NCBI GenBank assembly: GCA_013360745.1
Contig: JABWBA010000009.1
Location: forward strand, 94 to 64,093
Reading direction: 5' to 3'
Length of the DNA stretch: 64,000 bases
Origin: Chthonomonadales bacterium
Lineage (GTDB): Bacteria; Armatimonadota; Chthonomonadetes; Chthonomonadales; CAJBBX01
Shown: positions 1 to 64,000 of the stretch, piece after piece
How the letters are laid out: each line of letters opens with the position of its first letter
How positions within the stretch are numbered: the stretch's first letter is position 1
Notes under the pieces: model-generated
Seen by the model: the letters and a program-made list of their open reading frames with translations, nothing else
Told to the model about the DNA's origin: nothing
Databases searched by the model: none
Program-made: the position numbers and the translations under genes

Positions 1-54
1 GCCCGGTGGCTGAGAGCTGAGACCCGAGAGGGCGCGGGAGGGATAGGGAGGTAT

Positions 55-963
55 ATGAGCGGTCAGCCTGAGAAGGAACCGGAAGGCAGTTTCGATCCCA
101 AGCTCGTGCAGCGGCTTCGGAGTAAGAAGGAAGCGGAGCGGAAGGCCGCGGAAGAGGAGCTTCGGCGGCTCGGTCCGGGTGCGGTCGACGAGCTGCTGAG
201 GCTGCTCGACAAGGAATCCGCCAACCGTCAGAGGCGGCGCAGGATGGGGTACGGGTTCCTCGTCCTGTGGCTGGTGTTTGTCGTCGGGATGGCCGCGCTG
301 GACGGAGGGAAGAACATCGGCTCCTTCACCGGTATGATCGGTTCGATGCTGGCCCTTTTCGCCGCAACACAGGCGCAGAAGGACGCCGCGAACGTACTGT
401 CCCGATACGACGACATCCGAATCGTCGGCGCCCTGGCGGAAGCGCTCTCCTACGACGACAAGGGGCTGACCAAAACGGCCTCCGATGCCCTCATCCGACT
501 TCTGCCAAAGCTCCGCGCCTCCGACCATGCGCTCCTGTCGTCCGATCAACGGAGGCATCTGGACAAAGCCCTCGCGCAAGGAAAGAACAGGGAGCTCGCC
601 ATGGCGATTCTGGATGCGTATGAGCAGGTCGGTGATCGGACCTCCGTATCGCTGCTGGAGAAGATCGCGGCTGGAGAGGTGCGCGCCGTTCGTAATCAGG
701 CGATCCGGGAGAGAGCCGCGGAAGTCCTGCCGGCGGTGCGAAGCTGCGCGGAGCTGGTCTCTGCAGCTCAGACGTTGCTTCGTCCCACTGTAAACGCCGA
801 TGAGGATGTCCTCGTCCGACCGGCGGGCGGCCCGACCGATTACGACGATGAAACCCTGCTGCGCCCCGTCGAGCAGCCTGATGGGGCCGACCGCATCGAT
901 GCCGCGACATCGAGGACTCCCGGGAATGGGAACGACGAGGCGGCTGCCACGCTTCGGGGGTAA
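55..963 (+). CDS. Membrane protein with two TM helices and a HEAT/ARM-like helical domain
   Basis: GGGAGG RBS before ATG; two hydrophobic segments (GFLVLWLVFVVGMAAL, FTGMIGSMLALFAA); HEAT-like motifs (RIVGALAEAL, ALIRLLPKL, AILDAYEQVGD); C-terminal LLRP-type motifs. Confidence 0.65.
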   Translation: MSGQPEKEPEGSFDPKLVQRLRSKKEAERKAAEEELRRLGPGAVDELLRLLDKESANRQRRRRMGYGFLVLWLVFVVGMAALDGGKNIGSFTGMIGSMLALFAATQAQKDAANVLSRYDDIRIVGALAEALSYDDKGLTKTASDALIRLLPKLRASDHALLSSDQRRHLDKALAQGKNRELAMAILDAYEQVGDRTSVSLLEKIAAGEVRAVRNQAIRERAAEVLPAVRSCAELVSAAQTLLRPTVNADEDVLVRPAGGPTDYDDETLLRPVEQPDGADRIDAATSRTPGNGNDEAAATLRG

Positions 964-1011
964 TCACACCATAATGGACATAACTGCCGAGCCAGAACCT
1001 CGCCGTCTGTC

Positions 1012-2160
1012 TTGTACGATCGTCAGGGAGAGAGAGCCGTGCTATTGGGAATCGTTGCCGCGTTAGGTCTTGCGTCCGTGGTCCACGGCTCGACGCCGCC
1101 CGGGCTGTATGTCACGAACGGCGTATTGATGCGCGCGGGCAAGCCGTACCGCGGCGTTGGGGTGAACTATTTCGATTGCTTCGCGCGCACCCTCAAGGAT
1201 CCGGCGAATCGCTCCTTCGATGCGGGGTTCGCGGACCTTGCCCGCCTGGGCATCCCGTTTGCCCGCTTCATGTGCGGCGGCTTCTGGCCGGTGGATATGG
1301 AGCTGTATCGGACCGACAGGGCGGACTATTTCCGCAGGCTGGACAGGGTCGTTCGATCCGCCGAGAAGCGGGGGATCGGGCTGATCCCGTCGCTATTCTG
1401 GAATCCGTGCACGATCCCCGACCTCGTGGGCGAGCCGGTGGGATCGTGGGGCGACCCCTCGAGCAAAACCCACGCATTCATGCGCACCTACGTCAGGGAG
1501 GTTGTCACCCGATACCGGCGCTCCCGGGCGATCTGGGGCTGGGAGTTCGGCAACGAATACAACCTCGGCGCTGACTTGCCGAACGCCCGCGAACATCGTC
1601 CGCCCGTCTGGCCGAACCTGGGCACCGCAACCTCGAGATCCGAGAAGGATGAGTTGAGCCATACGGCGATGCGAACGGCCATCCGGGGGTTCGCCCGCGA
1701 GGTCCGAAGGCACGATCCTTCGCGGATCATCGTCTCGGGCAACAGCATTCCCCGGTTGTCCGCGTGGCATCAGATGACGGAACTAAGCTGGACTCGCGAT
1801 ACCCCGGAGCAGTTTCAGGAGATGCTCATCGGCGACAGCCCCGATCCTGTGGACACTCTGAGCATCCACATGTACGAGCCGGAGGACATCGCCCGGTTGA
1901 GCAGCTGCATGCAGGCCGCTCGGAAGTCGGGTAAGCCGCTGTTCGTCGGCGAGTTCGGCGGGCATGGCGCCCGATCGCCCGAGGCGTTGGAGCGGATGAT
2001 CCAGGCGCTCGAGACCAGCGGGGCGCCCCTCTCGGCGCTATGGGTCTTCGATTTCGCAGGTCAGGACGATACCTGGAATGTCACCCGCACGAACAGCCGG
2101 TCCTATCAGCTCGACGCGGTCGCTGAGTTCCAGCGTCGCCTCCGATCAAGCCGTCCTTGA
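1012..2160 (+). CDS. Glycoside hydrolase family 5-like enzyme (clan GH-A); start may be GTG 1039
   Basis: GVNY, WEFGNE (acid/base Glu), SIHMY and PLFVGEFGG (nucleophile Glu) motifs; N-terminal hydrophobic signal-like segment. Confidence 0.8.
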   Translation: MYDRQGERAVLLGIVAALGLASVVHGSTPPGLYVTNGVLMRAGKPYRGVGVNYFDCFARTLKDPANRSFDAGFADLARLGIPFARFMCGGFWPVDMELYRTDRADYFRRLDRVVRSAEKRGIGLIPSLFWNPCTIPDLVGEPVGSWGDPSSKTHAFMRTYVREVVTRYRRSRAIWGWEFGNEYNLGADLPNAREHRPPVWPNLGTATSRSEKDELSHTAMRTAIRGFAREVRRHDPSRIIVSGNSIPRLSAWHQMTELSWTRDTPEQFQEMLIGDSPDPVDTLSIHMYEPEDIARLSSCMQAARKSGKPLFVGEFGGHGARSPEALERMIQALETSGAPLSALWVFDFAGQDDTWNVTRTNSRSYQLDAVAEFQRRLRSSRP

Positions 2161-2175
2161 ACCGCTCGGGATCGA

Positions 2176-3072
2176 TCAGGATTCCGTACCGGCGATGCCA
2201 GCGAGCGCTTCGTACACGCTGATGAGGGCCTGGGTCCCCTCGTCGCCCCGATCGCCCGCCTCGAGGGCGGCGTAGAGCTGATGCGCAAGGGCGGCTCCCG
2301 GGAGGGGCGCCGAGAGCTCCGATCCGGCCTGCATCACCAATCGGAGGTCCTTCTGCAGCAGCTTGACCATGAAGCCCGGCGCGAAATCGTGTTCGGCCAT
2401 ACGCGGCCCGAGCACGTTGATCGCCCAGCTTCCTGCGGCCCCTCCTCCAATGGCCTTGATCAGAGCGGCGGGGTCGAGACCCGCCTTCGTACCGAGTACG
2501 ATCGCTTCGGCGGCCGCGATCATGTGGACGGCGACGGCGACTTGATTGCAGAGCTTGGTCATCTGACCCTGCCCATTGGGCCCGCAATGGACGATCGTCC
2601 GACCCATCGCCTCGAGCACGGGGCGGGCCCGTTCGAGTACGGCGGCGTCTCCGCCCACCATGATCGACAGGGTTCCATCGACGGCCCCCTGGACCCCGCC
2701 GGAGACCGGCGCGTCGAGCATGGCCATTCCAAGTTCGAGAAGTTCCTGCGCCATCGCCCGTGTCGCACTCGCTGAGATCGTGCTCATGTCGATAAAGATC
2801 GTGTTCGGTTGGGCGCCCCCGGCGGCTCCGCTCGGTCCGAATAGAACCTGCTGGACATCCGGCGTATCGGAGACGATCGTGATGACAACTCCGGCCGAAG
2901 CGGCGCAAGCGGCCGGTGTATCGGCCCATGCGGCCCCAGCGTCCAGGAGGGGTTGCGCCCGGGCACGGGTCCGCGTATGGACCGTCACCCGGAATCCCGC
3001 GCGCAGCAGGTTGGCTGCCATGGGCGCTCCCATCAAGCCTGCGCCAATGAACCCGATTTCTGAGATGATCAT
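2176..3072 (-). CDS. NAD(P)-dependent beta-hydroxyacid dehydrogenase (3-hydroxyisobutyrate dehydrogenase / tartronate semialdehyde reductase family)
   Basis: IGFIGAGLMGAPMA Rossmann motif, DAPVSGG, TLSIMVGG, KLCNQ, KDL. Confidence 0.92.
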   Translation of the reverse strand: MIISEIGFIGAGLMGAPMAANLLRAGFRVTVHTRTRARAQPLLDAGAAWADTPAACAASAGVVITIVSDTPDVQQVLFGPSGAAGGAQPNTIFIDMSTISASATRAMAQELLELGMAMLDAPVSGGVQGAVDGTLSIMVGGDAAVLERARPVLEAMGRTIVHCGPNGQGQMTKLCNQVAVAVHMIAAAEAIVLGTKAGLDPAALIKAIGGGAAGSWAINVLGPRMAEHDFAPGFMVKLLQKDLRLVMQAGSELSAPLPGAALAHQLYAALEAGDRGDEGTQALISVYEALAGIAGTES

Positions 3073-3204
3073 CCGATCCTCCGTAGGAACATGCAGCAGG
3101 GGCGTCGAACCGTGTTGCGCCCCGTTGCCCGTTCATGGGTTCGCCGGCCGCTGGGCCGGTTCCTTGCGATCCGAACGGCATAACGGGGGCTGACGAGGGG
3201 AACC

Positions 3205-3519
3205 ATGGCGATCAGTGAGATTCACGCAGGCATCTGCGGTTTCAATACAACAGTACAGGCAACGATGGAGGACGACGAGTGCGTCCTCACGATCACATCC
3301 GAATGTCCCGATATCCAGCGGCTGGCCGGTGCGCTGGACCGGGTGGATCCGCTTCAGGAAATCTCTGCGCGGCGCGGCCCGACGAAGATCATGGAAGTGT
3401 CCCGGGTCCATTGCCGCCATGCGGCGTGTCCCGTGCCATGCGGGATCGTCAAAGCCATGGAGGTGGCCGCCGGCCTCGCCCTGCCGGCCGATGCGACCAT
3501 CAAGGTGCGCCGCGAATAA
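3205..3519 (+). CDS. Conserved small Cys-containing hypothetical protein (DUF6951-like)
   Basis: GAGGGG RBS; GICGF.T.V ... SECP ... HAACPVPCGIVKAMEVAAGLALP pattern typical of a conserved hypothetical family of anaerobes. Confidence 0.7.
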   Translation: MAISEIHAGICGFNTTVQATMEDDECVLTITSECPDIQRLAGALDRVDPLQEISARRGPTKIMEVSRVHCRHAACPVPCGIVKAMEVAAGLALPADATIKVRRE

Positions 3520-3528
3520 GGGGCGAGG

Positions 3529-4230
3529 CTATCGCGTGCCTGACAGAGCTTTGGCCAGCCGCTCGGCGTCGGCCTTAACCCAGATCGGCTCGATGGTCAG
3601 CGACGCCGTGTCCATATGGCTCATTCGGGGGCACGTCAGGATGGCGCCGTCGAGGATGAACGCCAGACGCTCTTCGTCGTGCGTTCGCGAAAACTGCCAG
3701 TAGCGGGAGCGACCCTCGTCCGTCAGCTGCACGTGGACGCGATAGTATGTCGTATCGCGAAACGGCTCGTACGCGCTGTCCATCGTGGCGCCGCTGAAAT
3801 GGCGGCCCGTCAGCACGATCGGGCATGTCGCCACGAGCTCCGGCACTTCGACGAGCTTGCCGCTCGTGGCGCGGTTGGCAACCGAGCTGGATGGTTGATA
3901 GCTGGCACGCTCCTCGGCATCCCATTCGTCGGCGTCTTCTTCATCGACGGCGTCGTCGGGCCTGCGGACCTGCCAGGCATGGTTGGCCTCAATGGCGACG
4001 TACTTGCGCGGGCGGCCAGGGGCGTCTCGATCCAGCAGACCGATGACCGTAAGGCCCGAGGGGCTCGGTTTCAGCGCTGGCCAGCGGATCTGCTGCATTC
4101 GATAGACCTTGACCGTCGTGTAGCCGTACCAGACGGCCGCAAGGGCAAGGAACCCTAGAATGAGTCGTACGGTACCCTTCTCACGGATCAATCGGAAACC
4201 TCCCGGCTTCCGGGGTGCATCCTCAGTCAT
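3529..4230 (-). CDS. Single-TM protein with a stand-alone SecD/SecF P1-head-like domain
   Basis: ATG at 4230 with GGAGGGG RBS; TM helix LILGFLALAAVWYGY; C-terminal VHVQLTDEG..LAFILDGAILTCP..ADAERLAKAL resembles the SecD P1 head. Confidence 0.6.
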   Translation of the reverse strand: MTEDAPRKPGGFRLIREKGTVRLILGFLALAAVWYGYTTVKVYRMQQIRWPALKPSPSGLTVIGLLDRDAPGRPRKYVAIEANHAWQVRRPDDAVDEEDADEWDAEERASYQPSSSVANRATSGKLVEVPELVATCPIVLTGRHFSGATMDSAYEPFRDTTYYRVHVQLTDEGRSRYWQFSRTHDEERLAFILDGAILTCPRMSHMDTASLTIEPIWVKADAERLAKALSGTR

Positions 4231-4409
4231 GCGAATATCGCCCCTCCATGGCGGCCGTGTCTGGCCGGCAGCTGATCGTAGTACGAGTCGATCTACCCGG
4301 GTTGTGCCGAACGCTGATCCGCTCCGCGGGGCCACGCGTACGGAATGGAGTATACTTACATCAGTAGGTCCGAAGGGACAATCTGCTGTGAAAAGGGGTG
4401 ATCCATAGC

Positions 4410-4619
4410 TTGGTACAGGTGTACCTGAAGCCCGGTGAGGGCATCGACATCGCTTTGAAGCGCTTCAAGAAGACCGTGATGAACAGTGGTATTACCAAGG
4501 AAGCTCGGATGCATGAACGCTACGAGAAGCCGTCCGACCGACGTCGGCGCGAACTCAAGGCCAGCATCCGCAAGATCCAGCGCGCACGCGCCAAAGCGGC
4601 GGCCCGGGATCGCGGCTAA
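4410..4619 (+). CDS. rpsU: 30S ribosomal protein S21
   Basis: GEGIDIALKRFKK...ERYEKPS..RR motif; TTG start at 4410 after AAGGGGTG RBS; TATACT -10-like box at 4351. Confidence 0.93.
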   Translation: MVQVYLKPGEGIDIALKRFKKTVMNSGITKEARMHERYEKPSDRRRRELKASIRKIQRARAKAAARDRG

Positions 4620-4677
4620 GGTCCAGACGCCCGATCGCGATTGCTCCGGCGGCGTCTCTCGCCGCCAACCGTAAGGG

Positions 4678-4708
4678 ACCGAGGACGGCTTCACCGCCGT
4701 CCTCCGGT
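4678..4708. terminator. GC-rich hairpin between convergent rpsU and tRNA-Leu
   Basis: GAGGACGGC (4681-4689) pairs with GCCGTCCTC (4696-4704), 6-nt loop; no strong U-tract. Confidence 0.55.
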
Positions 4709-4717
4709 TCTTGGGGA

Positions 4718-4800
4718 TGCCGGAGAAGGGAGTCGAACCCCCACGCGGTTGCCCGCGGGTGATTTTGAGTCACCTGTGTCTGCCATTCCACCACTCCGGC
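4718..4800 (-). tRNA. tRNA-Leu (anticodon CAA), CCA end not encoded
   Basis: Reverse complement GCCGGAGTGGTGGAATGGCAGACACAGGTGACTCAAAATCACC..GGGGGTTCGACTCCCTTCTCCGGCA: acceptor stem, D-loop GG, CT-CAA-AA anticodon loop, long variable arm, TTCGA T-loop. Confidence 0.96.
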
Positions 4801-4813
4801 CAAACCATCGTGG

Positions 4814-4842
4814 ATTATACGGATGCGGCGCAGCCGAGTCAA
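4814..4842 (-). promoter_or_regulatory. sigma70-type promoter of tRNA-Leu
   Basis: TTGACT (4842-4837), 17-bp spacer, TATAAT (4819-4814) on the minus strand, 13 nt upstream of the tRNA 5' end. Confidence 0.8.
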
Positions 4843-4898
4843 CGCCCCGCCGATCCGTCGGGAAGGAAAACGGGCATCCCTCGACGAAATAACCGCTC

Positions 4899-7691
4899 AT
4901 GTCGCCCAGCGAATCCACACCCACCCTCATCATCGTCGATGGATACAGCTTTCTCTTTCGTGCTCATCACGCCCTGTCGCGAGTCGAGACGCTGTCGCAG
5001 GACGGCCAGCCGACCGGGGCGCTCTACGGTCTTGCCAGCATGCTTCTCCGGGTCTTGCACGAACGGCCCGATGCCGCCTATATCGCCTGGGATGCGCCCG
5101 GCCCGACGTTTCGCCATGAGATTTTCACCGAATACAAGGCTCACCGACCACAAGTAGACCCGGATCTGGTATCGCAGTTCGAGCTGGCCCGGGAGATGGC
5201 CCGTACGCTTGGAATGGCTGCCGTAGAGCAACCGGGGCAGGAGGCCGACGACGTCATCGGCGCGCTGGCGCGGATCGGGCGCGAACAGAGCTACGAAGTC
5301 ATCATCTATACCGGTGATTCGGATTTGATGCAGCTGGTGCGCCCTGGCGTGACCGTCCGGATGATCTCTCGAGGCGTCAGCGATGTGCTCGACTACGATG
5401 CCGAGGCCGTGTTGGCGAAGTACGGGGTTCGGCCTGATCAGATTCCGGAACTCAAGGCCTTCGTCGGAGACGCGTCGGACAACATCCCCGGCGTGCCCGG
5501 AATCGGCAAGGTAACGGCGGCGCGCCTCCTGGGCTTGTGGGAAAGCCTCGACGGCGTCTATGCGCATGTTGAGGATCTGCCCGAGCGGACCGCCACCGAC
5601 CGGAAGGTGAAAAGCGCACTGCAGGAGTTCGAGGATCAGGCCCGGCTTTCGTTACGCCTGGCTCAGATCCGATGCGACGCCCCTGTAGAGGATTCGGTCC
5701 GCCGCTATCGCCCCACAGCCGAAACCTGGGATGCGGCGCGCGCCCTATTCGGCAGGCTCGGGTTCCGGAGTCTGATGAACCACCTGCCGGCGAACGACCC
5801 GGCGAACGACCCGGCCAACCGGCCTTCCGTACCTGAGCCCGCACGGGAATACGGGCAGGCCCCAGCTGTCGTCGCGAAGCCGTCGGCCCCATCTGCTGAA
5901 GATCGCTCCCTTGCATGGACGATCCTCGCCACGCGCGATGAGCTGGACCAGGCCCTGCAGGAAGTCCGGAGCGCAGGGTATGCAGCTATTCGGCTCCATC
6001 TGGGTTCCGGCTCTGCCCTTGACGCCCGGTGGCTCGGACTCGCCTTCGCCGCCGATCCGTCGCGAGCCTGGTATGCCAGAGTTCGAGCCCGACACGAACA
6101 AGGCAGCCTGCTCGACGCGGCCGAGCCCGCCGGCTGGGCTGCCGAACCGGAGGACCTGACGGGGCTCCTGTGCGGCGACGATGTCCGGCGTATTGGCTAT
6201 GCGATCAAGCCGGAGTGGATCGCCATGCACCGGGCCGGCTTGCGCCCGGGCTCCTACGAGTTCGATATCGCGCTCGCAGCCTATCTGCTGCAGCCCGGGA
6301 GCGCCGACTACGGCCTTCCGGCCCTGATGGAGCGGTACCTTGGCCGTGCTACGGCCCCGGCGGACGACGCTGTTGAACGGTTGTGTCACGAAGCGGCCGC
6401 CGTCGCCGCACTGCGCGAGGCGCTCTCGGCTCGCTGCGAAGCGGACGGCGTGGCTCCTGTCCTGCGACAGATCGAGATGCCCCTTGTCCCGGTTCTCGCC
6501 GAAATGCAGATGCTCGGGGTTCGCGTGGATAAGGCATGGCTGGCGACTCTATCGGCCACCCTTGCGGCGCGCATGGACGAGGTGGCCGAAGCGATCTACA
6601 CCCTCGCAGGTGAGCGCTTTACGATCGCATCGCCCCAGCAGCTTCAGCGGGTGCTGTTCGACAAGATGCAGCTGCCAGCGGGCCGCAAGACGAAAACGGG
6701 CCGGACAACCTCGGCGGATCATCTGGAGACCCTGGCCGCCGAGCATCCCATCGCCGGTTTGATCCTGGAGTACCGCGAAGCGTCGAAGCTGAAGAGCACC
6801 TACGCCGATTCCTTGCCGCGACTCGTGCGGTCGGATACGGGACGCGTGCATACGACTCTGTCGCAGACCGTGACCGCAACGGGGCGTCTGGCCTCCTCCG
6901 ATCCCAACCTGCAGAATATCCCGGTACGATCGGAAAGCGGCCGTCAGATCCGCCGCGCCTTCATTGCGCCGCCCGGCTCGGTTCTCTTGTCCTGTGACTA
7001 TTCCCAGATCGAACTCAGGGTGTTTGCCCATGTCACCGGCGATGCGGAGATGGTCCGCGCATTCAACGCCGACGAGGACATCCACACTGCCACCGCGATG
7101 CACGTGTTCGGTGTGGACGCGGACGCAGTGACGAGCGAAATGCGGCGGAGAGCCAAGACGGTCAACTTCGCGGTCATCTACGGGCAGAGCGCGTTCGGGC
7201 TCTCCCAGACTCTGGGCATCCCGATGGATGAGGCCCGTGGGTTCATCGCCGGCTATTTTCGGAAGTTCCCCGGGGTTGAGGCCTGGACGAAGGCCGTGAT
7301 CGAAGAGGCCAGGACTCGTGGGTACGTCGAAACCCTGCTGGGGCGCCGTCGATATCTCCCGGATCTCCGGTCGTCCAACCGCAGCGTTCGCGAGGGGGCC
7401 GAGCGCGCAGCGGTCAATATGCCAATCCAGGGTACGGCAGCCGATATCATGAAACTGGCCATGCTCGCAGTCCAGAAGGACATCCATGAGCGCCGACGGC
7501 CCTGGGTCCTGGCGCTGCAAGTTCATGATGAACTCCTGCTCGAAGTCGCGGATGGGCATCTCTCCGACGCTGTCAGCCAGGTGACCTCCCGGATGAGCGG
7601 CGCGTATCGCCTCAAGATTCCGCTGAACGTCGATGCCAAAGCAGGGAACAACTGGGCCGACCTCGAACGGGTATATCCGGTCGAACGTTGA
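4899..7691 (+). CDS. polA: DNA polymerase I
   Basis: 5'-3' exonuclease (IVDGYSFLFRAHHA, EADDVIG, GDASDNIPGVPGIG); polymerase motifs TGRLASSDPNLQNIP, DYSQIELR, RRRAKTVNFAVIYG, QVHDEL. Confidence 0.98.
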   Translation: MSPSESTPTLIIVDGYSFLFRAHHALSRVETLSQDGQPTGALYGLASMLLRVLHERPDAAYIAWDAPGPTFRHEIFTEYKAHRPQVDPDLVSQFELAREMARTLGMAAVEQPGQEADDVIGALARIGREQSYEVIIYTGDSDLMQLVRPGVTVRMISRGVSDVLDYDAEAVLAKYGVRPDQIPELKAFVGDASDNIPGVPGIGKVTAARLLGLWESLDGVYAHVEDLPERTATDRKVKSALQEFEDQARLSLRLAQIRCDAPVEDSVRRYRPTAETWDAARALFGRLGFRSLMNHLPANDPANDPANRPSVPEPAREYGQAPAVVAKPSAPSAEDRSLAWTILATRDELDQALQEVRSAGYAAIRLHLGSGSALDARWLGLAFAADPSRAWYARVRARHEQGSLLDAAEPAGWAAEPEDLTGLLCGDDVRRIGYAIKPEWIAMHRAGLRPGSYEFDIALAAYLLQPGSADYGLPALMERYLGRATAPADDAVERLCHEAAAVAALREALSARCEADGVAPVLRQIEMPLVPVLAEMQMLGVRVDKAWLATLSATLAARMDEVAEAIYTLAGERFTIASPQQLQRVLFDKMQLPAGRKTKTGRTTSADHLETLAAEHPIAGLILEYREASKLKSTYADSLPRLVRSDTGRVHTTLSQTVTATGRLASSDPNLQNIPVRSESGRQIRRAFIAPPGSVLLSCDYSQIELRVFAHVTGDAEMVRAFNADEDIHTATAMHVFGVDADAVTSEMRRRAKTVNFAVIYGQSAFGLSQTLGIPMDEARGFIAGYFRKFPGVEAWTKAVIEEARTRGYVETLLGRRRYLPDLRSSNRSVREGAERAAVNMPIQGTAADIMKLAMLAVQKDIHERRRPWVLALQVHDELLLEVADGHLSDAVSQVTSRMSGAYRLKIPLNVDAKAGNNWADLERVYPVER

Positions 7692-7846
7692 TTTTTGCCG
7701 AAGATGCGCTAAGCTATATGGCTATCGAGCGATGCCGGTGCGCGGATTTCTCCCGCTCGCGGGTCTACACCGTTGCGGGATAACCGCCATGACTGACGAT
7801 GGGTGCGCCGTTACCACAGGCTCACCGCAAGAGGAGATTGGGTCTC

Positions 7847-9292
7847 ATGTCCGAGGATAACCTGAGCCAGAGCAACGAGGAAACAACCGAACCGTCCGGC
7901 GCACCGGAACCGGTGACCGAGCCTGCGGTGGGCGACGGGCCAAGCGTCGGGGCTGTCGGAGACGCGCCGGAGCCAGCTGTATCGGTGAACACCGCCGAAG
8001 ACGATGCGCCATCCGCCGCAGAAACGGTCGAGGAGAGCGCACCATCCGTATCCGTAACGGTGTCCGCCGCAGCCGATGAGGCCGGCTCTGGTGAAGAGCG
8101 GCTCGCACAGCCGGAACCCACGCCGAGTGAGGCCGCCGCGGATTACGATCGGAGTTTCCCGCAGCTCGAAAAGGGCGAAGTCATCAAGGGCACCGTAGTC
8201 CACATCGATCGCGAAGGGGTCCTCGTCGATGTCGGAGCAAAATCCGAAGGCATCATCCATCCCGATGAACTCTCACGCGATGTCGCGGCTGAGGCTGAGA
8301 GCGTGGTCAGTGTCGGTGAGAAGATCGATGTGCTCGTGCTGGAGGCGGAGAGCGCCGACGGCAGCCTGATCCTGAGCAAGAAGCGGGCCGATTTCGAGAA
8401 GGCATGGGATCGGGTCATCGAAGCCAAGGAAACTGGCAAGACGATCACCGCGATGGTGACCGAGCGCGTCAAAGGCGGCCTCGTCGTCGATCTGGGCATT
8501 CGTGGGTTCGTGCCGGCTTCGCACGTCGGCTCGGGCTCGCTCAAGACCAATCTCGATAAGTACGTCGGTGATACGCTTGACCTGAAGGTGATCGAAGTCG
8601 ATCGGGAACGGCGGAAGGTCGTCCTCTCCAATCGGGATGCCGATCACGCCCAAAGACAGAGCCGGCGACAGACGACCATTGCCAGCCTCGCGGTGGGCAA
8701 GACGCTGACCGGGACTGTCCGTCGCCTGACAACGTATGGGGCTTTTGTGGATCTCGGCGGGATCGACGGGCTGCTCCATATCTCCGAGATGTCCTGGACC
8801 CGCATCAACGATCCGTCCGACGTCTTGAAGGAAGGCGAGCAGATCGAAGTCCAGATACTCAAGCTCGATCTGGAGAACGGGCGGATCAGTCTCGGCCGCC
8901 GCCAAATCCTCCCCGATCCGTGGAGCGAGATCGAGACCACCTATACGATCGGCGAACTCATCCAGGGAACCGTCGCACGGATCGTCCCGTTCGGAGTGTT
9001 TGTGCAGGTGAAGAGCGGGATCGAGGGGATTATCCCGAACTCCGAGCTCAGCTACCGCCGCGGCGTCAAGGCGTCCGATCTTGTTCATCCGGGCGCTGAG
9101 GTGGAAGTGAAGGTAATCGATGTCCGACCGGACGAGCGCAAGCTCACCCTCTCGCTCAAGCAGGCGCGGCAGGACGAGGAGATCCGGCGGGAGCGGAAGG
9201 CCGTCGACGACTATCAGGGACGAGCGGATCGTGAGAGCCCCCGCTATACGATCGGCGATGCGGTCCGTCGTCAAGATGATAACGACGACTGA
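7847..9292 (+). CDS. rpsA: 30S ribosomal protein S1 (four S1 domains, acidic N-terminal extension)
   Basis: GAGGAG RBS before ATG 7847; VDVGAKSEGII, GIRGFVPASH, YGAFVDLGGIDGLLHISEMSW, FGVFV repeats. Confidence 0.95.
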   Translation: MSEDNLSQSNEETTEPSGAPEPVTEPAVGDGPSVGAVGDAPEPAVSVNTAEDDAPSAAETVEESAPSVSVTVSAAADEAGSGEERLAQPEPTPSEAAADYDRSFPQLEKGEVIKGTVVHIDREGVLVDVGAKSEGIIHPDELSRDVAAEAESVVSVGEKIDVLVLEAESADGSLILSKKRADFEKAWDRVIEAKETGKTITAMVTERVKGGLVVDLGIRGFVPASHVGSGSLKTNLDKYVGDTLDLKVIEVDRERRKVVLSNRDADHAQRQSRRQTTIASLAVGKTLTGTVRRLTTYGAFVDLGGIDGLLHISEMSWTRINDPSDVLKEGEQIEVQILKLDLENGRISLGRRQILPDPWSEIETTYTIGELIQGTVARIVPFGVFVQVKSGIEGIIPNSELSYRRGVKASDLVHPGAEVEVKVIDVRPDERKLTLSLKQARQDEEIRRERKAVDDYQGRADRESPRYTIGDAVRRQDDNDD

Positions 9293-9915
9293 CCCCGATC
9301 GATCCGGGGATAGGGAGCACGGCGGTTGTCATCGGGTTGACGGGCGGCATCGCGACCGGTAAGAGCCTGGTCGCCGATGCCTTCGCGGCACGAGGCGCCC
9401 AAGTCCTCAGCGCCGACGCGATTGCCCGCGATCTGACCGCGAACGGGCGCCCGCTTGCGTCCGAGATTCTTGGTGCGTTTGGTGACGATGTCCGTGCGCC
9501 CGATGGATCGCTCGATCGCGCTATGCTGGCCCGGTGTATCTTTAGTGATGAAACGGCGCGAAAGAGACTGGAGAATCTGGTGCATCCGCCGGTCCTTATG
9601 CGTATTCGGGCCGAGATCGAGGCATTTCGAAACCGTTCGGAAGGAAGCCGGGTTCTGGTAGTAGAAATACCATTGCTGTACGAAGTTGGCATCGAGGACT
9701 GGTTCGATCGGATCGTCGTCGTAGCCGCAGAGGAATCGGTGCAGGTTCGTCGTCTGCAGGATCGAGATGGGCTGCAGGAAACCGAAGCGCGACGTCGAAT
9801 CGCTGTCCAATGGCCTCTGGCCGAGAAAGCGGATCGAGCCGACTTCGTGATCTGGAACTCAGGGCGTCCTGAGGATGTCGAATGGCAGGTGGACAGAGCC
9901 CTTGGGGCGATATAG
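9289..9915 (+). CDS. coaE: Dephospho-CoA kinase (start uncertain: CTG 9289 or TTG 9337)
   Basis: VIGLTGGIATGKS P-loop, LDRAMLA, LENLVHP, EIPLLYE, ADFVIWN; polA-rpsA-coaE neighbourhood. Confidence 0.93.
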   Translation: MTPIDPGIGSTAVVIGLTGGIATGKSLVADAFAARGAQVLSADAIARDLTANGRPLASEILGAFGDDVRAPDGSLDRAMLARCIFSDETARKRLENLVHPPVLMRIRAEIEAFRNRSEGSRVLVVEIPLLYEVGIEDWFDRIVVVAAEESVQVRRLQDRDGLQETEARRRIAVQWPLAEKADRADFVIWNSGRPEDVEWQVDRALGAI

Positions 9916-9992
9916 CGACACCATCAATATGATCGATCGTAATGAGCGCGGAATCCTCGCCGTAAGCGTGGGCGGAGGATGTGCGCCGGTGC

Positions 9993-10021
9993 TTGCACAG
10001 CGAGTTCACGTGTGCTATAAT
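9993..10021 (+). promoter_or_regulatory. Strong sigma70-type promoter upstream of the large secreted-protein locus
   Basis: TTGCAC (9993-9998), 17-bp spacer, extended -10 TG-c-TATAAT (10013-10021); AGGAGG RBS at 10113-10118. Confidence 0.8.
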
Positions 10022-10129
10022 CGGCGCGGCAGAGCAGGGCGCTGTTCGGAGGCCGTCCGGCGTCGTTTCGTCTCCGAAGGCATCCCGTACCTGTTGAGTG
10101 CGCTCGCTAGCTAGGAGGTTAGACCCGTC

Positions 10130-13100
10130 TTGAATAGAGTGAGACTAACACACCTCTGCTCCATACTACTGGTCACTCCGATGCTCGCCACCCTCGGCTT
10201 GAGCGCCGCCAACGCACAGGGCGGAGGAGTATGGAATGGGCCCCGAGCACCGCGGGGCAAACCCTTCATCGGCTATACGGCCCCCATGCCGCCGGAGGTG
10301 CCCGCGAAACCCGTCAAGCAGACCCGAGCCGACACAACGAAGGGTACGGTGGATCTCACGCCGAACACCCCTCTCGTGCATGACGGGGCGCCCTTCTGGA
10401 CCCAGGACGAAGCGTATCTCTATTTCCATTCCACTCGAACCGATATCGCGGGTACGACGGCCGGCACACTCCGGCATATCTACCGAATGCCCGCTGGAGG
10501 CGGTGCGCCGATCGCCATCACGGGGCCCCTCTCAGCTGGCCGGCTGGGCGAAGCCTCCAATCAGTCAGAGCCTGCAGCCAATCCGGGCGGCAACAGGCTG
10601 GTCTATATCGAGACGGCCGCTTCAGGCGCCGTCGATCTCGTCGAACTCGACCTCGCCACCCGGACCACGAAGTCGCTCGTGCGCAATAACGCTGACGGAT
10701 TTAACTTCGTTGCGCTGAATGGCCCCGAATATGGCGTCTGGTCCGAACTCAATATCGCGGTCCTTTTTGCGGGACGCACGTCGGCCGCCGGGCCGTACAA
10801 GCTCTTCGCCGTCGATACCCAGTCGGGCCGAATACGGCAGATCACCACGGGTCTTTCGGATGATCGAAATCCGACGGTGAGCCCGGCGGTCGGAACCTCC
10901 CAGCTCCAGGCCATCATCGCGTTCGACTCCAACCGGGCCGACGCGTCCGGCGCATCGGCGAAGGCGACCAGGGACATCTGGGTCGTTCCGGCGGATCGGC
11001 CGGGCGTCCCTGCCACGCGGGTTACGGACTTTTCGGCAAACGGAGCCAGTTCGTCCAACATGCAGCCGTCGTGGAGCACGAATAAGACCGATACCAGCGG
11101 TTTCGTCAGCGGTGCGCAGCTGATCGCGTTCGCGTCCACTCGGTACGATACAGCCAACGACGGCCTCGCCAACGGCGTCAACGGCAACGGCACCCACGAT
11201 ATCTACTGGCTCAAGGCCGCGATCGGGCGCGATCCCAACGGCGGCGATTACTATACGGTCACGACGCCGGAGAGCCAGACCAATGCGGCCTACAAGCTGC
11301 CCACCGGCGATCCGCGCCACATCTACGACGACCAGTATCCGGTCTGGCCCCAGTTCATCGGCACCTATCGCGTCGCCTTTCAGTCGAACCGCACCGGGTA
11401 CGATCCGGCCAATCAGGTCTCGACCCCGGCGGCTCCCACCGCAGCGACCCCGACGGATCTCTTCTCCTCGACGTTGCTCGATCTGAATGCGCCGACACTG
11501 GTTCGGTTCAATGAGATGTCCGGAGAGGTAGTGAACGTGGAGCCGCGGCTGGCTCAGGCCGGCAGTCCGGTCCGAATCACCGCCAGGTTGACCGACCTTG
11601 AGACGGGTATCCGGGACGTCTGGGTTCAGATCAAGAATCCGAACAGCAAGTACCAGTCGTCGGACGGCGTGGAGCACAAGGTCTACGCTTTCGCTGGCAT
11701 GAATCTCGACGGTAACAACATCGCTCTGAATGTCCCCGTGGAATATGAACAGGAGCGGATCTTTATTGGCTCCAACCCGTCGGATCCCCAGGTCAACACC
11801 TACGCAACGCCAACATACATCGCCAGCCTCGACGACTTCTGGGCATTCACGGGCGGCAGCAATGCGCCGGATCCGTCGTGGCTCAGGCTTCAGTTCGAAT
11901 CTCGGGACCCGGCTACCGGTGTGGAGACCTTCAGCGCAACGTGGACCACTCCGGTGAGTCCCAGCGACTACGTCATCGACGTCATCGCGTACGACAACGC
12001 CGTCGATCCCTTCCAGGGAGGAGCGGTCAACTGGAAGATCTACGACAATATCTGGGGCTTCTCCACACAGCCGTTCCAGGCAGGCCATGGTCTTCTGTTT
12101 GTCAGTGACTATGCCGCCGGCCAGAAGTTCTTCAGTTCCCGATTCGGCGAGGCTTCGCTTGTCAATGTGCTCCATACATTCTGGGGTACGGAAAGCTGGA
12201 TGACTGATATCGACGTTCGCCTGCTGCCCCGCACCTATCGCAATGGCGATACGATCGGGACACTGATCAACGTCCTTAACGCTCTCGGAGTCAAGTCATA
12301 TGGGAGCATCAGTCCCGGTGCGGATCCAAGCCTCTGGGACGGGACGGTCGTAGACGGTTTCAACGTCCCGATGACACAGCAGTACGACATATGGCGCACC
12401 CTCTGCCGTGGTCCCGTGCCCGACTCGGTCCTGATGCAGTACCTGCCGCACCTGACGCAGCAGCCGCCGGATGTGATCAACGGTGAAAAGGATCCGCGGC
12501 CGGTCACGGTAGCCCCCCGAAGCGTCATCTGGCATTCGCCTTATAACGGCAACCTGTTCGTCGGGCCCGGCACGTTGATGGACCTCGCTACACAAACCCA
12601 GCTGCACGGTTTCCTCCAGGCAGGCGGGCGCCTGCTCGTCAACGGACAGGACTTCGCCTGGGCCGCAACGCTGGACGGCGGAAGCCCGAATGCATTCCTG
12701 GGCTCAGATCTGAAGGCTCAGTACGTTCGGGACAGCGCGGGCGGGACGATCTTCCGCAGCGCCGCCGGCGCCTTCCGCATGCAGTTCGGCATTTCCAGCG
12801 CGTATTCACTCGCTGCAGCCGGGGCCTTCAACCCGATCTCACACGATCCATGGGAGGGCATTCCGGGGGCCTACCTGAGCAGTCGACACCGATACCCCGG
12901 CCCACCGGAGCCACCCGGTGACAATCATCCGATATCGGCGTCGAACAACTATCTGGCCGCCGGTGACGACATAAACAATCCGCGCGTGTACGCCAGTCCT
13001 GGGAACGCGTATCCGGATGTTGTCAACTCCCTGTCCGGCGGGATCCCCGCGCTGAGTTACGGCGGCGGCGGCACGGCCGTCCACTATGTACACGACACGG

Positions 13101-15727
13101 CCACGGGCAGCAGGCTCGTCTACAGCCCGATGGGTCTGGAGGGGTACTTCCCGGACTTCTGGGCGCCAGCCAATACACAGAATATCCTCGCCCTGAAGAA
13201 CCGGAGAAGCGAGCTCCTCCATAACTTCGCCTGCTGGTCCCGGACCGGCACCATAACCGGAACCGTGCTGGATGTGGAGGGCGCCGGAGCCCCATTGCCC
13301 AACGTACTCGTACGGCTCTCCAGCAGGCAGTCTGGCGGTCAGCCGGTAACCGCGTATACCGCTTTGACGGCGGAGAACGGCTCTTTCTTCGTCAACGGCG
13401 TCGAACCCGGCACGTATGAGATCACTGCCTCAAAGCCCGGCTTTACGATCCAGAAGCGTACCGGTGTTGTAGTCCACGGCGGAGCGCGAGACGATATTAG
13501 CTTCCGGATGACCAAGGCTGAGCCCGCAGTGATCAAGGGCAAGGTTACGCGTACCGACGGGACCACACCGGTGGTCGGCGCTACGCTTACGCTAACCGAT
13601 GTCCTGCCGCCCAACGCAACCTTCACCGGCGTCAGCGATGCGAACGGCGAATACACGATCACACGGGTGCCGTCTCAGACGAAGTACACCTTGACGTGCT
13701 CGGCGACCGGCTACGGCGAAAGCATTCCCGTGGAATATGCAGTCCCCAACCCGAATGATCCGGTTCAGGGACAGCGGGACGCCCTTGTCGTGCCGGCCAA
13801 GGTCTATGTCGGCTTCGACTTCCAGCTGAAGGCGGAGCAGGGCGGGGCCTCTGGTCGCGTGGTAGCGAAGGGGACAGGGCAGCCGATTGCAGGCGCCGTG
13901 GTAACCGCAACTCTCGGTTCCCGCAATGTCACCGCGACCACCGACGCAAATGGCAACTACAGCTTCAGCAAGGTCAGTACGCCGCCGAATGGCCTCGATC
14001 CCGGCGCATGGGGCCTGGTGGCCGCTGCACCCGGTTATCAGCCAAATGTGGCGATTAGCGTCCTCGTTGAGAGCAATAAGACGGCAGTGGTTCCGCTGAT
14101 TGAGCTTGAGACCGTACCTCCGGGGTCGGTGTCCGGACTGGTGACGCGCACCAGCGACGGCGCTGCGCTCAGCGGTGTCATGATCGAGATGCGTGATTCA
14201 GCCGGCAACCTGGTCGGCTCAACGACGACTGGCGCGAGCGCCACTTCGAACGGCTACACGTATAACTTCAAGATCGAGAATGCGCCGGCCGGCGTTACCT
14301 ACACGGTGACCGCCAGGTCCCAGGGCTTCACACCGACTCCCGAATCGCGACAGGCTGCAGTGCAGACGGGCGTTGAGACGCGAAACGTCAACTTCGCCAT
14401 GGCGCCGCTGCATACCTTCCCTGCAACGTTGTCGCTCGTATCAGCGCCGTATGATTACAGCGCCACCGACGCGGGCGATCTCCTGAGCATCCCGGCCGGG
14501 GACAGGCTCAACGGAACCTTCCTGCTGGCTACCTGGGCTCTACGCAAGTACCAGTACTACCCGCAGCCGAGCGTGAAGTCCTTCCAGCTTGGCCGGGGCT
14601 ACTTCATCTCCTACAAGTCGAATATCCCGCTGAGTCGGGAGGGAGGCACCGCGGATACCTCTCGGCCATTCGATATACCGCTCGACATCGGCTGGAACCT
14701 TATCGGAAATCCGTTCAACATCGACCTTGATTGGACCAAGGTGATGGTGGTCGATGGCGGCGCGGTCAAGACCTTCAGCGAGGCGATCTCCTCAGGCGCA
14801 ATCAGTTCCGCCCTGTATACCTATACGAGCGGCAGCTACATTCTCGACTATAAGATCGCGGCATGGAGAGGCTACTGGGTACGCGCCTACAGGAACATCA
14901 TCCTGCGACTCGATCCGGTGAACGGCCGATACGGACGAGGATCCGCGATCCCCGCCGGCAGGTCGGTGCTCCAGGGGCGTCAGGGCTGGGCAGCCAACCT
15001 TCGTGTCACTGCGGGCGGCTATACCGACCCGGATAACCGGTTTGGACTCGCCGCAGGGGCCACGGACGGCCCGGATGCATTCAAGGTCGAAAAGCCGCCT
15101 GTGTTCGGCGACCGCTATGTCTATCTGAGTTTCGATCATCCTGACTGGGGTGACCGAGCCGGCAACTATGGCGTCGATGTCCGGGCTGCTTCCGTTAGGC
15201 CCCAGTCCTGGCGGTTCACCGTGGCTACAGCGGTTAACGCGACCACCGCCGTCATTAGCTGGCCGGATCTCGCAACCGTGGATCGCAAGGTTCGACTTAC
15301 CATCATCGATGAAGCAACCGGCGTAGAGAGAGACATGCGATCCAACAGCAGCTATTCGTGGCAGGTGCCGGCGGGCGCCACCGAGCGCAAGTTCCGTATC
15401 GAGTCGGCGCCTCTGGACAGGAACGCGCTGCGGATCACCGATTTACGGATCGCTCAGGTGGGCAGAAGCGCCGTCAGCAATATCACCTTCGTGACGACGG
15501 CGGCCGCTAACGTTACCATCCGGATTATGGACGGTGGCGGGCGGCTTATCCGAGCGTTGTCTCCAGAAACATCGCGGGCAGCGGGTACACAGCAAGTAAA
15601 ATGGGATCAGAAGGACGGACGGGGCATCACGATGCCGGCTGGCGCTTACCAGGTCGAGGTACGGGCTCGTACACTGGACGGTAAGGAAACGACCAGAGCG
15701 GTAGCGATGCTGATTGTGACGAGATAG
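10130..15727 (+). CDS. Large secreted protein: TolB/PD40-like propeller, central domain, four carboxypeptidase-regulatory-like repeats, shared C-terminal module with FlgD-Ig domain
   Basis: Signal peptide (..ANA-Q); PD40-like motifs (PFWTQDEAYLYFHSTR, IAFDSNR, IAFASTR, VAFQSNR); four G.I.G.V...G.P..G..V repeats at ~13240-14400; GWNLIGNPF, GYWVRA, KPP, WDQKDGRG..PAGAY; ends IVTR. Confidence 0.8.
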   Translation: MNRVRLTHLCSILLVTPMLATLGLSAANAQGGGVWNGPRAPRGKPFIGYTAPMPPEVPAKPVKQTRADTTKGTVDLTPNTPLVHDGAPFWTQDEAYLYFHSTRTDIAGTTAGTLRHIYRMPAGGGAPIAITGPLSAGRLGEASNQSEPAANPGGNRLVYIETAASGAVDLVELDLATRTTKSLVRNNADGFNFVALNGPEYGVWSELNIAVLFAGRTSAAGPYKLFAVDTQSGRIRQITTGLSDDRNPTVSPAVGTSQLQAIIAFDSNRADASGASAKATRDIWVVPADRPGVPATRVTDFSANGASSSNMQPSWSTNKTDTSGFVSGAQLIAFASTRYDTANDGLANGVNGNGTHDIYWLKAAIGRDPNGGDYYTVTTPESQTNAAYKLPTGDPRHIYDDQYPVWPQFIGTYRVAFQSNRTGYDPANQVSTPAAPTAATPTDLFSSTLLDLNAPTLVRFNEMSGEVVNVEPRLAQAGSPVRITARLTDLETGIRDVWVQIKNPNSKYQSSDGVEHKVYAFAGMNLDGNNIALNVPVEYEQERIFIGSNPSDPQVNTYATPTYIASLDDFWAFTGGSNAPDPSWLRLQFESRDPATGVETFSATWTTPVSPSDYVIDVIAYDNAVDPFQGGAVNWKIYDNIWGFSTQPFQAGHGLLFVSDYAAGQKFFSSRFGEASLVNVLHTFWGTESWMTDIDVRLLPRTYRNGDTIGTLINVLNALGVKSYGSISPGADPSLWDGTVVDGFNVPMTQQYDIWRTLCRGPVPDSVLMQYLPHLTQQPPDVINGEKDPRPVTVAPRSVIWHSPYNGNLFVGPGTLMDLATQTQLHGFLQAGGRLLVNGQDFAWAATLDGGSPNAFLGSDLKAQYVRDSAGGTIFRSAAGAFRMQFGISSAYSLAAAGAFNPISHDPWEGIPGAYLSSRHRYPGPPEPPGDNHPISASNNYLAAGDDINNPRVYASPGNAYPDVVNSLSGGIPALSYGGGGTAVHYVHDTATGSRLVYSPMGLEGYFPDFWAPANTQNILALKNRRSELLHNFACWSRTGTITGTVLDVEGAGAPLPNVLVRLSSRQSGGQPVTAYTALTAENGSFFVNGVEPGTYEITASKPGFTIQKRTGVVVHGGARDDISFRMTKAEPAVIKGKVTRTDGTTPVVGATLTLTDVLPPNATFTGVSDANGEYTITRVPSQTKYTLTCSATGYGESIPVEYAVPNPNDPVQGQRDALVVPAKVYVGFDFQLKAEQGGASGRVVAKGTGQPIAGAVVTATLGSRNVTATTDANGNYSFSKVSTPPNGLDPGAWGLVAAAPGYQPNVAISVLVESNKTAVVPLIELETVPPGSVSGLVTRTSDGAALSGVMIEMRDSAGNLVGSTTTGASATSNGYTYNFKIENAPAGVTYTVTARSQGFTPTPESRQAAVQTGVETRNVNFAMAPLHTFPATLSLVSAPYDYSATDAGDLLSIPAGDRLNGTFLLATWALRKYQYYPQPSVKSFQLGRGYFISYKSNIPLSREGGTADTSRPFDIPLDIGWNLIGNPFNIDLDWTKVMVVDGGAVKTFSEAISSGAISSALYTYTSGSYILDYKIAAWRGYWVRAYRNIILRLDPVNGRYGRGSAIPAGRSVLQGRQGWAANLRVTAGGYTDPDNRFGLAAGATDGPDAFKVEKPPVFGDRYVYLSFDHPDWGDRAGNYGVDVRAASVRPQSWRFTVATAVNATTAVISWPDLATVDRKVRLTIIDEATGVERDMRSNSSYSWQVPAGATERKFRIESAPLDRNALRITDLRIAQVGRSAVSNITFVTTAAANVTIRIMDGGGRLIRALSPETSRAAGTQQVKWDQKDGRGITMPAGAYQVEVRARTLDGKETTRAVAMLIVTR

Positions 15728-15920
15728 GGAACGGGCTTTGCAGGGCCCGATGGAACTGCAGAGCCCATGCGCAATACTAGCGAGGGGCGATAGGGACATA
15801 TTGTGTTCGACACGATAGGACCTGCTCGCTGGAGGATCGCCAATAATGTGTTGCAGCGTTTCGTGCGCTAAGGGTTAAGCCGTTAGCGCAGGGGATGTGA
15901 TCCAGGGAGGAACTCTCAGA

Positions 15921-17831
15921 GTGAAACGGATCAGGAAGAGCAGGGCCGCGCGGTCCTTGAGCTGGTTGCTCACGGTCGCAATGATCGCACCGCTTGCCTG
16001 TCGACTTATCGGGCCCGAGGCAGCCTATGCTCAGGCTCAGGTCAGCGGTGTACAGACGGTGATTGTGATCGACTTCGTCAACAAGCCGGGATACCTCGGT
16101 GAGGCTCTCGCTCGACGAGCCACCGACGCTGTCGCTGTGGAACTGGCGAACTCCGCGCGCTTTGAGGTTCTGAGGCGTGATGAGATTGAAAAACAGGCTG
16201 CCACGCTCGGTCTGAAGAAGCCGTACGATGACGTCGCTCAGACCAAGCTGGCCTCTGCCCTCGGAGCTACATCGGTAATCAGCGGTGAGATCAGCTTCGT
16301 CAGTCCCGTGCAGAATGCCAGTCCGAAGACCGTCGTTGCTGGCTTGAAGGTCAGGATGCGAGCCCCAGGTTCTCCGGAGCTCGTCAACGGAGCGGCGCAG
16401 GTCGGCGAGGCGAAGGCACGTCCTGGACAGAGTGACGATGAATCGCTGGCGCAGGAAGCCGTGGACAACGCAGCCGTCTTGAGTGTCAAGCAGATGCTCG
16501 CTACGAATCTCACGGACGGCACCATCGTTAGCTCCGTCGGACCGCAGACCAGCCTCCAGATCCTGATCAATAGGGGCTCTCGAGACGGCGTGACTACGGG
16601 CATGCAAATGCTTGTCACGCGGGAACGTCAGCGCGTTGGCAAGATCCAGATTACGAACGTATTCGCCACGGATTCTGAGGCAAAGGTCATCGAAAACACC
16701 CTGGGCGTTCGGCCAGAGGACAAGGTCCGAGCCGTATTTCCCGAGCCGGAGTTTCCAAAACTAGCCGGTATCAAGGGCATCAAGACCGGCAGGACAGCGC
16801 CGAAGGGCTCGGTTAGTTCTCTGGGCAAACTTCTCGTCGTACTGGCCGCTGGAGTGGTGATAGCAGCGGCAGTCATGGGCGGCAAGAACTCGAGTGTTAC
16901 CGGCGTCGTTGCCGAAGCCGATGTCGAGGGCGTTACGCCTACCGTACGAATATCCTGGCGGGACAACTTCTGGGGCGCCACTACATTGGAGCATCAGATA
17001 TGGCGGAACCCGGATGCTCCGTTCAACTTCCAGGGCGAACCCATAGCCTCCAAGCAGTATGAACCACGCTATTCGGACAGGCCTGCTCCATACAGCTATT
17101 GGGATGGGACCAGGAGTTTCCTCCGCGCGCCGCTGCCGGGATCGGGCGGCGGCACCTCAGGCGAATCCGAGGCTGAGGTGGTCACACCCGAGGCTGGCGC
17201 GGTTCCGGGCTTCGTGATTGGTCAAACGTACACCTACCAGATCACCGGCGTGATCCGTCGACCGCTCGCGGTCGCCAATGATGGCGGTAGTGGCGGGGGC
17301 GGCGGGAACAACAGCGCTGGCACGCAGGATGTAGGCACGGATCCCGTCTCCTCATCTCCTGTCACCCCAATCGCTCAGGCTGCGCTGGTCGCCCCGGAGA
17401 ATATGTTCACCAACGTGGACCTCTCCCGATTTAATCCGACGTGGCTGAGCAGCTCAGGCGCAGATGTTTTTGTTGTCGAGGTGAGTACGGACAGGACGTT
17501 CAAAAACCGTAATCTTATCCTGCAGCTCGGTACCGTCTATTCCACCGCTCCCCTTTCTACCGGTGTCACACAGGTCCTGCCTGGCGAGGTGGACCTGACG
17601 ACCAATCCTGTGCTGCTTCGGGACGCTGTGTTTGCCAACTACGTCAACCGTGTCCCCGGTGCAACCAAACCGACACTGTACTGGCGTGTTGGCGGCAGGA
17701 ACGATGCCGATCGGCCAGGACCGGTGCACTGGATCTCAAGGAACCATCAGGATCGGGATCGAACGTTCCGTTATGTCTACTCTGAAGTTAGGAGCTTCAC
17801 GCCGGCCGAGATGCCGCCGCCACCCCCGTAG
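15921..17831 (+). CDS. CsgG/TolB-N-like + FlgT-C-like secreted protein with internal hydrophobic helix and poly-Pro C-terminus
   Basis: GGAGG RBS, GTG start; signal peptide; VIVIDFVN..LANSARFEVLRR..LGATSVISGEI (CsgG-like); ILINRGSRDGV..G.I.I.NV (FlgT-C-like); LLVVLAAGVVIAAAVMGG; ends MPPPPP. Confidence 0.65.
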   Translation: MKRIRKSRAARSLSWLLTVAMIAPLACRLIGPEAAYAQAQVSGVQTVIVIDFVNKPGYLGEALARRATDAVAVELANSARFEVLRRDEIEKQAATLGLKKPYDDVAQTKLASALGATSVISGEISFVSPVQNASPKTVVAGLKVRMRAPGSPELVNGAAQVGEAKARPGQSDDESLAQEAVDNAAVLSVKQMLATNLTDGTIVSSVGPQTSLQILINRGSRDGVTTGMQMLVTRERQRVGKIQITNVFATDSEAKVIENTLGVRPEDKVRAVFPEPEFPKLAGIKGIKTGRTAPKGSVSSLGKLLVVLAAGVVIAAAVMGGKNSSVTGVVAEADVEGVTPTVRISWRDNFWGATTLEHQIWRNPDAPFNFQGEPIASKQYEPRYSDRPAPYSYWDGTRSFLRAPLPGSGGGTSGESEAEVVTPEAGAVPGFVIGQTYTYQITGVIRRPLAVANDGGSGGGGGNNSAGTQDVGTDPVSSSPVTPIAQAALVAPENMFTNVDLSRFNPTWLSSSGADVFVVEVSTDRTFKNRNLILQLGTVYSTAPLSTGVTQVLPGEVDLTTNPVLLRDAVFANYVNRVPGATKPTLYWRVGGRNDADRPGPVHWISRNHQDRDRTFRYVYSEVRSFTPAEMPPPPP

Positions 17832-17924
17832 GAGGAAGGCTCGGTACGGTATAGGGAGGACGGCGCGAACATCTTCAGCTGCGCCGTCCACCTTCGTCGG
17901 TATGCGTGAGAGGAGCTAGGAAGC

Positions 17925-20924
17925 ATGAGGATGTGGCTTCGACTGTTGACGGGCCTTGCGTTGGCCGGAGCGATGGTGTGCTTCGGTATCGGTACGCTTG
18001 CGCAGGCAGGCCAGAGGCCGACGTTCGTTTCGGGCGACGTCGTCGTATGGGCGAAAAGCGGAGTTTCGGCGGATACAGTCCGCGAGGCCGCCAATGGGGC
18101 TAACTGTGACCTGGTCCGAATGACGCTCATGCCGGACGTTTATCTGCTTCGGGTAAAGATGATCGGTACGCCGACCTCTCAGGATACGCTGAATGCCGTC
18201 GACGCACTGGCCCGGCACGACGCCTTCCGCTGGGTCGGTCCGAACACGATCAAGTACCCGCTCGACACGACTCCCGATGATCCTAGGTACAGGGAGCAAT
18301 GGCATCTACCTCTCATGAACCTGCCGCAAGCCTGGGATATTCATAGGGGATCTCAGGATGTGGTTGTGGCGGTCATTGATACGGGTGTCGATACGACGCA
18401 TCCCGATTTACGAGACAGGCTGCTCCCCGGCTACAACAGCAGCGGTACGGGCTCGACGAACGACCCCACGGACACGAACGGTCACGGAACCCATGTCATC
18501 GGCATCATCGGGGCAACGACCAACAACGGCCTGGGCGTGGCAGGGGTAACCTATGAGGGTGTTAAGGTTCTCCCGATCAAGGCCGGAGACGCGGGATTCA
18601 CTCTGACCGCGATCGTTGATGGTTTGACCTTCGCTGAGCGGCAGGGCGCCAATATCGTGAACCTGAGTCTCGGATCTCCAGCGCCCAGCGATACCCCACC
18701 GGCGCAGCTTCCGCCGGATGAAGCCAAAATCATGCAGATGGCCCGCAACGGCGTACTCTTCTCCATTGCGGCAGGAAACAGCTTCACTGACGGTAATCCT
18801 CCGTTTGCGCCCGCCTATCTTGCCCAGCTCGATGATCATATTATCTGCGTGGCGGCCTGCGATTCTAAGAAGAAACAGGCTCCCTACTCCGAGGCTCGTC
18901 CCTATACAACAATCAGCGCACCCGGAGGGAATACGGGCGCAGGACAATCGGAAGGGGTGCTGAGCACCTACCTTACATCCGCAGGCGGCTACGCGTTCGA
19001 ACAGGGCACGTCGATGGCGGCTCCGAACGCCGCAGGCGTGATGGCGCTGGTGCTCAGCGCCGGGGCTGAGCCTGCTGAGATGAAGTCCGTTCTTACGACT
19101 ACGGCGGACCACTCCATGTTGACCACCGTACCGGATAATGCGTTCGGATACGGAGTGATCGACGCCTATGCCGCGCTCCTAAAGGCCGGCATCAGTGTGA
19201 CGGTCCTGGAACCTGAAGGAACGGGCGGAAAGGCTTCCGCTGGCGGGATCGTACGAAATCCCGCACCGGTTGAGACCCTCGCCCCGGTCATCCGCGTCGC
19301 GGTCTCTCAGATCACCCCGGATAACCTCACGCTAACCCTGAACGGCCAGATTGTGACGGGATGGACGCTTGAGAACATCTCCCGTACGGTCAAAGACAAC
19401 GCAGGGAACGATGTGCCTGTTGTTTACGAAGCGGTTATCCGAGATAACGTGGTGCCAGCAGGACAGAACATCATTGATGTCTCAGGCGTCAAGCCCGGAC
19501 CTCCTGATCGGGTCGTTACGGATACGCGCAAGTTCATGGTCATCCCGCGGCAAATACCAGCTGGCCGATCCTTGATCTCGATCCCATACCGCGAGGACGG
19601 CGCCACACCGGAGAGCTATTTCGGCACCACCTTCCGCCTAGCGCGCTGGCTCCCCCTCGAAGCTCGATATGCTGTCTACTCGCCGATGCTGGGCACGGAT
19701 CCGGGAGCGTCGTTTACCCCGCCGGATACGGTCCCGCATCTCGACGGCTCGGCGGTGTCGGGCGTGCCTGTGGGCCTCGCTTTCTGGGCCGACCTGGAAT
19801 CCCTTAAGCCCGTCCTGACCAAAGGCCAACCCCTTCCAACTCGGTCGTATGTGATCCCGTTGCGGGGCCGGGGTGGTCTCGGGGTTACGGTAAGCTGGAA
19901 TATGATCGGTTGTCCGTTCCCGTACGACGTGCCCTTCAATGCGCTGCTCGTCGATACGCCCGAAGGCAGGATCACCATCGCCGCTGCCGTCAGCCGGGGC
20001 TATGTGCTGCCCAACCTCTATTCATATGATGGATCCACGGGATACACCTTCCGGACGCTGCCGGACGGCGCACTGCGCGCATGGGAAGGGCACTGGATGG
20101 GCGTTACGAGCAGCGAGGATATCGCCCTTGTGGTGCCGCCGGTCAGGATAACACGCTCCAGGTCGCAGGGCGTAACCGCTCCGCGCGATGGCTGGAGGCT
20201 GCAGCTTCAGGCCTCTGGCTCCGGCCTTCAAGATACATTCAACTTTATCGGTGTTCAGGCCGGCGCCTCCAACGGTCAGGATCTGCTCGATGTGCCCAAA
20301 CCACCGATGATCTCTCCCTTTGTGAGTGTGGGTGTTGAAGCGGACTCGCAGGGGCGCTCCGTCCTTCTGGCCCAGGATATCCGCAGCTCAACCGGAGCCC
20401 AGACGTGGAAGGTCGCCCTGACGTCGGATACCCCGAACTCTGAGGTTACGCTCCGTTGGAACTCGGTGGGCTCCTGGCCTGCACGAACCCGCCTCCTCCT
20501 TACCGATGCGGCGACGGGCCAAACGATTGATATGAGGACCCGATCCTCGATTACCTTCCAGTCCGGCAGCCAACCGGCGCCGCGGTCCCTGACGGTCTCG
20601 GCGAAGCCGATTAGCGCAACCGCCCTCCGCATCAGCAATGTCGCCGTCCGGACCAGCGGAACGCGCGGGGTTGGATCCGTGCAGGTAAGCTTTACGCTCA
20701 GCTCCACCGCAGCGTATGAAGTGCGGGTTCTTGGGGTCGACGGTCGACCTGTGGGAGTGGTCTCATCCAGGGCTGCCGCAACCGGCGATGTTCAACTTGT
20801 TTGGATTGGTAAGGATAACGCTGGCAGAAACGTGCCAGCTGGAACGTATCTCGTGCAGATCCGGGCCATCGACGACGATGGAGATGTTGTTAGGGTAATC
20901 CAGCCGTTTTCGCTGGTGCGCTGA
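17925..20924 (+). CDS. S8 subtilisin-like serine peptidase with shared C-terminal module and FlgD-Ig domain
   Basis: Catalytic triad VAVIDTG, HGTHV, GTSMAAP; oxyanion AAGN; signal peptide and propeptide; C-terminal WNMIGCPF, KPP, WIGKDNAG..PAGTY; ends SLVR. Confidence 0.9.
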   Translation: MRMWLRLLTGLALAGAMVCFGIGTLAQAGQRPTFVSGDVVVWAKSGVSADTVREAANGANCDLVRMTLMPDVYLLRVKMIGTPTSQDTLNAVDALARHDAFRWVGPNTIKYPLDTTPDDPRYREQWHLPLMNLPQAWDIHRGSQDVVVAVIDTGVDTTHPDLRDRLLPGYNSSGTGSTNDPTDTNGHGTHVIGIIGATTNNGLGVAGVTYEGVKVLPIKAGDAGFTLTAIVDGLTFAERQGANIVNLSLGSPAPSDTPPAQLPPDEAKIMQMARNGVLFSIAAGNSFTDGNPPFAPAYLAQLDDHIICVAACDSKKKQAPYSEARPYTTISAPGGNTGAGQSEGVLSTYLTSAGGYAFEQGTSMAAPNAAGVMALVLSAGAEPAEMKSVLTTTADHSMLTTVPDNAFGYGVIDAYAALLKAGISVTVLEPEGTGGKASAGGIVRNPAPVETLAPVIRVAVSQITPDNLTLTLNGQIVTGWTLENISRTVKDNAGNDVPVVYEAVIRDNVVPAGQNIIDVSGVKPGPPDRVVTDTRKFMVIPRQIPAGRSLISIPYREDGATPESYFGTTFRLARWLPLEARYAVYSPMLGTDPGASFTPPDTVPHLDGSAVSGVPVGLAFWADLESLKPVLTKGQPLPTRSYVIPLRGRGGLGVTVSWNMIGCPFPYDVPFNALLVDTPEGRITIAAAVSRGYVLPNLYSYDGSTGYTFRTLPDGALRAWEGHWMGVTSSEDIALVVPPVRITRSRSQGVTAPRDGWRLQLQASGSGLQDTFNFIGVQAGASNGQDLLDVPKPPMISPFVSVGVEADSQGRSVLLAQDIRSSTGAQTWKVALTSDTPNSEVTLRWNSVGSWPARTRLLLTDAATGQTIDMRTRSSITFQSGSQPAPRSLTVSAKPISATALRISNVAVRTSGTRGVGSVQVSFTLSSTAAYEVRVLGVDGRPVGVVSSRAAATGDVQLVWIGKDNAGRNVPAGTYLVQIRAIDDDGDVVRVIQPFSLVR

Positions 20925-21000
20925 CATGGATTTGGACGGCTCGATGAACTGTGCAGCAGTAGGCGTGCCGCGGTCGGTGCGCATACGGGAGGAACGACGA

Positions 21001-23673
21001 ATGATCTGGCTCGGACCGCGAAGCAGACGGCACGGCTTGCTCGTCGCCTGCGTGGCCGCGATTGGCATGGTCTGTGTTAGTGCGCAGACCGCCTGGTCGC
21101 AAACGCTCGTGTCCATACAGAACGGCAAGCTGATCGCTACGGTGGGCGAGGCCGAAGATCTGAACAGCGTGAACGTCGCTGGCCGCTTCGGGATCACCGA
21201 AGCCAGCGCCACGGGCGGGGTTCTCCTTCAGCTCCCACGCTCATCCAGCCTCAACCAGCTCGGCAGCTACGTGACTGTGCGGATCGACGGCGGAACCCCA
21301 TTTCTTCAGGATGGCACCGTCGCCGAGGGCGTCCCGGGATGGGATATCGCCTGGGGCTACGAGGATACACCGGACACGGATATCACCGGCGAGTGGGTAC
21401 AGGCGCCGACCGCGATCAGCCCGACCAGGCTCGTCGCTAAGTGGCGGACCATTCCCGATGCCGCGGCTGATCCCCGCATACCGGAGATCCATGTCAACCT
21501 TGATATGCGCATCGTGTATGACATGGTGCTCTATAAGTTCACGGTGATCAATCTGGATACTTCGGCGCATACGGTAGGCCTTAGGTTCGCTCAGGATTTC
21601 GCCGTTCCGAACACCACGGATGGACCGATCCTCACGCCTAAAACGCCGCAGATTACGCACGAAACGTCCCTGATCAGCAGCTTGATCCCGGATTACTGGC
21701 GGTCCGCAGGTACGGAGGGAACTAGCACCGTTGGGGCCCATGTCCGAAACTCAGGAATGTCCAACTACCCGACGAATCCAGATCGACTTATCTTCGGCCT
21801 TACGGATCGCGTCACCGGTCCGCTGTGGGATTTCACCCCCAATAGCGGCACCAGCCTCCTCGGACCGACCGCGGATGCGTCTGCCGCGCTCTATTTCAAC
21901 CCGGTCCAGCTTGCTACGGGGCAATCCCGGGTGTTCTCGACGATCCTGGGCGCCGCCGGTTCCAGCTACGAGTTTGGTGATCGCATCGCCGCGGGCCTCG
22001 AAGGCCCGGTATCACTCAAGTACGATCCCAGTAAGCCCGAGGCACAGCGACTCCAGCCGAGTCCGTTCAGGGTGACGGCGTTTCTTCATAATATGAACAC
22101 CATCAACTTGAGTAACGTCCGGGCTGTCCTTTCCCTTCCTTCGGGATTGTCGCTGGACGCGGGTGAAAACCCTGTTAAGATGGCCACGTCCGTCGGTGTC
22201 GACGGTGAAGCGACCTTCACGTGGAATGTGGTACCGACAGGCGCGGCCTCGGGTCGACTGACCTATTCCGTAGCGCTCAGCGCCGATCCCGGTGGCCAGG
22301 GTGTGAGCGTGGCGCGCGATATCGATATTCCCTCCCTGCCTTCGCAACCGTTCGGCGCCGGATGGCAGATGGTATCGTTCCCCTATGTGCTTGATGACCG
22401 TACACCTGCTGGGGCGATCAACCTCGATCCTGCGATGTACGATCTGGTCCGATGGAACCCGACTGCAGCCCGGTACCAGGCCGTGCAGTATCTCAATCCT
22501 GGGGAAGGGTACTGGCTCCGGCTTCCAGAAGGTCGGACGGTAACGCTTGCGAACGCACAGCCGGTCAACGTTCCCGGCGGTGATTTCGAGCTGAATTTAA
22601 CCACAGGCTGGACTCAGATCGCGAACCCCTTCCTCCTGCCGATTCGATGGGGTGATCTCAGAGTCCTGAACCTCGATCGGAATGACCGGGACTATCTCGT
22701 CCCGCTCAGTGTCGCCGAGGCATCTAGCTTTGAGCGGCGATGGATCTCCCCGACGATCTTCCGCTATGACGTTCAGGCGGGCATGTATAAGTTCGATCAG
22801 GACTTCGGTACGGAGATGAAGCCCTTCGTCGGCTACTGGGTCCACGCTCTGAAACCGAACCTCGTTCTCGTGATCTCGAAGCCCTCGGGACGCGCGGCTT
22901 CGGTGGCGGCCACGCGAGGCGCTGATGTCAAAGGCGGTTGGAAACTTCGCCTCAACGTGACGGACGGAACGACACAGGATGGATGGAACTTTATCGGCGT
23001 TGGTCGCGATGCAAAAGATGGCGTCGATCAACACGATGTGATGAAGCCTCCGACCGTTGCCGATAGCGTCAATCTCGCGATCCTCGGCCTGGGGCAGGGC
23101 ATCGCGCCTGAGCGTCTTGCCCAGGATATACGCTCGGCGAGCCCGACTGCCAAGAGGTGGCAGATCTCTGTCAGCAGCGCGACGCCGAACGCCGATCTGA
23201 CGCTAACGTGGCCGGACATCAGTACCCTGCCGCGAACCTATGAGCTGTACATCAGCGATGGCTCCAACCCCGCTCGCCAGGCCATGCGCACGACCTCGTC
23301 GCTGCGGATCAACACGGGCCCTGCAGGCACAAGGATGATTACCCTCGACGCTGAACCCCGGGCGGCCGCAGGCGCCTTCCGGATCACTAGCTGGAACGTC
23401 CTTCCGACGAAGAGCCATGGCAGCGCCACGATTAGCGTTTCAGCATCGCAGACCGCTACCCTATCCATTCGTGTCCTTGGGCCTGGCGGCGCCATGGTCC
23501 GCCGGTTAACCGGACGGGCTGGCGGCCTGGGACAGACGAGTGAAGTCACCTGGGACCAGCGCGATTCCCGGGGTATAGCCGTGCCGGCGGGAGCCTATAC
23601 GGTTGAGATCAAGGCGACGTCTACGGACGGCCAGAGCGCCCGTGTGGTCGCTCCGCTCGTGGTGACGCGCTGA
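21001..23673 (+). CDS. Secreted beta-rich protein (N-terminal beta-sandwich, Ig-like domain) with shared C-terminal module and FlgD-Ig domain
   Basis: GGAGG RBS before ATG 21001; signal peptide; SYVTVRIDG..VGLRFAQD domain; LSLPSGLSL..TWNV Ig-like domain; GWQMVSFPY, GEGYW, GWTQIANPF, KPP, WDQRDSRG..PAGAY; ends VVTR. Confidence 0.75.
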   Translation: MIWLGPRSRRHGLLVACVAAIGMVCVSAQTAWSQTLVSIQNGKLIATVGEAEDLNSVNVAGRFGITEASATGGVLLQLPRSSSLNQLGSYVTVRIDGGTPFLQDGTVAEGVPGWDIAWGYEDTPDTDITGEWVQAPTAISPTRLVAKWRTIPDAAADPRIPEIHVNLDMRIVYDMVLYKFTVINLDTSAHTVGLRFAQDFAVPNTTDGPILTPKTPQITHETSLISSLIPDYWRSAGTEGTSTVGAHVRNSGMSNYPTNPDRLIFGLTDRVTGPLWDFTPNSGTSLLGPTADASAALYFNPVQLATGQSRVFSTILGAAGSSYEFGDRIAAGLEGPVSLKYDPSKPEAQRLQPSPFRVTAFLHNMNTINLSNVRAVLSLPSGLSLDAGENPVKMATSVGVDGEATFTWNVVPTGAASGRLTYSVALSADPGGQGVSVARDIDIPSLPSQPFGAGWQMVSFPYVLDDRTPAGAINLDPAMYDLVRWNPTAARYQAVQYLNPGEGYWLRLPEGRTVTLANAQPVNVPGGDFELNLTTGWTQIANPFLLPIRWGDLRVLNLDRNDRDYLVPLSVAEASSFERRWISPTIFRYDVQAGMYKFDQDFGTEMKPFVGYWVHALKPNLVLVISKPSGRAASVAATRGADVKGGWKLRLNVTDGTTQDGWNFIGVGRDAKDGVDQHDVMKPPTVADSVNLAILGLGQGIAPERLAQDIRSASPTAKRWQISVSSATPNADLTLTWPDISTLPRTYELYISDGSNPARQAMRTTSSLRINTGPAGTRMITLDAEPRAAAGAFRITSWNVLPTKSHGSATISVSASQTATLSIRVLGPGGAMVRRLTGRAGGLGQTSEVTWDQRDSRGIAVPAGAYTVEIKATSTDGQSARVVAPLVVTR

Positions 23674-23723
23674 TGACGGCCTCAACTCTATCAGCGGCCT
23701 CGCAAGAGTTCAGGGGGAAGCAA

Positions 23724-26700
23724 ATGAGATCCTTTCGCGGAGTGATGAGGTGGCTCATCGCTGCCACTCTGCTCGGCGTATACCTCGCCCGCCCGGCAGT
23801 GGCGGCGCCGACATTATCGGCGGAGTGTTTCGCCGTCCGTCAGAACGATACCACCGAGGCGGGTACGGAGCAGACATGGTTCGCCTTTCGGGCCGTTGTG
23901 GCCCCGAGCGGTGATACTGCGGCCCTGGTGGGCAGGCCAACTCTCCATCTTGGTGTTCAGTTCGTAGATGAAGCGAACGGCATCGTCGTCTCCCGTCGTC
24001 AGATCACGATGGAGCGGGATCGCACCCGTTCAAGCTTCGGGCGCGATACCTTCTGGATTGCGTTCGTACGCGGTATGGACATCCCCAGCACGGCCTCGGG
24101 TTCGCAGGTGCCCCCTACCGGCGTAGGGCGCCCGGTGAGTTCGACATGGGTAGTCGAGGCCTGGGAGACCGACGGTACCAACACGACGATGTCGGCCAGC
24201 GACCAGCTCAACCTTCAGGTATATCCGTCGATACGAGATCTTGATTCGCCCTACTGGGCCGTCCATATGGTTCCCGTTGACGCCAATGGCAATCCCGATA
24301 ACGCTCCGGGCCCTGGCCAGAATGGCAACGGTCTTCGAGTCGATCCAGAAGACGCGACGCGGCCGAATGACGGAGGCGGATCTCACCGCTATACATGGAG
24401 GGTTAATGTCCGCACCTATGGCGGATTGCCCCCTGCCCTATTCCAGCGCCAGAATACGTTCGATTACTCGATGTTCTGGTTCGCATCCCAGAGCCGGTAC
24501 GATGCGCTCCGAAGCGGTGTCCTCCTTCACCTGGTGGATCCCACCGGAACCGTACGCGTATTCCCGATGACCAGCCCGGACGTGGATCCGGCAGCGACCT
24601 ATCCAACCGAAGGCTCGTTTCTCCACCCGGTCGCCAACCCGGCCCTGGCCAGCGGCACGGTCTATACCTACACCATGGAACCGACGGAGTTCTGGCCCGT
24701 AGGCAGCGCGATTTTCTTCGGCGGCGACCTCCAAAGCATGGTCCCGCAGTTCACCGTCCCGGACGGGATCCCCGTGATCCCGCTTGGCGGCGATATCGGC
24801 GAGAGCTTCGTCGGGCGCCCCTACGCCAACGTCTACGCCTCGTTCAACGAGCTGGATTCGACGATACTCTATGCGGCGTTCATGTCGCCGCCGCCGCCCA
24901 TGCCGATCTACAGCACTGGCGTAGGCGGCCGCGCAGGCCAGTGGGGTTACTATATTCGGTCCTCCATCGACTTCAGACCGGATCCTGCGGTAGGCAACGA
25001 TACCAACGTCGATAACTTCATCGCCAACTCGACAGGCACTCCGCCGAACCGTCAGTGGACCGAATACCGGGATAACTGGGGGCAGACCCCCATCCGATAC
25101 CGCCGGCTTCAGGATAGCGACGATCCGGACCCGAGAAACGTCGACGCGGAAACGCCCTACGTTCACCCGTATGTCACTCCGATCCTCGTCGACGGACATT
25201 GGAGCGACGATCTGCTCGAGAACCGCAACCTCCAAAAGCCGCCGAACTATCTGCTGGGTATTGAACCCTGGCCGCCATACGACGATCCGGCGATGAGCTT
25301 AGCGTCCAATGCGCGCCGGTCCAGGGTCACGAACAAGACCAGGGTACGGTTCCAGGTTCGGGTGGTTCATGTACCCAAAGGCGACGTCTCCGGCCCGCTT
25401 TCCGTCCGCGTCTGGATCGGCAACCGAAACGACGGCTCGATGCGCCCCTACATGATGCAGGTCGCTCCGAACCAGGGGGCGGTCAATGACGCCCAGGGCG
25501 TCCTTTATTACTATGATGCCGTGCTCGGCCCCGGCAACGAAGGTCGTAACGCCATATACTTTGAGGCGGACGACGGCGTCAACCGAGCGATCTGGCCGCG
25601 CCGACCGGCGGATGATCCCCAGGGGATTGCCTTGCCGAATCGGAGCGATGCAGCGTTCTTTGGCTCGGTTACCCAGGTCGGCAAGAACTATATGATGGAA
25701 CCGTGGGTTAACCATCGTCCCGAGCTCCTCAACGGAAGGGTTACCCCGACATCAGGCGTCGTTGGCACATCGTTTACCTACGAAGTCCTCTATCGTGACG
25801 CAGATAACGATCCCCCGACCGATGCCTGGGTGATCCTCAATAACAAGCCGGAGCACTGGCGTTATCGGATGACCGAGGCGCCGGAGGATGCCGGCAACAG
25901 CTACGCGCAGGGCCGACGCTACAGGCTGGTCCTCAATCAGCTCCCAGGCGTGCCGCTGAACAAGTACAACTTCTACTTCCAGTTCCGTGATAACTGGGCG
26001 ACCTCGAATCGGCCGATCCGCCGGGAGTTCGGCGAGTGGACCACCTTCCCGCAGGGCGACGACAGCGGTAATCCGAGCAACGTCATCGAGGGGCCGACGA
26101 TCATCGCCAACAGCGCCCCCGAACTGAGAGAGGTCAGCATCTCCGCCAGCGATACGGCGTTGAACTCGGCAACCAAGTACGACTTCTTCGTTCGGTATCG
26201 CGACGTCGATAACAATGCGCCTAACAGCGTGAAACTGTTCGTGGAACTCTACGATTCCGCGACGGGAGCACGGCTGACTACGGATCCTGGAACCTCGTTG
26301 GTCCCGGCGGAAAGCGGCACGAACTACGCCTCTGGCGTCCAGCACCATCTGCCCGCGCCGATCCGCCTCTCGCCGGCGCCCCTTGGTCAGGAGTATCGCT
26401 ATCGCTTTACGACCAGCGACGGCGTCAACAACTCCAATCTAGTCTCTGTCGGCACCGGCTCCAGCTCGCTGACGCTCAACACCGCTCGAGTGCTGCGCCG
26501 CGTGGCCCCGAATGTGTACGACGATCCTTCGGGGACCCGAGCATGGGCTGCGGATACGACGTTGTTCGTTTGGAGGACGGATACCGGCGGCAACACCGTG
26601 CTTCTCGCACCCGGTGAGTTTAGCGTTGATGCGCCGAACGGCAGGCTTACGATCCCGGGAGCTTCGGATACCGATGTAATCCGAGCCTCCTACCGATACG

Positions 26701-29700
26701 AACAGACCGTTGGACCGACAGTCAATGAAAATGTCGTACCGGTCCTGACTCTGCCCGATGCCTATGATAAGCCGCTGAACTACAAGACCATCTCTCAGAC
26801 GGTGGGCGATACTTCGACCGCCTTCGCTTTCGCTATCCTGTACACCGATGCAGATAACCAGCCGCCGGTACTGGATGACGGCGTTACTGAGGGCGTCTAT
26901 CTGGTCGTCGACAATACCAACAAGATCCCGCTGTCCCGCGATCCTAATACGCCCACTCCGGTGGACTACAGGACGCGAATACGGTACATCGGCTCCACAA
27001 CCCTCCCGATCGGCCACCACGTCTACCACATCGAAGCAACGGACGGCGCTGGCGTATCCCGACGGCCGCTCGTTTCGGCGGACGTGGATGGTAATGGCGA
27101 TCCGATTCCAGCGGATCTACCGGTCAGCGTCAACAGCGCCGGCACTCTCACGAACCTGCTCATCGAACCGTTCCCGAAGGGACGCAGTAATCAGCTCTAC
27201 CAGTTCACCGTCACCTACACCAGCCCTGATGACCGCGCTCCGGAAGATAGCGGCAGGGGCCCGATTGAACTCTGGGTTCGAGATACGACCGGCGGCGCCT
27301 ACACCTATGTCGTAATGTCCGCGATTGACCCGATTACGCCGGGCGCCTATGCTGCCGGCGTCCGATTCCGAGCCCAGCTCACCGCACCTGCGGCGCCGCT
27401 TCAACCGGGTACCCACACGGTGACGGTCGGCTTCCAGAATGATCGCTCCCAGAGCTACGTTCCGTTCACGGATCTGCTGGTCAACGATAAGCCGGTGCTG
27501 AGTGCGCCGACGGTGACTCCGAACCCCGCAACGGCGGCCCAGGACGTGGTCTTCACCGTCCGATACACCGACTCGATGCTGGGTGACGCTCCCACTCGGA
27601 TGGAACTGCAGATCGATCGAAAGCCGGTGACGAGCCTGCCGGTCTCGACCCCGTCGGCCCCAACCGCTGATGACTATAAAGCGGGCGTAACCTACACATG
27701 GACCATTCCGGGTGTCGATATCGGCGTCGGCAATCACCTGTATCAGTTCCTCGCAGCGGACGATGTGGAAGATGCCGATCCTGTACCTCCAACGCCGGAC
27801 TCGTTCACGATCAACGGCGCTGGCGTGATGACGCTGTCGGACGGGAAGGTAACCCCGACGACGGGCAATCAGGCCAACACCTATGTCTATAGCGTCAAGT
27901 ACACGCACAGCGACAACATCGCGCCCTATCGGATCGAAGTGATCGTCGATCCCGAGACTGGCGCCGTCGCCCACACCCTGCATCCAACGGGAACGGCTCC
28001 GTTCAACTACGCGGCCGGAGTGACCTTCGAGAGTGATCCGATCCAACTCCCGCCCGGCATGCACACATTCCGGTTCGAGGCGCAGGATCGGGTCCAGACG
28101 GTCCAGCATCCTGTCGCGCCTGCAGTCCTGGACGGCCCGAAGGTCAACTTCCCGCCGGAGCTCAGCAACGTTCAAGTCACGCGGAACACCCTGCCCGAGA
28201 TCCATACCGTCGGCGCAGGCAACGCCCTGACGCCGCCACTGGTGGGAACGCTGAACGACAGCTACACGTTCAAGATCACCTATAAGGACGTCGATCAGAA
28301 CAACCCGACGGCTCCCGAAGCCGATCACTACGTGCGGCTCGTCATCGACGGGCAACCCCCGATCACCATGGCAGCGCAGGGGACCGATTATGCGAACGGC
28401 GTTGTCTATTCCGCTACAGTCTCGAACCTGACACCCGGCGACAAGACGTTCCGGTTCGAGGCCTTCGATGGCCCGGGCGCGATGGGCGACACGGTGCATT
28501 ATCCTGGACCGGGTCTCTGGATTTCAGGACTGTCCATCAAGAACGTGCCCGAGGTCACCGTCCCGGGTCCGGCCGACCCCGCGACGAACGATCATTCTCT
28601 GACGCCGCTGGCCGGCATCCGATCGACCGTCTACCAGTATCGAGTTCGGTATCGGCACCTCGACAATACCGCGCCGACCTCGCTCGACCTCGTGATCGAT
28701 CCCGGGCAGCCGGGTGAGAAGCGTGTGCCGCTCACCCCGCAATCGGCAGGCCCGTACGACTATACGACTGGCGTCCTGTATGGATATAACACGTCGGCCA
28801 ATGAGCTAACGGTCGGCGCCCATACCTACAGATTCGAATATAACGATGGACTGACCGACGGCGTCGTCGGCAGCTTCAACGGCCCGACGGTGTCGAATGC
28901 GCTGCTCAGCCTGACGGCTCCCGTGAGCGGTACGCTTTCACCGCTATCGGGTCCGCCATCGGTCGACTTCACCTACCAGGCGCTCTACACGAACGCCGAT
29001 AACAACCCGCCGAGCTATGTCCGCGTCGTTATCGACGGCACTGCCCACGATATGACGAAGGCGACGACGAGCACCGACTATCGAATCGGCGTTCTCTATG
29101 AGCTGAAGTACCGCTTCCCGAGGGATTCCCAGCAGAGGACCCATGGCTACCACTTCGAGGCCAGGGATACGGTCGAGCCCACGGTAGTTCGTTATCCGAC
29201 TTCTGGCGAGACCTCCGGTCCGACCCTCAATACCGCGTTCTTCGTCATCACCGGCATCTCCCAGCCGCCCTCGACCGCGGGCTCGCCCATCGTCGTCGGC
29301 GGGACGGTTACCGTAGCCGGGCGACTGGATACAAACGCACCGATCGGAGCGCAATCCATTCCGGTTCAGCTCGTACGGCCGGATGGAAGCGGCGTCAATG
29401 AAAGTGCGACGACGGCTGCGGACGGTTCGCTGGCCTTCACCTCGTCGACGATCCTGGATCAAACCGGCGACTGGAAGGTTAAGCTCAGCTGGTCCGGTCA
29501 GCCCGGAGTGTATGACTCGACCTCCGCTGAGCAGACCTTCAAGGTGGTCGGCGCAGAGGTATCTCTGACGAAGGGCGTTCTCGATCTCATCGCTCTACCG
29601 GTCGTACCCGTGACGCCCGATCCAAGCATCACCTTCAATCCGGTGCGCGCCAACGGCACGGCGGCGCCGATCTCGAGCCTCGACCTGGTAACGTGGGCTC

Positions 29701-35559: not shown

Positions 35560-37521
35560 CTACCAGTTGATCGGATAGGCGCTGATGCCCGTGAAACAGC
35601 CCAGGGCGGTGGTGAGCCCGCCCGCGAGGAAGTCTCCGACGATGACGCCATGGAAGAACGGCAGCGACTGACGGTACAGGCGGATGCCCCCGTACCTCAG
35701 GACGATGATCTTCAACACCCAGGCAATGAAGAAGGGAAGCCAGATCTGGTTCATCGTCGGCGTGTTGGCGATCGCGTAGCCGACCGGATGGAAGGCCCAC
35801 CATGTGAACTGGGATCGCAGCAGGAGGAGCGCCGTCGTGATGAGGAATCCTCCTCCGATCGCCACGGCGCCCGCGACGTCGGTCCTGAGCGGCGTAGCGA
35901 GGGAGTCTCGGAGCTGATCGAAGGGCTGCCTGCCCATGTACGTGCGCCAGGGGTCCGTACGGGCGCCGGCGCCGTAGTGGTACCAGACCATCAGCGCGAT
36001 GGCGAAGGAGATGACGATGCCGAGGATGATGGCCAGGATCAACGCTCCCGTCAGCCGGCGTTTGGACACCCCGAGCGCATCGGCCATCTTATAGGCGTCC
36101 GATTGGTTCGGCATTGAGAGACAGCGGAGGTCGAAGCTCGCGATTGCGTTGCGGAGATAGGCGAGGACGGTCAGATCGGCCGGGGTGTACACGGCGGTGC
36201 CGAACGTGGTCGTCATAAGCCTGTAGGCATCGACATCGGGGCCGAATAGCCATGCATTCCCGGTTTCGGCTCGGATACGCGCCGCCGCGATCAGATAGAG
36301 GAACGAGATCGATAGGGCTGCCACAGCCACCGCGGGACGCATGCCGGCGGCCACGCACCAGGCGACCAGCGAGGCCAGACAGAACAGGAGCCCGAGGAAT
36401 GCCCACCGGTACGACATGGGCTCATCCCGATCCTCGAGGCCGCCGGGGCGGGAACGGGACCGCGACCACGCGATGCTCCACACCTCGGCGAGGTAGCCCC
36501 GGGATAGCCACAGACCGAAGATCGTCAGGGCGAGAAACGCGCCGGCGCCCTGATGCCCGATGAACGGCCAGCTGCTCTGACCGCCGCCCGTCGCTCCGGC
36601 CGAGATGCCGCTCGCCGAGCCGAAGACCGCTTCGCCCTTGGCGACCAGCCAGAAGAACCAGCAGCTGAAGGTCATGTCGACCGACAGTAGATAGGCGATG
36701 CCGATGACGAACGGATAGAAGGAGATCGGCGTATAGCCGATGGCATTCCACGGCGGCGTCGCCATTATCTGCCCGAGGTCCGGCTGATCCGCCATGCGGG
36801 TCGGAATGTAGGGCACCGTCGGCACGTTCAGATGCACCGTATTCATGACGTCTATGCAGAACGGGAGCGCGAAGCCGAGCCAGAGAAGCCGGTTGGTGAG
36901 GAAGCCGGTCTGATCCCGGATCATCTCGATGGGGACCGCCGTGGTCGGGAAGGTGAGCCGCTCCCGATCGATCCACTGCCGTCGGAGGATCGCGACGATG
37001 CAGAGCGTCGCGAGCGCCACCAGGATCATGAACCCAGTCCACGCGGTGATCTGGGCTCTCCAGGCGGCCCACGGAACCGGGGCGTTGCCCGCGTAGAAAC
37101 CGAGGAGCGCGTCAGGGTCCTTCAGGGCGATCCAGTTCTTGATATACGGATGGAAGAGCGAAGCCCATCCGTTGCTGTTGTTGGCGTAATAGAAGGCCGC
37201 TGTGATGGTCGGAACGATGAAGTGCAGGCCGCCCGAGGAGGAGATAACGGTAGCGACAGTCATCATCACGTAGATCACAAGGAGCTCGGCCCTGGAGAAG
37301 GCCAGAGGCCGCAGAAACCGGGTGAGGAGGATGTTGACGACGATCAGCGCAAAGAGTACGTTGAAGGCTCCGATCGGGATGCTCGTTCCGGCGAGAGCGG
37401 TGTGTCCCCGTCCGCCCAGCACGAGCTCGGCCCAATGGAGCCAGAGGTCGACGAGCGCGGTCAGCCCGATGCCGAGCAGGACCGCTCGAAGCGTTATCCC
37501 GCGAACGGCATCGCTCCTCAC
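35560..37521 (-). CDS. Multi-pass membrane protein, DUF6785/DUF6784 putative peptide-transporter-like family
   Basis: ELLVIYVM, LRRQWIDRERLTFP, RIRAETG, WAFHPVGYA, KIIVLRYGGIRLY..PFF.G..VGD; GTG start overlaps upstream TGA (GTGA). Confidence 0.8.
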   Translation of the reverse strand: MRSDAVRGITLRAVLLGIGLTALVDLWLHWAELVLGGRGHTALAGTSIPIGAFNVLFALIVVNILLTRFLRPLAFSRAELLVIYVMMTVATVISSSGGLHFIVPTITAAFYYANNSNGWASLFHPYIKNWIALKDPDALLGFYAGNAPVPWAAWRAQITAWTGFMILVALATLCIVAILRRQWIDRERLTFPTTAVPIEMIRDQTGFLTNRLLWLGFALPFCIDVMNTVHLNVPTVPYIPTRMADQPDLGQIMATPPWNAIGYTPISFYPFVIGIAYLLSVDMTFSCWFFWLVAKGEAVFGSASGISAGATGGGQSSWPFIGHQGAGAFLALTIFGLWLSRGYLAEVWSIAWSRSRSRPGGLEDRDEPMSYRWAFLGLLFCLASLVAWCVAAGMRPAVAVAALSISFLYLIAAARIRAETGNAWLFGPDVDAYRLMTTTFGTAVYTPADLTVLAYLRNAIASFDLRCLSMPNQSDAYKMADALGVSKRRLTGALILAIILGIVISFAIALMVWYHYGAGARTDPWRTYMGRQPFDQLRDSLATPLRTDVAGAVAIGGGFLITTALLLLRSQFTWWAFHPVGYAIANTPTMNQIWLPFFIAWVLKIIVLRYGGIRLYRQSLPFFHGVIVGDFLAGGLTTALGCFTGISAYPINW

Positions 37522-38102
37522 GGGGTTGCGACTCGGATTGAGACGATCCGGTCGCCCTTCAGGCGTACGATGGCGACGCATCGTCGCGGCGGCTCTGATG
37601 CCGGGCTGGATTCGGAGTCCGTGGTCATCCGCCAGATCCGTTCGTCGCCGTAGATCTCCGGCTCTGGCAAATCGGCCGTCGCGGAGTCCAGATTCTTACG
37701 AGATGCGCCCGGAACCAGTGCGCCCATCCAGCCGAGCTGTCGGACGAGGCCGCGGATCCGCGGGTACGGTCGGTCCTTGTCTCGCGTCTGACCGTTCGAT
37801 GCGACGAGCGACACCGTTCGAACCGTCCTCTGGGCGTCAAACGCGGGCGGGCGGAGGATCGTCAGGAGACATTCGGCGGCGGTCCACTCCCATATCAGGC
37901 CGGTGCGATTCTCGATCTCCTGCGGCCGACCCAGTCTGGCCTCGACGGTTCGCAGGCTGTCGACCCCAACCTGAATGCCCGCGATCCTGGCGATTCGGGG
38001 CGCCTTGAGCGGGATCGGCGACCGTGCCTGCGCGCCCGGGAGGAGGGCGTATGTCAGCGCTATCGCCGCCGCTGCGGCGGCTGGTCGGATAAGGCGGGTA
38101 AG
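37518..38102 (-). CDS. Hypothetical secreted protein (no canonical start codon near the signal peptide)
   Basis: Signal-like LTRLIRPAAAAAAIALTYALLPGAQA; IAGIQVG..VEARLGRP; stop overlaps next gene start; the upstream ORF extension overlaps the MFS gene. Confidence 0.45.
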   Translation of the reverse strand, partial: LTRLIRPAAAAAAIALTYALLPGAQARSPIPLKAPRIARIAGIQVGVDSLRTVEARLGRPQEIENRTGLIWEWTAAECLLTILRPPAFDAQRTVRTVSLVASNGQTRDKDRPYPRIRGLVRQLGWMGALVPGASRKNLDSATADLPEPEIYGDERIWRMTTDSESSPASEPPRRCVAIVRLKGDRIVSIRVATP

Positions 38103-38162
38103 ATAGGTTCCCGCCCTGAAAAGCGTGAATCCCTCAGGAGCAACATTTCGTTGTCGCGTACG

Positions 38163-39308
38163 ATGCGTGACTGGTGGCTGTTTGGCGCTGCCACCTTTTG
38201 TTATGCCTTTGGCTTCGCCGTCTACAACGGCCTCTTTCAGAACTTCTTCCGCGAGGCCATGCGGGGCACGCCCGATCAGCTCGGTATCCTCGAATCGCTC
38301 CGAGAGGTGCCCGGACTGATGACGGCCTTCACGGCAGGCCTTCTGATCACGATATCGGAGACACGGATCGGGAGCCTCGCGCTGATCAGCGCGGCTCTTG
38401 GCATCGCAGCCACCGGCTACGCCGGCAGCTACTGGCCGCTCGTAGCGGTTACGGTCTTCTGGTCGGTCGGTATGCACCTGTGGCTCTCGCTATCACCCGG
38501 GATTACGCTGTCTCTGGCTGAAGGCAAGGAGGGCGGCAGACACCTCGGGCGGATGGCGGGACTCAGCGCGATCGCCGTTCTCGTCGGACTCGGGTTGACG
38601 CGGTTCGCCAAACCGTACCTATCCTATCCTTTGCTCTTCGCGGCGGCGGGCGTTCTCATCTTCGTTGCCGGCGTCTGCGCCTCCTTTTTATCGCGCCGAA
38701 CGAGCAAGACTGCAGTATCCCGAATCCTCTACAGGCGTGAATACGGCATGTTCTACTGGCTGACGTTCCTCGAGGGTTGTCGACGGCAGATCTTCACCAC
38801 CTTTGCGCCCTTCGTCCTCATTCTGGTCTATAAGACCAGCGTCGAGACGATGTTGACGCTCGCACTCGCCAACGCCGTGATCTCGACCTTTGCGGCCCCC
38901 TCCATCGGTCGATGGATCGATCGGTTGGGCGAGCGTCGCATGCTCACCCTCTATTACAGCGCCCTGGTCGTGATCTTCGGCGGCTACGCGCTGATCCCGA
39001 ACGTCCATGTGCTCTACATATTCTACATTGTTGATAATCTGCTGTTCGCCTGCTCCATCGGTTTGACGACCTACCTCCACGGGATCATCCGCGACGGCGA
39101 AATGACCGCAACCCTGACCATGGGCACGACGATGAACCACATCGCGGCGGTCATCGTCCCGGTAACCGGCGGCCTGCTGTGGCGGACTCTGGGCGATTTC
39201 CGAATACCGTTCTGGATCGGCGTCGGCGTGCTCCTCCTGTCGATCGTCTCGGCTCGGCGTTTGCCCGGTCTGCCGATCGCCCGCTCCGAAGCGGTTCCGG
39301 CAGCCTGA
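38163..39308 (+). CDS. MFS transporter
   Basis: About 12 hydrophobic helices; GILESLREVPG, IGRWIDRLGERR (motif A-like), MGTTMNHIAAV..PVTGG. Confidence 0.9.
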   Translation: MRDWWLFGAATFCYAFGFAVYNGLFQNFFREAMRGTPDQLGILESLREVPGLMTAFTAGLLITISETRIGSLALISAALGIAATGYAGSYWPLVAVTVFWSVGMHLWLSLSPGITLSLAEGKEGGRHLGRMAGLSAIAVLVGLGLTRFAKPYLSYPLLFAAAGVLIFVAGVCASFLSRRTSKTAVSRILYRREYGMFYWLTFLEGCRRQIFTTFAPFVLILVYKTSVETMLTLALANAVISTFAAPSIGRWIDRLGERRMLTLYYSALVVIFGGYALIPNVHVLYIFYIVDNLLFACSIGLTTYLHGIIRDGEMTATLTMGTTMNHIAAVIVPVTGGLLWRTLGDFRIPFWIGVGVLLLSIVSARRLPGLPIARSEAVPAA

Positions 39309-39369
39309 CAGCCGCGGCGCTCCGCTCGGGACCCTGGCTGCGCCGTTCGGACGGAGACGATCGAACCCG

Positions 39370-39768
39370 CTACGGGCGAACGCCCAGCGACGCCGGAAGC
39401 CAGCGCGCCGCGGCGGCGCCCAGATACACGGCTCCGAGACCGAGCGCGACGCTGCTCACCATATAGGCGATCGCGCTCTGGTGTCGACCGTTCGCCAGCA
39501 TCTGCAGCGTCTCATACCCGAACGCGGAGAACGTCGTATACGCCCCGAGGAAGCCCACGGCAATGAGGAGCCGGCCGTGCTCATGCCACGCATACCGGAT
39601 CATCAACGTGGCGAACACGCCCAGCGCGAACGATCCGGTCACGTTGATGACGAATGTCCCGACAGGATAGTCGCCGCCCCAACGGAGGTGGGCCCAGAGG
39701 CCGAGGAGGTAACGGGCGTTCGCGCCCAGAAAGCCGCCCATACCGACCATCATGCATCGCATCCACAT
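39370..39768 (-). CDS. crcB: Fluoride efflux channel CrcB/FluC
   Basis: GGFLGANARY, GTFVINVTGSF.LG, GFLGAYTTFSAF.YE; AGGAGG upstream. Confidence 0.95.
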   Translation of the reverse strand: MWMRCMMVGMGGFLGANARYLLGLWAHLRWGGDYPVGTFVINVTGSFALGVFATLMIRYAWHEHGRLLIAVGFLGAYTTFSAFGYETLQMLANGRHQSAIAYMVSSVALGLGAVYLGAAAARWLPASLGVRP

Positions 39769-39916
39769 CTGCTGTCTTCGCTGCCTCCTGTTCGCGCAGA
39801 GACGTCCGCTGGCGGCAGTCCATGCCCGGCATCGCTCGTCATGCGGGATGATACCCTGTATATGGATCGGGGCGCACAATCGTGTTCGCGGCCTTCGACG
39901 ATCTACCGTTTCCGGC

Positions 39917-39945
39917 TTGAGTTGGCGTTCGCGGTACGGTATAAC
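39917..39945 (+). promoter_or_regulatory. sigma70-type promoter immediately before ATG 39955
   Basis: TTGAGT (39917-39922), 17-bp spacer, TATAAC (39940-39945). Confidence 0.65.
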
Positions 39946-39954
39946 ACTGGTAGC

Positions 39955-40983
39955 ATGTCAGCCACCTCCAGAGAGATCGTGCAGCAGACCCTTGCCTTCC
40001 AGAACCCGGCCCGAGCGCCCCGCCACCTCTGGCTCCTCCCCTGGGCTGAGGAACGCTACGCCGAAGAGATCCAGGCGCTGCGCGAGGAGTTTCCCGGCGA
40101 TATCCACGGCGTTGGAGGGCACCATCGCACCCTCCCACCGACACGAGGCCATTCGACCGAGATTGGGGAATACACGGACGAATGGGGCTGCACCTTTATC
40201 AACATCCAGAAAGGCGTGATCGGGGAGGTCAAGGATCCGCTCATCAAGGATTGGGAGGCGGACGCGCAGCGCGCCCACATTCCGCGGGAGTGGCTTACCA
40301 TCGATCGTGATGCCGTCAACCGGCACTGCGCGGCGACGGATCGCTATACGATGGCAGGCGCCTGCCCGAGGCCCTTTGAGCAGCTCCAGTTCCTGCGGGG
40401 CACCGAAGCCCTGTACATGGACCTCGTCGATCCCTCACCGGCGTTCCGACGTTTTCTGGCCCAGATGCACGCCTTCTACTGCGAACTCCTCGAGGTCTGG
40501 GCAGCGACCGACGTCGACTCGATGATGTTCATGGACGATTGGGGCTCGCAGAACTCGCTGCTGATCCGACCGGCGCTCTGGCGCGAGTACTTCAAGCCCC
40601 TGTACCGGGATTACATTCAGATCGCACACGGATCCGGTAAGGCCATGTTCATGCATTCGGACGGCCACACCCTGGCCATCTATCCCGACATGATCGAACT
40701 CGGGCTGGACGCCTTCAACACCCAGCTCTTCTGCATGGGGGTGGAGAACCTCGAGCCGTTCGCGGGCAAGATCACCTTCTGGGGCGAGATCGACCGTCAG
40801 GGCCTGCTGCCCCACGCCACCACCGACGAAATCGATCAGGCGGTTCGGCAGGTGCATCGTTCCCTGTGGCGCGATGGGGGCTGCATCGCCCAGTGTGAGT
40901 TCGGTCCCGGGGCCCGACCGGAGAACGTTCGTCAGGTCTTTGCCACCTGGGATGAGGTGACGAACCGGGATTCGCGCCGCTGA
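39955..40983 (+). CDS. Uroporphyrinogen decarboxylase / MtaA-CmuA methyltransferase family protein
   Basis: YTDEWGC, FEQLQFLRG.E.LYMDL, FMDDWGSQ, FMHSDG, ITFWGEIDRQ. Confidence 0.85.
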   Translation: MSATSREIVQQTLAFQNPARAPRHLWLLPWAEERYAEEIQALREEFPGDIHGVGGHHRTLPPTRGHSTEIGEYTDEWGCTFINIQKGVIGEVKDPLIKDWEADAQRAHIPREWLTIDRDAVNRHCAATDRYTMAGACPRPFEQLQFLRGTEALYMDLVDPSPAFRRFLAQMHAFYCELLEVWAATDVDSMMFMDDWGSQNSLLIRPALWREYFKPLYRDYIQIAHGSGKAMFMHSDGHTLAIYPDMIELGLDAFNTQLFCMGVENLEPFAGKITFWGEIDRQGLLPHATTDEIDQAVRQVHRSLWRDGGCIAQCEFGPGARPENVRQVFATWDEVTNRDSRR

Positions 40984-40997
40984 AAGGACGCTGACCG

Positions 40998-42605
40998 TTG
41001 AAGCACGGCATCTCCGCCTGGATCGAAGGATCTCGGACCCGCATCTACCCTGCGACGCTGCCGAATGGGTCGATACTGGACCGCGCGCGTTCGGTCGCAC
41101 TACCCCGCAACGGCTTCGCCTCCTGCCAGCTCGGCGTTCGGAATGAGACCGACCGGCCCATTCGGGTGGAGGTCGAAGCGGCCGCGCCGCCGCAGCTTCA
41201 GGCGCACGTGCGTCGGATCGGCTATGTCACCGTGGCGCATCACAGCACGGATACGCCCATGTCCTTCCTCGAAGGCCTCGGTTCCGTGCCCGGGCTGGTG
41301 CCGGATCCGCTGTTTCCCGAGCCATCTGCGCTGATCGGGCCGTATGAGACGGTGGGATTCTGGATCACCGTGGATGCCGCTCATGACGCGCCGGTCGGCG
41401 AATCCCCGATCCGACTGAAGGTGCGCGCCGACGGGCATGATGCCCGGGCGTTCACGCTCGAAGCCCGGGTCTCGGAGATCGTCTCCGACAGCCTCGCCGA
41501 CTTTCCCGCCACCCACTGGTTCTACGCCGACGCTCTGTGCGACTACTACGATGTTCCGCCCTGCACGCCCCGGTTCTGGACCATCGTCGAACCGTACATG
41601 AGGAACCTGAGCCGGCACCTGTCGACATGCCGCTACGTGCCGCTGTTTACGCCCCCGACCGACGGGGTCAAACGTCCAACACAGCTGCTCCGCGTAGGGG
41701 CCGACGGCGCGGGCCGCTGGTCGTTCGACTTCACGGATGTGGCCCGATGGGTTCAGCTGGCGCGCGATACCGGCGCCCGGTTCTTCGAGTGGACCCATCT
41801 GTTCTCCCAATGGGGCGTTGAGCGGGCGCTTCGGATCTACCGCTCCAACGAGGACGAGACCTCCCTCCTCTGGCCGCCCGAGACCCCTGCGACCTCGCCG
41901 GTCTACCGCTCGTTTCTGGAGCAGTTCCTGCCCCGCTTCCGCGAGTTCCTCGAGGAGCAGGGGCTCACGACCGTCTCCTTGTTCCATGTCTCCGATGAGC
42001 CGGGCGCAGAGCATGTCGACAACTACCGCGCGGCCCGGGAGATGCTGCGCGAGCTCGCTCCGTGGATGAAGGTTGCCGACGCCCTGAGCCATGTGGAGTT
42101 CGCCCAGATGGGCCTGACCGATATCCCGATTGTCAGCATCGGAGCCGCCGAAGCCTTCCGGGATGCCGGGATTCCGGCCTGGGCCTATTTCTGCTGCGGT
42201 CCGCGTGGCTCGTACCTGAACCGACTGCTCGATACGCCCCTGGCGCGGATCGCCATGGCAGGTCGACTGCTGCATCGACACGGGGCTCAGGGCTTTCTGC
42301 ACTGGGGCTATAACTACTGGTACAAGTCCCAGAGCCGGATGCTGCTCGATCCGTTCGTCGATCAGGCGGGGGCCGCGTGGCCGGGCTGGCCTCCCGGCGA
42401 TCCGTTCGTCGTCTACCCGGGCCAGGATGGCCCGCTCGATTCCATTCGGTGGGAGGTCTGGGCCGAAGCGATGCAGGAGCTCGCCCTGCTCCGAGCGCTC
42501 GGGATCGAGCCGGACCATCCGGGTCTCGCCTCCATGCGGGGGTACGGCGACTTCGATTCGCACGGGCAACCCGATCTACTCTCACCGATCTTCACAGACC
42601 GTTGA
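40998..42605 (+). CDS. DUF4091 / GH123-like glycoside hydrolase
   Basis: PDPLFP, FDFTDVARWV, HVSDEP, WAYFCCGP, GFLHWGYNYW, GDPFVVYPG..GP..SIRWE. Confidence 0.8.
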   Translation: MKHGISAWIEGSRTRIYPATLPNGSILDRARSVALPRNGFASCQLGVRNETDRPIRVEVEAAAPPQLQAHVRRIGYVTVAHHSTDTPMSFLEGLGSVPGLVPDPLFPEPSALIGPYETVGFWITVDAAHDAPVGESPIRLKVRADGHDARAFTLEARVSEIVSDSLADFPATHWFYADALCDYYDVPPCTPRFWTIVEPYMRNLSRHLSTCRYVPLFTPPTDGVKRPTQLLRVGADGAGRWSFDFTDVARWVQLARDTGARFFEWTHLFSQWGVERALRIYRSNEDETSLLWPPETPATSPVYRSFLEQFLPRFREFLEEQGLTTVSLFHVSDEPGAEHVDNYRAAREMLRELAPWMKVADALSHVEFAQMGLTDIPIVSIGAAEAFRDAGIPAWAYFCCGPRGSYLNRLLDTPLARIAMAGRLLHRHGAQGFLHWGYNYWYKSQSRMLLDPFVDQAGAAWPGWPPGDPFVVYPGQDGPLDSIRWEVWAEAMQELALLRALGIEPDHPGLASMRGYGDFDSHGQPDLLSPIFTDR

Positions 42606-43933
42606 GCCATCGCGCGCGGGTCATCGTCGTCGGAGGCGGTCCGGCGGGGCTGCTCGCCGCAGGCTCAGCCGCCGAGGCGGGGGCAAGCGTGGTCCTGCTG
42701 GAGCGTGGCCCGAAGATGGGGCGCAAGCTCCGGATGACCGGCAAGGGGCGCTGCAACATCACGAACGCGACCGACGTCGAGGGCTTCGTGCGGGCCTTTG
42801 CGCCGAACGGCCGATTTCTTTACGGCCCCTTCGCCCGTTTCTTTCGGGACGATACGCTGGCCCTGTTCGAGCGGCTCGGTGTGCACGTCAAAGGCGAGCG
42901 GGGCGGCCGGATCTTCCCCCTGTCGGACTCCGCACTCGAAGTAGCGGCCGCTCTGGAGCGATGGGTGCGGGACGTGGGCGTCGACGTCCGCCTCAACACG
43001 CGCGTCAAAGGCATCCTCTCTGCCGATGGACGCCTTCAAGGGGTAAGCCTGTACCATGGCTCGATGGACGGTGCGGCGGCGATCATCGCCACCGGAGGCC
43101 TATCCTATCCCGGCACCGGCAGCTCCGGGGACGGGTACGCCGTGGCCGAATCGGTCGGGCACAGCATCGTGCCGACCCGGCCGGCCCTTGCCCCGCTCCT
43201 CGCCGACGACCGCTGGCCCGGCACACTGTCGGGCCTCGCCCTGCGAAACGTCCGGGCCAGCCTGGCGGACCGCGCGACCGGCAAGGCCGTCGCGTCGGAG
43301 TTCGGCGAGATGCTGTTCACCCATACCGGCGTCTCCGGGCCGATCATCCTGTCCCTCAGCCGGGTCTACACGCGTCAGTCGGGTCCGCTGGATCTCCGGA
43401 TCGATCTCAAGCCCGCCGTCAGCGCCGAGGAGTTGACGGCCCGGTTCATCCGGGAGTTCGTCGGCGCGGGGACGTTCGGCGTCTATCTGCGCCAGCTGAT
43501 GCCGAAAAGCCTGGCGCCGATCGTCGCGGATCTGAGCGGCGTGCCGGCGGATCGTCCGTTGAGCGCGATCAGAGCCTCGGAGCGCTCGGCGCTGGTCCAT
43601 ACGTTGAAAAATCTGCCCATCACGCTTCGCGGGCTCGCGCCGATCGAACAGGCGATCGTCACATCAGGGGGAGTGAAGCTCGAGGAGATCGATCCCCGGA
43701 CGCTCATGTCCCGCCGCGTCGACGGGCTGTATTTCGCAGGTGAAGTGCTGGACCTGGACGCGATGACCGGCGGCTACAACCTCCAGGCTGCGTTCTCGAC
43801 CGGCTATGTCGCCGGCGTGTCGGCCGCAGCGAGGGCAGCCGCACTCACCGACGGCCCCGAGCAGCCGTTCCGCTCGGTCCGATCGACGCCCGACCCGGCG
43901 CCCGAGCTCAATGGAGTGCGCAGTCGAGGTTGA
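42602..43933 (+). CDS. NAD(P)/FAD-dependent oxidoreductase, HI0933/BaiN family
   Basis: VVGGGPAGLLAA, GRKLRMTGKGRCNITN, ATGGLSYP.TGS.GDGY, GEMLFTHTGVSGP, GGYNLQAAFSTG; TTG start overlapping upstream TGA. Confidence 0.93.
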   Translation: MSHRARVIVVGGGPAGLLAAGSAAEAGASVVLLERGPKMGRKLRMTGKGRCNITNATDVEGFVRAFAPNGRFLYGPFARFFRDDTLALFERLGVHVKGERGGRIFPLSDSALEVAAALERWVRDVGVDVRLNTRVKGILSADGRLQGVSLYHGSMDGAAAIIATGGLSYPGTGSSGDGYAVAESVGHSIVPTRPALAPLLADDRWPGTLSGLALRNVRASLADRATGKAVASEFGEMLFTHTGVSGPIILSLSRVYTRQSGPLDLRIDLKPAVSAEELTARFIREFVGAGTFGVYLRQLMPKSLAPIVADLSGVPADRPLSAIRASERSALVHTLKNLPITLRGLAPIEQAIVTSGGVKLEEIDPRTLMSRRVDGLYFAGEVLDLDAMTGGYNLQAAFSTGYVAGVSAAARAAALTDGPEQPFRSVRSTPDPAPELNGVRSRG

Positions 43934-44330
43934 AGGACCCTGCCGGCGTCCCGTGTTCCGTTTTTTGCGCGAGCACTCCCACGAGGCGCTGCGTATCCGA
44001 CAGGGCGAGGTCCCCTTCACCGCTGACGGTTCGCGTGGGGTACACGATCAGCAGCCGGCACCGCCTCATCGTGTTGACCGTCCCGAAGAACGTGCCCTTA
44101 GCTGAGGTTGCGCTATCGACAAAAGTCCCCGCTATGCGCCCGTCGTAGCTGATGCTCAACTCCACATCGCCGGTTTGCGAATCGGCGAGCTCAACCATGA
44201 GATACGTCCCCGTATACGAACCCTCGAGCCCCGAGCTCACGCCGACGTGCGTGCCGCTGCCGCAGCCCGCAAGCGCAGCGATGCCGAGGGCAGCGACCAT
44301 CCATACTGATGCGCGATACCGCATCCGCAT
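43908..44330 (-). CDS. Small hypothetical lipoprotein (beta-rich)
   Basis: AGGAGG RBS; lipobox ALAG-C; G.Y.GT.. beta-strand pattern. Confidence 0.65.
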   Translation of the reverse strand: MRMRYRASVWMVAALGIAALAGCGSGTHVGVSSGLEGSYTGTYLMVELADSQTGDVELSISYDGRIAGTFVDSATSAKGTFFGTVNTMRRCRLLIVYPTRTVSGEGDLALSDTQRLVGVLAQKTEHGTPAGSFNLDCALH

Positions 44331-44410
44331 AGCCTCCTGAGATATGCCCCATTGTACAATATCATGGCGAGCAGATCCACGCCGGAGTCACCGGCAGCGG
44401 CGAGGACTGC

Positions 44411-44752
44411 CTATGATGACGAATCGGTCCGAAGGTGTTCCAGCCACGCTTGCGGGCCCCGACCGTCGATGGGGAGCGCTTCGTATGGCCCGTTCCGGAT
44501 GCTGGCAGGCAGATCCCTCCATTCAACCACATCCACTCGCATCGGAAGATCCGATTCACGCAAGTCATCCTTCAGGAGCGCGAGAGTCAGAAGCGGCAAC
44601 GCCGAGTCCGCTACGATGGCAAGGTCCAGGTCTGACCAGGGCTTCGGACGCCCGGACACGCGCGATCCGAAGGCCCGAACCTCGAGGCCGGGCACATGGC
44701 GGTTGAGAATCGACCGAACGATGCAAAGGTGCTCCGGCGCCAGCGCGATCAT
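44411..44752 (-). CDS. Minimal nucleotidyltransferase (MNT) antitoxin
   Basis: FGSRVSGRPKPWSDLD = GS-X10-DXD; RVDVV; ATG overlaps upstream TGA (ATGA). Confidence 0.9.
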   Translation of the reverse strand: MIALAPEHLCIVRSILNRHVPGLEVRAFGSRVSGRPKPWSDLDLAIVADSALPLLTLALLKDDLRESDLPMRVDVVEWRDLPASIRNGPYEALPIDGRGPQAWLEHLRTDSSS

Positions 44753-45150
44753 GGGCGTTCGACCCGCGACAGCGCATGCTCCAGCATGGCCGCATCGGTG
44801 ATGAACGCGCCTGCGGCGGATCGTACCAGCGCGGCCTTCGCCGCATCGTACGTATGAGCTGTGAGGTTGCGAAGCTCCCGATACTGCATCCATGGCTCGA
44901 CGGAGCCAAGGAAGCCTCGCTCGGCCCCCGCTCGGATCAGCTCCCGGAATGAGAGTCGATCCCACTCGTCGGGCGACGCGGCATCCATCTCGAGTCTCCG
45001 CCGAAGCATCTTCCAGCAGAGCTCATAGGTGTATTCGAAGCGCTGGATGACGGCGTCGCGCAGCTCCTCATCGTCCGGTGCGTCTTCCGACCGGGCGTAG
45101 GCGCGGCGCAGGCTTGCGAGCGCAGACTGAAGAGGCGTCAAGTCCAGCAT
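44749..45150 (-). CDS. HEPN protein, HI0074-like (putative toxin of the HEPN-MNT pair)
   Basis: RDAVIQRFEYTYELCWK and RNLTAHTY (R-X4-H-X-Y); AGGAGG RBS. Confidence 0.9.
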   Translation of the reverse strand: MLDLTPLQSALASLRRAYARSEDAPDDEELRDAVIQRFEYTYELCWKMLRRRLEMDAASPDEWDRLSFRELIRAGAERGFLGSVEPWMQYRELRNLTAHTYDAAKAALVRSAAGAFITDAAMLEHALSRVERP

Positions 45151-45294
45151 CGGTCCCGTTCCTCCTGTGCGGCATCCCGAGTGTACCACGTCCCGCAGAC
45201 GGGATAAGCGCACGGGCCGACGATGTCGGTGTGCCCTTCGGAGCTCGCGGCCGCGGCGACCGCCGAATGGGGCAGTGGCGGGAGGACGTCCGCC

Positions 45295-46461
45295 TCAGAA
45301 GTGATCGTTCATCCACATTAATGGGCCGCTCAGGAACTCCCGGAACGCGTGCAGCGCCTCCGGCCTCCGCACCGTGAGGCGGTCGTTCGCGACCAGGAGA
45401 TCGATCGACGGGGAGCCGTAATAGGCCTGGGAGAAGGTCTGGATATCCATCTCCAGGTCCGGTTCCTCGCCCCAGGCCCGGACGGCTGCAGAGCCGGCTC
45501 CGAACTCGACCCTGAGCGGGGCTTCGTTCCAGGGGGCGATCGCATCGCGGATCCGCAGGCTGAAGGATCCTTCGGCGCCTGCGGCAGGCGTCCACTGACC
45601 GAGCGCGGCCCCGACGTCGACAACCCGCCCCTGCGTCACGGGTGCAATCTTCGTCTCGAGGGCGTGATGGCACAGGTCCATCCATAGGCCGTCGTCCTCC
45701 GGCCCCGACCAGGCGAACCGTCGTGTCTGCATGTTCATACGCCGGAGCAGGCCGAGGAGGCCCTGACGAGCGGACGGGTGGAGGGCGATGAACTCATCGA
45801 TATCGATGCATTCGTCGCTCCCGCCGACGAACGTAACATACCCTTCGATGCCGCTCTCGCCGTCGTAGACGAACGTGTAGGCGTGTCGCTCAGCCGATCC
45901 ATCCAGCAGCTTCGACCAGAGCTTCGCGTCCCGATCGAGCATGCCCCGATACCTCCGGCTGTAGTTCGTGTATGCCTCGATCATGCCCGCACGATCCGAT
46001 TCGTCCGCATGGCGACAGCGGTCCGTATGCTCCGAGCGTTTCAGCGCCTGAGAAGCGACGCCGTACCGCCGCTCTATACCGATCCATTCCCAGCCCAGCT
46101 GCCTGTAGAACTCGTAGCTGAACGGAAACAGAGTCGAGATGCACTGTCCCGCCTCCTTCATGTGCTCGAGCGCCCGGATCATCAACATGCGGACGTAGCC
46201 CCGGCCTCGAGCTGCCGGCATGCAGGCAACGCCGGCTATCCCGCCCATCGGCAGGACCACCGACGGTCCCATGATCGATGCGAACGACAGGATCACCACC
46301 TGCGCCTGGTAGCCCCGCTCATCCCAGAGGCCGTAGATGACGTGTTCCGGCTCGTTCGGGTCCTCGGTCCAGGGCGCACGCCGTCGGCCATGGACGAACG
46401 CCATGGAGCCGAGGTAGTTGGCCAAATCCCGCTCATGCTTCTCGACGATGCGTATTTCCAA
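45295..46461 (-). CDS. Eis-family GNAT acetyltransferase with C-terminal SCP2-like domain
   Basis: MGGIAGVAC.P.ARGRG, STLFPFSYEFYRQLGW, RVVDV.AAL, DAIAPWN, C-terminal DHF. Confidence 0.9.
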   Translation of the reverse strand: MEIRIVEKHERDLANYLGSMAFVHGRRRAPWTEDPNEPEHVIYGLWDERGYQAQVVILSFASIMGPSVVLPMGGIAGVACMPAARGRGYVRMLMIRALEHMKEAGQCISTLFPFSYEFYRQLGWEWIGIERRYGVASQALKRSEHTDRCRHADESDRAGMIEAYTNYSRRYRGMLDRDAKLWSKLLDGSAERHAYTFVYDGESGIEGYVTFVGGSDECIDIDEFIALHPSARQGLLGLLRRMNMQTRRFAWSGPEDDGLWMDLCHHALETKIAPVTQGRVVDVGAALGQWTPAAGAEGSFSLRIRDAIAPWNEAPLRVEFGAGSAAVRAWGEEPDLEMDIQTFSQAYYGSPSIDLLVANDRLTVRRPEALHAFREFLSGPLMWMNDHF

Positions 46462-46582
46462 AGGAACCCCCTTCGGGCAGGTATCAAGCCCTGCCCGATC
46501 GAATACGAAATCCTAGCACAGGACTCCCCGAGGCGGGATCACCACCGGGGGGCGTATTGTCGGCAGCTACAGGAGGTAACGT

Positions 46583-48268
46583 ATGTTCGGAACCGTACGG
46601 GGCGCACGGTTGAAGAGCGCTCTCATCACACTGCTCGGCGCTGGCCTGCTCCTACTGTGGGGCGCGGGATGCGGAAGTCTGCGCCCCGTCACCGCGCACA
46701 TCCCCGTATCGGACGCGCGGCGCATGGCCGTGCTCGACGCTATTCAGGCGAAGTTCGCGTCACAGGCCGGTACGGATCTCGACGCTCAGAACCGTGAGCT
46801 CGCGGCGTTCATGCGGACCTTTCGCGAGATCGAAGACAGCGGGGTGTCCGACGACTCCTGCGTCTGGGGGCGCTTCACCGATGGACGATCGCTGATCGTC
46901 GTCAACCATCGATCCTCCACACTGCGCTCGGCGGCGCTTCCGCGGCCTTCGATCACCCGCGCCAGCGGCCTGCCCGCAGGAATCCGAGTTCAACTGCTGG
47001 ATACGATGGGATCCAACTACGCCCATCCAACGGAGGCAATCAAAGGACCCCTGAGGGACAGCGGCTTTACGGTCATCGGCGAAGGGGGCGGAGGCGCCTC
47101 CGTCGATAACCTCAAGTCCCCTGGCGAGACCGGCATCCTTTACATGGACGCCCACGGCGGCAAGGGCAAATCGCGAACCAAAGAGCGGTTCTACTCCATC
47201 TGGACCGACACGCACGTCACCGAAGCGAACGAGGCGGCGTACAAAGAGGATCTCGATGCGCACCGGCTCGTCTACATGACAGCAAACGCCAGCGGGAGCA
47301 CAGTGGAAACGCGCTATGCGTTCACCGCCGACTTCGTCCGTCAGTACATGCACCTGAGTCCCAATACGCTCGTATTCATCAACGCTTGCAGCAGCTACGA
47401 CGACACCATGCGACAGGCCTTTCTCGCGGCGGGCGCCGGGATCTACTTCGGATGGACACAGCCAGTCGACGACAGATCCGCCTACGGAGCCGCGATCTTC
47501 CTGTTCGATCGCCTGCTCGGCATCAACGCCGTAGAGCCGACGGATAACCCGACCCGGCCGCCCATGACCATGGCGGAAGTCGTCGACGCGATGGCCGGAA
47601 CGACCTACGCGGTCACCCACTTGCCGTTCGACCACTCCGAGGGAGTGTGGGGCCCCAAATCCGACGCGTTCTTGAAGGGGGACACCGGCTCGGGAGATCT
47701 GACCGTTATCACGCCCAGCATTCGCTCCATTCAAGTCGACAAAGAGGAGATGACGGCGACGCTCAAGGGTCATTTCGGCTCCAGGCGGGGGACCGTCGAT
47801 GCCAACGGAACGAGGAAAGCGCCGGGAGACGAGTTGACCGTGACGAGTTGGACTTCGACTGAGATCACCGTCGAGATCGAGTCGGATACGACATCCGTCA
47901 TCGTCCGCTCCGACGGCCGGTCCAGCAATCGGAGGCTGCTGCCCAGCGAGAACTATGTCCTGAGCGGAGCGGATGGCGGAGGGTTCGGCGTCGACGATAA
48001 CCTGCGCGTTTGGTGGAACAGCGATCTGATCTTCGAGGATCCCCGAGGCGCCTATGCCGGTTACAGGGGGCCATTTCGTATCCCGGGCAAGAAGGGGGAC
48101 ACGATCCGCATCGAAGTGCAGGACTGGTACGGGTACTACGCCGGCTACTCATCGATCTATCTGACGACCCCGGCGGGCGACGTCCTCCTGCTCGAACCCG
48201 GGATCAACAAGGCGACCCCACCCGGCAACCATAATATCGTTCTGAACAAGACGTATGTTCTCCCCTGA
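46583..48268 (+). CDS. Lipoprotein with caspase/gingipain-fold-like motifs and an IPT/TIG-like domain
   Basis: AGGAGG RBS; lipobox GAG-C; GILYMDAHGG and LVFINACSS; LKGHFG..VTSWTSTEITV (IPT/TIG-like). Confidence 0.55.
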   Translation: MFGTVRGARLKSALITLLGAGLLLLWGAGCGSLRPVTAHIPVSDARRMAVLDAIQAKFASQAGTDLDAQNRELAAFMRTFREIEDSGVSDDSCVWGRFTDGRSLIVVNHRSSTLRSAALPRPSITRASGLPAGIRVQLLDTMGSNYAHPTEAIKGPLRDSGFTVIGEGGGGASVDNLKSPGETGILYMDAHGGKGKSRTKERFYSIWTDTHVTEANEAAYKEDLDAHRLVYMTANASGSTVETRYAFTADFVRQYMHLSPNTLVFINACSSYDDTMRQAFLAAGAGIYFGWTQPVDDRSAYGAAIFLFDRLLGINAVEPTDNPTRPPMTMAEVVDAMAGTTYAVTHLPFDHSEGVWGPKSDAFLKGDTGSGDLTVITPSIRSIQVDKEEMTATLKGHFGSRRGTVDANGTRKAPGDELTVTSWTSTEITVEIESDTTSVIVRSDGRSSNRRLLPSENYVLSGADGGGFGVDDNLRVWWNSDLIFEDPRGAYAGYRGPFRIPGKKGDTIRIEVQDWYGYYAGYSSIYLTTPAGDVLLLEPGINKATPPGNHNIVLNKTYVLP

Positions 48269-48378
48269 GGCCGAGGGTCCATGAGGAAGGGCGCGGCCTG
48301 GGATTCGAGGCGATCGATTTCGAGCGGGACGAGCAGAGGGGATCGGGCCGCGGTCGAGAACGGGGAAGGGAGCATGAA

Positions 48379-49464
48379 GTGACGGAACGGGAACGGTTCC
48401 ATGCGTGCCTCCGCTATGAGGCGGTGGACGTCGTGCCGCACTGGACGTGGGGCGGATGGCCCGAAACCATCGAGCGCTGGATGGGCGAGGGGTACCGGCC
48501 GGAGGTCGACGACGTGCGGCAGGGGGCGTCGCCGGTGCACTGGATCGGGCACTGGTTCTTCCCCCATCCCCCGTTCGAGCATCAGGTGCTGGAGGAGGAC
48601 GAGAAGCATGTCCTGTACGTGAACCATGAGGGGATCCTCATGCGGGAGCGAAAGGATAACCCGCACAGCTCCATGCCCCAGTTCGTCAAGTTTCCGGTGA
48701 CCAATCGGGAGGAGTTTCGGGCGTTCTGGGCGGAGCGGATGCGCCCGGACCCGGCGCAGCGGATCGGGCCCGAATGGCAGGCCACGCTTCGGCATTTACG
48801 GGAGTCCGAGATCCCGATCGTGATCATCTCCGATCGCTGGGGAGGGTTCTTCGGTCCGATCCGCAATCTCGTCGGCGTCGAAGCCCTCTGCATGCTCTTC
48901 TACGACGATCCGGCGTTCATCGAGGAGATGATGGACGCCGACGCGGACTTTATCATCGGGATGATGGATCGGATCCTCGGAGAAGGGCCGATCGACGCGT
49001 TCGCCTTCTGGGAGGACATGGCCTTCAAGACCGGGCCGCTCCTGACGCCCGGTCTGGCCCGCAAGTTCATGCTTCCGCGGTACCGGCGTGTCGTCGATTT
49101 CCTCCGATCGCGCGGGGTCGAGTGGATCGGGGTGGACAGCGATGGCCAGATCGGCTCCCTGATACCAACATGGATCGACGCTGGTCTGAACTTTGTGTAC
49201 CCGTTCGAGGTTCAGGCTGGGATGGATGTGCTCGCCGTACGTAAGCAATATGGCAGGGACCTGCGCTTGATCGGCGGAGTCGATAAGCGCTCCCTCACCG
49301 GTGGGCCGCCGGCGATCGAGACGGAGCTAGCCCGAGTCCGCCCTCTGATCGATGATGGGGGATACATACCGATGCTCGATCACTCGTGTCCGCCCGACAT
49401 ATCCTGGGACAACTACCGCTACTACATGCGGCGGCTTCGACAGGTGTGCGGCGCGGATGCATGA
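48379..49464 (+). CDS. Uroporphyrinogen decarboxylase family protein (second paralog)
   Basis: TERERF, GFFGPIRNLVG.E, FWEDMAFKTGPL, VDSDG, PFEVQAGMD, IGGVDKR, GGYIPMLDH.CPPD. Confidence 0.85.
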   Translation: MTERERFHACLRYEAVDVVPHWTWGGWPETIERWMGEGYRPEVDDVRQGASPVHWIGHWFFPHPPFEHQVLEEDEKHVLYVNHEGILMRERKDNPHSSMPQFVKFPVTNREEFRAFWAERMRPDPAQRIGPEWQATLRHLRESEIPIVIISDRWGGFFGPIRNLVGVEALCMLFYDDPAFIEEMMDADADFIIGMMDRILGEGPIDAFAFWEDMAFKTGPLLTPGLARKFMLPRYRRVVDFLRSRGVEWIGVDSDGQIGSLIPTWIDAGLNFVYPFEVQAGMDVLAVRKQYGRDLRLIGGVDKRSLTGGPPAIETELARVRPLIDDGGYIPMLDHSCPPDISWDNYRYYMRRLRQVCGADA

Positions 49465-49480
49465 ACAAAGGAGTCGACCT

Positions 49481-50269
49481 ATGAAACGACCATGGCTCGC
49501 AGCGGCGGCCTTGCTGCTGGGATCGGTCGCCTATGCACAGCCGGGCGCCGGACGCCCGGGCCGCCCCGGCGGCGGCGGCTTTGGAGGTCCCGGCGGCGGG
49601 ATGCGCATGCCCGGCATGCGGATGATGAACAGAGACGTTACCCTATCCCAGGTGCCTCTGCCGACGCTGAAGGCGGCGTTGAAACTCAACGCAGCTCAGG
49701 AGAAAAAGATCGACGGGATCCGAACCCGGGCTCGAGAGGGGATGCGATCCCTCTTCCAGATGCCGCGTCCGGGTGCGCGACCGGACCCGAAGGCGATGGA
49801 AGCGACGATGAAGAAGATGGAGGCCGCCGGCAAGAAGTCGGACGCCGATATCAAAGCCGTCCTGACCCCCGCTCAGCGCAAACAGGTGCCGGGTCTGCTG
49901 AAGGAAGCCGAAGCGCTCCGCGGTTCGGGCCTGCCGATCGGCGTTGCCGGCGGGCTCAAACTCACTGCGGAACAGGTCGGCAAGCTCAGCGCCATCGGGA
50001 AGAAAAGGAGCGACGCCTCGGCCAAGCTGTTCCAGGGCAACGGCGACCCGCGAGCGGCTTTCGAAAAGATGGGCAAGCTGCGCGATGCCGCTCGGAAGCA
50101 GGCGATGGGCGTGCTGAACGCCAAGCAGAAGGCGGCGGTGGAGAAATGGGAGAAGGACAACCCGCGCGGCGGCTTCGGCATGGGCGGCCCGGGCGGTCGC
50201 ATGGGCGCACCCGGCGGCATGGGCGCTCCCGGTCCGATGGCTCGTCCCGGTGGCGGACGGGGTCGCTAA
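49481..50269 (+). CDS. Periplasmic Spy/CpxP-like protein with Gly/Met-rich termini
   Basis: AAGGAG RBS; signal peptide ..AYA-Q; LKLNAAQ, VLTPAQRK, LKLTAEQ, VLNAKQK (LTXXQ-like repeats). Confidence 0.7.
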   Translation: MKRPWLAAAALLLGSVAYAQPGAGRPGRPGGGGFGGPGGGMRMPGMRMMNRDVTLSQVPLPTLKAALKLNAAQEKKIDGIRTRAREGMRSLFQMPRPGARPDPKAMEATMKKMEAAGKKSDADIKAVLTPAQRKQVPGLLKEAEALRGSGLPIGVAGGLKLTAEQVGKLSAIGKKRSDASAKLFQGNGDPRAAFEKMGKLRDAARKQAMGVLNAKQKAAVEKWEKDNPRGGFGMGGPGGRMGAPGGMGAPGPMARPGGGRGR

Positions 50270-50303
50270 AGCGCTTCGTCGCACCGTCATCCGATCAAGA
50301 AGC

Positions 50304-51995
50304 GTGATTGCGGGCGCCCTCGGGATCATCTTCCTTGGGGCGCTCGCGATCCCGTCTGAGGCGCGTCCGCCGCTCCGACCGAACGGCGGCGAGAGGCCGA
50401 TGATCGTGGATGCGCGAGCGTTCGGTGTCGTGGGGGACGGAGTCGCGGACGACGGCCCCTCCATCGCGCGCATGGTCGCCGCCGCGCAAAGGGCGACGCC
50501 GGTTACGCTCCGATTTCCGGGCCGTCGGACGTACCGGGTCGCTTCGGCTCCGAATCGGTACATCTTCGACCTGCACGGCTCGAACGACCTCACCCTCGAC
50601 GGGGGAGGATCGACCTTTGAGATCGCGCCGAACCTCCGGCTGATCCGTCTGACCGACTGCTCCCGCGTGACGGTACGGCGGCTGAAGGTGGACTTCCGGC
50701 CGCTCCCGTTCGTCGATGGCATCGTCGAGCGGGTTGATGGGCAGGCCGGGAGGATTATGGTCCGTGTTCCGCGCGAGGAGTGGAGTCGTCCGATCGGAGG
50801 CCCGACCCATGAGGACGGCGAGCAGGCCTACTTCGGGATGCTCTGGGGGGACGGCGCCTACGGCTCGATCTCGCGGCACTGCTGGATCGATCAGATCGAG
50901 GCGGGCTCGGAACCGGGCGAGGTGGTGGTCCGGCCAACGCCGGAGTTCCGCGAATATCCCGGTCTCATTCCAGGGCGATGGAAGATCAGCCTGCCCGTCC
51001 CGGGAATCGCCCATCGCTATGGTCCTGGGGCGTGCGTGGTGGTTCGGGATTGCCGCGATGTCCGTATGCGCGACCTCGAGGTATGGTCGGCGCCCTGGAT
51101 GGCGTTCGAGGTGATCACCAACGATGGGGCCCTGGTGTTCGATCGCGTCCACGTTCGGCCCAAACCCGGGACCGGGCGGCTCATGTCCTCGTGGCGAGAC
51201 GGGTTCCATGTCAAGGGCAATCGGGCATCGCTTACGTGGGAGGGCTGTATCCTGGAGGGGATGAACGATGACGCGTTCAACATCTCAACCCATGCGAGCC
51301 GCGTGAGCGAGGTCCTGCCCGACGGGAGCGTCGCCGTAGACCAGCGCTATCCGCTCGGCTATGTGCGCTGGCGGCCCGGGGATCTCCTCGTCGCCGTCGA
51401 TCCCGACTCCCGCAAGCTCCGCGGCTCCTCCCGGGTATCGGTGGTCGAGGAGGGGAACGCGCCTGCGCCGATCCAGGGCGAGCCCGCGGCGCCCGGGGTC
51501 ACCGTGCGACTGGCCGTGCCGATCACCGGCATGCGCGCGGGAGATATCGTCTGGAGCGCTGAAGCGGCGAATCCGCACACGGCGCTGCGCCGTTGTCGCA
51601 TCCGTCAGAGCTGCCGGCTTCAATCGCCCGTCACGCTGGAGGAATGCGACGTGATCGGCCTGCTGTGGTTCTACGCCGATCCGCTCGAAGGGCCATATCC
51701 CGGGCCGGTGACCGTACGGCGCTGCACACTGCGACGGGGCAGAGGCAATCATGAGAACGTCGTGGTCTGCTCCGGTGGCAGCACGACCGGCGCTCCGGAC
51801 GGGACCGCGCCGCCGCGAGCCTTGCATGACTTCCGCTTCACGGAGAACCGGATCTACGGCGGCTTCATCGTCGAAGGCGTGGAGAGGGTAACCCTGCGAG
51901 GGAACCGTTTCCTCGAGGCCGGGGCTTCAGTCACTCTCCACGACAACGTCGATCTCATCGACAGGGATCAGCGCCCTTCGTCCGCCCGTCGGTAG
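50304..51995 (+). CDS. Secreted right-handed parallel beta-helix glycan-active protein (GH110-like)
   Basis: VDARAFGVVGDGVADDG, RLMSSWRDGFHV, EGMNDDAFNI; signal-like N-terminus; start uncertain (50250 or 50304). Confidence 0.7.
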   Translation: MIAGALGIIFLGALAIPSEARPPLRPNGGERPMIVDARAFGVVGDGVADDGPSIARMVAAAQRATPVTLRFPGRRTYRVASAPNRYIFDLHGSNDLTLDGGGSTFEIAPNLRLIRLTDCSRVTVRRLKVDFRPLPFVDGIVERVDGQAGRIMVRVPREEWSRPIGGPTHEDGEQAYFGMLWGDGAYGSISRHCWIDQIEAGSEPGEVVVRPTPEFREYPGLIPGRWKISLPVPGIAHRYGPGACVVVRDCRDVRMRDLEVWSAPWMAFEVITNDGALVFDRVHVRPKPGTGRLMSSWRDGFHVKGNRASLTWEGCILEGMNDDAFNISTHASRVSEVLPDGSVAVDQRYPLGYVRWRPGDLLVAVDPDSRKLRGSSRVSVVEEGNAPAPIQGEPAAPGVTVRLAVPITGMRAGDIVWSAEAANPHTALRRCRIRQSCRLQSPVTLEECDVIGLLWFYADPLEGPYPGPVTVRRCTLRRGRGNHENVVVCSGGSTTGAPDGTAPPRALHDFRFTENRIYGGFIVEGVERVTLRGNRFLEAGASVTLHDNVDLIDRDQRPSSARR

Positions 51996-52025
51996 CCCTG
52001 TCGGTTCCGAAGTCGCGAACAGGGC

Positions 52026-52056
52026 TTGACATCGCATCGCTCCCCGAGGGTATAGT
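52026..52056 (+). promoter_or_regulatory. Probable sigma70 promoter of glnA
   Basis: TTGACA (52026-52031) and TATAGT (52051-52056); the 19-bp spacer is suboptimal. Confidence 0.55.
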
Positions 52057-52142
52057 GTCCTGTGGCATGCTCAGGGACTGGTTCTTTGGGCTCCACGATG
52101 CGACAACAGCGCGGCCACAAGGATGTGGCGGCTTGATCGAAG

Positions 52143-52185
52143 AACGCTCCCGGTGAGCCCTTACAGGGCTGCAGGAGCGTTTTTT
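52143..52185 (+). terminator. Intrinsic terminator within the glnA 5' leader
   Basis: AACGCTCC pairs with GGAGCGTT, inner AGCCCT/AGGGCT stem, T6 tract at 52180-52185. Confidence 0.75.
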
Positions 52186-52308
52186 GCTGGTCCGGAAGGG
52201 AGCCGCTGAGCCGATACCACACCGCTCCTGTGCGCCTTCCCTCCGAAGCGACGAGCGTCGATACGACTCGACTCACTACTGCACCGAGCGCAAAGGAGAT
52301 CCTTTACG

Positions 52309-53724
52309 ATGACGTCCAAAGAAGTCCTTGATCTGACGATCCAGAACGAGGTCCGCATCGTCGATGTGCGATTCGTCGACCTGCCGGGCACCTGGCAGCA
52401 CTTCTCCATGCCAACTTCAGCTTTCACCGAAGAGACCTTCGAGGACGGTATCGGCTTCGACGGCTCGTCGATCCGGGGGTTTCAGAAGATCAACGAGTCG
52501 GATATGCTGTTGATACCCGACCCGGATACGGCCTTCATGGACCCGTTCACCGAAGAGACGCAGATGAACATCATCTGCAACATCGAGGACCCGATCACCC
52601 GAGAGCGTTACACGCGGGACCCTCGCTGGGTCGCAAAAAAGGCGGAGGCCTATCTGCAGTCGTCGGGAATCGCCGATACTGCCTACTTCGGGCCTGAGGC
52701 CGAGTTCTACATCTTCGGGGATATCCGCTACGATTCGACACCCCATTCCGGCTACTACTTTATCGACAGCGACGAAGGGATCTGGAACTCGGGCCGAGAC
52801 GAACGCCCGAACCTCGGCTACAAGGTGCGGTACAAAGGGGGATACTTCCCCGTGCCTCCGACGGATACCCTGCACGACCTCCGGACGGAGATGATGCTGA
52901 CGCTCATCGAGGCCGGTATCGAAAGCGAGGTTCATCATCACGAAGTAGGGACGGCCGGTCAGAGCGAGATCGATGTCAAGTTCGGGCCGCTCGTGCGGAC
53001 GGCTGACAACCTGATGAAGTTCAAGTACATCATCAAGAACGTCGCCCGGCAGAACGGCTATACGGTGACGTTCATGCCCAAGCCCCTCTATCAGGACAAC
53101 GGATCGGGCATGCACTGTCATCAATCACTCTGGAAGGACGGCGCCAACCTGTTCTTCGACGAGCGGGCCTATGCCGGATTATCGGAAACGGCGATCTACT
53201 ACATCGGCGGGCTCCTGAAGCACGCGCCGGCGATCCTCGCCTTCGCGGCCCCTTCGACGAACTCCTACCGACGGCTCGTCCCTGGCTATGAGGCCCCCAT
53301 CAACCTGATCTATTCGCAGCGCAACCGATCTGCGTGCATCCGGATCCCCATGTACTCCCGGTCGCCGCGCGCGAAGCGGATCGAGTTCCGTGCGCCCGAT
53401 CCAATGGCGAACCCGTATCTCGCCTTCTCGGCGATGCTCATGGCGGGGCTGGACGGCATCGATAACCGGATCCTGCCGCCGGATCCGATCGATAAGGACC
53501 TGTACGAGATGGAGCCCGAGGAGCGCCACGGCATCAAGATGACTCCGGCGTCCCTGGGCGAGGCGCTGGATGCGCTGGAGGCGGACCACGACTTCCTGCT
53601 CAAGGGAGATGTCTTCACGCCGGACCTGATCGCCGAGTACATCGGCTACAAGCGTACGCACGAAGTCGATGCCGTTGCTCTGCGCCCCCATCCTCACGAG
53701 TTTCATCTCTACTACGACGCCTGA
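52309..53724 (+). CDS. glnA: Glutamine synthetase type I
   Basis: [75 protein letters not shown]; AAGGAG RBS. Confidence 0.98.
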
Positions 53725-53892
53725 TCCAGCCGTCGGGCTGTTCGAAGGCGCTTCACGGCACGGTCTGGAGCGCCTTCGGAGCCCTGCCACGTCGAGCCTC
53801 CTCCTCGATCCGTCCTCTGGAGGATTCTGCACGGCCTGAGACGAACCCTATGTCTGATCGCAACGCCGTCGCGTGGGCCGAACCAGACCGGC

Positions 53893-56124
53893 TTGCGGCG
53901 AAAGGGTATCGTCTTGCTGGATGCAGCAGCATCGCCCGTGCGTCCCTACGGGCTGATCGCGGTGTTTACCCTGATGGTCGGCGGGATTGTCGCCGGCGCT
54001 GCCTATTTTCACGACCGCCAGGCGGAATCCCTTCGGGCCGGACGGAGACTGGTCATCAACGGTACCACTTCGCTGCATGCGGCCCAGGTCTCCGATTGGC
54101 TGTCGGCGCGCATTCAGGAGACCGAACGCGCGGCCCGAGTCGGTAAACGCCTGCTCCGTTCCGACGGTAAACGGTCGAACCCGGCGTTCGGGGGCTCCGA
54201 TCCCGATGGCGCATGGCTTCTTGCGGTTCTGCTCCCGCTCGATGGCCGTTCCTTGCATATCGTCGATGCGTCCGGCGCCGTCCGCCTCCATCTCCATTCG
54301 GGGCCCTGCGACGCCGAGCTGGCCATGCGGCATGTGCGATTCGACCGATCGCAGCGAGATACGACGGTCGTTGCCGACGGAAACTCGACAGGATTCGTTC
54401 TTACCATCGTCGCACCGATCCGAGCGGCCGGCGCTGATGGAGCCGCAGCCGGCTATGCGGTTGCGGAGATCGATGCAGCGCCGACGATAGAACGCTTTGC
54501 GCGAGTATGGACATCGCCGAGTCGGAGCTGGGAGACGCTGCTAATCCAGCCGGAGGCGGGGCGGATGGTGCGCCTGAAAGCTCCTGGGGCGCCGCCCAGA
54601 ACCGTGCGCCAGCAGGCGATCCCGCTCAACGACGCTGTGATAGCCCAGGCGTTGGACGGCCGCATCGGCCATCTGTTTGGCGCCAACGACCGGGGGCGGG
54701 TGTGGAATGCGGAGATCATGGGGGTCCCACCTGTCGGATGGCTGATCATCGGCCGTGAGGGGCGTGAGGAGGTCGACAGGATCCTCCAACCGTTTCTCAT
54801 TCCGAGGGCTGCGGCGCTCGCGTCCGTGGTCAGTTTCGCCTATCTGGCGCTCTACGGGCTATGGCGCGCCCGGGACGCGAGGCAGGTGCGGCGATCTCTC
54901 GAACAGGAGCGGACACTCTCCGCGTCGCAGGCGCTCTTCAGGACGATTATCGACACGGTGCCGCTCCGTATCTTCTGGAAAGACCGAGACTCCCGGTATC
55001 TCGGCGCGAATACCGGTTTCGCTGAAGACGCCGGTATCTCGACTCCGGACGAGCTCGCAGGATTGACCGATGATGATCTGCCATGGAGCGCCTCTGCCGA
55101 TGCGTTCCGGGCCGATGATCAGACGGTAATCGAGACGGGAAAGCCGCTGTTTCGATCCGGGGAGCTTGCCAATCTGGACGGGAAAGGCGATCGGCTGATG
55201 CGTACCAGAAAAGCGCCGTTGAAGGACGGAGACGGGCGGGTTATCGGGGTCCTTGGCGTCTACGAGGATATCACCGACGAAGCGCGAGCGCGAGATGCGC
55301 TGGACACCGCACGGGCCGAGCTGGAACAACGGAACCGGTCGCTGTCGGAGCTGCTCTATGTGACGTCGCACGATCTGCGCTCACCGCTCGTGACCGTCCA
55401 GGGATTCACCTCGGAGATCATTGCGCTGGTCGAGGACTTAATGATGAACCTGAAAGGAACCGATCTCGGGCCGGAGCGGGAGAAGGCCGTACAGCGGATC
55501 ACCGGCGCCGAGCTTCCGAAGGCGGTGCGCTATGTTCTGGACGGTGTTCAGGCCCTGGACCGTATGATGACGGGCATTCAGGATCTGGCCCGCCTGGACC
55601 GACAGGAGTACGCAGCGGAGCCGATCGATATGGATCGCATCGTTCGGGATGTGATCGATGCGATGAGCAGCGAGATCGAAAGGGCCGGCGCCAGGGTCGA
55701 TCTGGGCGGAGTGCCTCCCTGTCGCGGCGACTCGGCCCAGATCCAGCAGGTTTTTCGCAATCTGCTGTCGAACGCAGTGAAGTACAGAGCCGCCCAACGG
55801 CCCTGCCAGATCACGATCACAGGTGAACTGCGCGATGGCGGCAGCGCGTATTGTGTCGAGGACAACGGCATTGGGATCGCCCAGACGCAGCTGGACAGGA
55901 TCTTTCAGATGTTCCATCGTGCAGCGCCGGACCACGCCCCGGGCGATGGCCTCGGTCTGGCCAGCGTGCGGATGGTGGTCGAGAAGCACGGCGGGCGTTG
56001 CTGGGCGGAATCGGAACCAGAGAAGGGATCTCGCTTCTGGTTCTGGCTGCCGAGCGTAAAGCCAGGCGTCGACCATGGAAAGGCGAGCCATGAACGCTCT
56101 CGAAACGACAATCCTGATCGCTGA
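53893..56124 (+). CDS. Membrane-bound PAS-domain sensor histidine kinase
   Basis: Two TM helices around a periplasmic domain; PAS (IFWKDRDSRYLGAN); H-box SHDLRSPL; NLLSNAVKY, DNGIGI, GLGL. Confidence 0.92.
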   Translation: MRRKGIVLLDAAASPVRPYGLIAVFTLMVGGIVAGAAYFHDRQAESLRAGRRLVINGTTSLHAAQVSDWLSARIQETERAARVGKRLLRSDGKRSNPAFGGSDPDGAWLLAVLLPLDGRSLHIVDASGAVRLHLHSGPCDAELAMRHVRFDRSQRDTTVVADGNSTGFVLTIVAPIRAAGADGAAAGYAVAEIDAAPTIERFARVWTSPSRSWETLLIQPEAGRMVRLKAPGAPPRTVRQQAIPLNDAVIAQALDGRIGHLFGANDRGRVWNAEIMGVPPVGWLIIGREGREEVDRILQPFLIPRAAALASVVSFAYLALYGLWRARDARQVRRSLEQERTLSASQALFRTIIDTVPLRIFWKDRDSRYLGANTGFAEDAGISTPDELAGLTDDDLPWSASADAFRADDQTVIETGKPLFRSGELANLDGKGDRLMRTRKAPLKDGDGRVIGVLGVYEDITDEARARDALDTARAELEQRNRSLSELLYVTSHDLRSPLVTVQGFTSEIIALVEDLMMNLKGTDLGPEREKAVQRITGAELPKAVRYVLDGVQALDRMMTGIQDLARLDRQEYAAEPIDMDRIVRDVIDAMSSEIERAGARVDLGGVPPCRGDSAQIQQVFRNLLSNAVKYRAAQRPCQITITGELRDGGSAYCVEDNGIGIAQTQLDRIFQMFHRAAPDHAPGDGLGLASVRMVVEKHGGRCWAESEPEKGSRFWFWLPSVKPGVDHGKASHERSRNDNPDR

Positions 56125-56536
56125 GGACGACGACGCCCACGCGGAGTTGATCAGCGCCAACCTCGTGCGCGCGGGCCTTTCGAACACCATCGTTCGATTT
56201 CGCGATGGCGAAGAGCTCCTCGCCTATCTCACAGGACCGGAGTTGAGTTCGGGTTCCTACCTGGTTCTCATGGATATCCGCATGCCCCGTATCGACGGAT
56301 ACGAAGCGCTGCAGAGGATGAAGGCATCCGATCGCCTTCGGAGGATCCCCGTGATCATGGTCACGACGACGAACGATCGGAGCGAAATCGAGCGCTGTCA
56401 TGATCTTGGGTGCAGCAGCTATATCACCAAGCCGGTCGATTATGCGAAGTTCGTTGAGGCGATCAGGATCCTGGGCCTGTTCCTGGCTGTGGTTGAGGCG
56501 CCTGTGGTGGAGACCTCGGCGGGCATCGAACGGTGA
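56090..56536 (+). CDS. Single-domain response regulator (receiver only)
   Basis: ILIAEDD, LMDIRMPRIDG, VIMVTT, YITKP; overlaps the kinase 3' end. Confidence 0.92.
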   Translation: MNALETTILIAEDDDAHAELISANLVRAGLSNTIVRFRDGEELLAYLTGPELSSGSYLVLMDIRMPRIDGYEALQRMKASDRLRRIPVIMVTTTNDRSEIERCHDLGCSSYITKPVDYAKFVEAIRILGLFLAVVEAPVVETSAGIER

Positions 56537-56600
56537 CCGCGTAACCCACAGGTTCCTATCGAGCCGTGCTCCCGGCCTCCGGTACTGCACGCGTATCCGC

Positions 56601-57308
56601 TCACGGCGTGAAGAGCGCCTCACGCGGAAAGAGGTCGTAATCATGTACGCCCGGGTCGGCGCACCACCGACCGACGCTGTCCGTGCGCACCGGTATGCGG
56701 GCCAGAGGCATGCCGAGAAAGGCCTCAAGGCGCGTCAGGGTGGACTCCTGATGCAGGATAAACTCCTCAAATCGAACGTCGATACACCTCAGGGGACGCG
56801 GAGTCACCCGCATCAGCTCGTACTGATAGCGCCAGCTGATCGCTCGCCGCAGCCGCAGATCCTCCACCATCTCAGCCGGCGCGCCGAACTCGGCGAGGTT
56901 ATCCGTCAGATGGGCGCCGAGGATGCTGTCGCGGGGATCGCGCGACCAGTAGATGTAGTGCGCTTCCGGGAATAGGCGCACGATCCAGGGGAGGACAAGG
57001 GTGGTTTCGGGCAGCTTCCACCCGCGACGCGGGGCATCACTGGCCATCACGGAACAGAGGAACGACTCGACGAGACGGATGAACGCCGGGTCGATCGGGC
57101 CTTCCAGCACGCGCGAGAAGTCCCAATCCAGACCGCCTCTATGGGATACATACCGGCCGAACACGCGGCAGGCTTCGTACATGTCATCGGGCGGGAGCAG
57201 ATCGCCCGATTCGTTCAGGCGATCCCCCATGAAGACCCCGGAGGCGCTGAGCGTATGGGACATCGCGCGTGTGCCGCCGTGCCCCCGTCCGATCACGGTG
57301 ATCAGCAT
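56601..57308 (-). CDS. Sulfotransferase-family protein
   Basis: GRGHGGT (5'-PSB-like loop), GWKLPET, LFPEA.YI..RDPRD (3'-PB), VRFEEF..LEAFLG; directly downstream of cysNC. Confidence 0.75.
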   Translation of the reverse strand: MLITVIGRGHGGTRAMSHTLSASGVFMGDRLNESGDLLPPDDMYEACRVFGRYVSHRGGLDWDFSRVLEGPIDPAFIRLVESFLCSVMASDAPRRGWKLPETTLVLPWIVRLFPEAHYIYWSRDPRDSILGAHLTDNLAEFGAPAEMVEDLRLRRAISWRYQYELMRVTPRPLRCIDVRFEEFILHQESTLTRLEAFLGMPLARIPVRTDSVGRWCADPGVHDYDLFPREALFTP

Positions 57309-59263
57309 GGTGCGTTCGGATCCTCCTCGACTTCGGGTGCGATATAACCGTTCTCCGTTAGGAACCTCATGAGCGTCGCGGTAAGCTCGGCCACGGCGCT
57401 GCGGTCGGTGGCCAACCGGAGATCGGGTTCCAGCGGCGGCTCGTAGGGCGCCGAGACGCCCGTGAACTCCGGAATGAGACCCGCGCGGGCTTTGGCGTAA
57501 TGGCCCTTGGGGTCCCGTTGCTCGCAGACCTCGCGCGGCGCGTCGACGAAGACCTCGGCGAACCGTTCGCTGCCGATGATCTGCCGCGCGTTCTCCCGGT
57601 CCGCCGCATAGGGCGAAATGAAGGATGCGATCACGATCAGTCCTGCGTCGTTGAACAGGGCCGCCACTTCGGCGGCGCGTCGGATATTCTCCGCCCGATC
57701 CTCCGGGGAGAACCCCAGATCGCGGTTGAGACCGTAGCGAAGCGTATCGCCGTCAAGGACCACGCAGGCGTTGCCCGCGGCGATCAGCGTTTCCTCCAGC
57801 GCGGCGGCCAGTGTGGACTTGCCGGAGCCGCTGAGCCCCGTACACCAGAGGGTGATCGGCTTCTGTCCGAACAGGCGCTGCCGCATGGCGTTCGTGACCC
57901 GGCCTTGATGACGAACGAGATGGGTTGCCTCTCCGCGGCGCGGCGCGGCGCCTTCGATCAGGCCGGCGCCGGCCGTCTGATGGGTGCCGGGGTCGATCAG
58001 GATGAAACTGCCCGTCTGGCGGTTATCGGCATAGGGATCGGCGTAGATCGGCTGGAGCGCTCTGATTCGCACCTTGCCGATATCGTTCATCTCCAGCGTT
58101 CTGGCGTCTTCGGGCTCCAGCGTGGTCGGGCAGATCCGGTGGAGTACTTCCGTTGCCCGGGCTCGGAGCGTGCGCGTGCCGTGTTTCATCAGATAGGTGA
58201 TGTCCGTGTCCAGAGCCGCATCGTCCATCCAGATGACCGTAGCGATGAACTCGGTAAGCTCCAGAGGCGGATCGTCGGGCGAGGCGAGCAGGTGGCCACG
58301 CCCGATATCGATATCGTCCGCTACCGTCAGGGTCACCGCCTCCGGGGCCGAGGCCGCATCGGTTTCGCCTCGCGGCGTGAGGATGCTGGTTACCCGCGTA
58401 ATCCGGCCAGAGGGATGGACGCCGACCGGATCACCGATCCGTACGGATCCTGAAGCGAGGGCTCCCGAATAGCCTCGATACGTTGAGTCGGGGCGCTGGA
58501 CATACTGTACCGCCATGCGGAATGGGCCATCGAGGTCGGGCCGCTCGATCGGGACGGTCTCCAGATACTCCAGAAGAGATGGACCCGAGTACCACGGAGC
58601 CTGCGATCCTCGCTCGACGATGTTATCGCCGCGGAGGGCGCTGACGGGGATGAACACGGGCTGCAGGGATAGGGTAGACAGGTAGTCGCCATAGATAGAT
58701 CGGAGCTCCTCATAACGCTCGCGGGACCAATCGACCAGGTCCATCTTGTTCACGGCTACTGCGATACTTCTGAGGCCGATCAGGGCGATCACGAAGGCAT
58801 GCCGCCTCGACTGGAGGGTGATCCCCCGCTGGGCGTCGAGCAGGATCACGGCGGCGTCGGCGGTGGAAGCCGCAGTCACCATATTCCTCGTGTATTGCTC
58901 GTGGCCGGGAGCATCGGCGATGATGAACCGCCGGCGCGGCGTGGCGAAGGGCCGATAGGCGACATCAATGGTGATCTTCTGCTCCCGTTCGGCACGCAGG
59001 CCGTCGGTCAGGAGGGCTAGATCGGTCTCGGCATTCCCGATGCGTCGCGAGGCTTCCTCGGCGGCGAGCAGCTGATCGCGGAACACCGCGCGGCAGTCAT
59101 GAAGGAGGCGGCCGATGAGCGTCGACTTGCCGTCGTCGACGCTGCCCGCCGTGGTGAACCGCAGCAACGGCGCGCGCTCGAACGCGGCGACGGGATCCTC
59201 CAGCGCCTCGCGATCGCCCGCGATCGATCGGTCATCACCGTTGAGAGCCGCGCCCTGGAGCAC
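57302..59263 (-). CDS. cysNC: Bifunctional sulfate adenylyltransferase subunit 1 / adenylyl-sulfate kinase (CysN/CysC, NodQ-like)
   Basis: TAGSVDDGKSTLIGRLL, ITIDVAY, DAPGHEQYTRNM, NKMD; TGLSGSGKST, LDGD..R.GL..DLGFS, RDPKG.Y.KARAG. Confidence 0.95.
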   Translation of the reverse strand: MLQGAALNGDDRSIAGDREALEDPVAAFERAPLLRFTTAGSVDDGKSTLIGRLLHDCRAVFRDQLLAAEEASRRIGNAETDLALLTDGLRAEREQKITIDVAYRPFATPRRRFIIADAPGHEQYTRNMVTAASTADAAVILLDAQRGITLQSRRHAFVIALIGLRSIAVAVNKMDLVDWSRERYEELRSIYGDYLSTLSLQPVFIPVSALRGDNIVERGSQAPWYSGPSLLEYLETVPIERPDLDGPFRMAVQYVQRPDSTYRGYSGALASGSVRIGDPVGVHPSGRITRVTSILTPRGETDAASAPEAVTLTVADDIDIGRGHLLASPDDPPLELTEFIATVIWMDDAALDTDITYLMKHGTRTLRARATEVLHRICPTTLEPEDARTLEMNDIGKVRIRALQPIYADPYADNRQTGSFILIDPGTHQTAGAGLIEGAAPRRGEATHLVRHQGRVTNAMRQRLFGQKPITLWCTGLSGSGKSTLAAALEETLIAAGNACVVLDGDTLRYGLNRDLGFSPEDRAENIRRAAEVAALFNDAGLIVIASFISPYAADRENARQIIGSERFAEVFVDAPREVCEQRDPKGHYAKARAGLIPEFTGVSAPYEPPLEPDLRLATDRSAVAELTATLMRFLTENGYIAPEVEEDPNAPC

Positions 59264-60211
59264 CTAGAAATACCCTTCGCGCTTCTTTTGTTCCATCGAG
59301 GCGTCCTGGTCATGATCGATGACCCGGGTGGTACGCTCGGATTCCTTCACCTGAAGCAGCTCTTCGATGATCTCATCGACGGTGCGCGCTGATGATCGGA
59401 TAACGCCGGTACACGGATGACAGCCCAGCGTTCGGCAGCGGCACAGGACCCGCTTTGGCGTTTCCCCATCTCTCAGGCGAGTGCCCGGATACACCGGGAT
59501 CAACTGCCCGTGGCGCTCGACGACGGGCCGTTCCTCTGCGAAGTACAGGGGAACAACCGGGATGGCCTCACGCCGAATGTAGAGCCAGACATCGAGCTCG
59601 GTCCAGTTGGACAGCGGGAAGACGCGGATGCTCTCGCCCGGGCGGATACAGCCGTTATAGAGGTTCCATAGCTCCGGCCGCTGGTTCCTCGGGTCCCATT
59701 GCCCTTCCGCATCGCGAAACGAATAGACCCGTTCCTTGGCTCTCGACCTCTCCTCCTCGCGTCGTGCCCCACCGAAGGCCGCATCATAGCCCCCTTCTCG
59801 AAGTGCGTCGACCAGCGCCCTGGTTTTGAGCCGTGCGCAGCAGAGAACGGTTCCCTGGTCCCAGGGGTTGGTCCCTTCCGCGATCGCCCGTTCGTTACGG
59901 TGGACGATCAGGTCGACGCCGACTTCGCGGCATCGCCGGTCTCGGAAGGCGGTCATCTCAGGAAACTTGAAGCCGGTGTCCACGTGCAGGAATGGGAACG
60001 GAATCCTGCCCGGCGCGAAGGCTTTCTGGGCGAGGCGGAGCATCACGGAGGAATCCTTGCCGATCGAATAGAGCATCACCGGCCGGCGAAACTCCGCCGC
60101 GACCTCCCGGAGGATATGGATGCCCTCGGCCTCCAGCGCGTCCAGCGTCGTCCGTTCGGGACGGGTGGCCCCAGCCGTGGGCGGTCTCGAGGCTGTGTTA
60201 GAGATGACCAT
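59264..60211 (-). CDS. cysD: Sulfate adenylyltransferase subunit 2
   Basis: [66 protein letters not shown]; GAGGT RBS before ATG 60211. Confidence 0.96.
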
Positions 60212-60285
60212 GGATGATGACCTCATGGACGATAAGGAACACTCTCGTTACTCTTATCCTACGCCCCTTCGACGTCGAAATGGAT

Positions 60286-60322
60286 GCATAATCCCGCCAT
60301 ATTTCAGCATTATTCCGCCATA
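60286..60322. promoter_or_regulatory. Tandem 16-bp direct repeat with 21-bp period, candidate AraC-family operator
   Basis: GCATAATCCCGCCATA (60286-60301) and GCATTATTCCGCCATA (60307-60322), 14/16 identical, between divergent cysD and the AraC gene. Confidence 0.65.
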
Positions 60323-60331
60323 ATGCTCCTG

Positions 60332-61216
60332 ATGAACGAGGATAGGACGCCAGCGATCCTTCGCCGTGCGGATCATTTCTATGGAGATTTCCCGCTCGCC
60401 CTGAGCCGTATCCATTCCCACGCCGACTGCAGCCCACACACTCACGAGTTCGGCGAACTGGTCATCGTCCTTCGTGGCCGTGGCCTGCACATCACCGAGT
60501 ACGATTCATGGCCCATCGGCGCCGGCGATGTCTTCGTCCTCCAGGGACGTCATGTCCATGGCTATGTCAACACCTCACAGCTGGACCTCGTCAACATCAT
60601 GTTCGTGTCCGACGAACTCGATATGCGGGAGCCGGAGATCGCCCAGCTTCCCGGGTTCCACGTCCTGTTCACGCTCGAGCCGAGAGTGCGCCGGAGGCAC
60701 CGCTTTCGCAGCCGCCTGTGCCTCGACGCGGGCCAGCTCCACTCGGTGAACGGTCTGATCGATCGGCTGGAGCGGGAGCTCTGCGCGCGGCCGATCGGAT
60801 GGAGGCGTAGCGCTCGCGCGTGCTTCACTCTGATCGTCACCGAGCTCAGTCGCCAGTACAGTCGAGTCGATACGCCGGCGGCTGCGGCACTGCGGCAGCT
60901 TGGCGAAGCATTGAGCTATATCGAGGCGAATCTGCGCGAAGCGCCGACTGCAGCGGATATCGCGATGGCCGGCAAGATGTCGCCCCGGACGCTGACGAGA
61001 GCTTTTCATGCTGCGCTGGCCTGCAGCCCCATCGAATATGTCGTTCGGCTGCGAATCACCCGGGCAATGGAGCTCCTGAGGTCGACTGCGGAGCCGGTGG
61101 CCGAGATCGCCTATCGCCTTGGGTATCGGGACGGCAGCTACTTTTCGCGCCAGTTTCGCGAGCGTGCGGGTCTGAGCCCATCGGAATATCGGAAAGCGTC
61201 CCGTCCGCCGAGCTGA
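60332..61216 (+). CDS. AraC-family transcriptional regulator (RhaR/RhaS-like, cupin + double HTH)
   Basis: HTHEFGELVIV.RG.G.H cupin; SPRTLTRAF, RITRAMELL, IAYRLGYRDGSYFSRQF..AGLSPSEYR; start 60323 or 60332. Confidence 0.92.
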   Translation: MNEDRTPAILRRADHFYGDFPLALSRIHSHADCSPHTHEFGELVIVLRGRGLHITEYDSWPIGAGDVFVLQGRHVHGYVNTSQLDLVNIMFVSDELDMREPEIAQLPGFHVLFTLEPRVRRRHRFRSRLCLDAGQLHSVNGLIDRLERELCARPIGWRRSARACFTLIVTELSRQYSRVDTPAAAALRQLGEALSYIEANLREAPTAADIAMAGKMSPRTLTRAFHAALACSPIEYVVRLRITRAMELLRSTAEPVAEIAYRLGYRDGSYFSRQFRERAGLSPSEYRKASRPPS

Positions 61217-61238
61217 GCCTCGCAGGGCGAAGGAGCGA

Positions 61239-62435
61239 TCAGAACGTCGGCCGGAGCGGTAGGTCGCCGGGGCCGTCGGCGCTCATGCGGCTCTCCTTGT
61301 AGGGTGCGCCTCCGTCGTCCTTCCCGTTGGGTCCGACGCTGTACAGGCGATACGAGCCGCCCATCCCCTTGTAGATGAGGGGGGCGCCTGAGAAGGGATC
61401 GCTCAACATCGCCGGTTCCGCCAGGCCCTTGAGCGTGGCTGGATAGCGTCCGGTTCGCTCATGCACCAACTCAGCGGCAAGCGCAGCATACAGGATTCTC
61501 ATACGTGCAACGATGTAGGCATGGCGTACGACGTGCGTAGCCAGAGCCCGCGGTTCAAGGGATTCGTCCGCAAGGATTCCTTCCATCTCGGTCGGCGGGG
61601 CGGGCGGGGTCACCTGTAAAGGTAGTTTCGCGGCCTCCTCCGCCCATTTCGCCAGGTACGTGTCGAGGGCGTCATAGGCCGGTCGCTTGGGCTTTAGCAG
61701 GAACTGCCATTCGTAGTCTGCGCGGGGAATGTTCAGCCGGAATATGCGGACGGCGCCGGGCTTGACGAGCTCCGAGAACTGTTCCAGACGGCTCACTCGT
61801 TCCGTTCGAAAGATGGACGCAAGTGGGGTTGTCTGCCGGTCCAGCTTCTCGATTGAGGCCATCAGCGTGCGACAATCCTCAGCGCTGAACCTGCGCAGGA
61901 TATCGGGCGCGGCTTCGAACAGGGGTACGAAACTCAGGTATCCGGTCGTGAGTTGCAGCGTGGCTCCATCGCGCATCACGCCGGCCGCGAAGCACAACCC
62001 AGCGTTGAGGGTTTGTGCGGCTTCTGTCGGTTTGGAACGGGCCTGGCTCCGGGCCGCGATCGCGGTCAGTCGAGTGACGCTTGGGAAGGCCAGGGCGGAG
62101 ACGAAACGGACACCGGGGCGAAGCTCCGTTACGGCGGATGGGTGTCCTGCGAGCTGCTTCAGCGCGCTCAGCGCCTCGGCGTTTGCTTGGAGGACCCGTG
62201 ACACCTCGTTGCCGGATGTCTTTCGGCTCCGGTCGAGGGCGGTCAGCTGGTCGGGTTCGCGAATGCGCTGGACAAGACCAACGTACTGGTCGTAGACGTT
62301 GCCTGCGGGCAGGGTTCGCGTCTGGACCGGAGGCGCCGGCACACGGTTTCGGTTCCAGACATATGCTCCGGCGCCCAGCCATACTGCCAGGAGGGCGGCT
62401 AGAAGGCCGCCCCCAACCCGCCTACCACAGTTCAT
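61239..62435 (-). CDS. Membrane-anchored helical protein with GspG/pseudopilin-like C-terminal motif
   Basis: N-terminal TM; C-terminal ALAAE....GRYPATL.GL....DPFSG.PL.Y....LYSVGPNGKDDGG. Confidence 0.65.
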   Translation of the reverse strand: MNCGRRVGGGLLAALLAVWLGAGAYVWNRNRVPAPPVQTRTLPAGNVYDQYVGLVQRIREPDQLTALDRSRKTSGNEVSRVLQANAEALSALKQLAGHPSAVTELRPGVRFVSALAFPSVTRLTAIAARSQARSKPTEAAQTLNAGLCFAAGVMRDGATLQLTTGYLSFVPLFEAAPDILRRFSAEDCRTLMASIEKLDRQTTPLASIFRTERVSRLEQFSELVKPGAVRIFRLNIPRADYEWQFLLKPKRPAYDALDTYLAKWAEEAAKLPLQVTPPAPPTEMEGILADESLEPRALATHVVRHAYIVARMRILYAALAAELVHERTGRYPATLKGLAEPAMLSDPFSGAPLIYKGMGGSYRLYSVGPNGKDDGGAPYKESRMSADGPGDLPLRPTF

Positions 62436-62451
62436 CCGTAGTTGGGTCTTT

Positions 62452-62637
62452 CTACTTCTCTTCGAACATCTGGTAGGTCTTAGAGCCTGGTCTGGCCAGA
62501 TTCCGTTCCTTGCCCTCGACCATCTTCACCTTGTAGTTCCGCTTTTCGATGGTATAGGCGGTAACGCGCCAGAGCAAGGCCACAGCCGCGAGGGCAAAGA
62601 TGATAATGTGCCACGGTTTGACGGCGCCACTCTTCAT
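62452..62637 (-). CDS. Small single-TM protein downstream of the prepilin-like gene
   Basis: GAGGTGG RBS; KPWHIIIFALAAVALLW; fills the gap between co-directional genes. Confidence 0.6.
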   Translation of the reverse strand: MKSGAVKPWHIIIFALAAVALLWRVTAYTIEKRNYKVKMVEGKERNLARPGSKTYQMFEEK

Positions 62638-62659
62638 AAAGACCACCTCTGACGGCGGC

Positions 62660-62696
62660 CGGACGACCCCGCGAACCGTGAATACAGGGTCGTCCG
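62660..62696 (-). other. Hairpin downstream of the prepilin-like gene
   Basis: CGGACGACCC (62660-62669) pairs with GGGTCGTCCG (62687-62696). Confidence 0.5.
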
Positions 62697-62718
62697 ACCG
62701 TCCGGTATTGTCAAGTCG

Positions 62719-63558
62719 TCAGTCGGCGTAACGGGTCCACTGAGCGGGCGTGGACTGGCGCAGGGCCTTCATATGCCCATCCGCGAAGATGGCGTTGAAC
62801 GTGCCCGTGTGTCGCTTGCCCACGCGACCGTGCTTCACGCCGTTGATGAAGCAGCCGCTGGCGCTGGTATCGCCCCGGGTCGTCACCGTAACGTCCGTAT
62901 CGCGAGGATAACGGAAGAGGGCGGCGGTGCTGGAGGCGGTCGCTGAGGTGCCGCAGTCCGGTGCGCCGTCGACGGCGACGAAGGTGTTGGCCGGCTCTTC
63001 GACTTCGGCATCCGCAGCGCCCATGTCCATCGTCGTATCGCCCAGCGCAGTGTCGTATTCTGAGCGAGCAACGATGCCGTGGTAGCAGGCGAGACCGGTC
63101 GGGTCACTGCACCAGATGGGATCGTCGTTATAGGCTTCGTTCAGCAGATATCCCATCGACCAGGGGCGAGCAGTCGTGCCCAGCGGAGGATCGCCCCACA
63201 TCGCGATGACCGGGGCGCAGCCAGCCCGTCCGCCGTCCCGGACAAAACGACGCTCTGGAACGCTTGGACAGGCGAACAACTGGACGTTCTTAACATAGGG
63301 ATGGATGAGATCAGCCCAGATAAACATGGGACACGAACCCCATGTATTCGGATACGAGTACGAGCCGACGTTCTGCTCGTCGAAGTCCTGGGCATACATC
63401 CGGAACGCGAGGCCGAGCTGCTTGCCATTGCTCAAGCACGAGATCGCTCGGGCTTTCTCGCGGGCCTGCGCGAACACAGGGAAGAGGATCGCTGCCAGAA
63501 TCGCAATGATGGCGATCACTACAAGCAGCTCGATGAGGGTAAAGCCAGTACGCTTCAT
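62719..63558 (-). CDS. Prepilin-type N-terminal cleavage/methylation protein with DUF1559 and H-X9-DG motif
   Basis: [47 protein letters not shown]; [14 protein letters not shown]; AAGGAG RBS. Confidence 0.93.
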
Positions 63559-63695
63559 GCCTTGCCACTCCTTGTCACCGTCTTGGCGCTTATAGGATGG
63601 TATGGACGAATGTCCGGATGGCCGCAGGGGCTGATCAAGATCAGGGCATTCCTGGATCGGCTCAGGCGCGAACGAACACCACCATCTCTGACATT

Positions 63696-63724
63696 ACTCT
63701 AACCCGGAAATCCCTTTTCGTCAA
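63696..63724 (-). promoter_or_regulatory. sigma70-type promoter of the prepilin-like cluster
   Basis: TTGACG (63724-63719), 17-bp spacer, TAGAGT (63701-63696) on the minus strand. Confidence 0.65.
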
Positions 63725-64000
63725 TACATTTCGATGAGAATGACTGCCGAATATTGGACCGTTCGCATGGCAGATGACGATTCGAAAGGGTGCATCGGGC
63801 CGGTGTACGGACGAAGATGGGCTATCAATCAGGAAGACAGGCTGCGCACTGAGCATTCAGCGCGCAGCCCGTCCGTGAGGCCTGACTCCGTTCGTCGCTC
63901 CGTATGGATGCGGCGTCGGCGTACTTATTGATGCGTTACTTGCTCTTGGGATCGCCTGGCAGTGTGCCGGCAGTCAACTCCTCACCGTTCTTGACGCCGT

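Follow-up and report, generated by a model that had tools for sequence, protein, structure and literature searches.

Four adjacent genes of a Chthonomonadales bacterium (phylum Armatimonadota) encode large proteins whose N-terminal heads are unlike and whose C-terminal ends look alike. We asked what this shared end is, and what it may do for the proteins that carry it. The window that we analyzed is the whole 64,000-nucleotide stretch of contig JABWBA010000009.1 presented above (window position equals contig position minus 93). An earlier note on this DNA had described a three-part C-terminal module in the four genes and proposed two roles for it: (i) a docking or polymerization unit, formed by the first two parts, that lets different heads plug into a common surface scaffold; and (ii) an export signal, formed by the third part with its terminal Arg. 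Our analysis supports that interpretation in part.

A homologous three-domain tail ends five large proteins

We built a profile (A1) from the four window tails and searched the genome with it. The four tails lie in frame at the 3' ends of their open reading frames, at the positions originally noted, and align with one another end to end, with 28-31% amino acid identity to the first tail. The claim that their DNA identity is low holds, because pairwise nucleotide identities are only 41.7-44.6% (33-37% at third codon positions), with 26.9-33.4% identity between the amino acid sequences. The genome count came to five copies, not four: the fifth, on another contig (G000:C81:10670-12022, minus strand), is matched by A1, which was built without it, over profile positions 1-440 with E 5.8e-79, so chance cannot account for the likeness. 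These five tails are also the sole Part 1 matches and the sole FlgD_ig matches in our genome scans. The N-termini of all five proteins are basic and then hydrophobic, resembling Sec signals, as read from the translations rather than from a predictor. A homologous, three-domain C-terminal tail of about 440 residues therefore ends five large, putatively secreted proteins.

The features of the window locus are listed here. Tails were placed by A1, and the limits of their parts were set from the columns of A2, an alignment that takes 36 tails from across the order (26 genomes); for gene 1 the limits also draw on an AF2 model.

10130-15727, + strand: gene 1 (P0001, 1865 aa); N-terminus resembling a signal peptide, followed by four CarboxypepD_reg domains and the tail (from the open reading frame and its translation)
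14411-15724, + strand: tail of gene 1; Part 1 14411-14938, Part 2 14966-15430, Part 3 15431-15724
15897-17831, + strand: gene 2 (P0005, 644 aa); conserved member of the cluster, without a tail
17925-20924, + strand: gene 3 (P0002, 999 aa); subtilase (Peptidase_S8) head and tail
19548-20921, + strand: tail of gene 3; Part 1 19548-20156, Part 2 20172-20627, Part 3 20628-20921
20926-23673, + strand: gene 4 (P0003, 915 aa, longest open reading frame); head without a family match, and tail
22345-23670, + strand: tail of gene 4; Part 1 22345-22893, Part 2 22918-23379, Part 3 23380-23670
23673-30854, + strand: gene 5 (P0004, 2393 aa); long head made up of repeats, each of about 100 aa, and tail
29562-30851, + strand: tail of gene 5; Part 1 29562-30134, Part 2 30156-30563, Part 3 30564-30851
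30882-31709, + strand: gene 6 (P0204, 275 aa); weakly LptE-like; hydrophobic helix in the C-terminal part, and an end rich in Gly and Pro
31728-33803, + strand: gene 7 (P0205, 691 aa); Big_1 domain, then LptD-like jellyroll and barrel; C-terminal residues AAHF; closes the conserved cluster

Pfam assigns the heads of gene 1 (CarboxypepD_reg, E 1.7e-40) and gene 3 (Peptidase_S8, E 8.1e-50), and for gene 4 it reports a sole match, FlgD_ig in the tail. A1 matches the tails of genes 3 and 5 with E 2.4e-186 and 2.7e-171. A database copy of the gene 4 product, P0006, is 100% identical and has 890 residues, so the gene probably starts at 21001. The tailless gene 2 product, as read from its translation, has a hydrophobic N-terminus and ends in PPPPP; in between lie a region with weak likeness to LpoB and a further hydrophobic helix. 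Its Pfam matches are all below threshold (LpoB, E 0.051; MreC, E 0.016).

Ten positions are invariant in A2, in first-tail numbering: P13, G61, W95, Y143, P229, P230, D300, W398, Y413 and R438. Another seven are at least 90% conserved (S11, G94, N96, G99, P101, G154 and W156). The KPP motif, first read as invariant, keeps its two prolines in every tail, but the lysine is replaced in some. At the level of the order, 41 of 41 tails end in the Arg, as do 90 of 97 stored proteins of 1-2-3 architecture whose C-termini are complete (the window's own proteins are counted among the 97); in Armatimonadota, Part 3 stops exactly at this residue, with nothing beyond it. The Arg was thus retained, not lost, as the alignment grew. 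In a quick tree, tails from three families of the order cluster according to orthologue type. This grouping, and a presence that extends through the phylum and into others, bears out the view that the module is old and maintained by selection.

Parts 1 and 2 form a widespread pair without a named family

Part 1 spans about 175 residues, is rich in aromatic residues and mostly beta in structure, and shows a weak two-fold repeat within itself; it belongs to a very large nameless family, for which 18,429 cluster representatives are a lower bound. The internal duplication that had been read from its motifs is weakly supported: hhalign of the two halves gave P 4.8e-4 and a probability of 32% over 31 columns. 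Part 2, of about 155 residues, is all-beta and carries the invariant Pro-Pro. The first reading would have been in difficulty had either part matched a characterized domain, and none appeared in Pfam (whole proteins), NCBIfam (empty over residues 1-340) or PDB sequences, where the best profile match of Part 1 was RemZ at E 0.068 and that of Part 2 had E 0.33. Thirty-six members of A3 and A4 searched against Pfam at E <= 1 returned scattered sub-threshold rows only, and ESM Atlas matches of the two parts fell in unnamed clusters only.

The predicted fold of Part 1 had no close match in the PDB either. Its model has a pLDDT of 96.1 and a pTM of 0.90; against 48,161 PDB representatives, VIA-align gave a best Z of 2.9 and nothing at Z >= 5, and the best Foldseek match in the PDB had E 0.13. 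A single neighbor was found in BFVD (E 1.3e-5, TMq 0.61), and it is probably a member of Part 1's own family.

Of the 151 Armatimonadota genomes sampled, 140 contain Part 1, in 1 to 22 copies. The Part 1-2 pair also precedes T9SS (type IX secretion system)-like terminal domains in records of KSB1, Neomarinimicrobiota, Eisenbacteria, Cytophagia, Lentisphaeria and Gemmatimonadota, on widely varying heads (BNR, LRR, HYDIN-type Ig). We scanned five of these other-phylum proteins: FlgD_ig exceeded its cut-off in four, with the Neomarinimicrobiota protein at 24.3 bits, and Por_Secre_tail reached 21-26 bits in three, against a cut-off of 27. Four of the other-phylum genomes carry SprA over cut-off. 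The order and spacing of Parts 1, 2 and 3 are strict across very long evolutionary distances. Unlike heads do share the module, in this genome and far more so in other phyla, but in Armatimonadota these heads are syntenic orthologues that form a fixed set and not a variable repertoire. In UBP15 the architecture is 1-2-1 without any Ig domain, so Part 3 is not essential to whatever Parts 1 and 2 do.

Part 3 is a FlgD_ig domain structurally akin to T9SS C-terminal domains

The proposal that Part 3 is a FlgD-like Ig domain was confirmed both by family scores and by fold. All five tails pass the Pfam FlgD_ig model (PF13860; cut-off 27 bits), with 41.6, 32.1, 31.9 and 43.6 bits for genes 1, 3, 4 and 5 of the window and 35.0 bits for the fifth copy. 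In the AF2 model, Part 3 has seven strands over residues 342-436. Its best fold match is assembly domain II of Vpr (PDB 8jmw; Z 13.5, rmsd 2.5, 99 aligned residues, 16% identity), a protease of Bacillus, which is a single-membrane bacterium. The C-terminal domains (CTDs) of PorU (PDB 6za2; Z 11.3, rank 2) and PorZ (PDB 5m11; Z 10.0, rank 14) follow at 18-20% identity, and FlgD of P. aeruginosa (PDB 3osv) superposes with Z 9.6, rmsd 1.5 and 24% identity. We note that hundreds of unrelated Ig and Fn3 domains also reach Z 9-10. NCBIfam matches of Part 3 at E <= 1 were confined to FlgD equivalogs and to models of T9SS proteins at their C-terminal ends, among them weak matches to the C-termini of PorZ and PorU (E 6.9e-5 to 0.19). 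Part 3, at about 98 residues, is thus a FlgD_ig-type Ig domain and structurally the same kind of domain as T9SS CTDs.

The tail shares several traits with T9SS type A CTDs (PF18962, TIGR04183): a C-terminal Ig-like beta-sandwich of about 80-100 residues, large proteins exported by Sec, and a conserved basic residue at or near the C-terminus, the Arg being a possible equivalent of the type A Lys. In solved translocon complexes, type A CTDs are described as having one conserved contact residue, a Lys near the C-terminus that is bound by PorV (PMC10994853). In SprA-bearing phyla, moreover, the Part 1-2 pair directly precedes domains of this kind. The differences are that Part 3 of Armatimonadota falls below the sorting-domain models (for the four window proteins, Por_Secre_tail, PF18962, gave no row at E <= 0.1 and TIGR04183 none at E <= 1), stops at Arg and is always found with Parts 1 and 2 in this genome, and that SprA, PorU and PorV were not detected.

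Among other known systems, PorU and PorZ resemble the tail proteins in their CTDs, whereas their heads have no homology to the heads here, and we identified no PorV- or PorQ-type partner. The CTDs of PorU and PorZ are uncleaved and tether their proteins to outer-membrane barrels, that is, they act as anchors. The FlgD hook cap belongs to the same Pfam family as Part 3; unlike FlgD, the tails have no flagellar context, and FlgD_ig in this genome is confined to the five tails. SLH domains and similar C-terminal anchors are general cell-surface anchoring modules, and they recall the tail in placing one C-terminal module on unlike heads within a genome, but we found no sequence or fold relation between them.

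Calling the tails T9SS cargo presupposes that the translocon and the attachment machinery are encoded, and searches for SprA, PorU and PorV found neither. SprA exceeded its cut-off in none of 61 sampled Armatimonadota genomes and in all four positive controls (Cytophagia, KSB1, Neomarinimicrobiota and Eisenbacteria); in this genome the model matched one 22.5-bit segment only. Searches for PorU and PorV in this genome, which is 97% complete, gave no match. The suggestion that Part 3 with its Arg is an export signal is one of analogy, to the PorU and PorZ folds and to the type A Lys; against it stand the failure to find SprA, PorU and PorV and the fact that in this genome Part 3 never occurs without Parts 1 and 2, which a tag for cargo at large would do.

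Probable envelope genes adjoin the tail genes

Four of the five tail proteins are encoded in a cluster that ends with LptE-like and LptD-like genes. The LptE model covers gene 6 over profile positions 9-118 of 118, with E 0.0025 and 18.9 bits, below the cut-off of 23. Gene 7 has a Pfam Big_1 match (35.9 bits), and a profile of 21 of its homologues (A5) matches LptD (PDB 7omm) over profile positions 140-312 with E 4.3e-6 and LptA (PDB 2r19) with E 0.024; the Pfam LptD and LptD_N models do not report gene 7, and Pfam LptD has no match anywhere else in the genome. Homologues of gene 7 occur, mostly in single copy, in 143 of the 151 sampled genomes of the phylum.

The order of all seven genes, including the LptE-like and LptD-like ones, is preserved in a genome of another family (G137, family f16), where gene 2 (tblastn, 8.6e-83) and gene 6 (5.6e-26) have orthologues in the equivalent places. 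Judged by the coordinates of the matches listed, and without a systematic count, the LptD-like gene has a Part 1 match no more than 15 kb away in 30 or more of the 151 genomes, from 11 families. The neighborhood of the fifth tail type differs: its gene immediately follows that of a large outer-membrane-type protein (about 1,000-1,100 residues) in three genomes by tblastn (G044, G136 and G050) and in 13 genomes of seven families by coordinates. Neither candidate partner strictly tracks the cassette. Family f26 has the LptD-like gene in 6/6 genomes and Part 1 in 0/6; family f27 has Part 1 in 3/3 and, with this query, the LptD-like gene in 0/3; and the large outer-membrane protein was found in 91 of the 151 genomes, many of the other 60 having Part 1. 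Adjacency to lptD- and lptE-like genes may reflect only a shared envelope operon.

Discussion

We favor, tentatively and with a probability of about 0.45, the reading that the tail is a cassette for sorting large Sec-exported proteins to the outer surface of the outer membrane, where it also anchors them. This reading builds on the homology, domain limits, predicted folds, distribution and synteny described above and on the failure to find SprA, PorU or PorV; from these we infer the surface location, the docking and its partner, and what the Arg does. Proteins exported by Sec would be sorted by the cassette to the outer face and retained there. Part 3 would dock on an outer-membrane partner through its basic C-terminus, much as the type A Lys does on PorV, and our working model for it is retained anchoring in the manner of the PorU and PorZ CTDs. 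Parts 1 and 2 would stay on the mature protein as a membrane-proximal pedestal. In this genome the cassette would then serve five conserved exoproteins that make up a fixed kit and include a subtilase.

Alternatively, the tails may bind each other or a common scaffold and build a fiber, sheath or S-layer-like lattice that bears the five heads, which we consider rather unlikely. The closest fold to Part 3 belongs to Vpr, which like gene 3 is an S8 peptidase with a C-terminal Ig-type domain, and whose two C-terminal assembly domains are described as mainly responsible for the contacts between subunits in active fibrils (PMC10657474). A 1-2-1 architecture, with a second Part 1 in the place of Part 3, would fit domains that pair mutually, and a fixed set of five co-conserved paralogous tails would suit a defined hetero-assembly. 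S-layer proteins and WxL-interacting surface proteins also appear among the Foldseek matches of the full tail, although these are generic tandem Ig matches. However, likeness between single Ig folds is weak evidence given the hundreds of unrelated domains at Z 9-10, the Vpr chain has no sequence match to Part 1 or Part 2 at E <= 10, and 1-22 copies per genome give no hint of a fixed stoichiometry.

We hold it unlikely that Part 3 and the Arg are the signal for an unrecognized translocon that replaces SprA, either the large outer-membrane protein or the Big_1-LptD-like barrel. Besides the resemblance of Part 3 to T9SS CTDs and the position of the large outer-membrane gene directly upstream of fifth-type tail genes, this idea draws on a recurrent match of the SprA model TIGR04189 (model positions about 587-690) to one segment of the large outer-membrane family across the phylum, with a best E of 5.1e-12 and some match at E <= 0.01 in 39 of 61 genomes, none over cut-off. 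Yet a profile of 21 family members found no SprA among PDB sequences (best E 0.076, unrelated), and open reading frames of about 1,120-1,420 residues with the same weak segment match coexist with true SprA in other genomes, so such a protein need not replace it. Its patchy presence among genomes with Part 1 also counts against the idea. In this genome its gene adjoins no tail gene (contigs C43 and C81), and the motor proteins GldL and GldM had no match, in searches whose positive controls were equally silent.

Less likely still, Parts 1 and 2 may be modules that bind a carbohydrate or other ligand and aim the heads at an external polymer. The most conserved residues of Part 1 are aromatic or Gly/Pro (W95, Y143, W156, G61, G94), as in many sugar sites, and some heads in other phyla have sugar-related domains (Glucodextran_B, CHB_HEX_C). 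In secreted glycoside hydrolases, binding modules often precede the sorting domain. However, no binding-module family or fold was matched, the cassette is carried here by a protease and non-enzymatic giants in a fixed orthologous set, and the strict order and spacing of the parts over long distances fit one envelope ligand better than changing substrates. Finally, the close likeness of FlgD_ig and Por_Secre_tail and the presence of the cassette in SprA-bearing genomes could make the tails type A signals on ordinary cargo of a canonical T9SS, but with SprA over cut-off in 0/61 sampled Armatimonadota genomes against 4/4 controls, PorU and PorV unmatched here, and only five such domains in the genome, each fused to Parts 1 and 2, this is highly improbable.

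A broader version of the sorting and anchoring cassette, which we offer as speculation and think improbable as a whole, would give Armatimonadota, taken to lack SprA, their own and so far unrecognized route of surface display or secretion. The Arg-ended 1-2-3 cassette would be its label, and its outer-membrane component would be a barrel encoded next to tail genes, either the Big_1-LptD-like and LptE-like pair or the protein of about 1,000-1,100 residues with the SprA-like segment. Exported proteins would be tied to the LPS leaflet by Part 1, whose fold would be new, and elsewhere the Part 1-2 pair would be an unnoticed membrane-proximal piece of some T9SS cargo.

How very large proteins are placed on the surface is poorly known in diderms outside Proteobacteria and Bacteroidota, and almost nothing is on record about the envelope biology of Armatimonadota. 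Our literature searches returned nothing joining Armatimonadetes with FlgD or "FlgD Ig-like" with type IX secretion, and nothing related for Armatimonadota with type IX secretion and C-terminal domains. The Part 1 family, with at least 18,429 cluster representatives and neither a Pfam or NCBIfam model nor a solved or fold-matched structure, merits definition and a structure. The genes next to the tail genes provide a short, testable list of candidate partners. Because the Part 1-2 pair stands before T9SS-type CTDs where SprA is present and before an Arg-ended, CTD-like domain where SprA was not found, these bacteria offer a natural experiment on a CTD without a T9SS.

A shared C-terminal cassette on exported proteins

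Four genes of a seven-gene cluster in the window end in one module of ~440 aa, the tail or cassette, made up of Part 1 (~175 aa), Part 2 (~155 aa), and Part 3 (~98 aa). The window has a G+C content of ~62%, and the named relatives of its proteins are in Chthonomonadales and other Armatimonadota assemblies.

The gene cluster and a further tail in the same genome
10130 to 33803, plus strand: cluster of seven genes
Gene 1: P0001, 1865 aa, four CarboxypepD_reg domains, tail at the end
Gene 2 (15897-17831): P0005, 644 aa, without a tail
Gene 3: P0002, 999 aa, Peptidase_S8, tail at the end
Gene 4: P0003, 915 or 890 aa, head of no assigned family, tail at the end
Gene 5: P0004, 2393 aa, repeat units of ~100 aa, tail at the end
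Gene 6 (30882-31709): P0204, 275 aa, weakly LptE-like
Gene 7: P0205, 691 aa, Big_1 and LptD-like
Contig C81, 10670-12022, minus strand: fifth tail copy

The earlier note had reported four homologous tails of low DNA identity, and both points held. Over their full length, the tails share 27-33% amino acid identity, a profile of the four recovers the coordinates read by eye, and 42-45% of nucleotides are identical (~33-37% at third positions). The same profile matched a fifth copy on contig C81 over its full length (E 5.8e-79); the four named tails thus do stand at the ends of genes 1, 3, 4, and 5, but the genome-wide total is five. Outside these five tails, the genome (97% complete) has no match to Part 1 or to FlgD_ig. 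Full-length matches were found in all 41 genomes searched within the order, the window's own included, at 1 to 7 per genome.

From 50 loci of the order we excised 41 tails, and every one has Arg as its last residue, as had been read from the four. An alignment of 36 of them has ten invariant positions (P13, G61, W95, Y143, P229, P230, D300, W398, Y413, and R438, numbered on the first tail). A motif previously described as an invariant KPP is therefore an invariant PP, because its K varies, and the internal duplication proposed for Part 1 is weakly supported by hhalign (P 4.8e-4, probability 32%). In a quick IQ-TREE search of all 41 tails, with SH-aLRT support only, the tails cluster by orthologue type (support 98 for the gene 4 type, 100 for the C81 type, 99 for the S8 type, and 91 for the gene 1 type); the tail of gene 5 forms a long branch beside the gene 1 type, and its position there is uncertain. 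Every such group in this tree contains members from three Armatimonadota families (f1, f2, and f3), and therefore the duplications are older than these families and the tails have been kept with their heads. Together with the presence of the cassette across the phylum and in other phyla, this grouping bears out the suggestion that the module is old: it is a three-domain cassette under long-term selection.

The cassette is the C-terminus of Sec-type exported giants. Genes 1, 3, 4, and 5 all encode a basic and then hydrophobic, Sec-signal-like N-terminus, as read by eye in the translations. The gene 5 head (23673-29560) consists, again by eye, of many ~100 aa units with a motif like Y/F-x-V-x-Y-x-D-x-D-N-x-x-P, and its Pfam matches are PKD-like rows only, all sub-threshold. 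The C81 ORF with the fifth tail is 1159 aa long; its head has no Pfam family, FlgD_ig being the sole one in the whole ORF. We dropped the name 'M6 metalloprotease' for this protein, as PF05547 sits on a distant match (P0028) and is absent from the ORF. Beyond the cluster, a carbonic-anhydrase-domain protein (33881-35803) adjoins a 673 aa protein on the minus strand (35563-37581) with full-length DUF6785 (E 6.5e-155) and DUF6784, which is unrelated to the tails.

A CTD-type last domain preceded by a pair without a named match

Part 3 had been described as a FlgD-like Ig domain, and Pfam FlgD_ig indeed covers it (residues 341-438) in 5/5 proteins. Its top PDB fold among 48,161 representatives is Vpr assembly domain II (8jmw, Z 13.5), and it also matches the C-terminal domains (CTDs) of PorU (6za2, Z 11.3) and PorZ (5m11, Z 10.0). 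FlgD itself (3osv) superposes at Z 9.6 and rmsd 1.5, and many GH2 and Fn3 Ig domains score Z ~10. In NCBIfam, Part 3 weakly matched the C-termini of PorZ and PorU. PorU and PorZ retain their own CTDs as anchors. The last domain of the cassette is of the FlgD_ig kind and of the kind of the CTDs of the type IX secretion system (T9SS).

In every search, Parts 1 and 2 lacked a counterpart among characterized domains: neither has a named match in Pfam (whole proteins and all 36 members), NCBIfam, PDB sequence profiles, or the ESM Atlas, where they fall into unnamed clusters, the nearest name being Por_Secre_tail in 10% of members (score 0.79, below lead level). The AlphaFold2 model of the whole tail, built on the 36-member alignment, has pLDDT 89.3 and pTM 0.73, with a weak linker at residues 177-182; in it, Part 2 is all-beta with ~11 strands by DSSP. 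In whole-tail fold searches, Part 3 filled the PDB list, and Foldseek returned generic matches to tandem Ig domains. Part 1 modeled alone reached pLDDT 96.1 and pTM 0.90. Against the 48,161 PDB representatives, VIA-align gave this model a best Z of 2.9 and no chain with Z >= 5, and the best Foldseek E value against the PDB was 0.13. This result is unusually empty, because models without a clear match usually still get Z 7-8 in VIA-align.

Part 1 has one neighbor in BFVD, A0A8D9C8P8 (587 aa, 'putative hemin binding protein', E 1.3e-5, TMq 0.61), which looks like a further member of the Part 1 family. The source of that record is 'uncultured marine phage', and it is either a bacterial contig filed under viruses or a copy carried by a phage. 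The Part 1 profile also matches RemZ of F. johnsoniae (PDB 8gl8 chain D) at residues 687-778 and 809-874, without significance (E 0.068; per-domain 2.4 and 530). Residues 687-895 of RemZ show the G-x-G-Y and L-x-G-N-P-Y motifs of Part 1, and judged by sequence this sub-significant region may be a distant Part 1-like stretch. RemZ is a T9SS type A substrate whose CTD alone is resolved in the structure, according to PMC10994853.

Distribution and architectures of the Part 1 family

Of the 151 phylum genomes sampled, 140 contain matches to the Part 1 profile, between 1 and 22 apiece; family f26 has 0/6 such genomes and family f6 has 9/13. Among 1.84 billion cluster representatives, the family numbers 18,429 at E <= 0.001, of which 6,666 also pass E <= 1e-10 and 421 pass E <= 1e-30. 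A local profile scan of 203 collected proteins gave a match in 202, and these are ordered 1-2-3 (101 proteins), 1-2-1 (63), Part 1 alone (25), or otherwise (13). We compared architectures between taxa at 80 named genome loci.

Architectures by taxon
Armatimonadota records: 1-2-3; the profile mostly runs to the last residue, ending R
KSB1, Neomarinimicrobiota, Eisenbacteria, Cytophagia, Lentisphaeria, Gemmatimonadota, and some unplaced MAGs: 1-2-3; 3-18 extra residues, with ends such as ARKLVLLK
UBP15 and unclassified relatives: 1-2-1; a second Part 1, without the Ig domain

Parts 1 and 2 are a conserved pair that elsewhere precedes T9SS-like CTDs. The heads of the non-Armatimonadota 1-2-3 proteins are mutually unrelated (BNR/Big_5, LRR, and HYDIN-type Ig). 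The terminal domain was scanned in five of these proteins: four exceed the FlgD_ig cut-off, the Neomarinimicrobiota protein scores 24.3 bits, and Por_Secre_tail gives 21-26 bits in three. In loci of UBP15 and unclassified MAG records (L115-L131), 1-2-1 is C-terminal on proteins of 700 to >5,000 aa, and this form lacks both the Ig domain and a conserved final residue.

Putative outer-membrane genes beside the cassette genes

Cassette genes travel with genes for putative outer-membrane barrels. The gene 7 protein has an extra Big_1 domain at its N-terminus, and its last residues are ...AAHF; a profile of its family (21 homologues) matches the jellyroll and the first portion of the barrel in LptD (7omm, E 4.3e-6), and it also matches LptA (E 0.024). 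Gene 6, directly upstream, has a sub-threshold LptE match (E 0.0025) that spans almost the entire model. Because Pfam LptD finds no other candidate anywhere in the genome, this pair (30882-33803) may, as far as sequence can indicate, be the divergent LPS translocon of the phylum. Genes 2 and 6 each have a hydrophobic N-terminus, a small alpha/beta domain that is weakly LpoB- or LptE-like, a late hydrophobic helix, and a Gly/Pro-rich end (...PPPPP and ...GGGGGGGGIDSPPPPPR).

Of the 151 phylum genomes, 143 have a homologue of gene 7, mostly in single copy. By tblastn, all seven genes are recovered in unchanged order in genome G137 of family f16; the positions of genes 2 and 6 are retained there as well. 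A hand count of coordinates placed a Part 1 match within 15 kb of a gene 7 homologue in at least 30 genomes of 11 families. There are exceptions to this link: in family f26 gene 7 is present without Part 1, and f27 shows the reverse with the gene 7 query used.

A second outer-membrane-type family accompanies the fifth-type tail gene.

Large outer-membrane-type ORF in the window's genome
Contig C43, 68274-71519, minus strand: locus L088, 1082 aa, ending ...LGLRF, source of a weak match to the T9SS translocon protein SprA

This ORF has no match in Pfam or among PDB sequences, and its family is present in 91 of 151 sampled phylum genomes. Members immediately precede the fifth-type tail gene in three genomes by tblastn (G044, G136, and G050) and, by coordinates, in 13 genomes of 7 families among the matches listed; in the window's genome the two are not adjacent. 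There, the ORF upstream of the C81 tail gene has no Pfam family and proved unrelated to the C43 family (hhalign probability 0.07%). One ~100 aa segment, at SprA model positions ~587-690, matches in many members across the phylum (best E 5.1e-12). Weak matches to it also occur in other ORFs of ~1,100-1,190 aa, including C52:14438-14563 of the window's genome, and ORFs of similar length show them in genomes with a true SprA. We rejected the C43 protein as an SprA homologue: neither the single sequence nor the family alignment finds SprA among PDB sequences, and Pfam is empty.

Secretion machinery and the proposed role of the cassette

In the window's genome the SprA model gave a single segment match (22.5 bits), and PorU and PorV gave none. 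Of 61 Armatimonadota genomes sampled, none had SprA above cut-off; the identical search was positive, well above cut-off, in 4/4 control genomes (Cytophagia, KSB1, Neomarinimicrobiota, and Eisenbacteria), which hold 2 to 9 Part 1 matches each. No SprA above cut-off was found in the single UBP15 genome covered. Searches for GldM and GldL were silent in the window's genome and in every control genome alike, and are hence uninformative.

Because the cassette has been under long selection, sits at the C-terminus of exported giants, ends in a CTD-type domain behind a conserved pair, and has putative barrel genes as neighbors, we infer that it sorts and anchors proteins at the outer membrane surface. 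This reading is tentative, with a probability of roughly 0.45. That the tail instead builds assemblies, the polymerization idea of the earlier note, we consider unlikely; in its favor, the top fold match of Part 3 is a fibril-building domain of Vpr (PMC10657474), and the 1-2-1 form has Part 1 in the position of Part 3. Service to a dedicated translocon of an unrecognized kind is a more doubtful proposition, and a role in substrate binding ranks slightly lower again. A canonical T9SS is highly improbable in view of the SprA count across the phylum and the unmatched PorU and PorV.

C-terminal sorting and anchoring domains are already known as a kind, and FlgD_ig as a family. Three things appear to be undescribed, and searches of open-access full text found nothing relevant to them: the Part 1-2 pair as a defined family of very large size whose predicted fold is unmatched; the fixed site of this pair before CTD-type domains across phyla; and, in a phylum without SprA, the form ending in Arg on a fixed five-protein kit beside LptD/LptE-like genes.

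In solved translocon complexes, conservation of the CTD contact surface is poor apart from a single Lys close to the C-terminus, bonded to PorV (PMC10994853), and by analogy the terminal Arg might play the part of that single conserved residue. If the cassette does sort and anchor its proteins, docking would fall to Part 3 with the terminal Arg, and Parts 1 and 2 would form a pedestal that stays on the mature protein.
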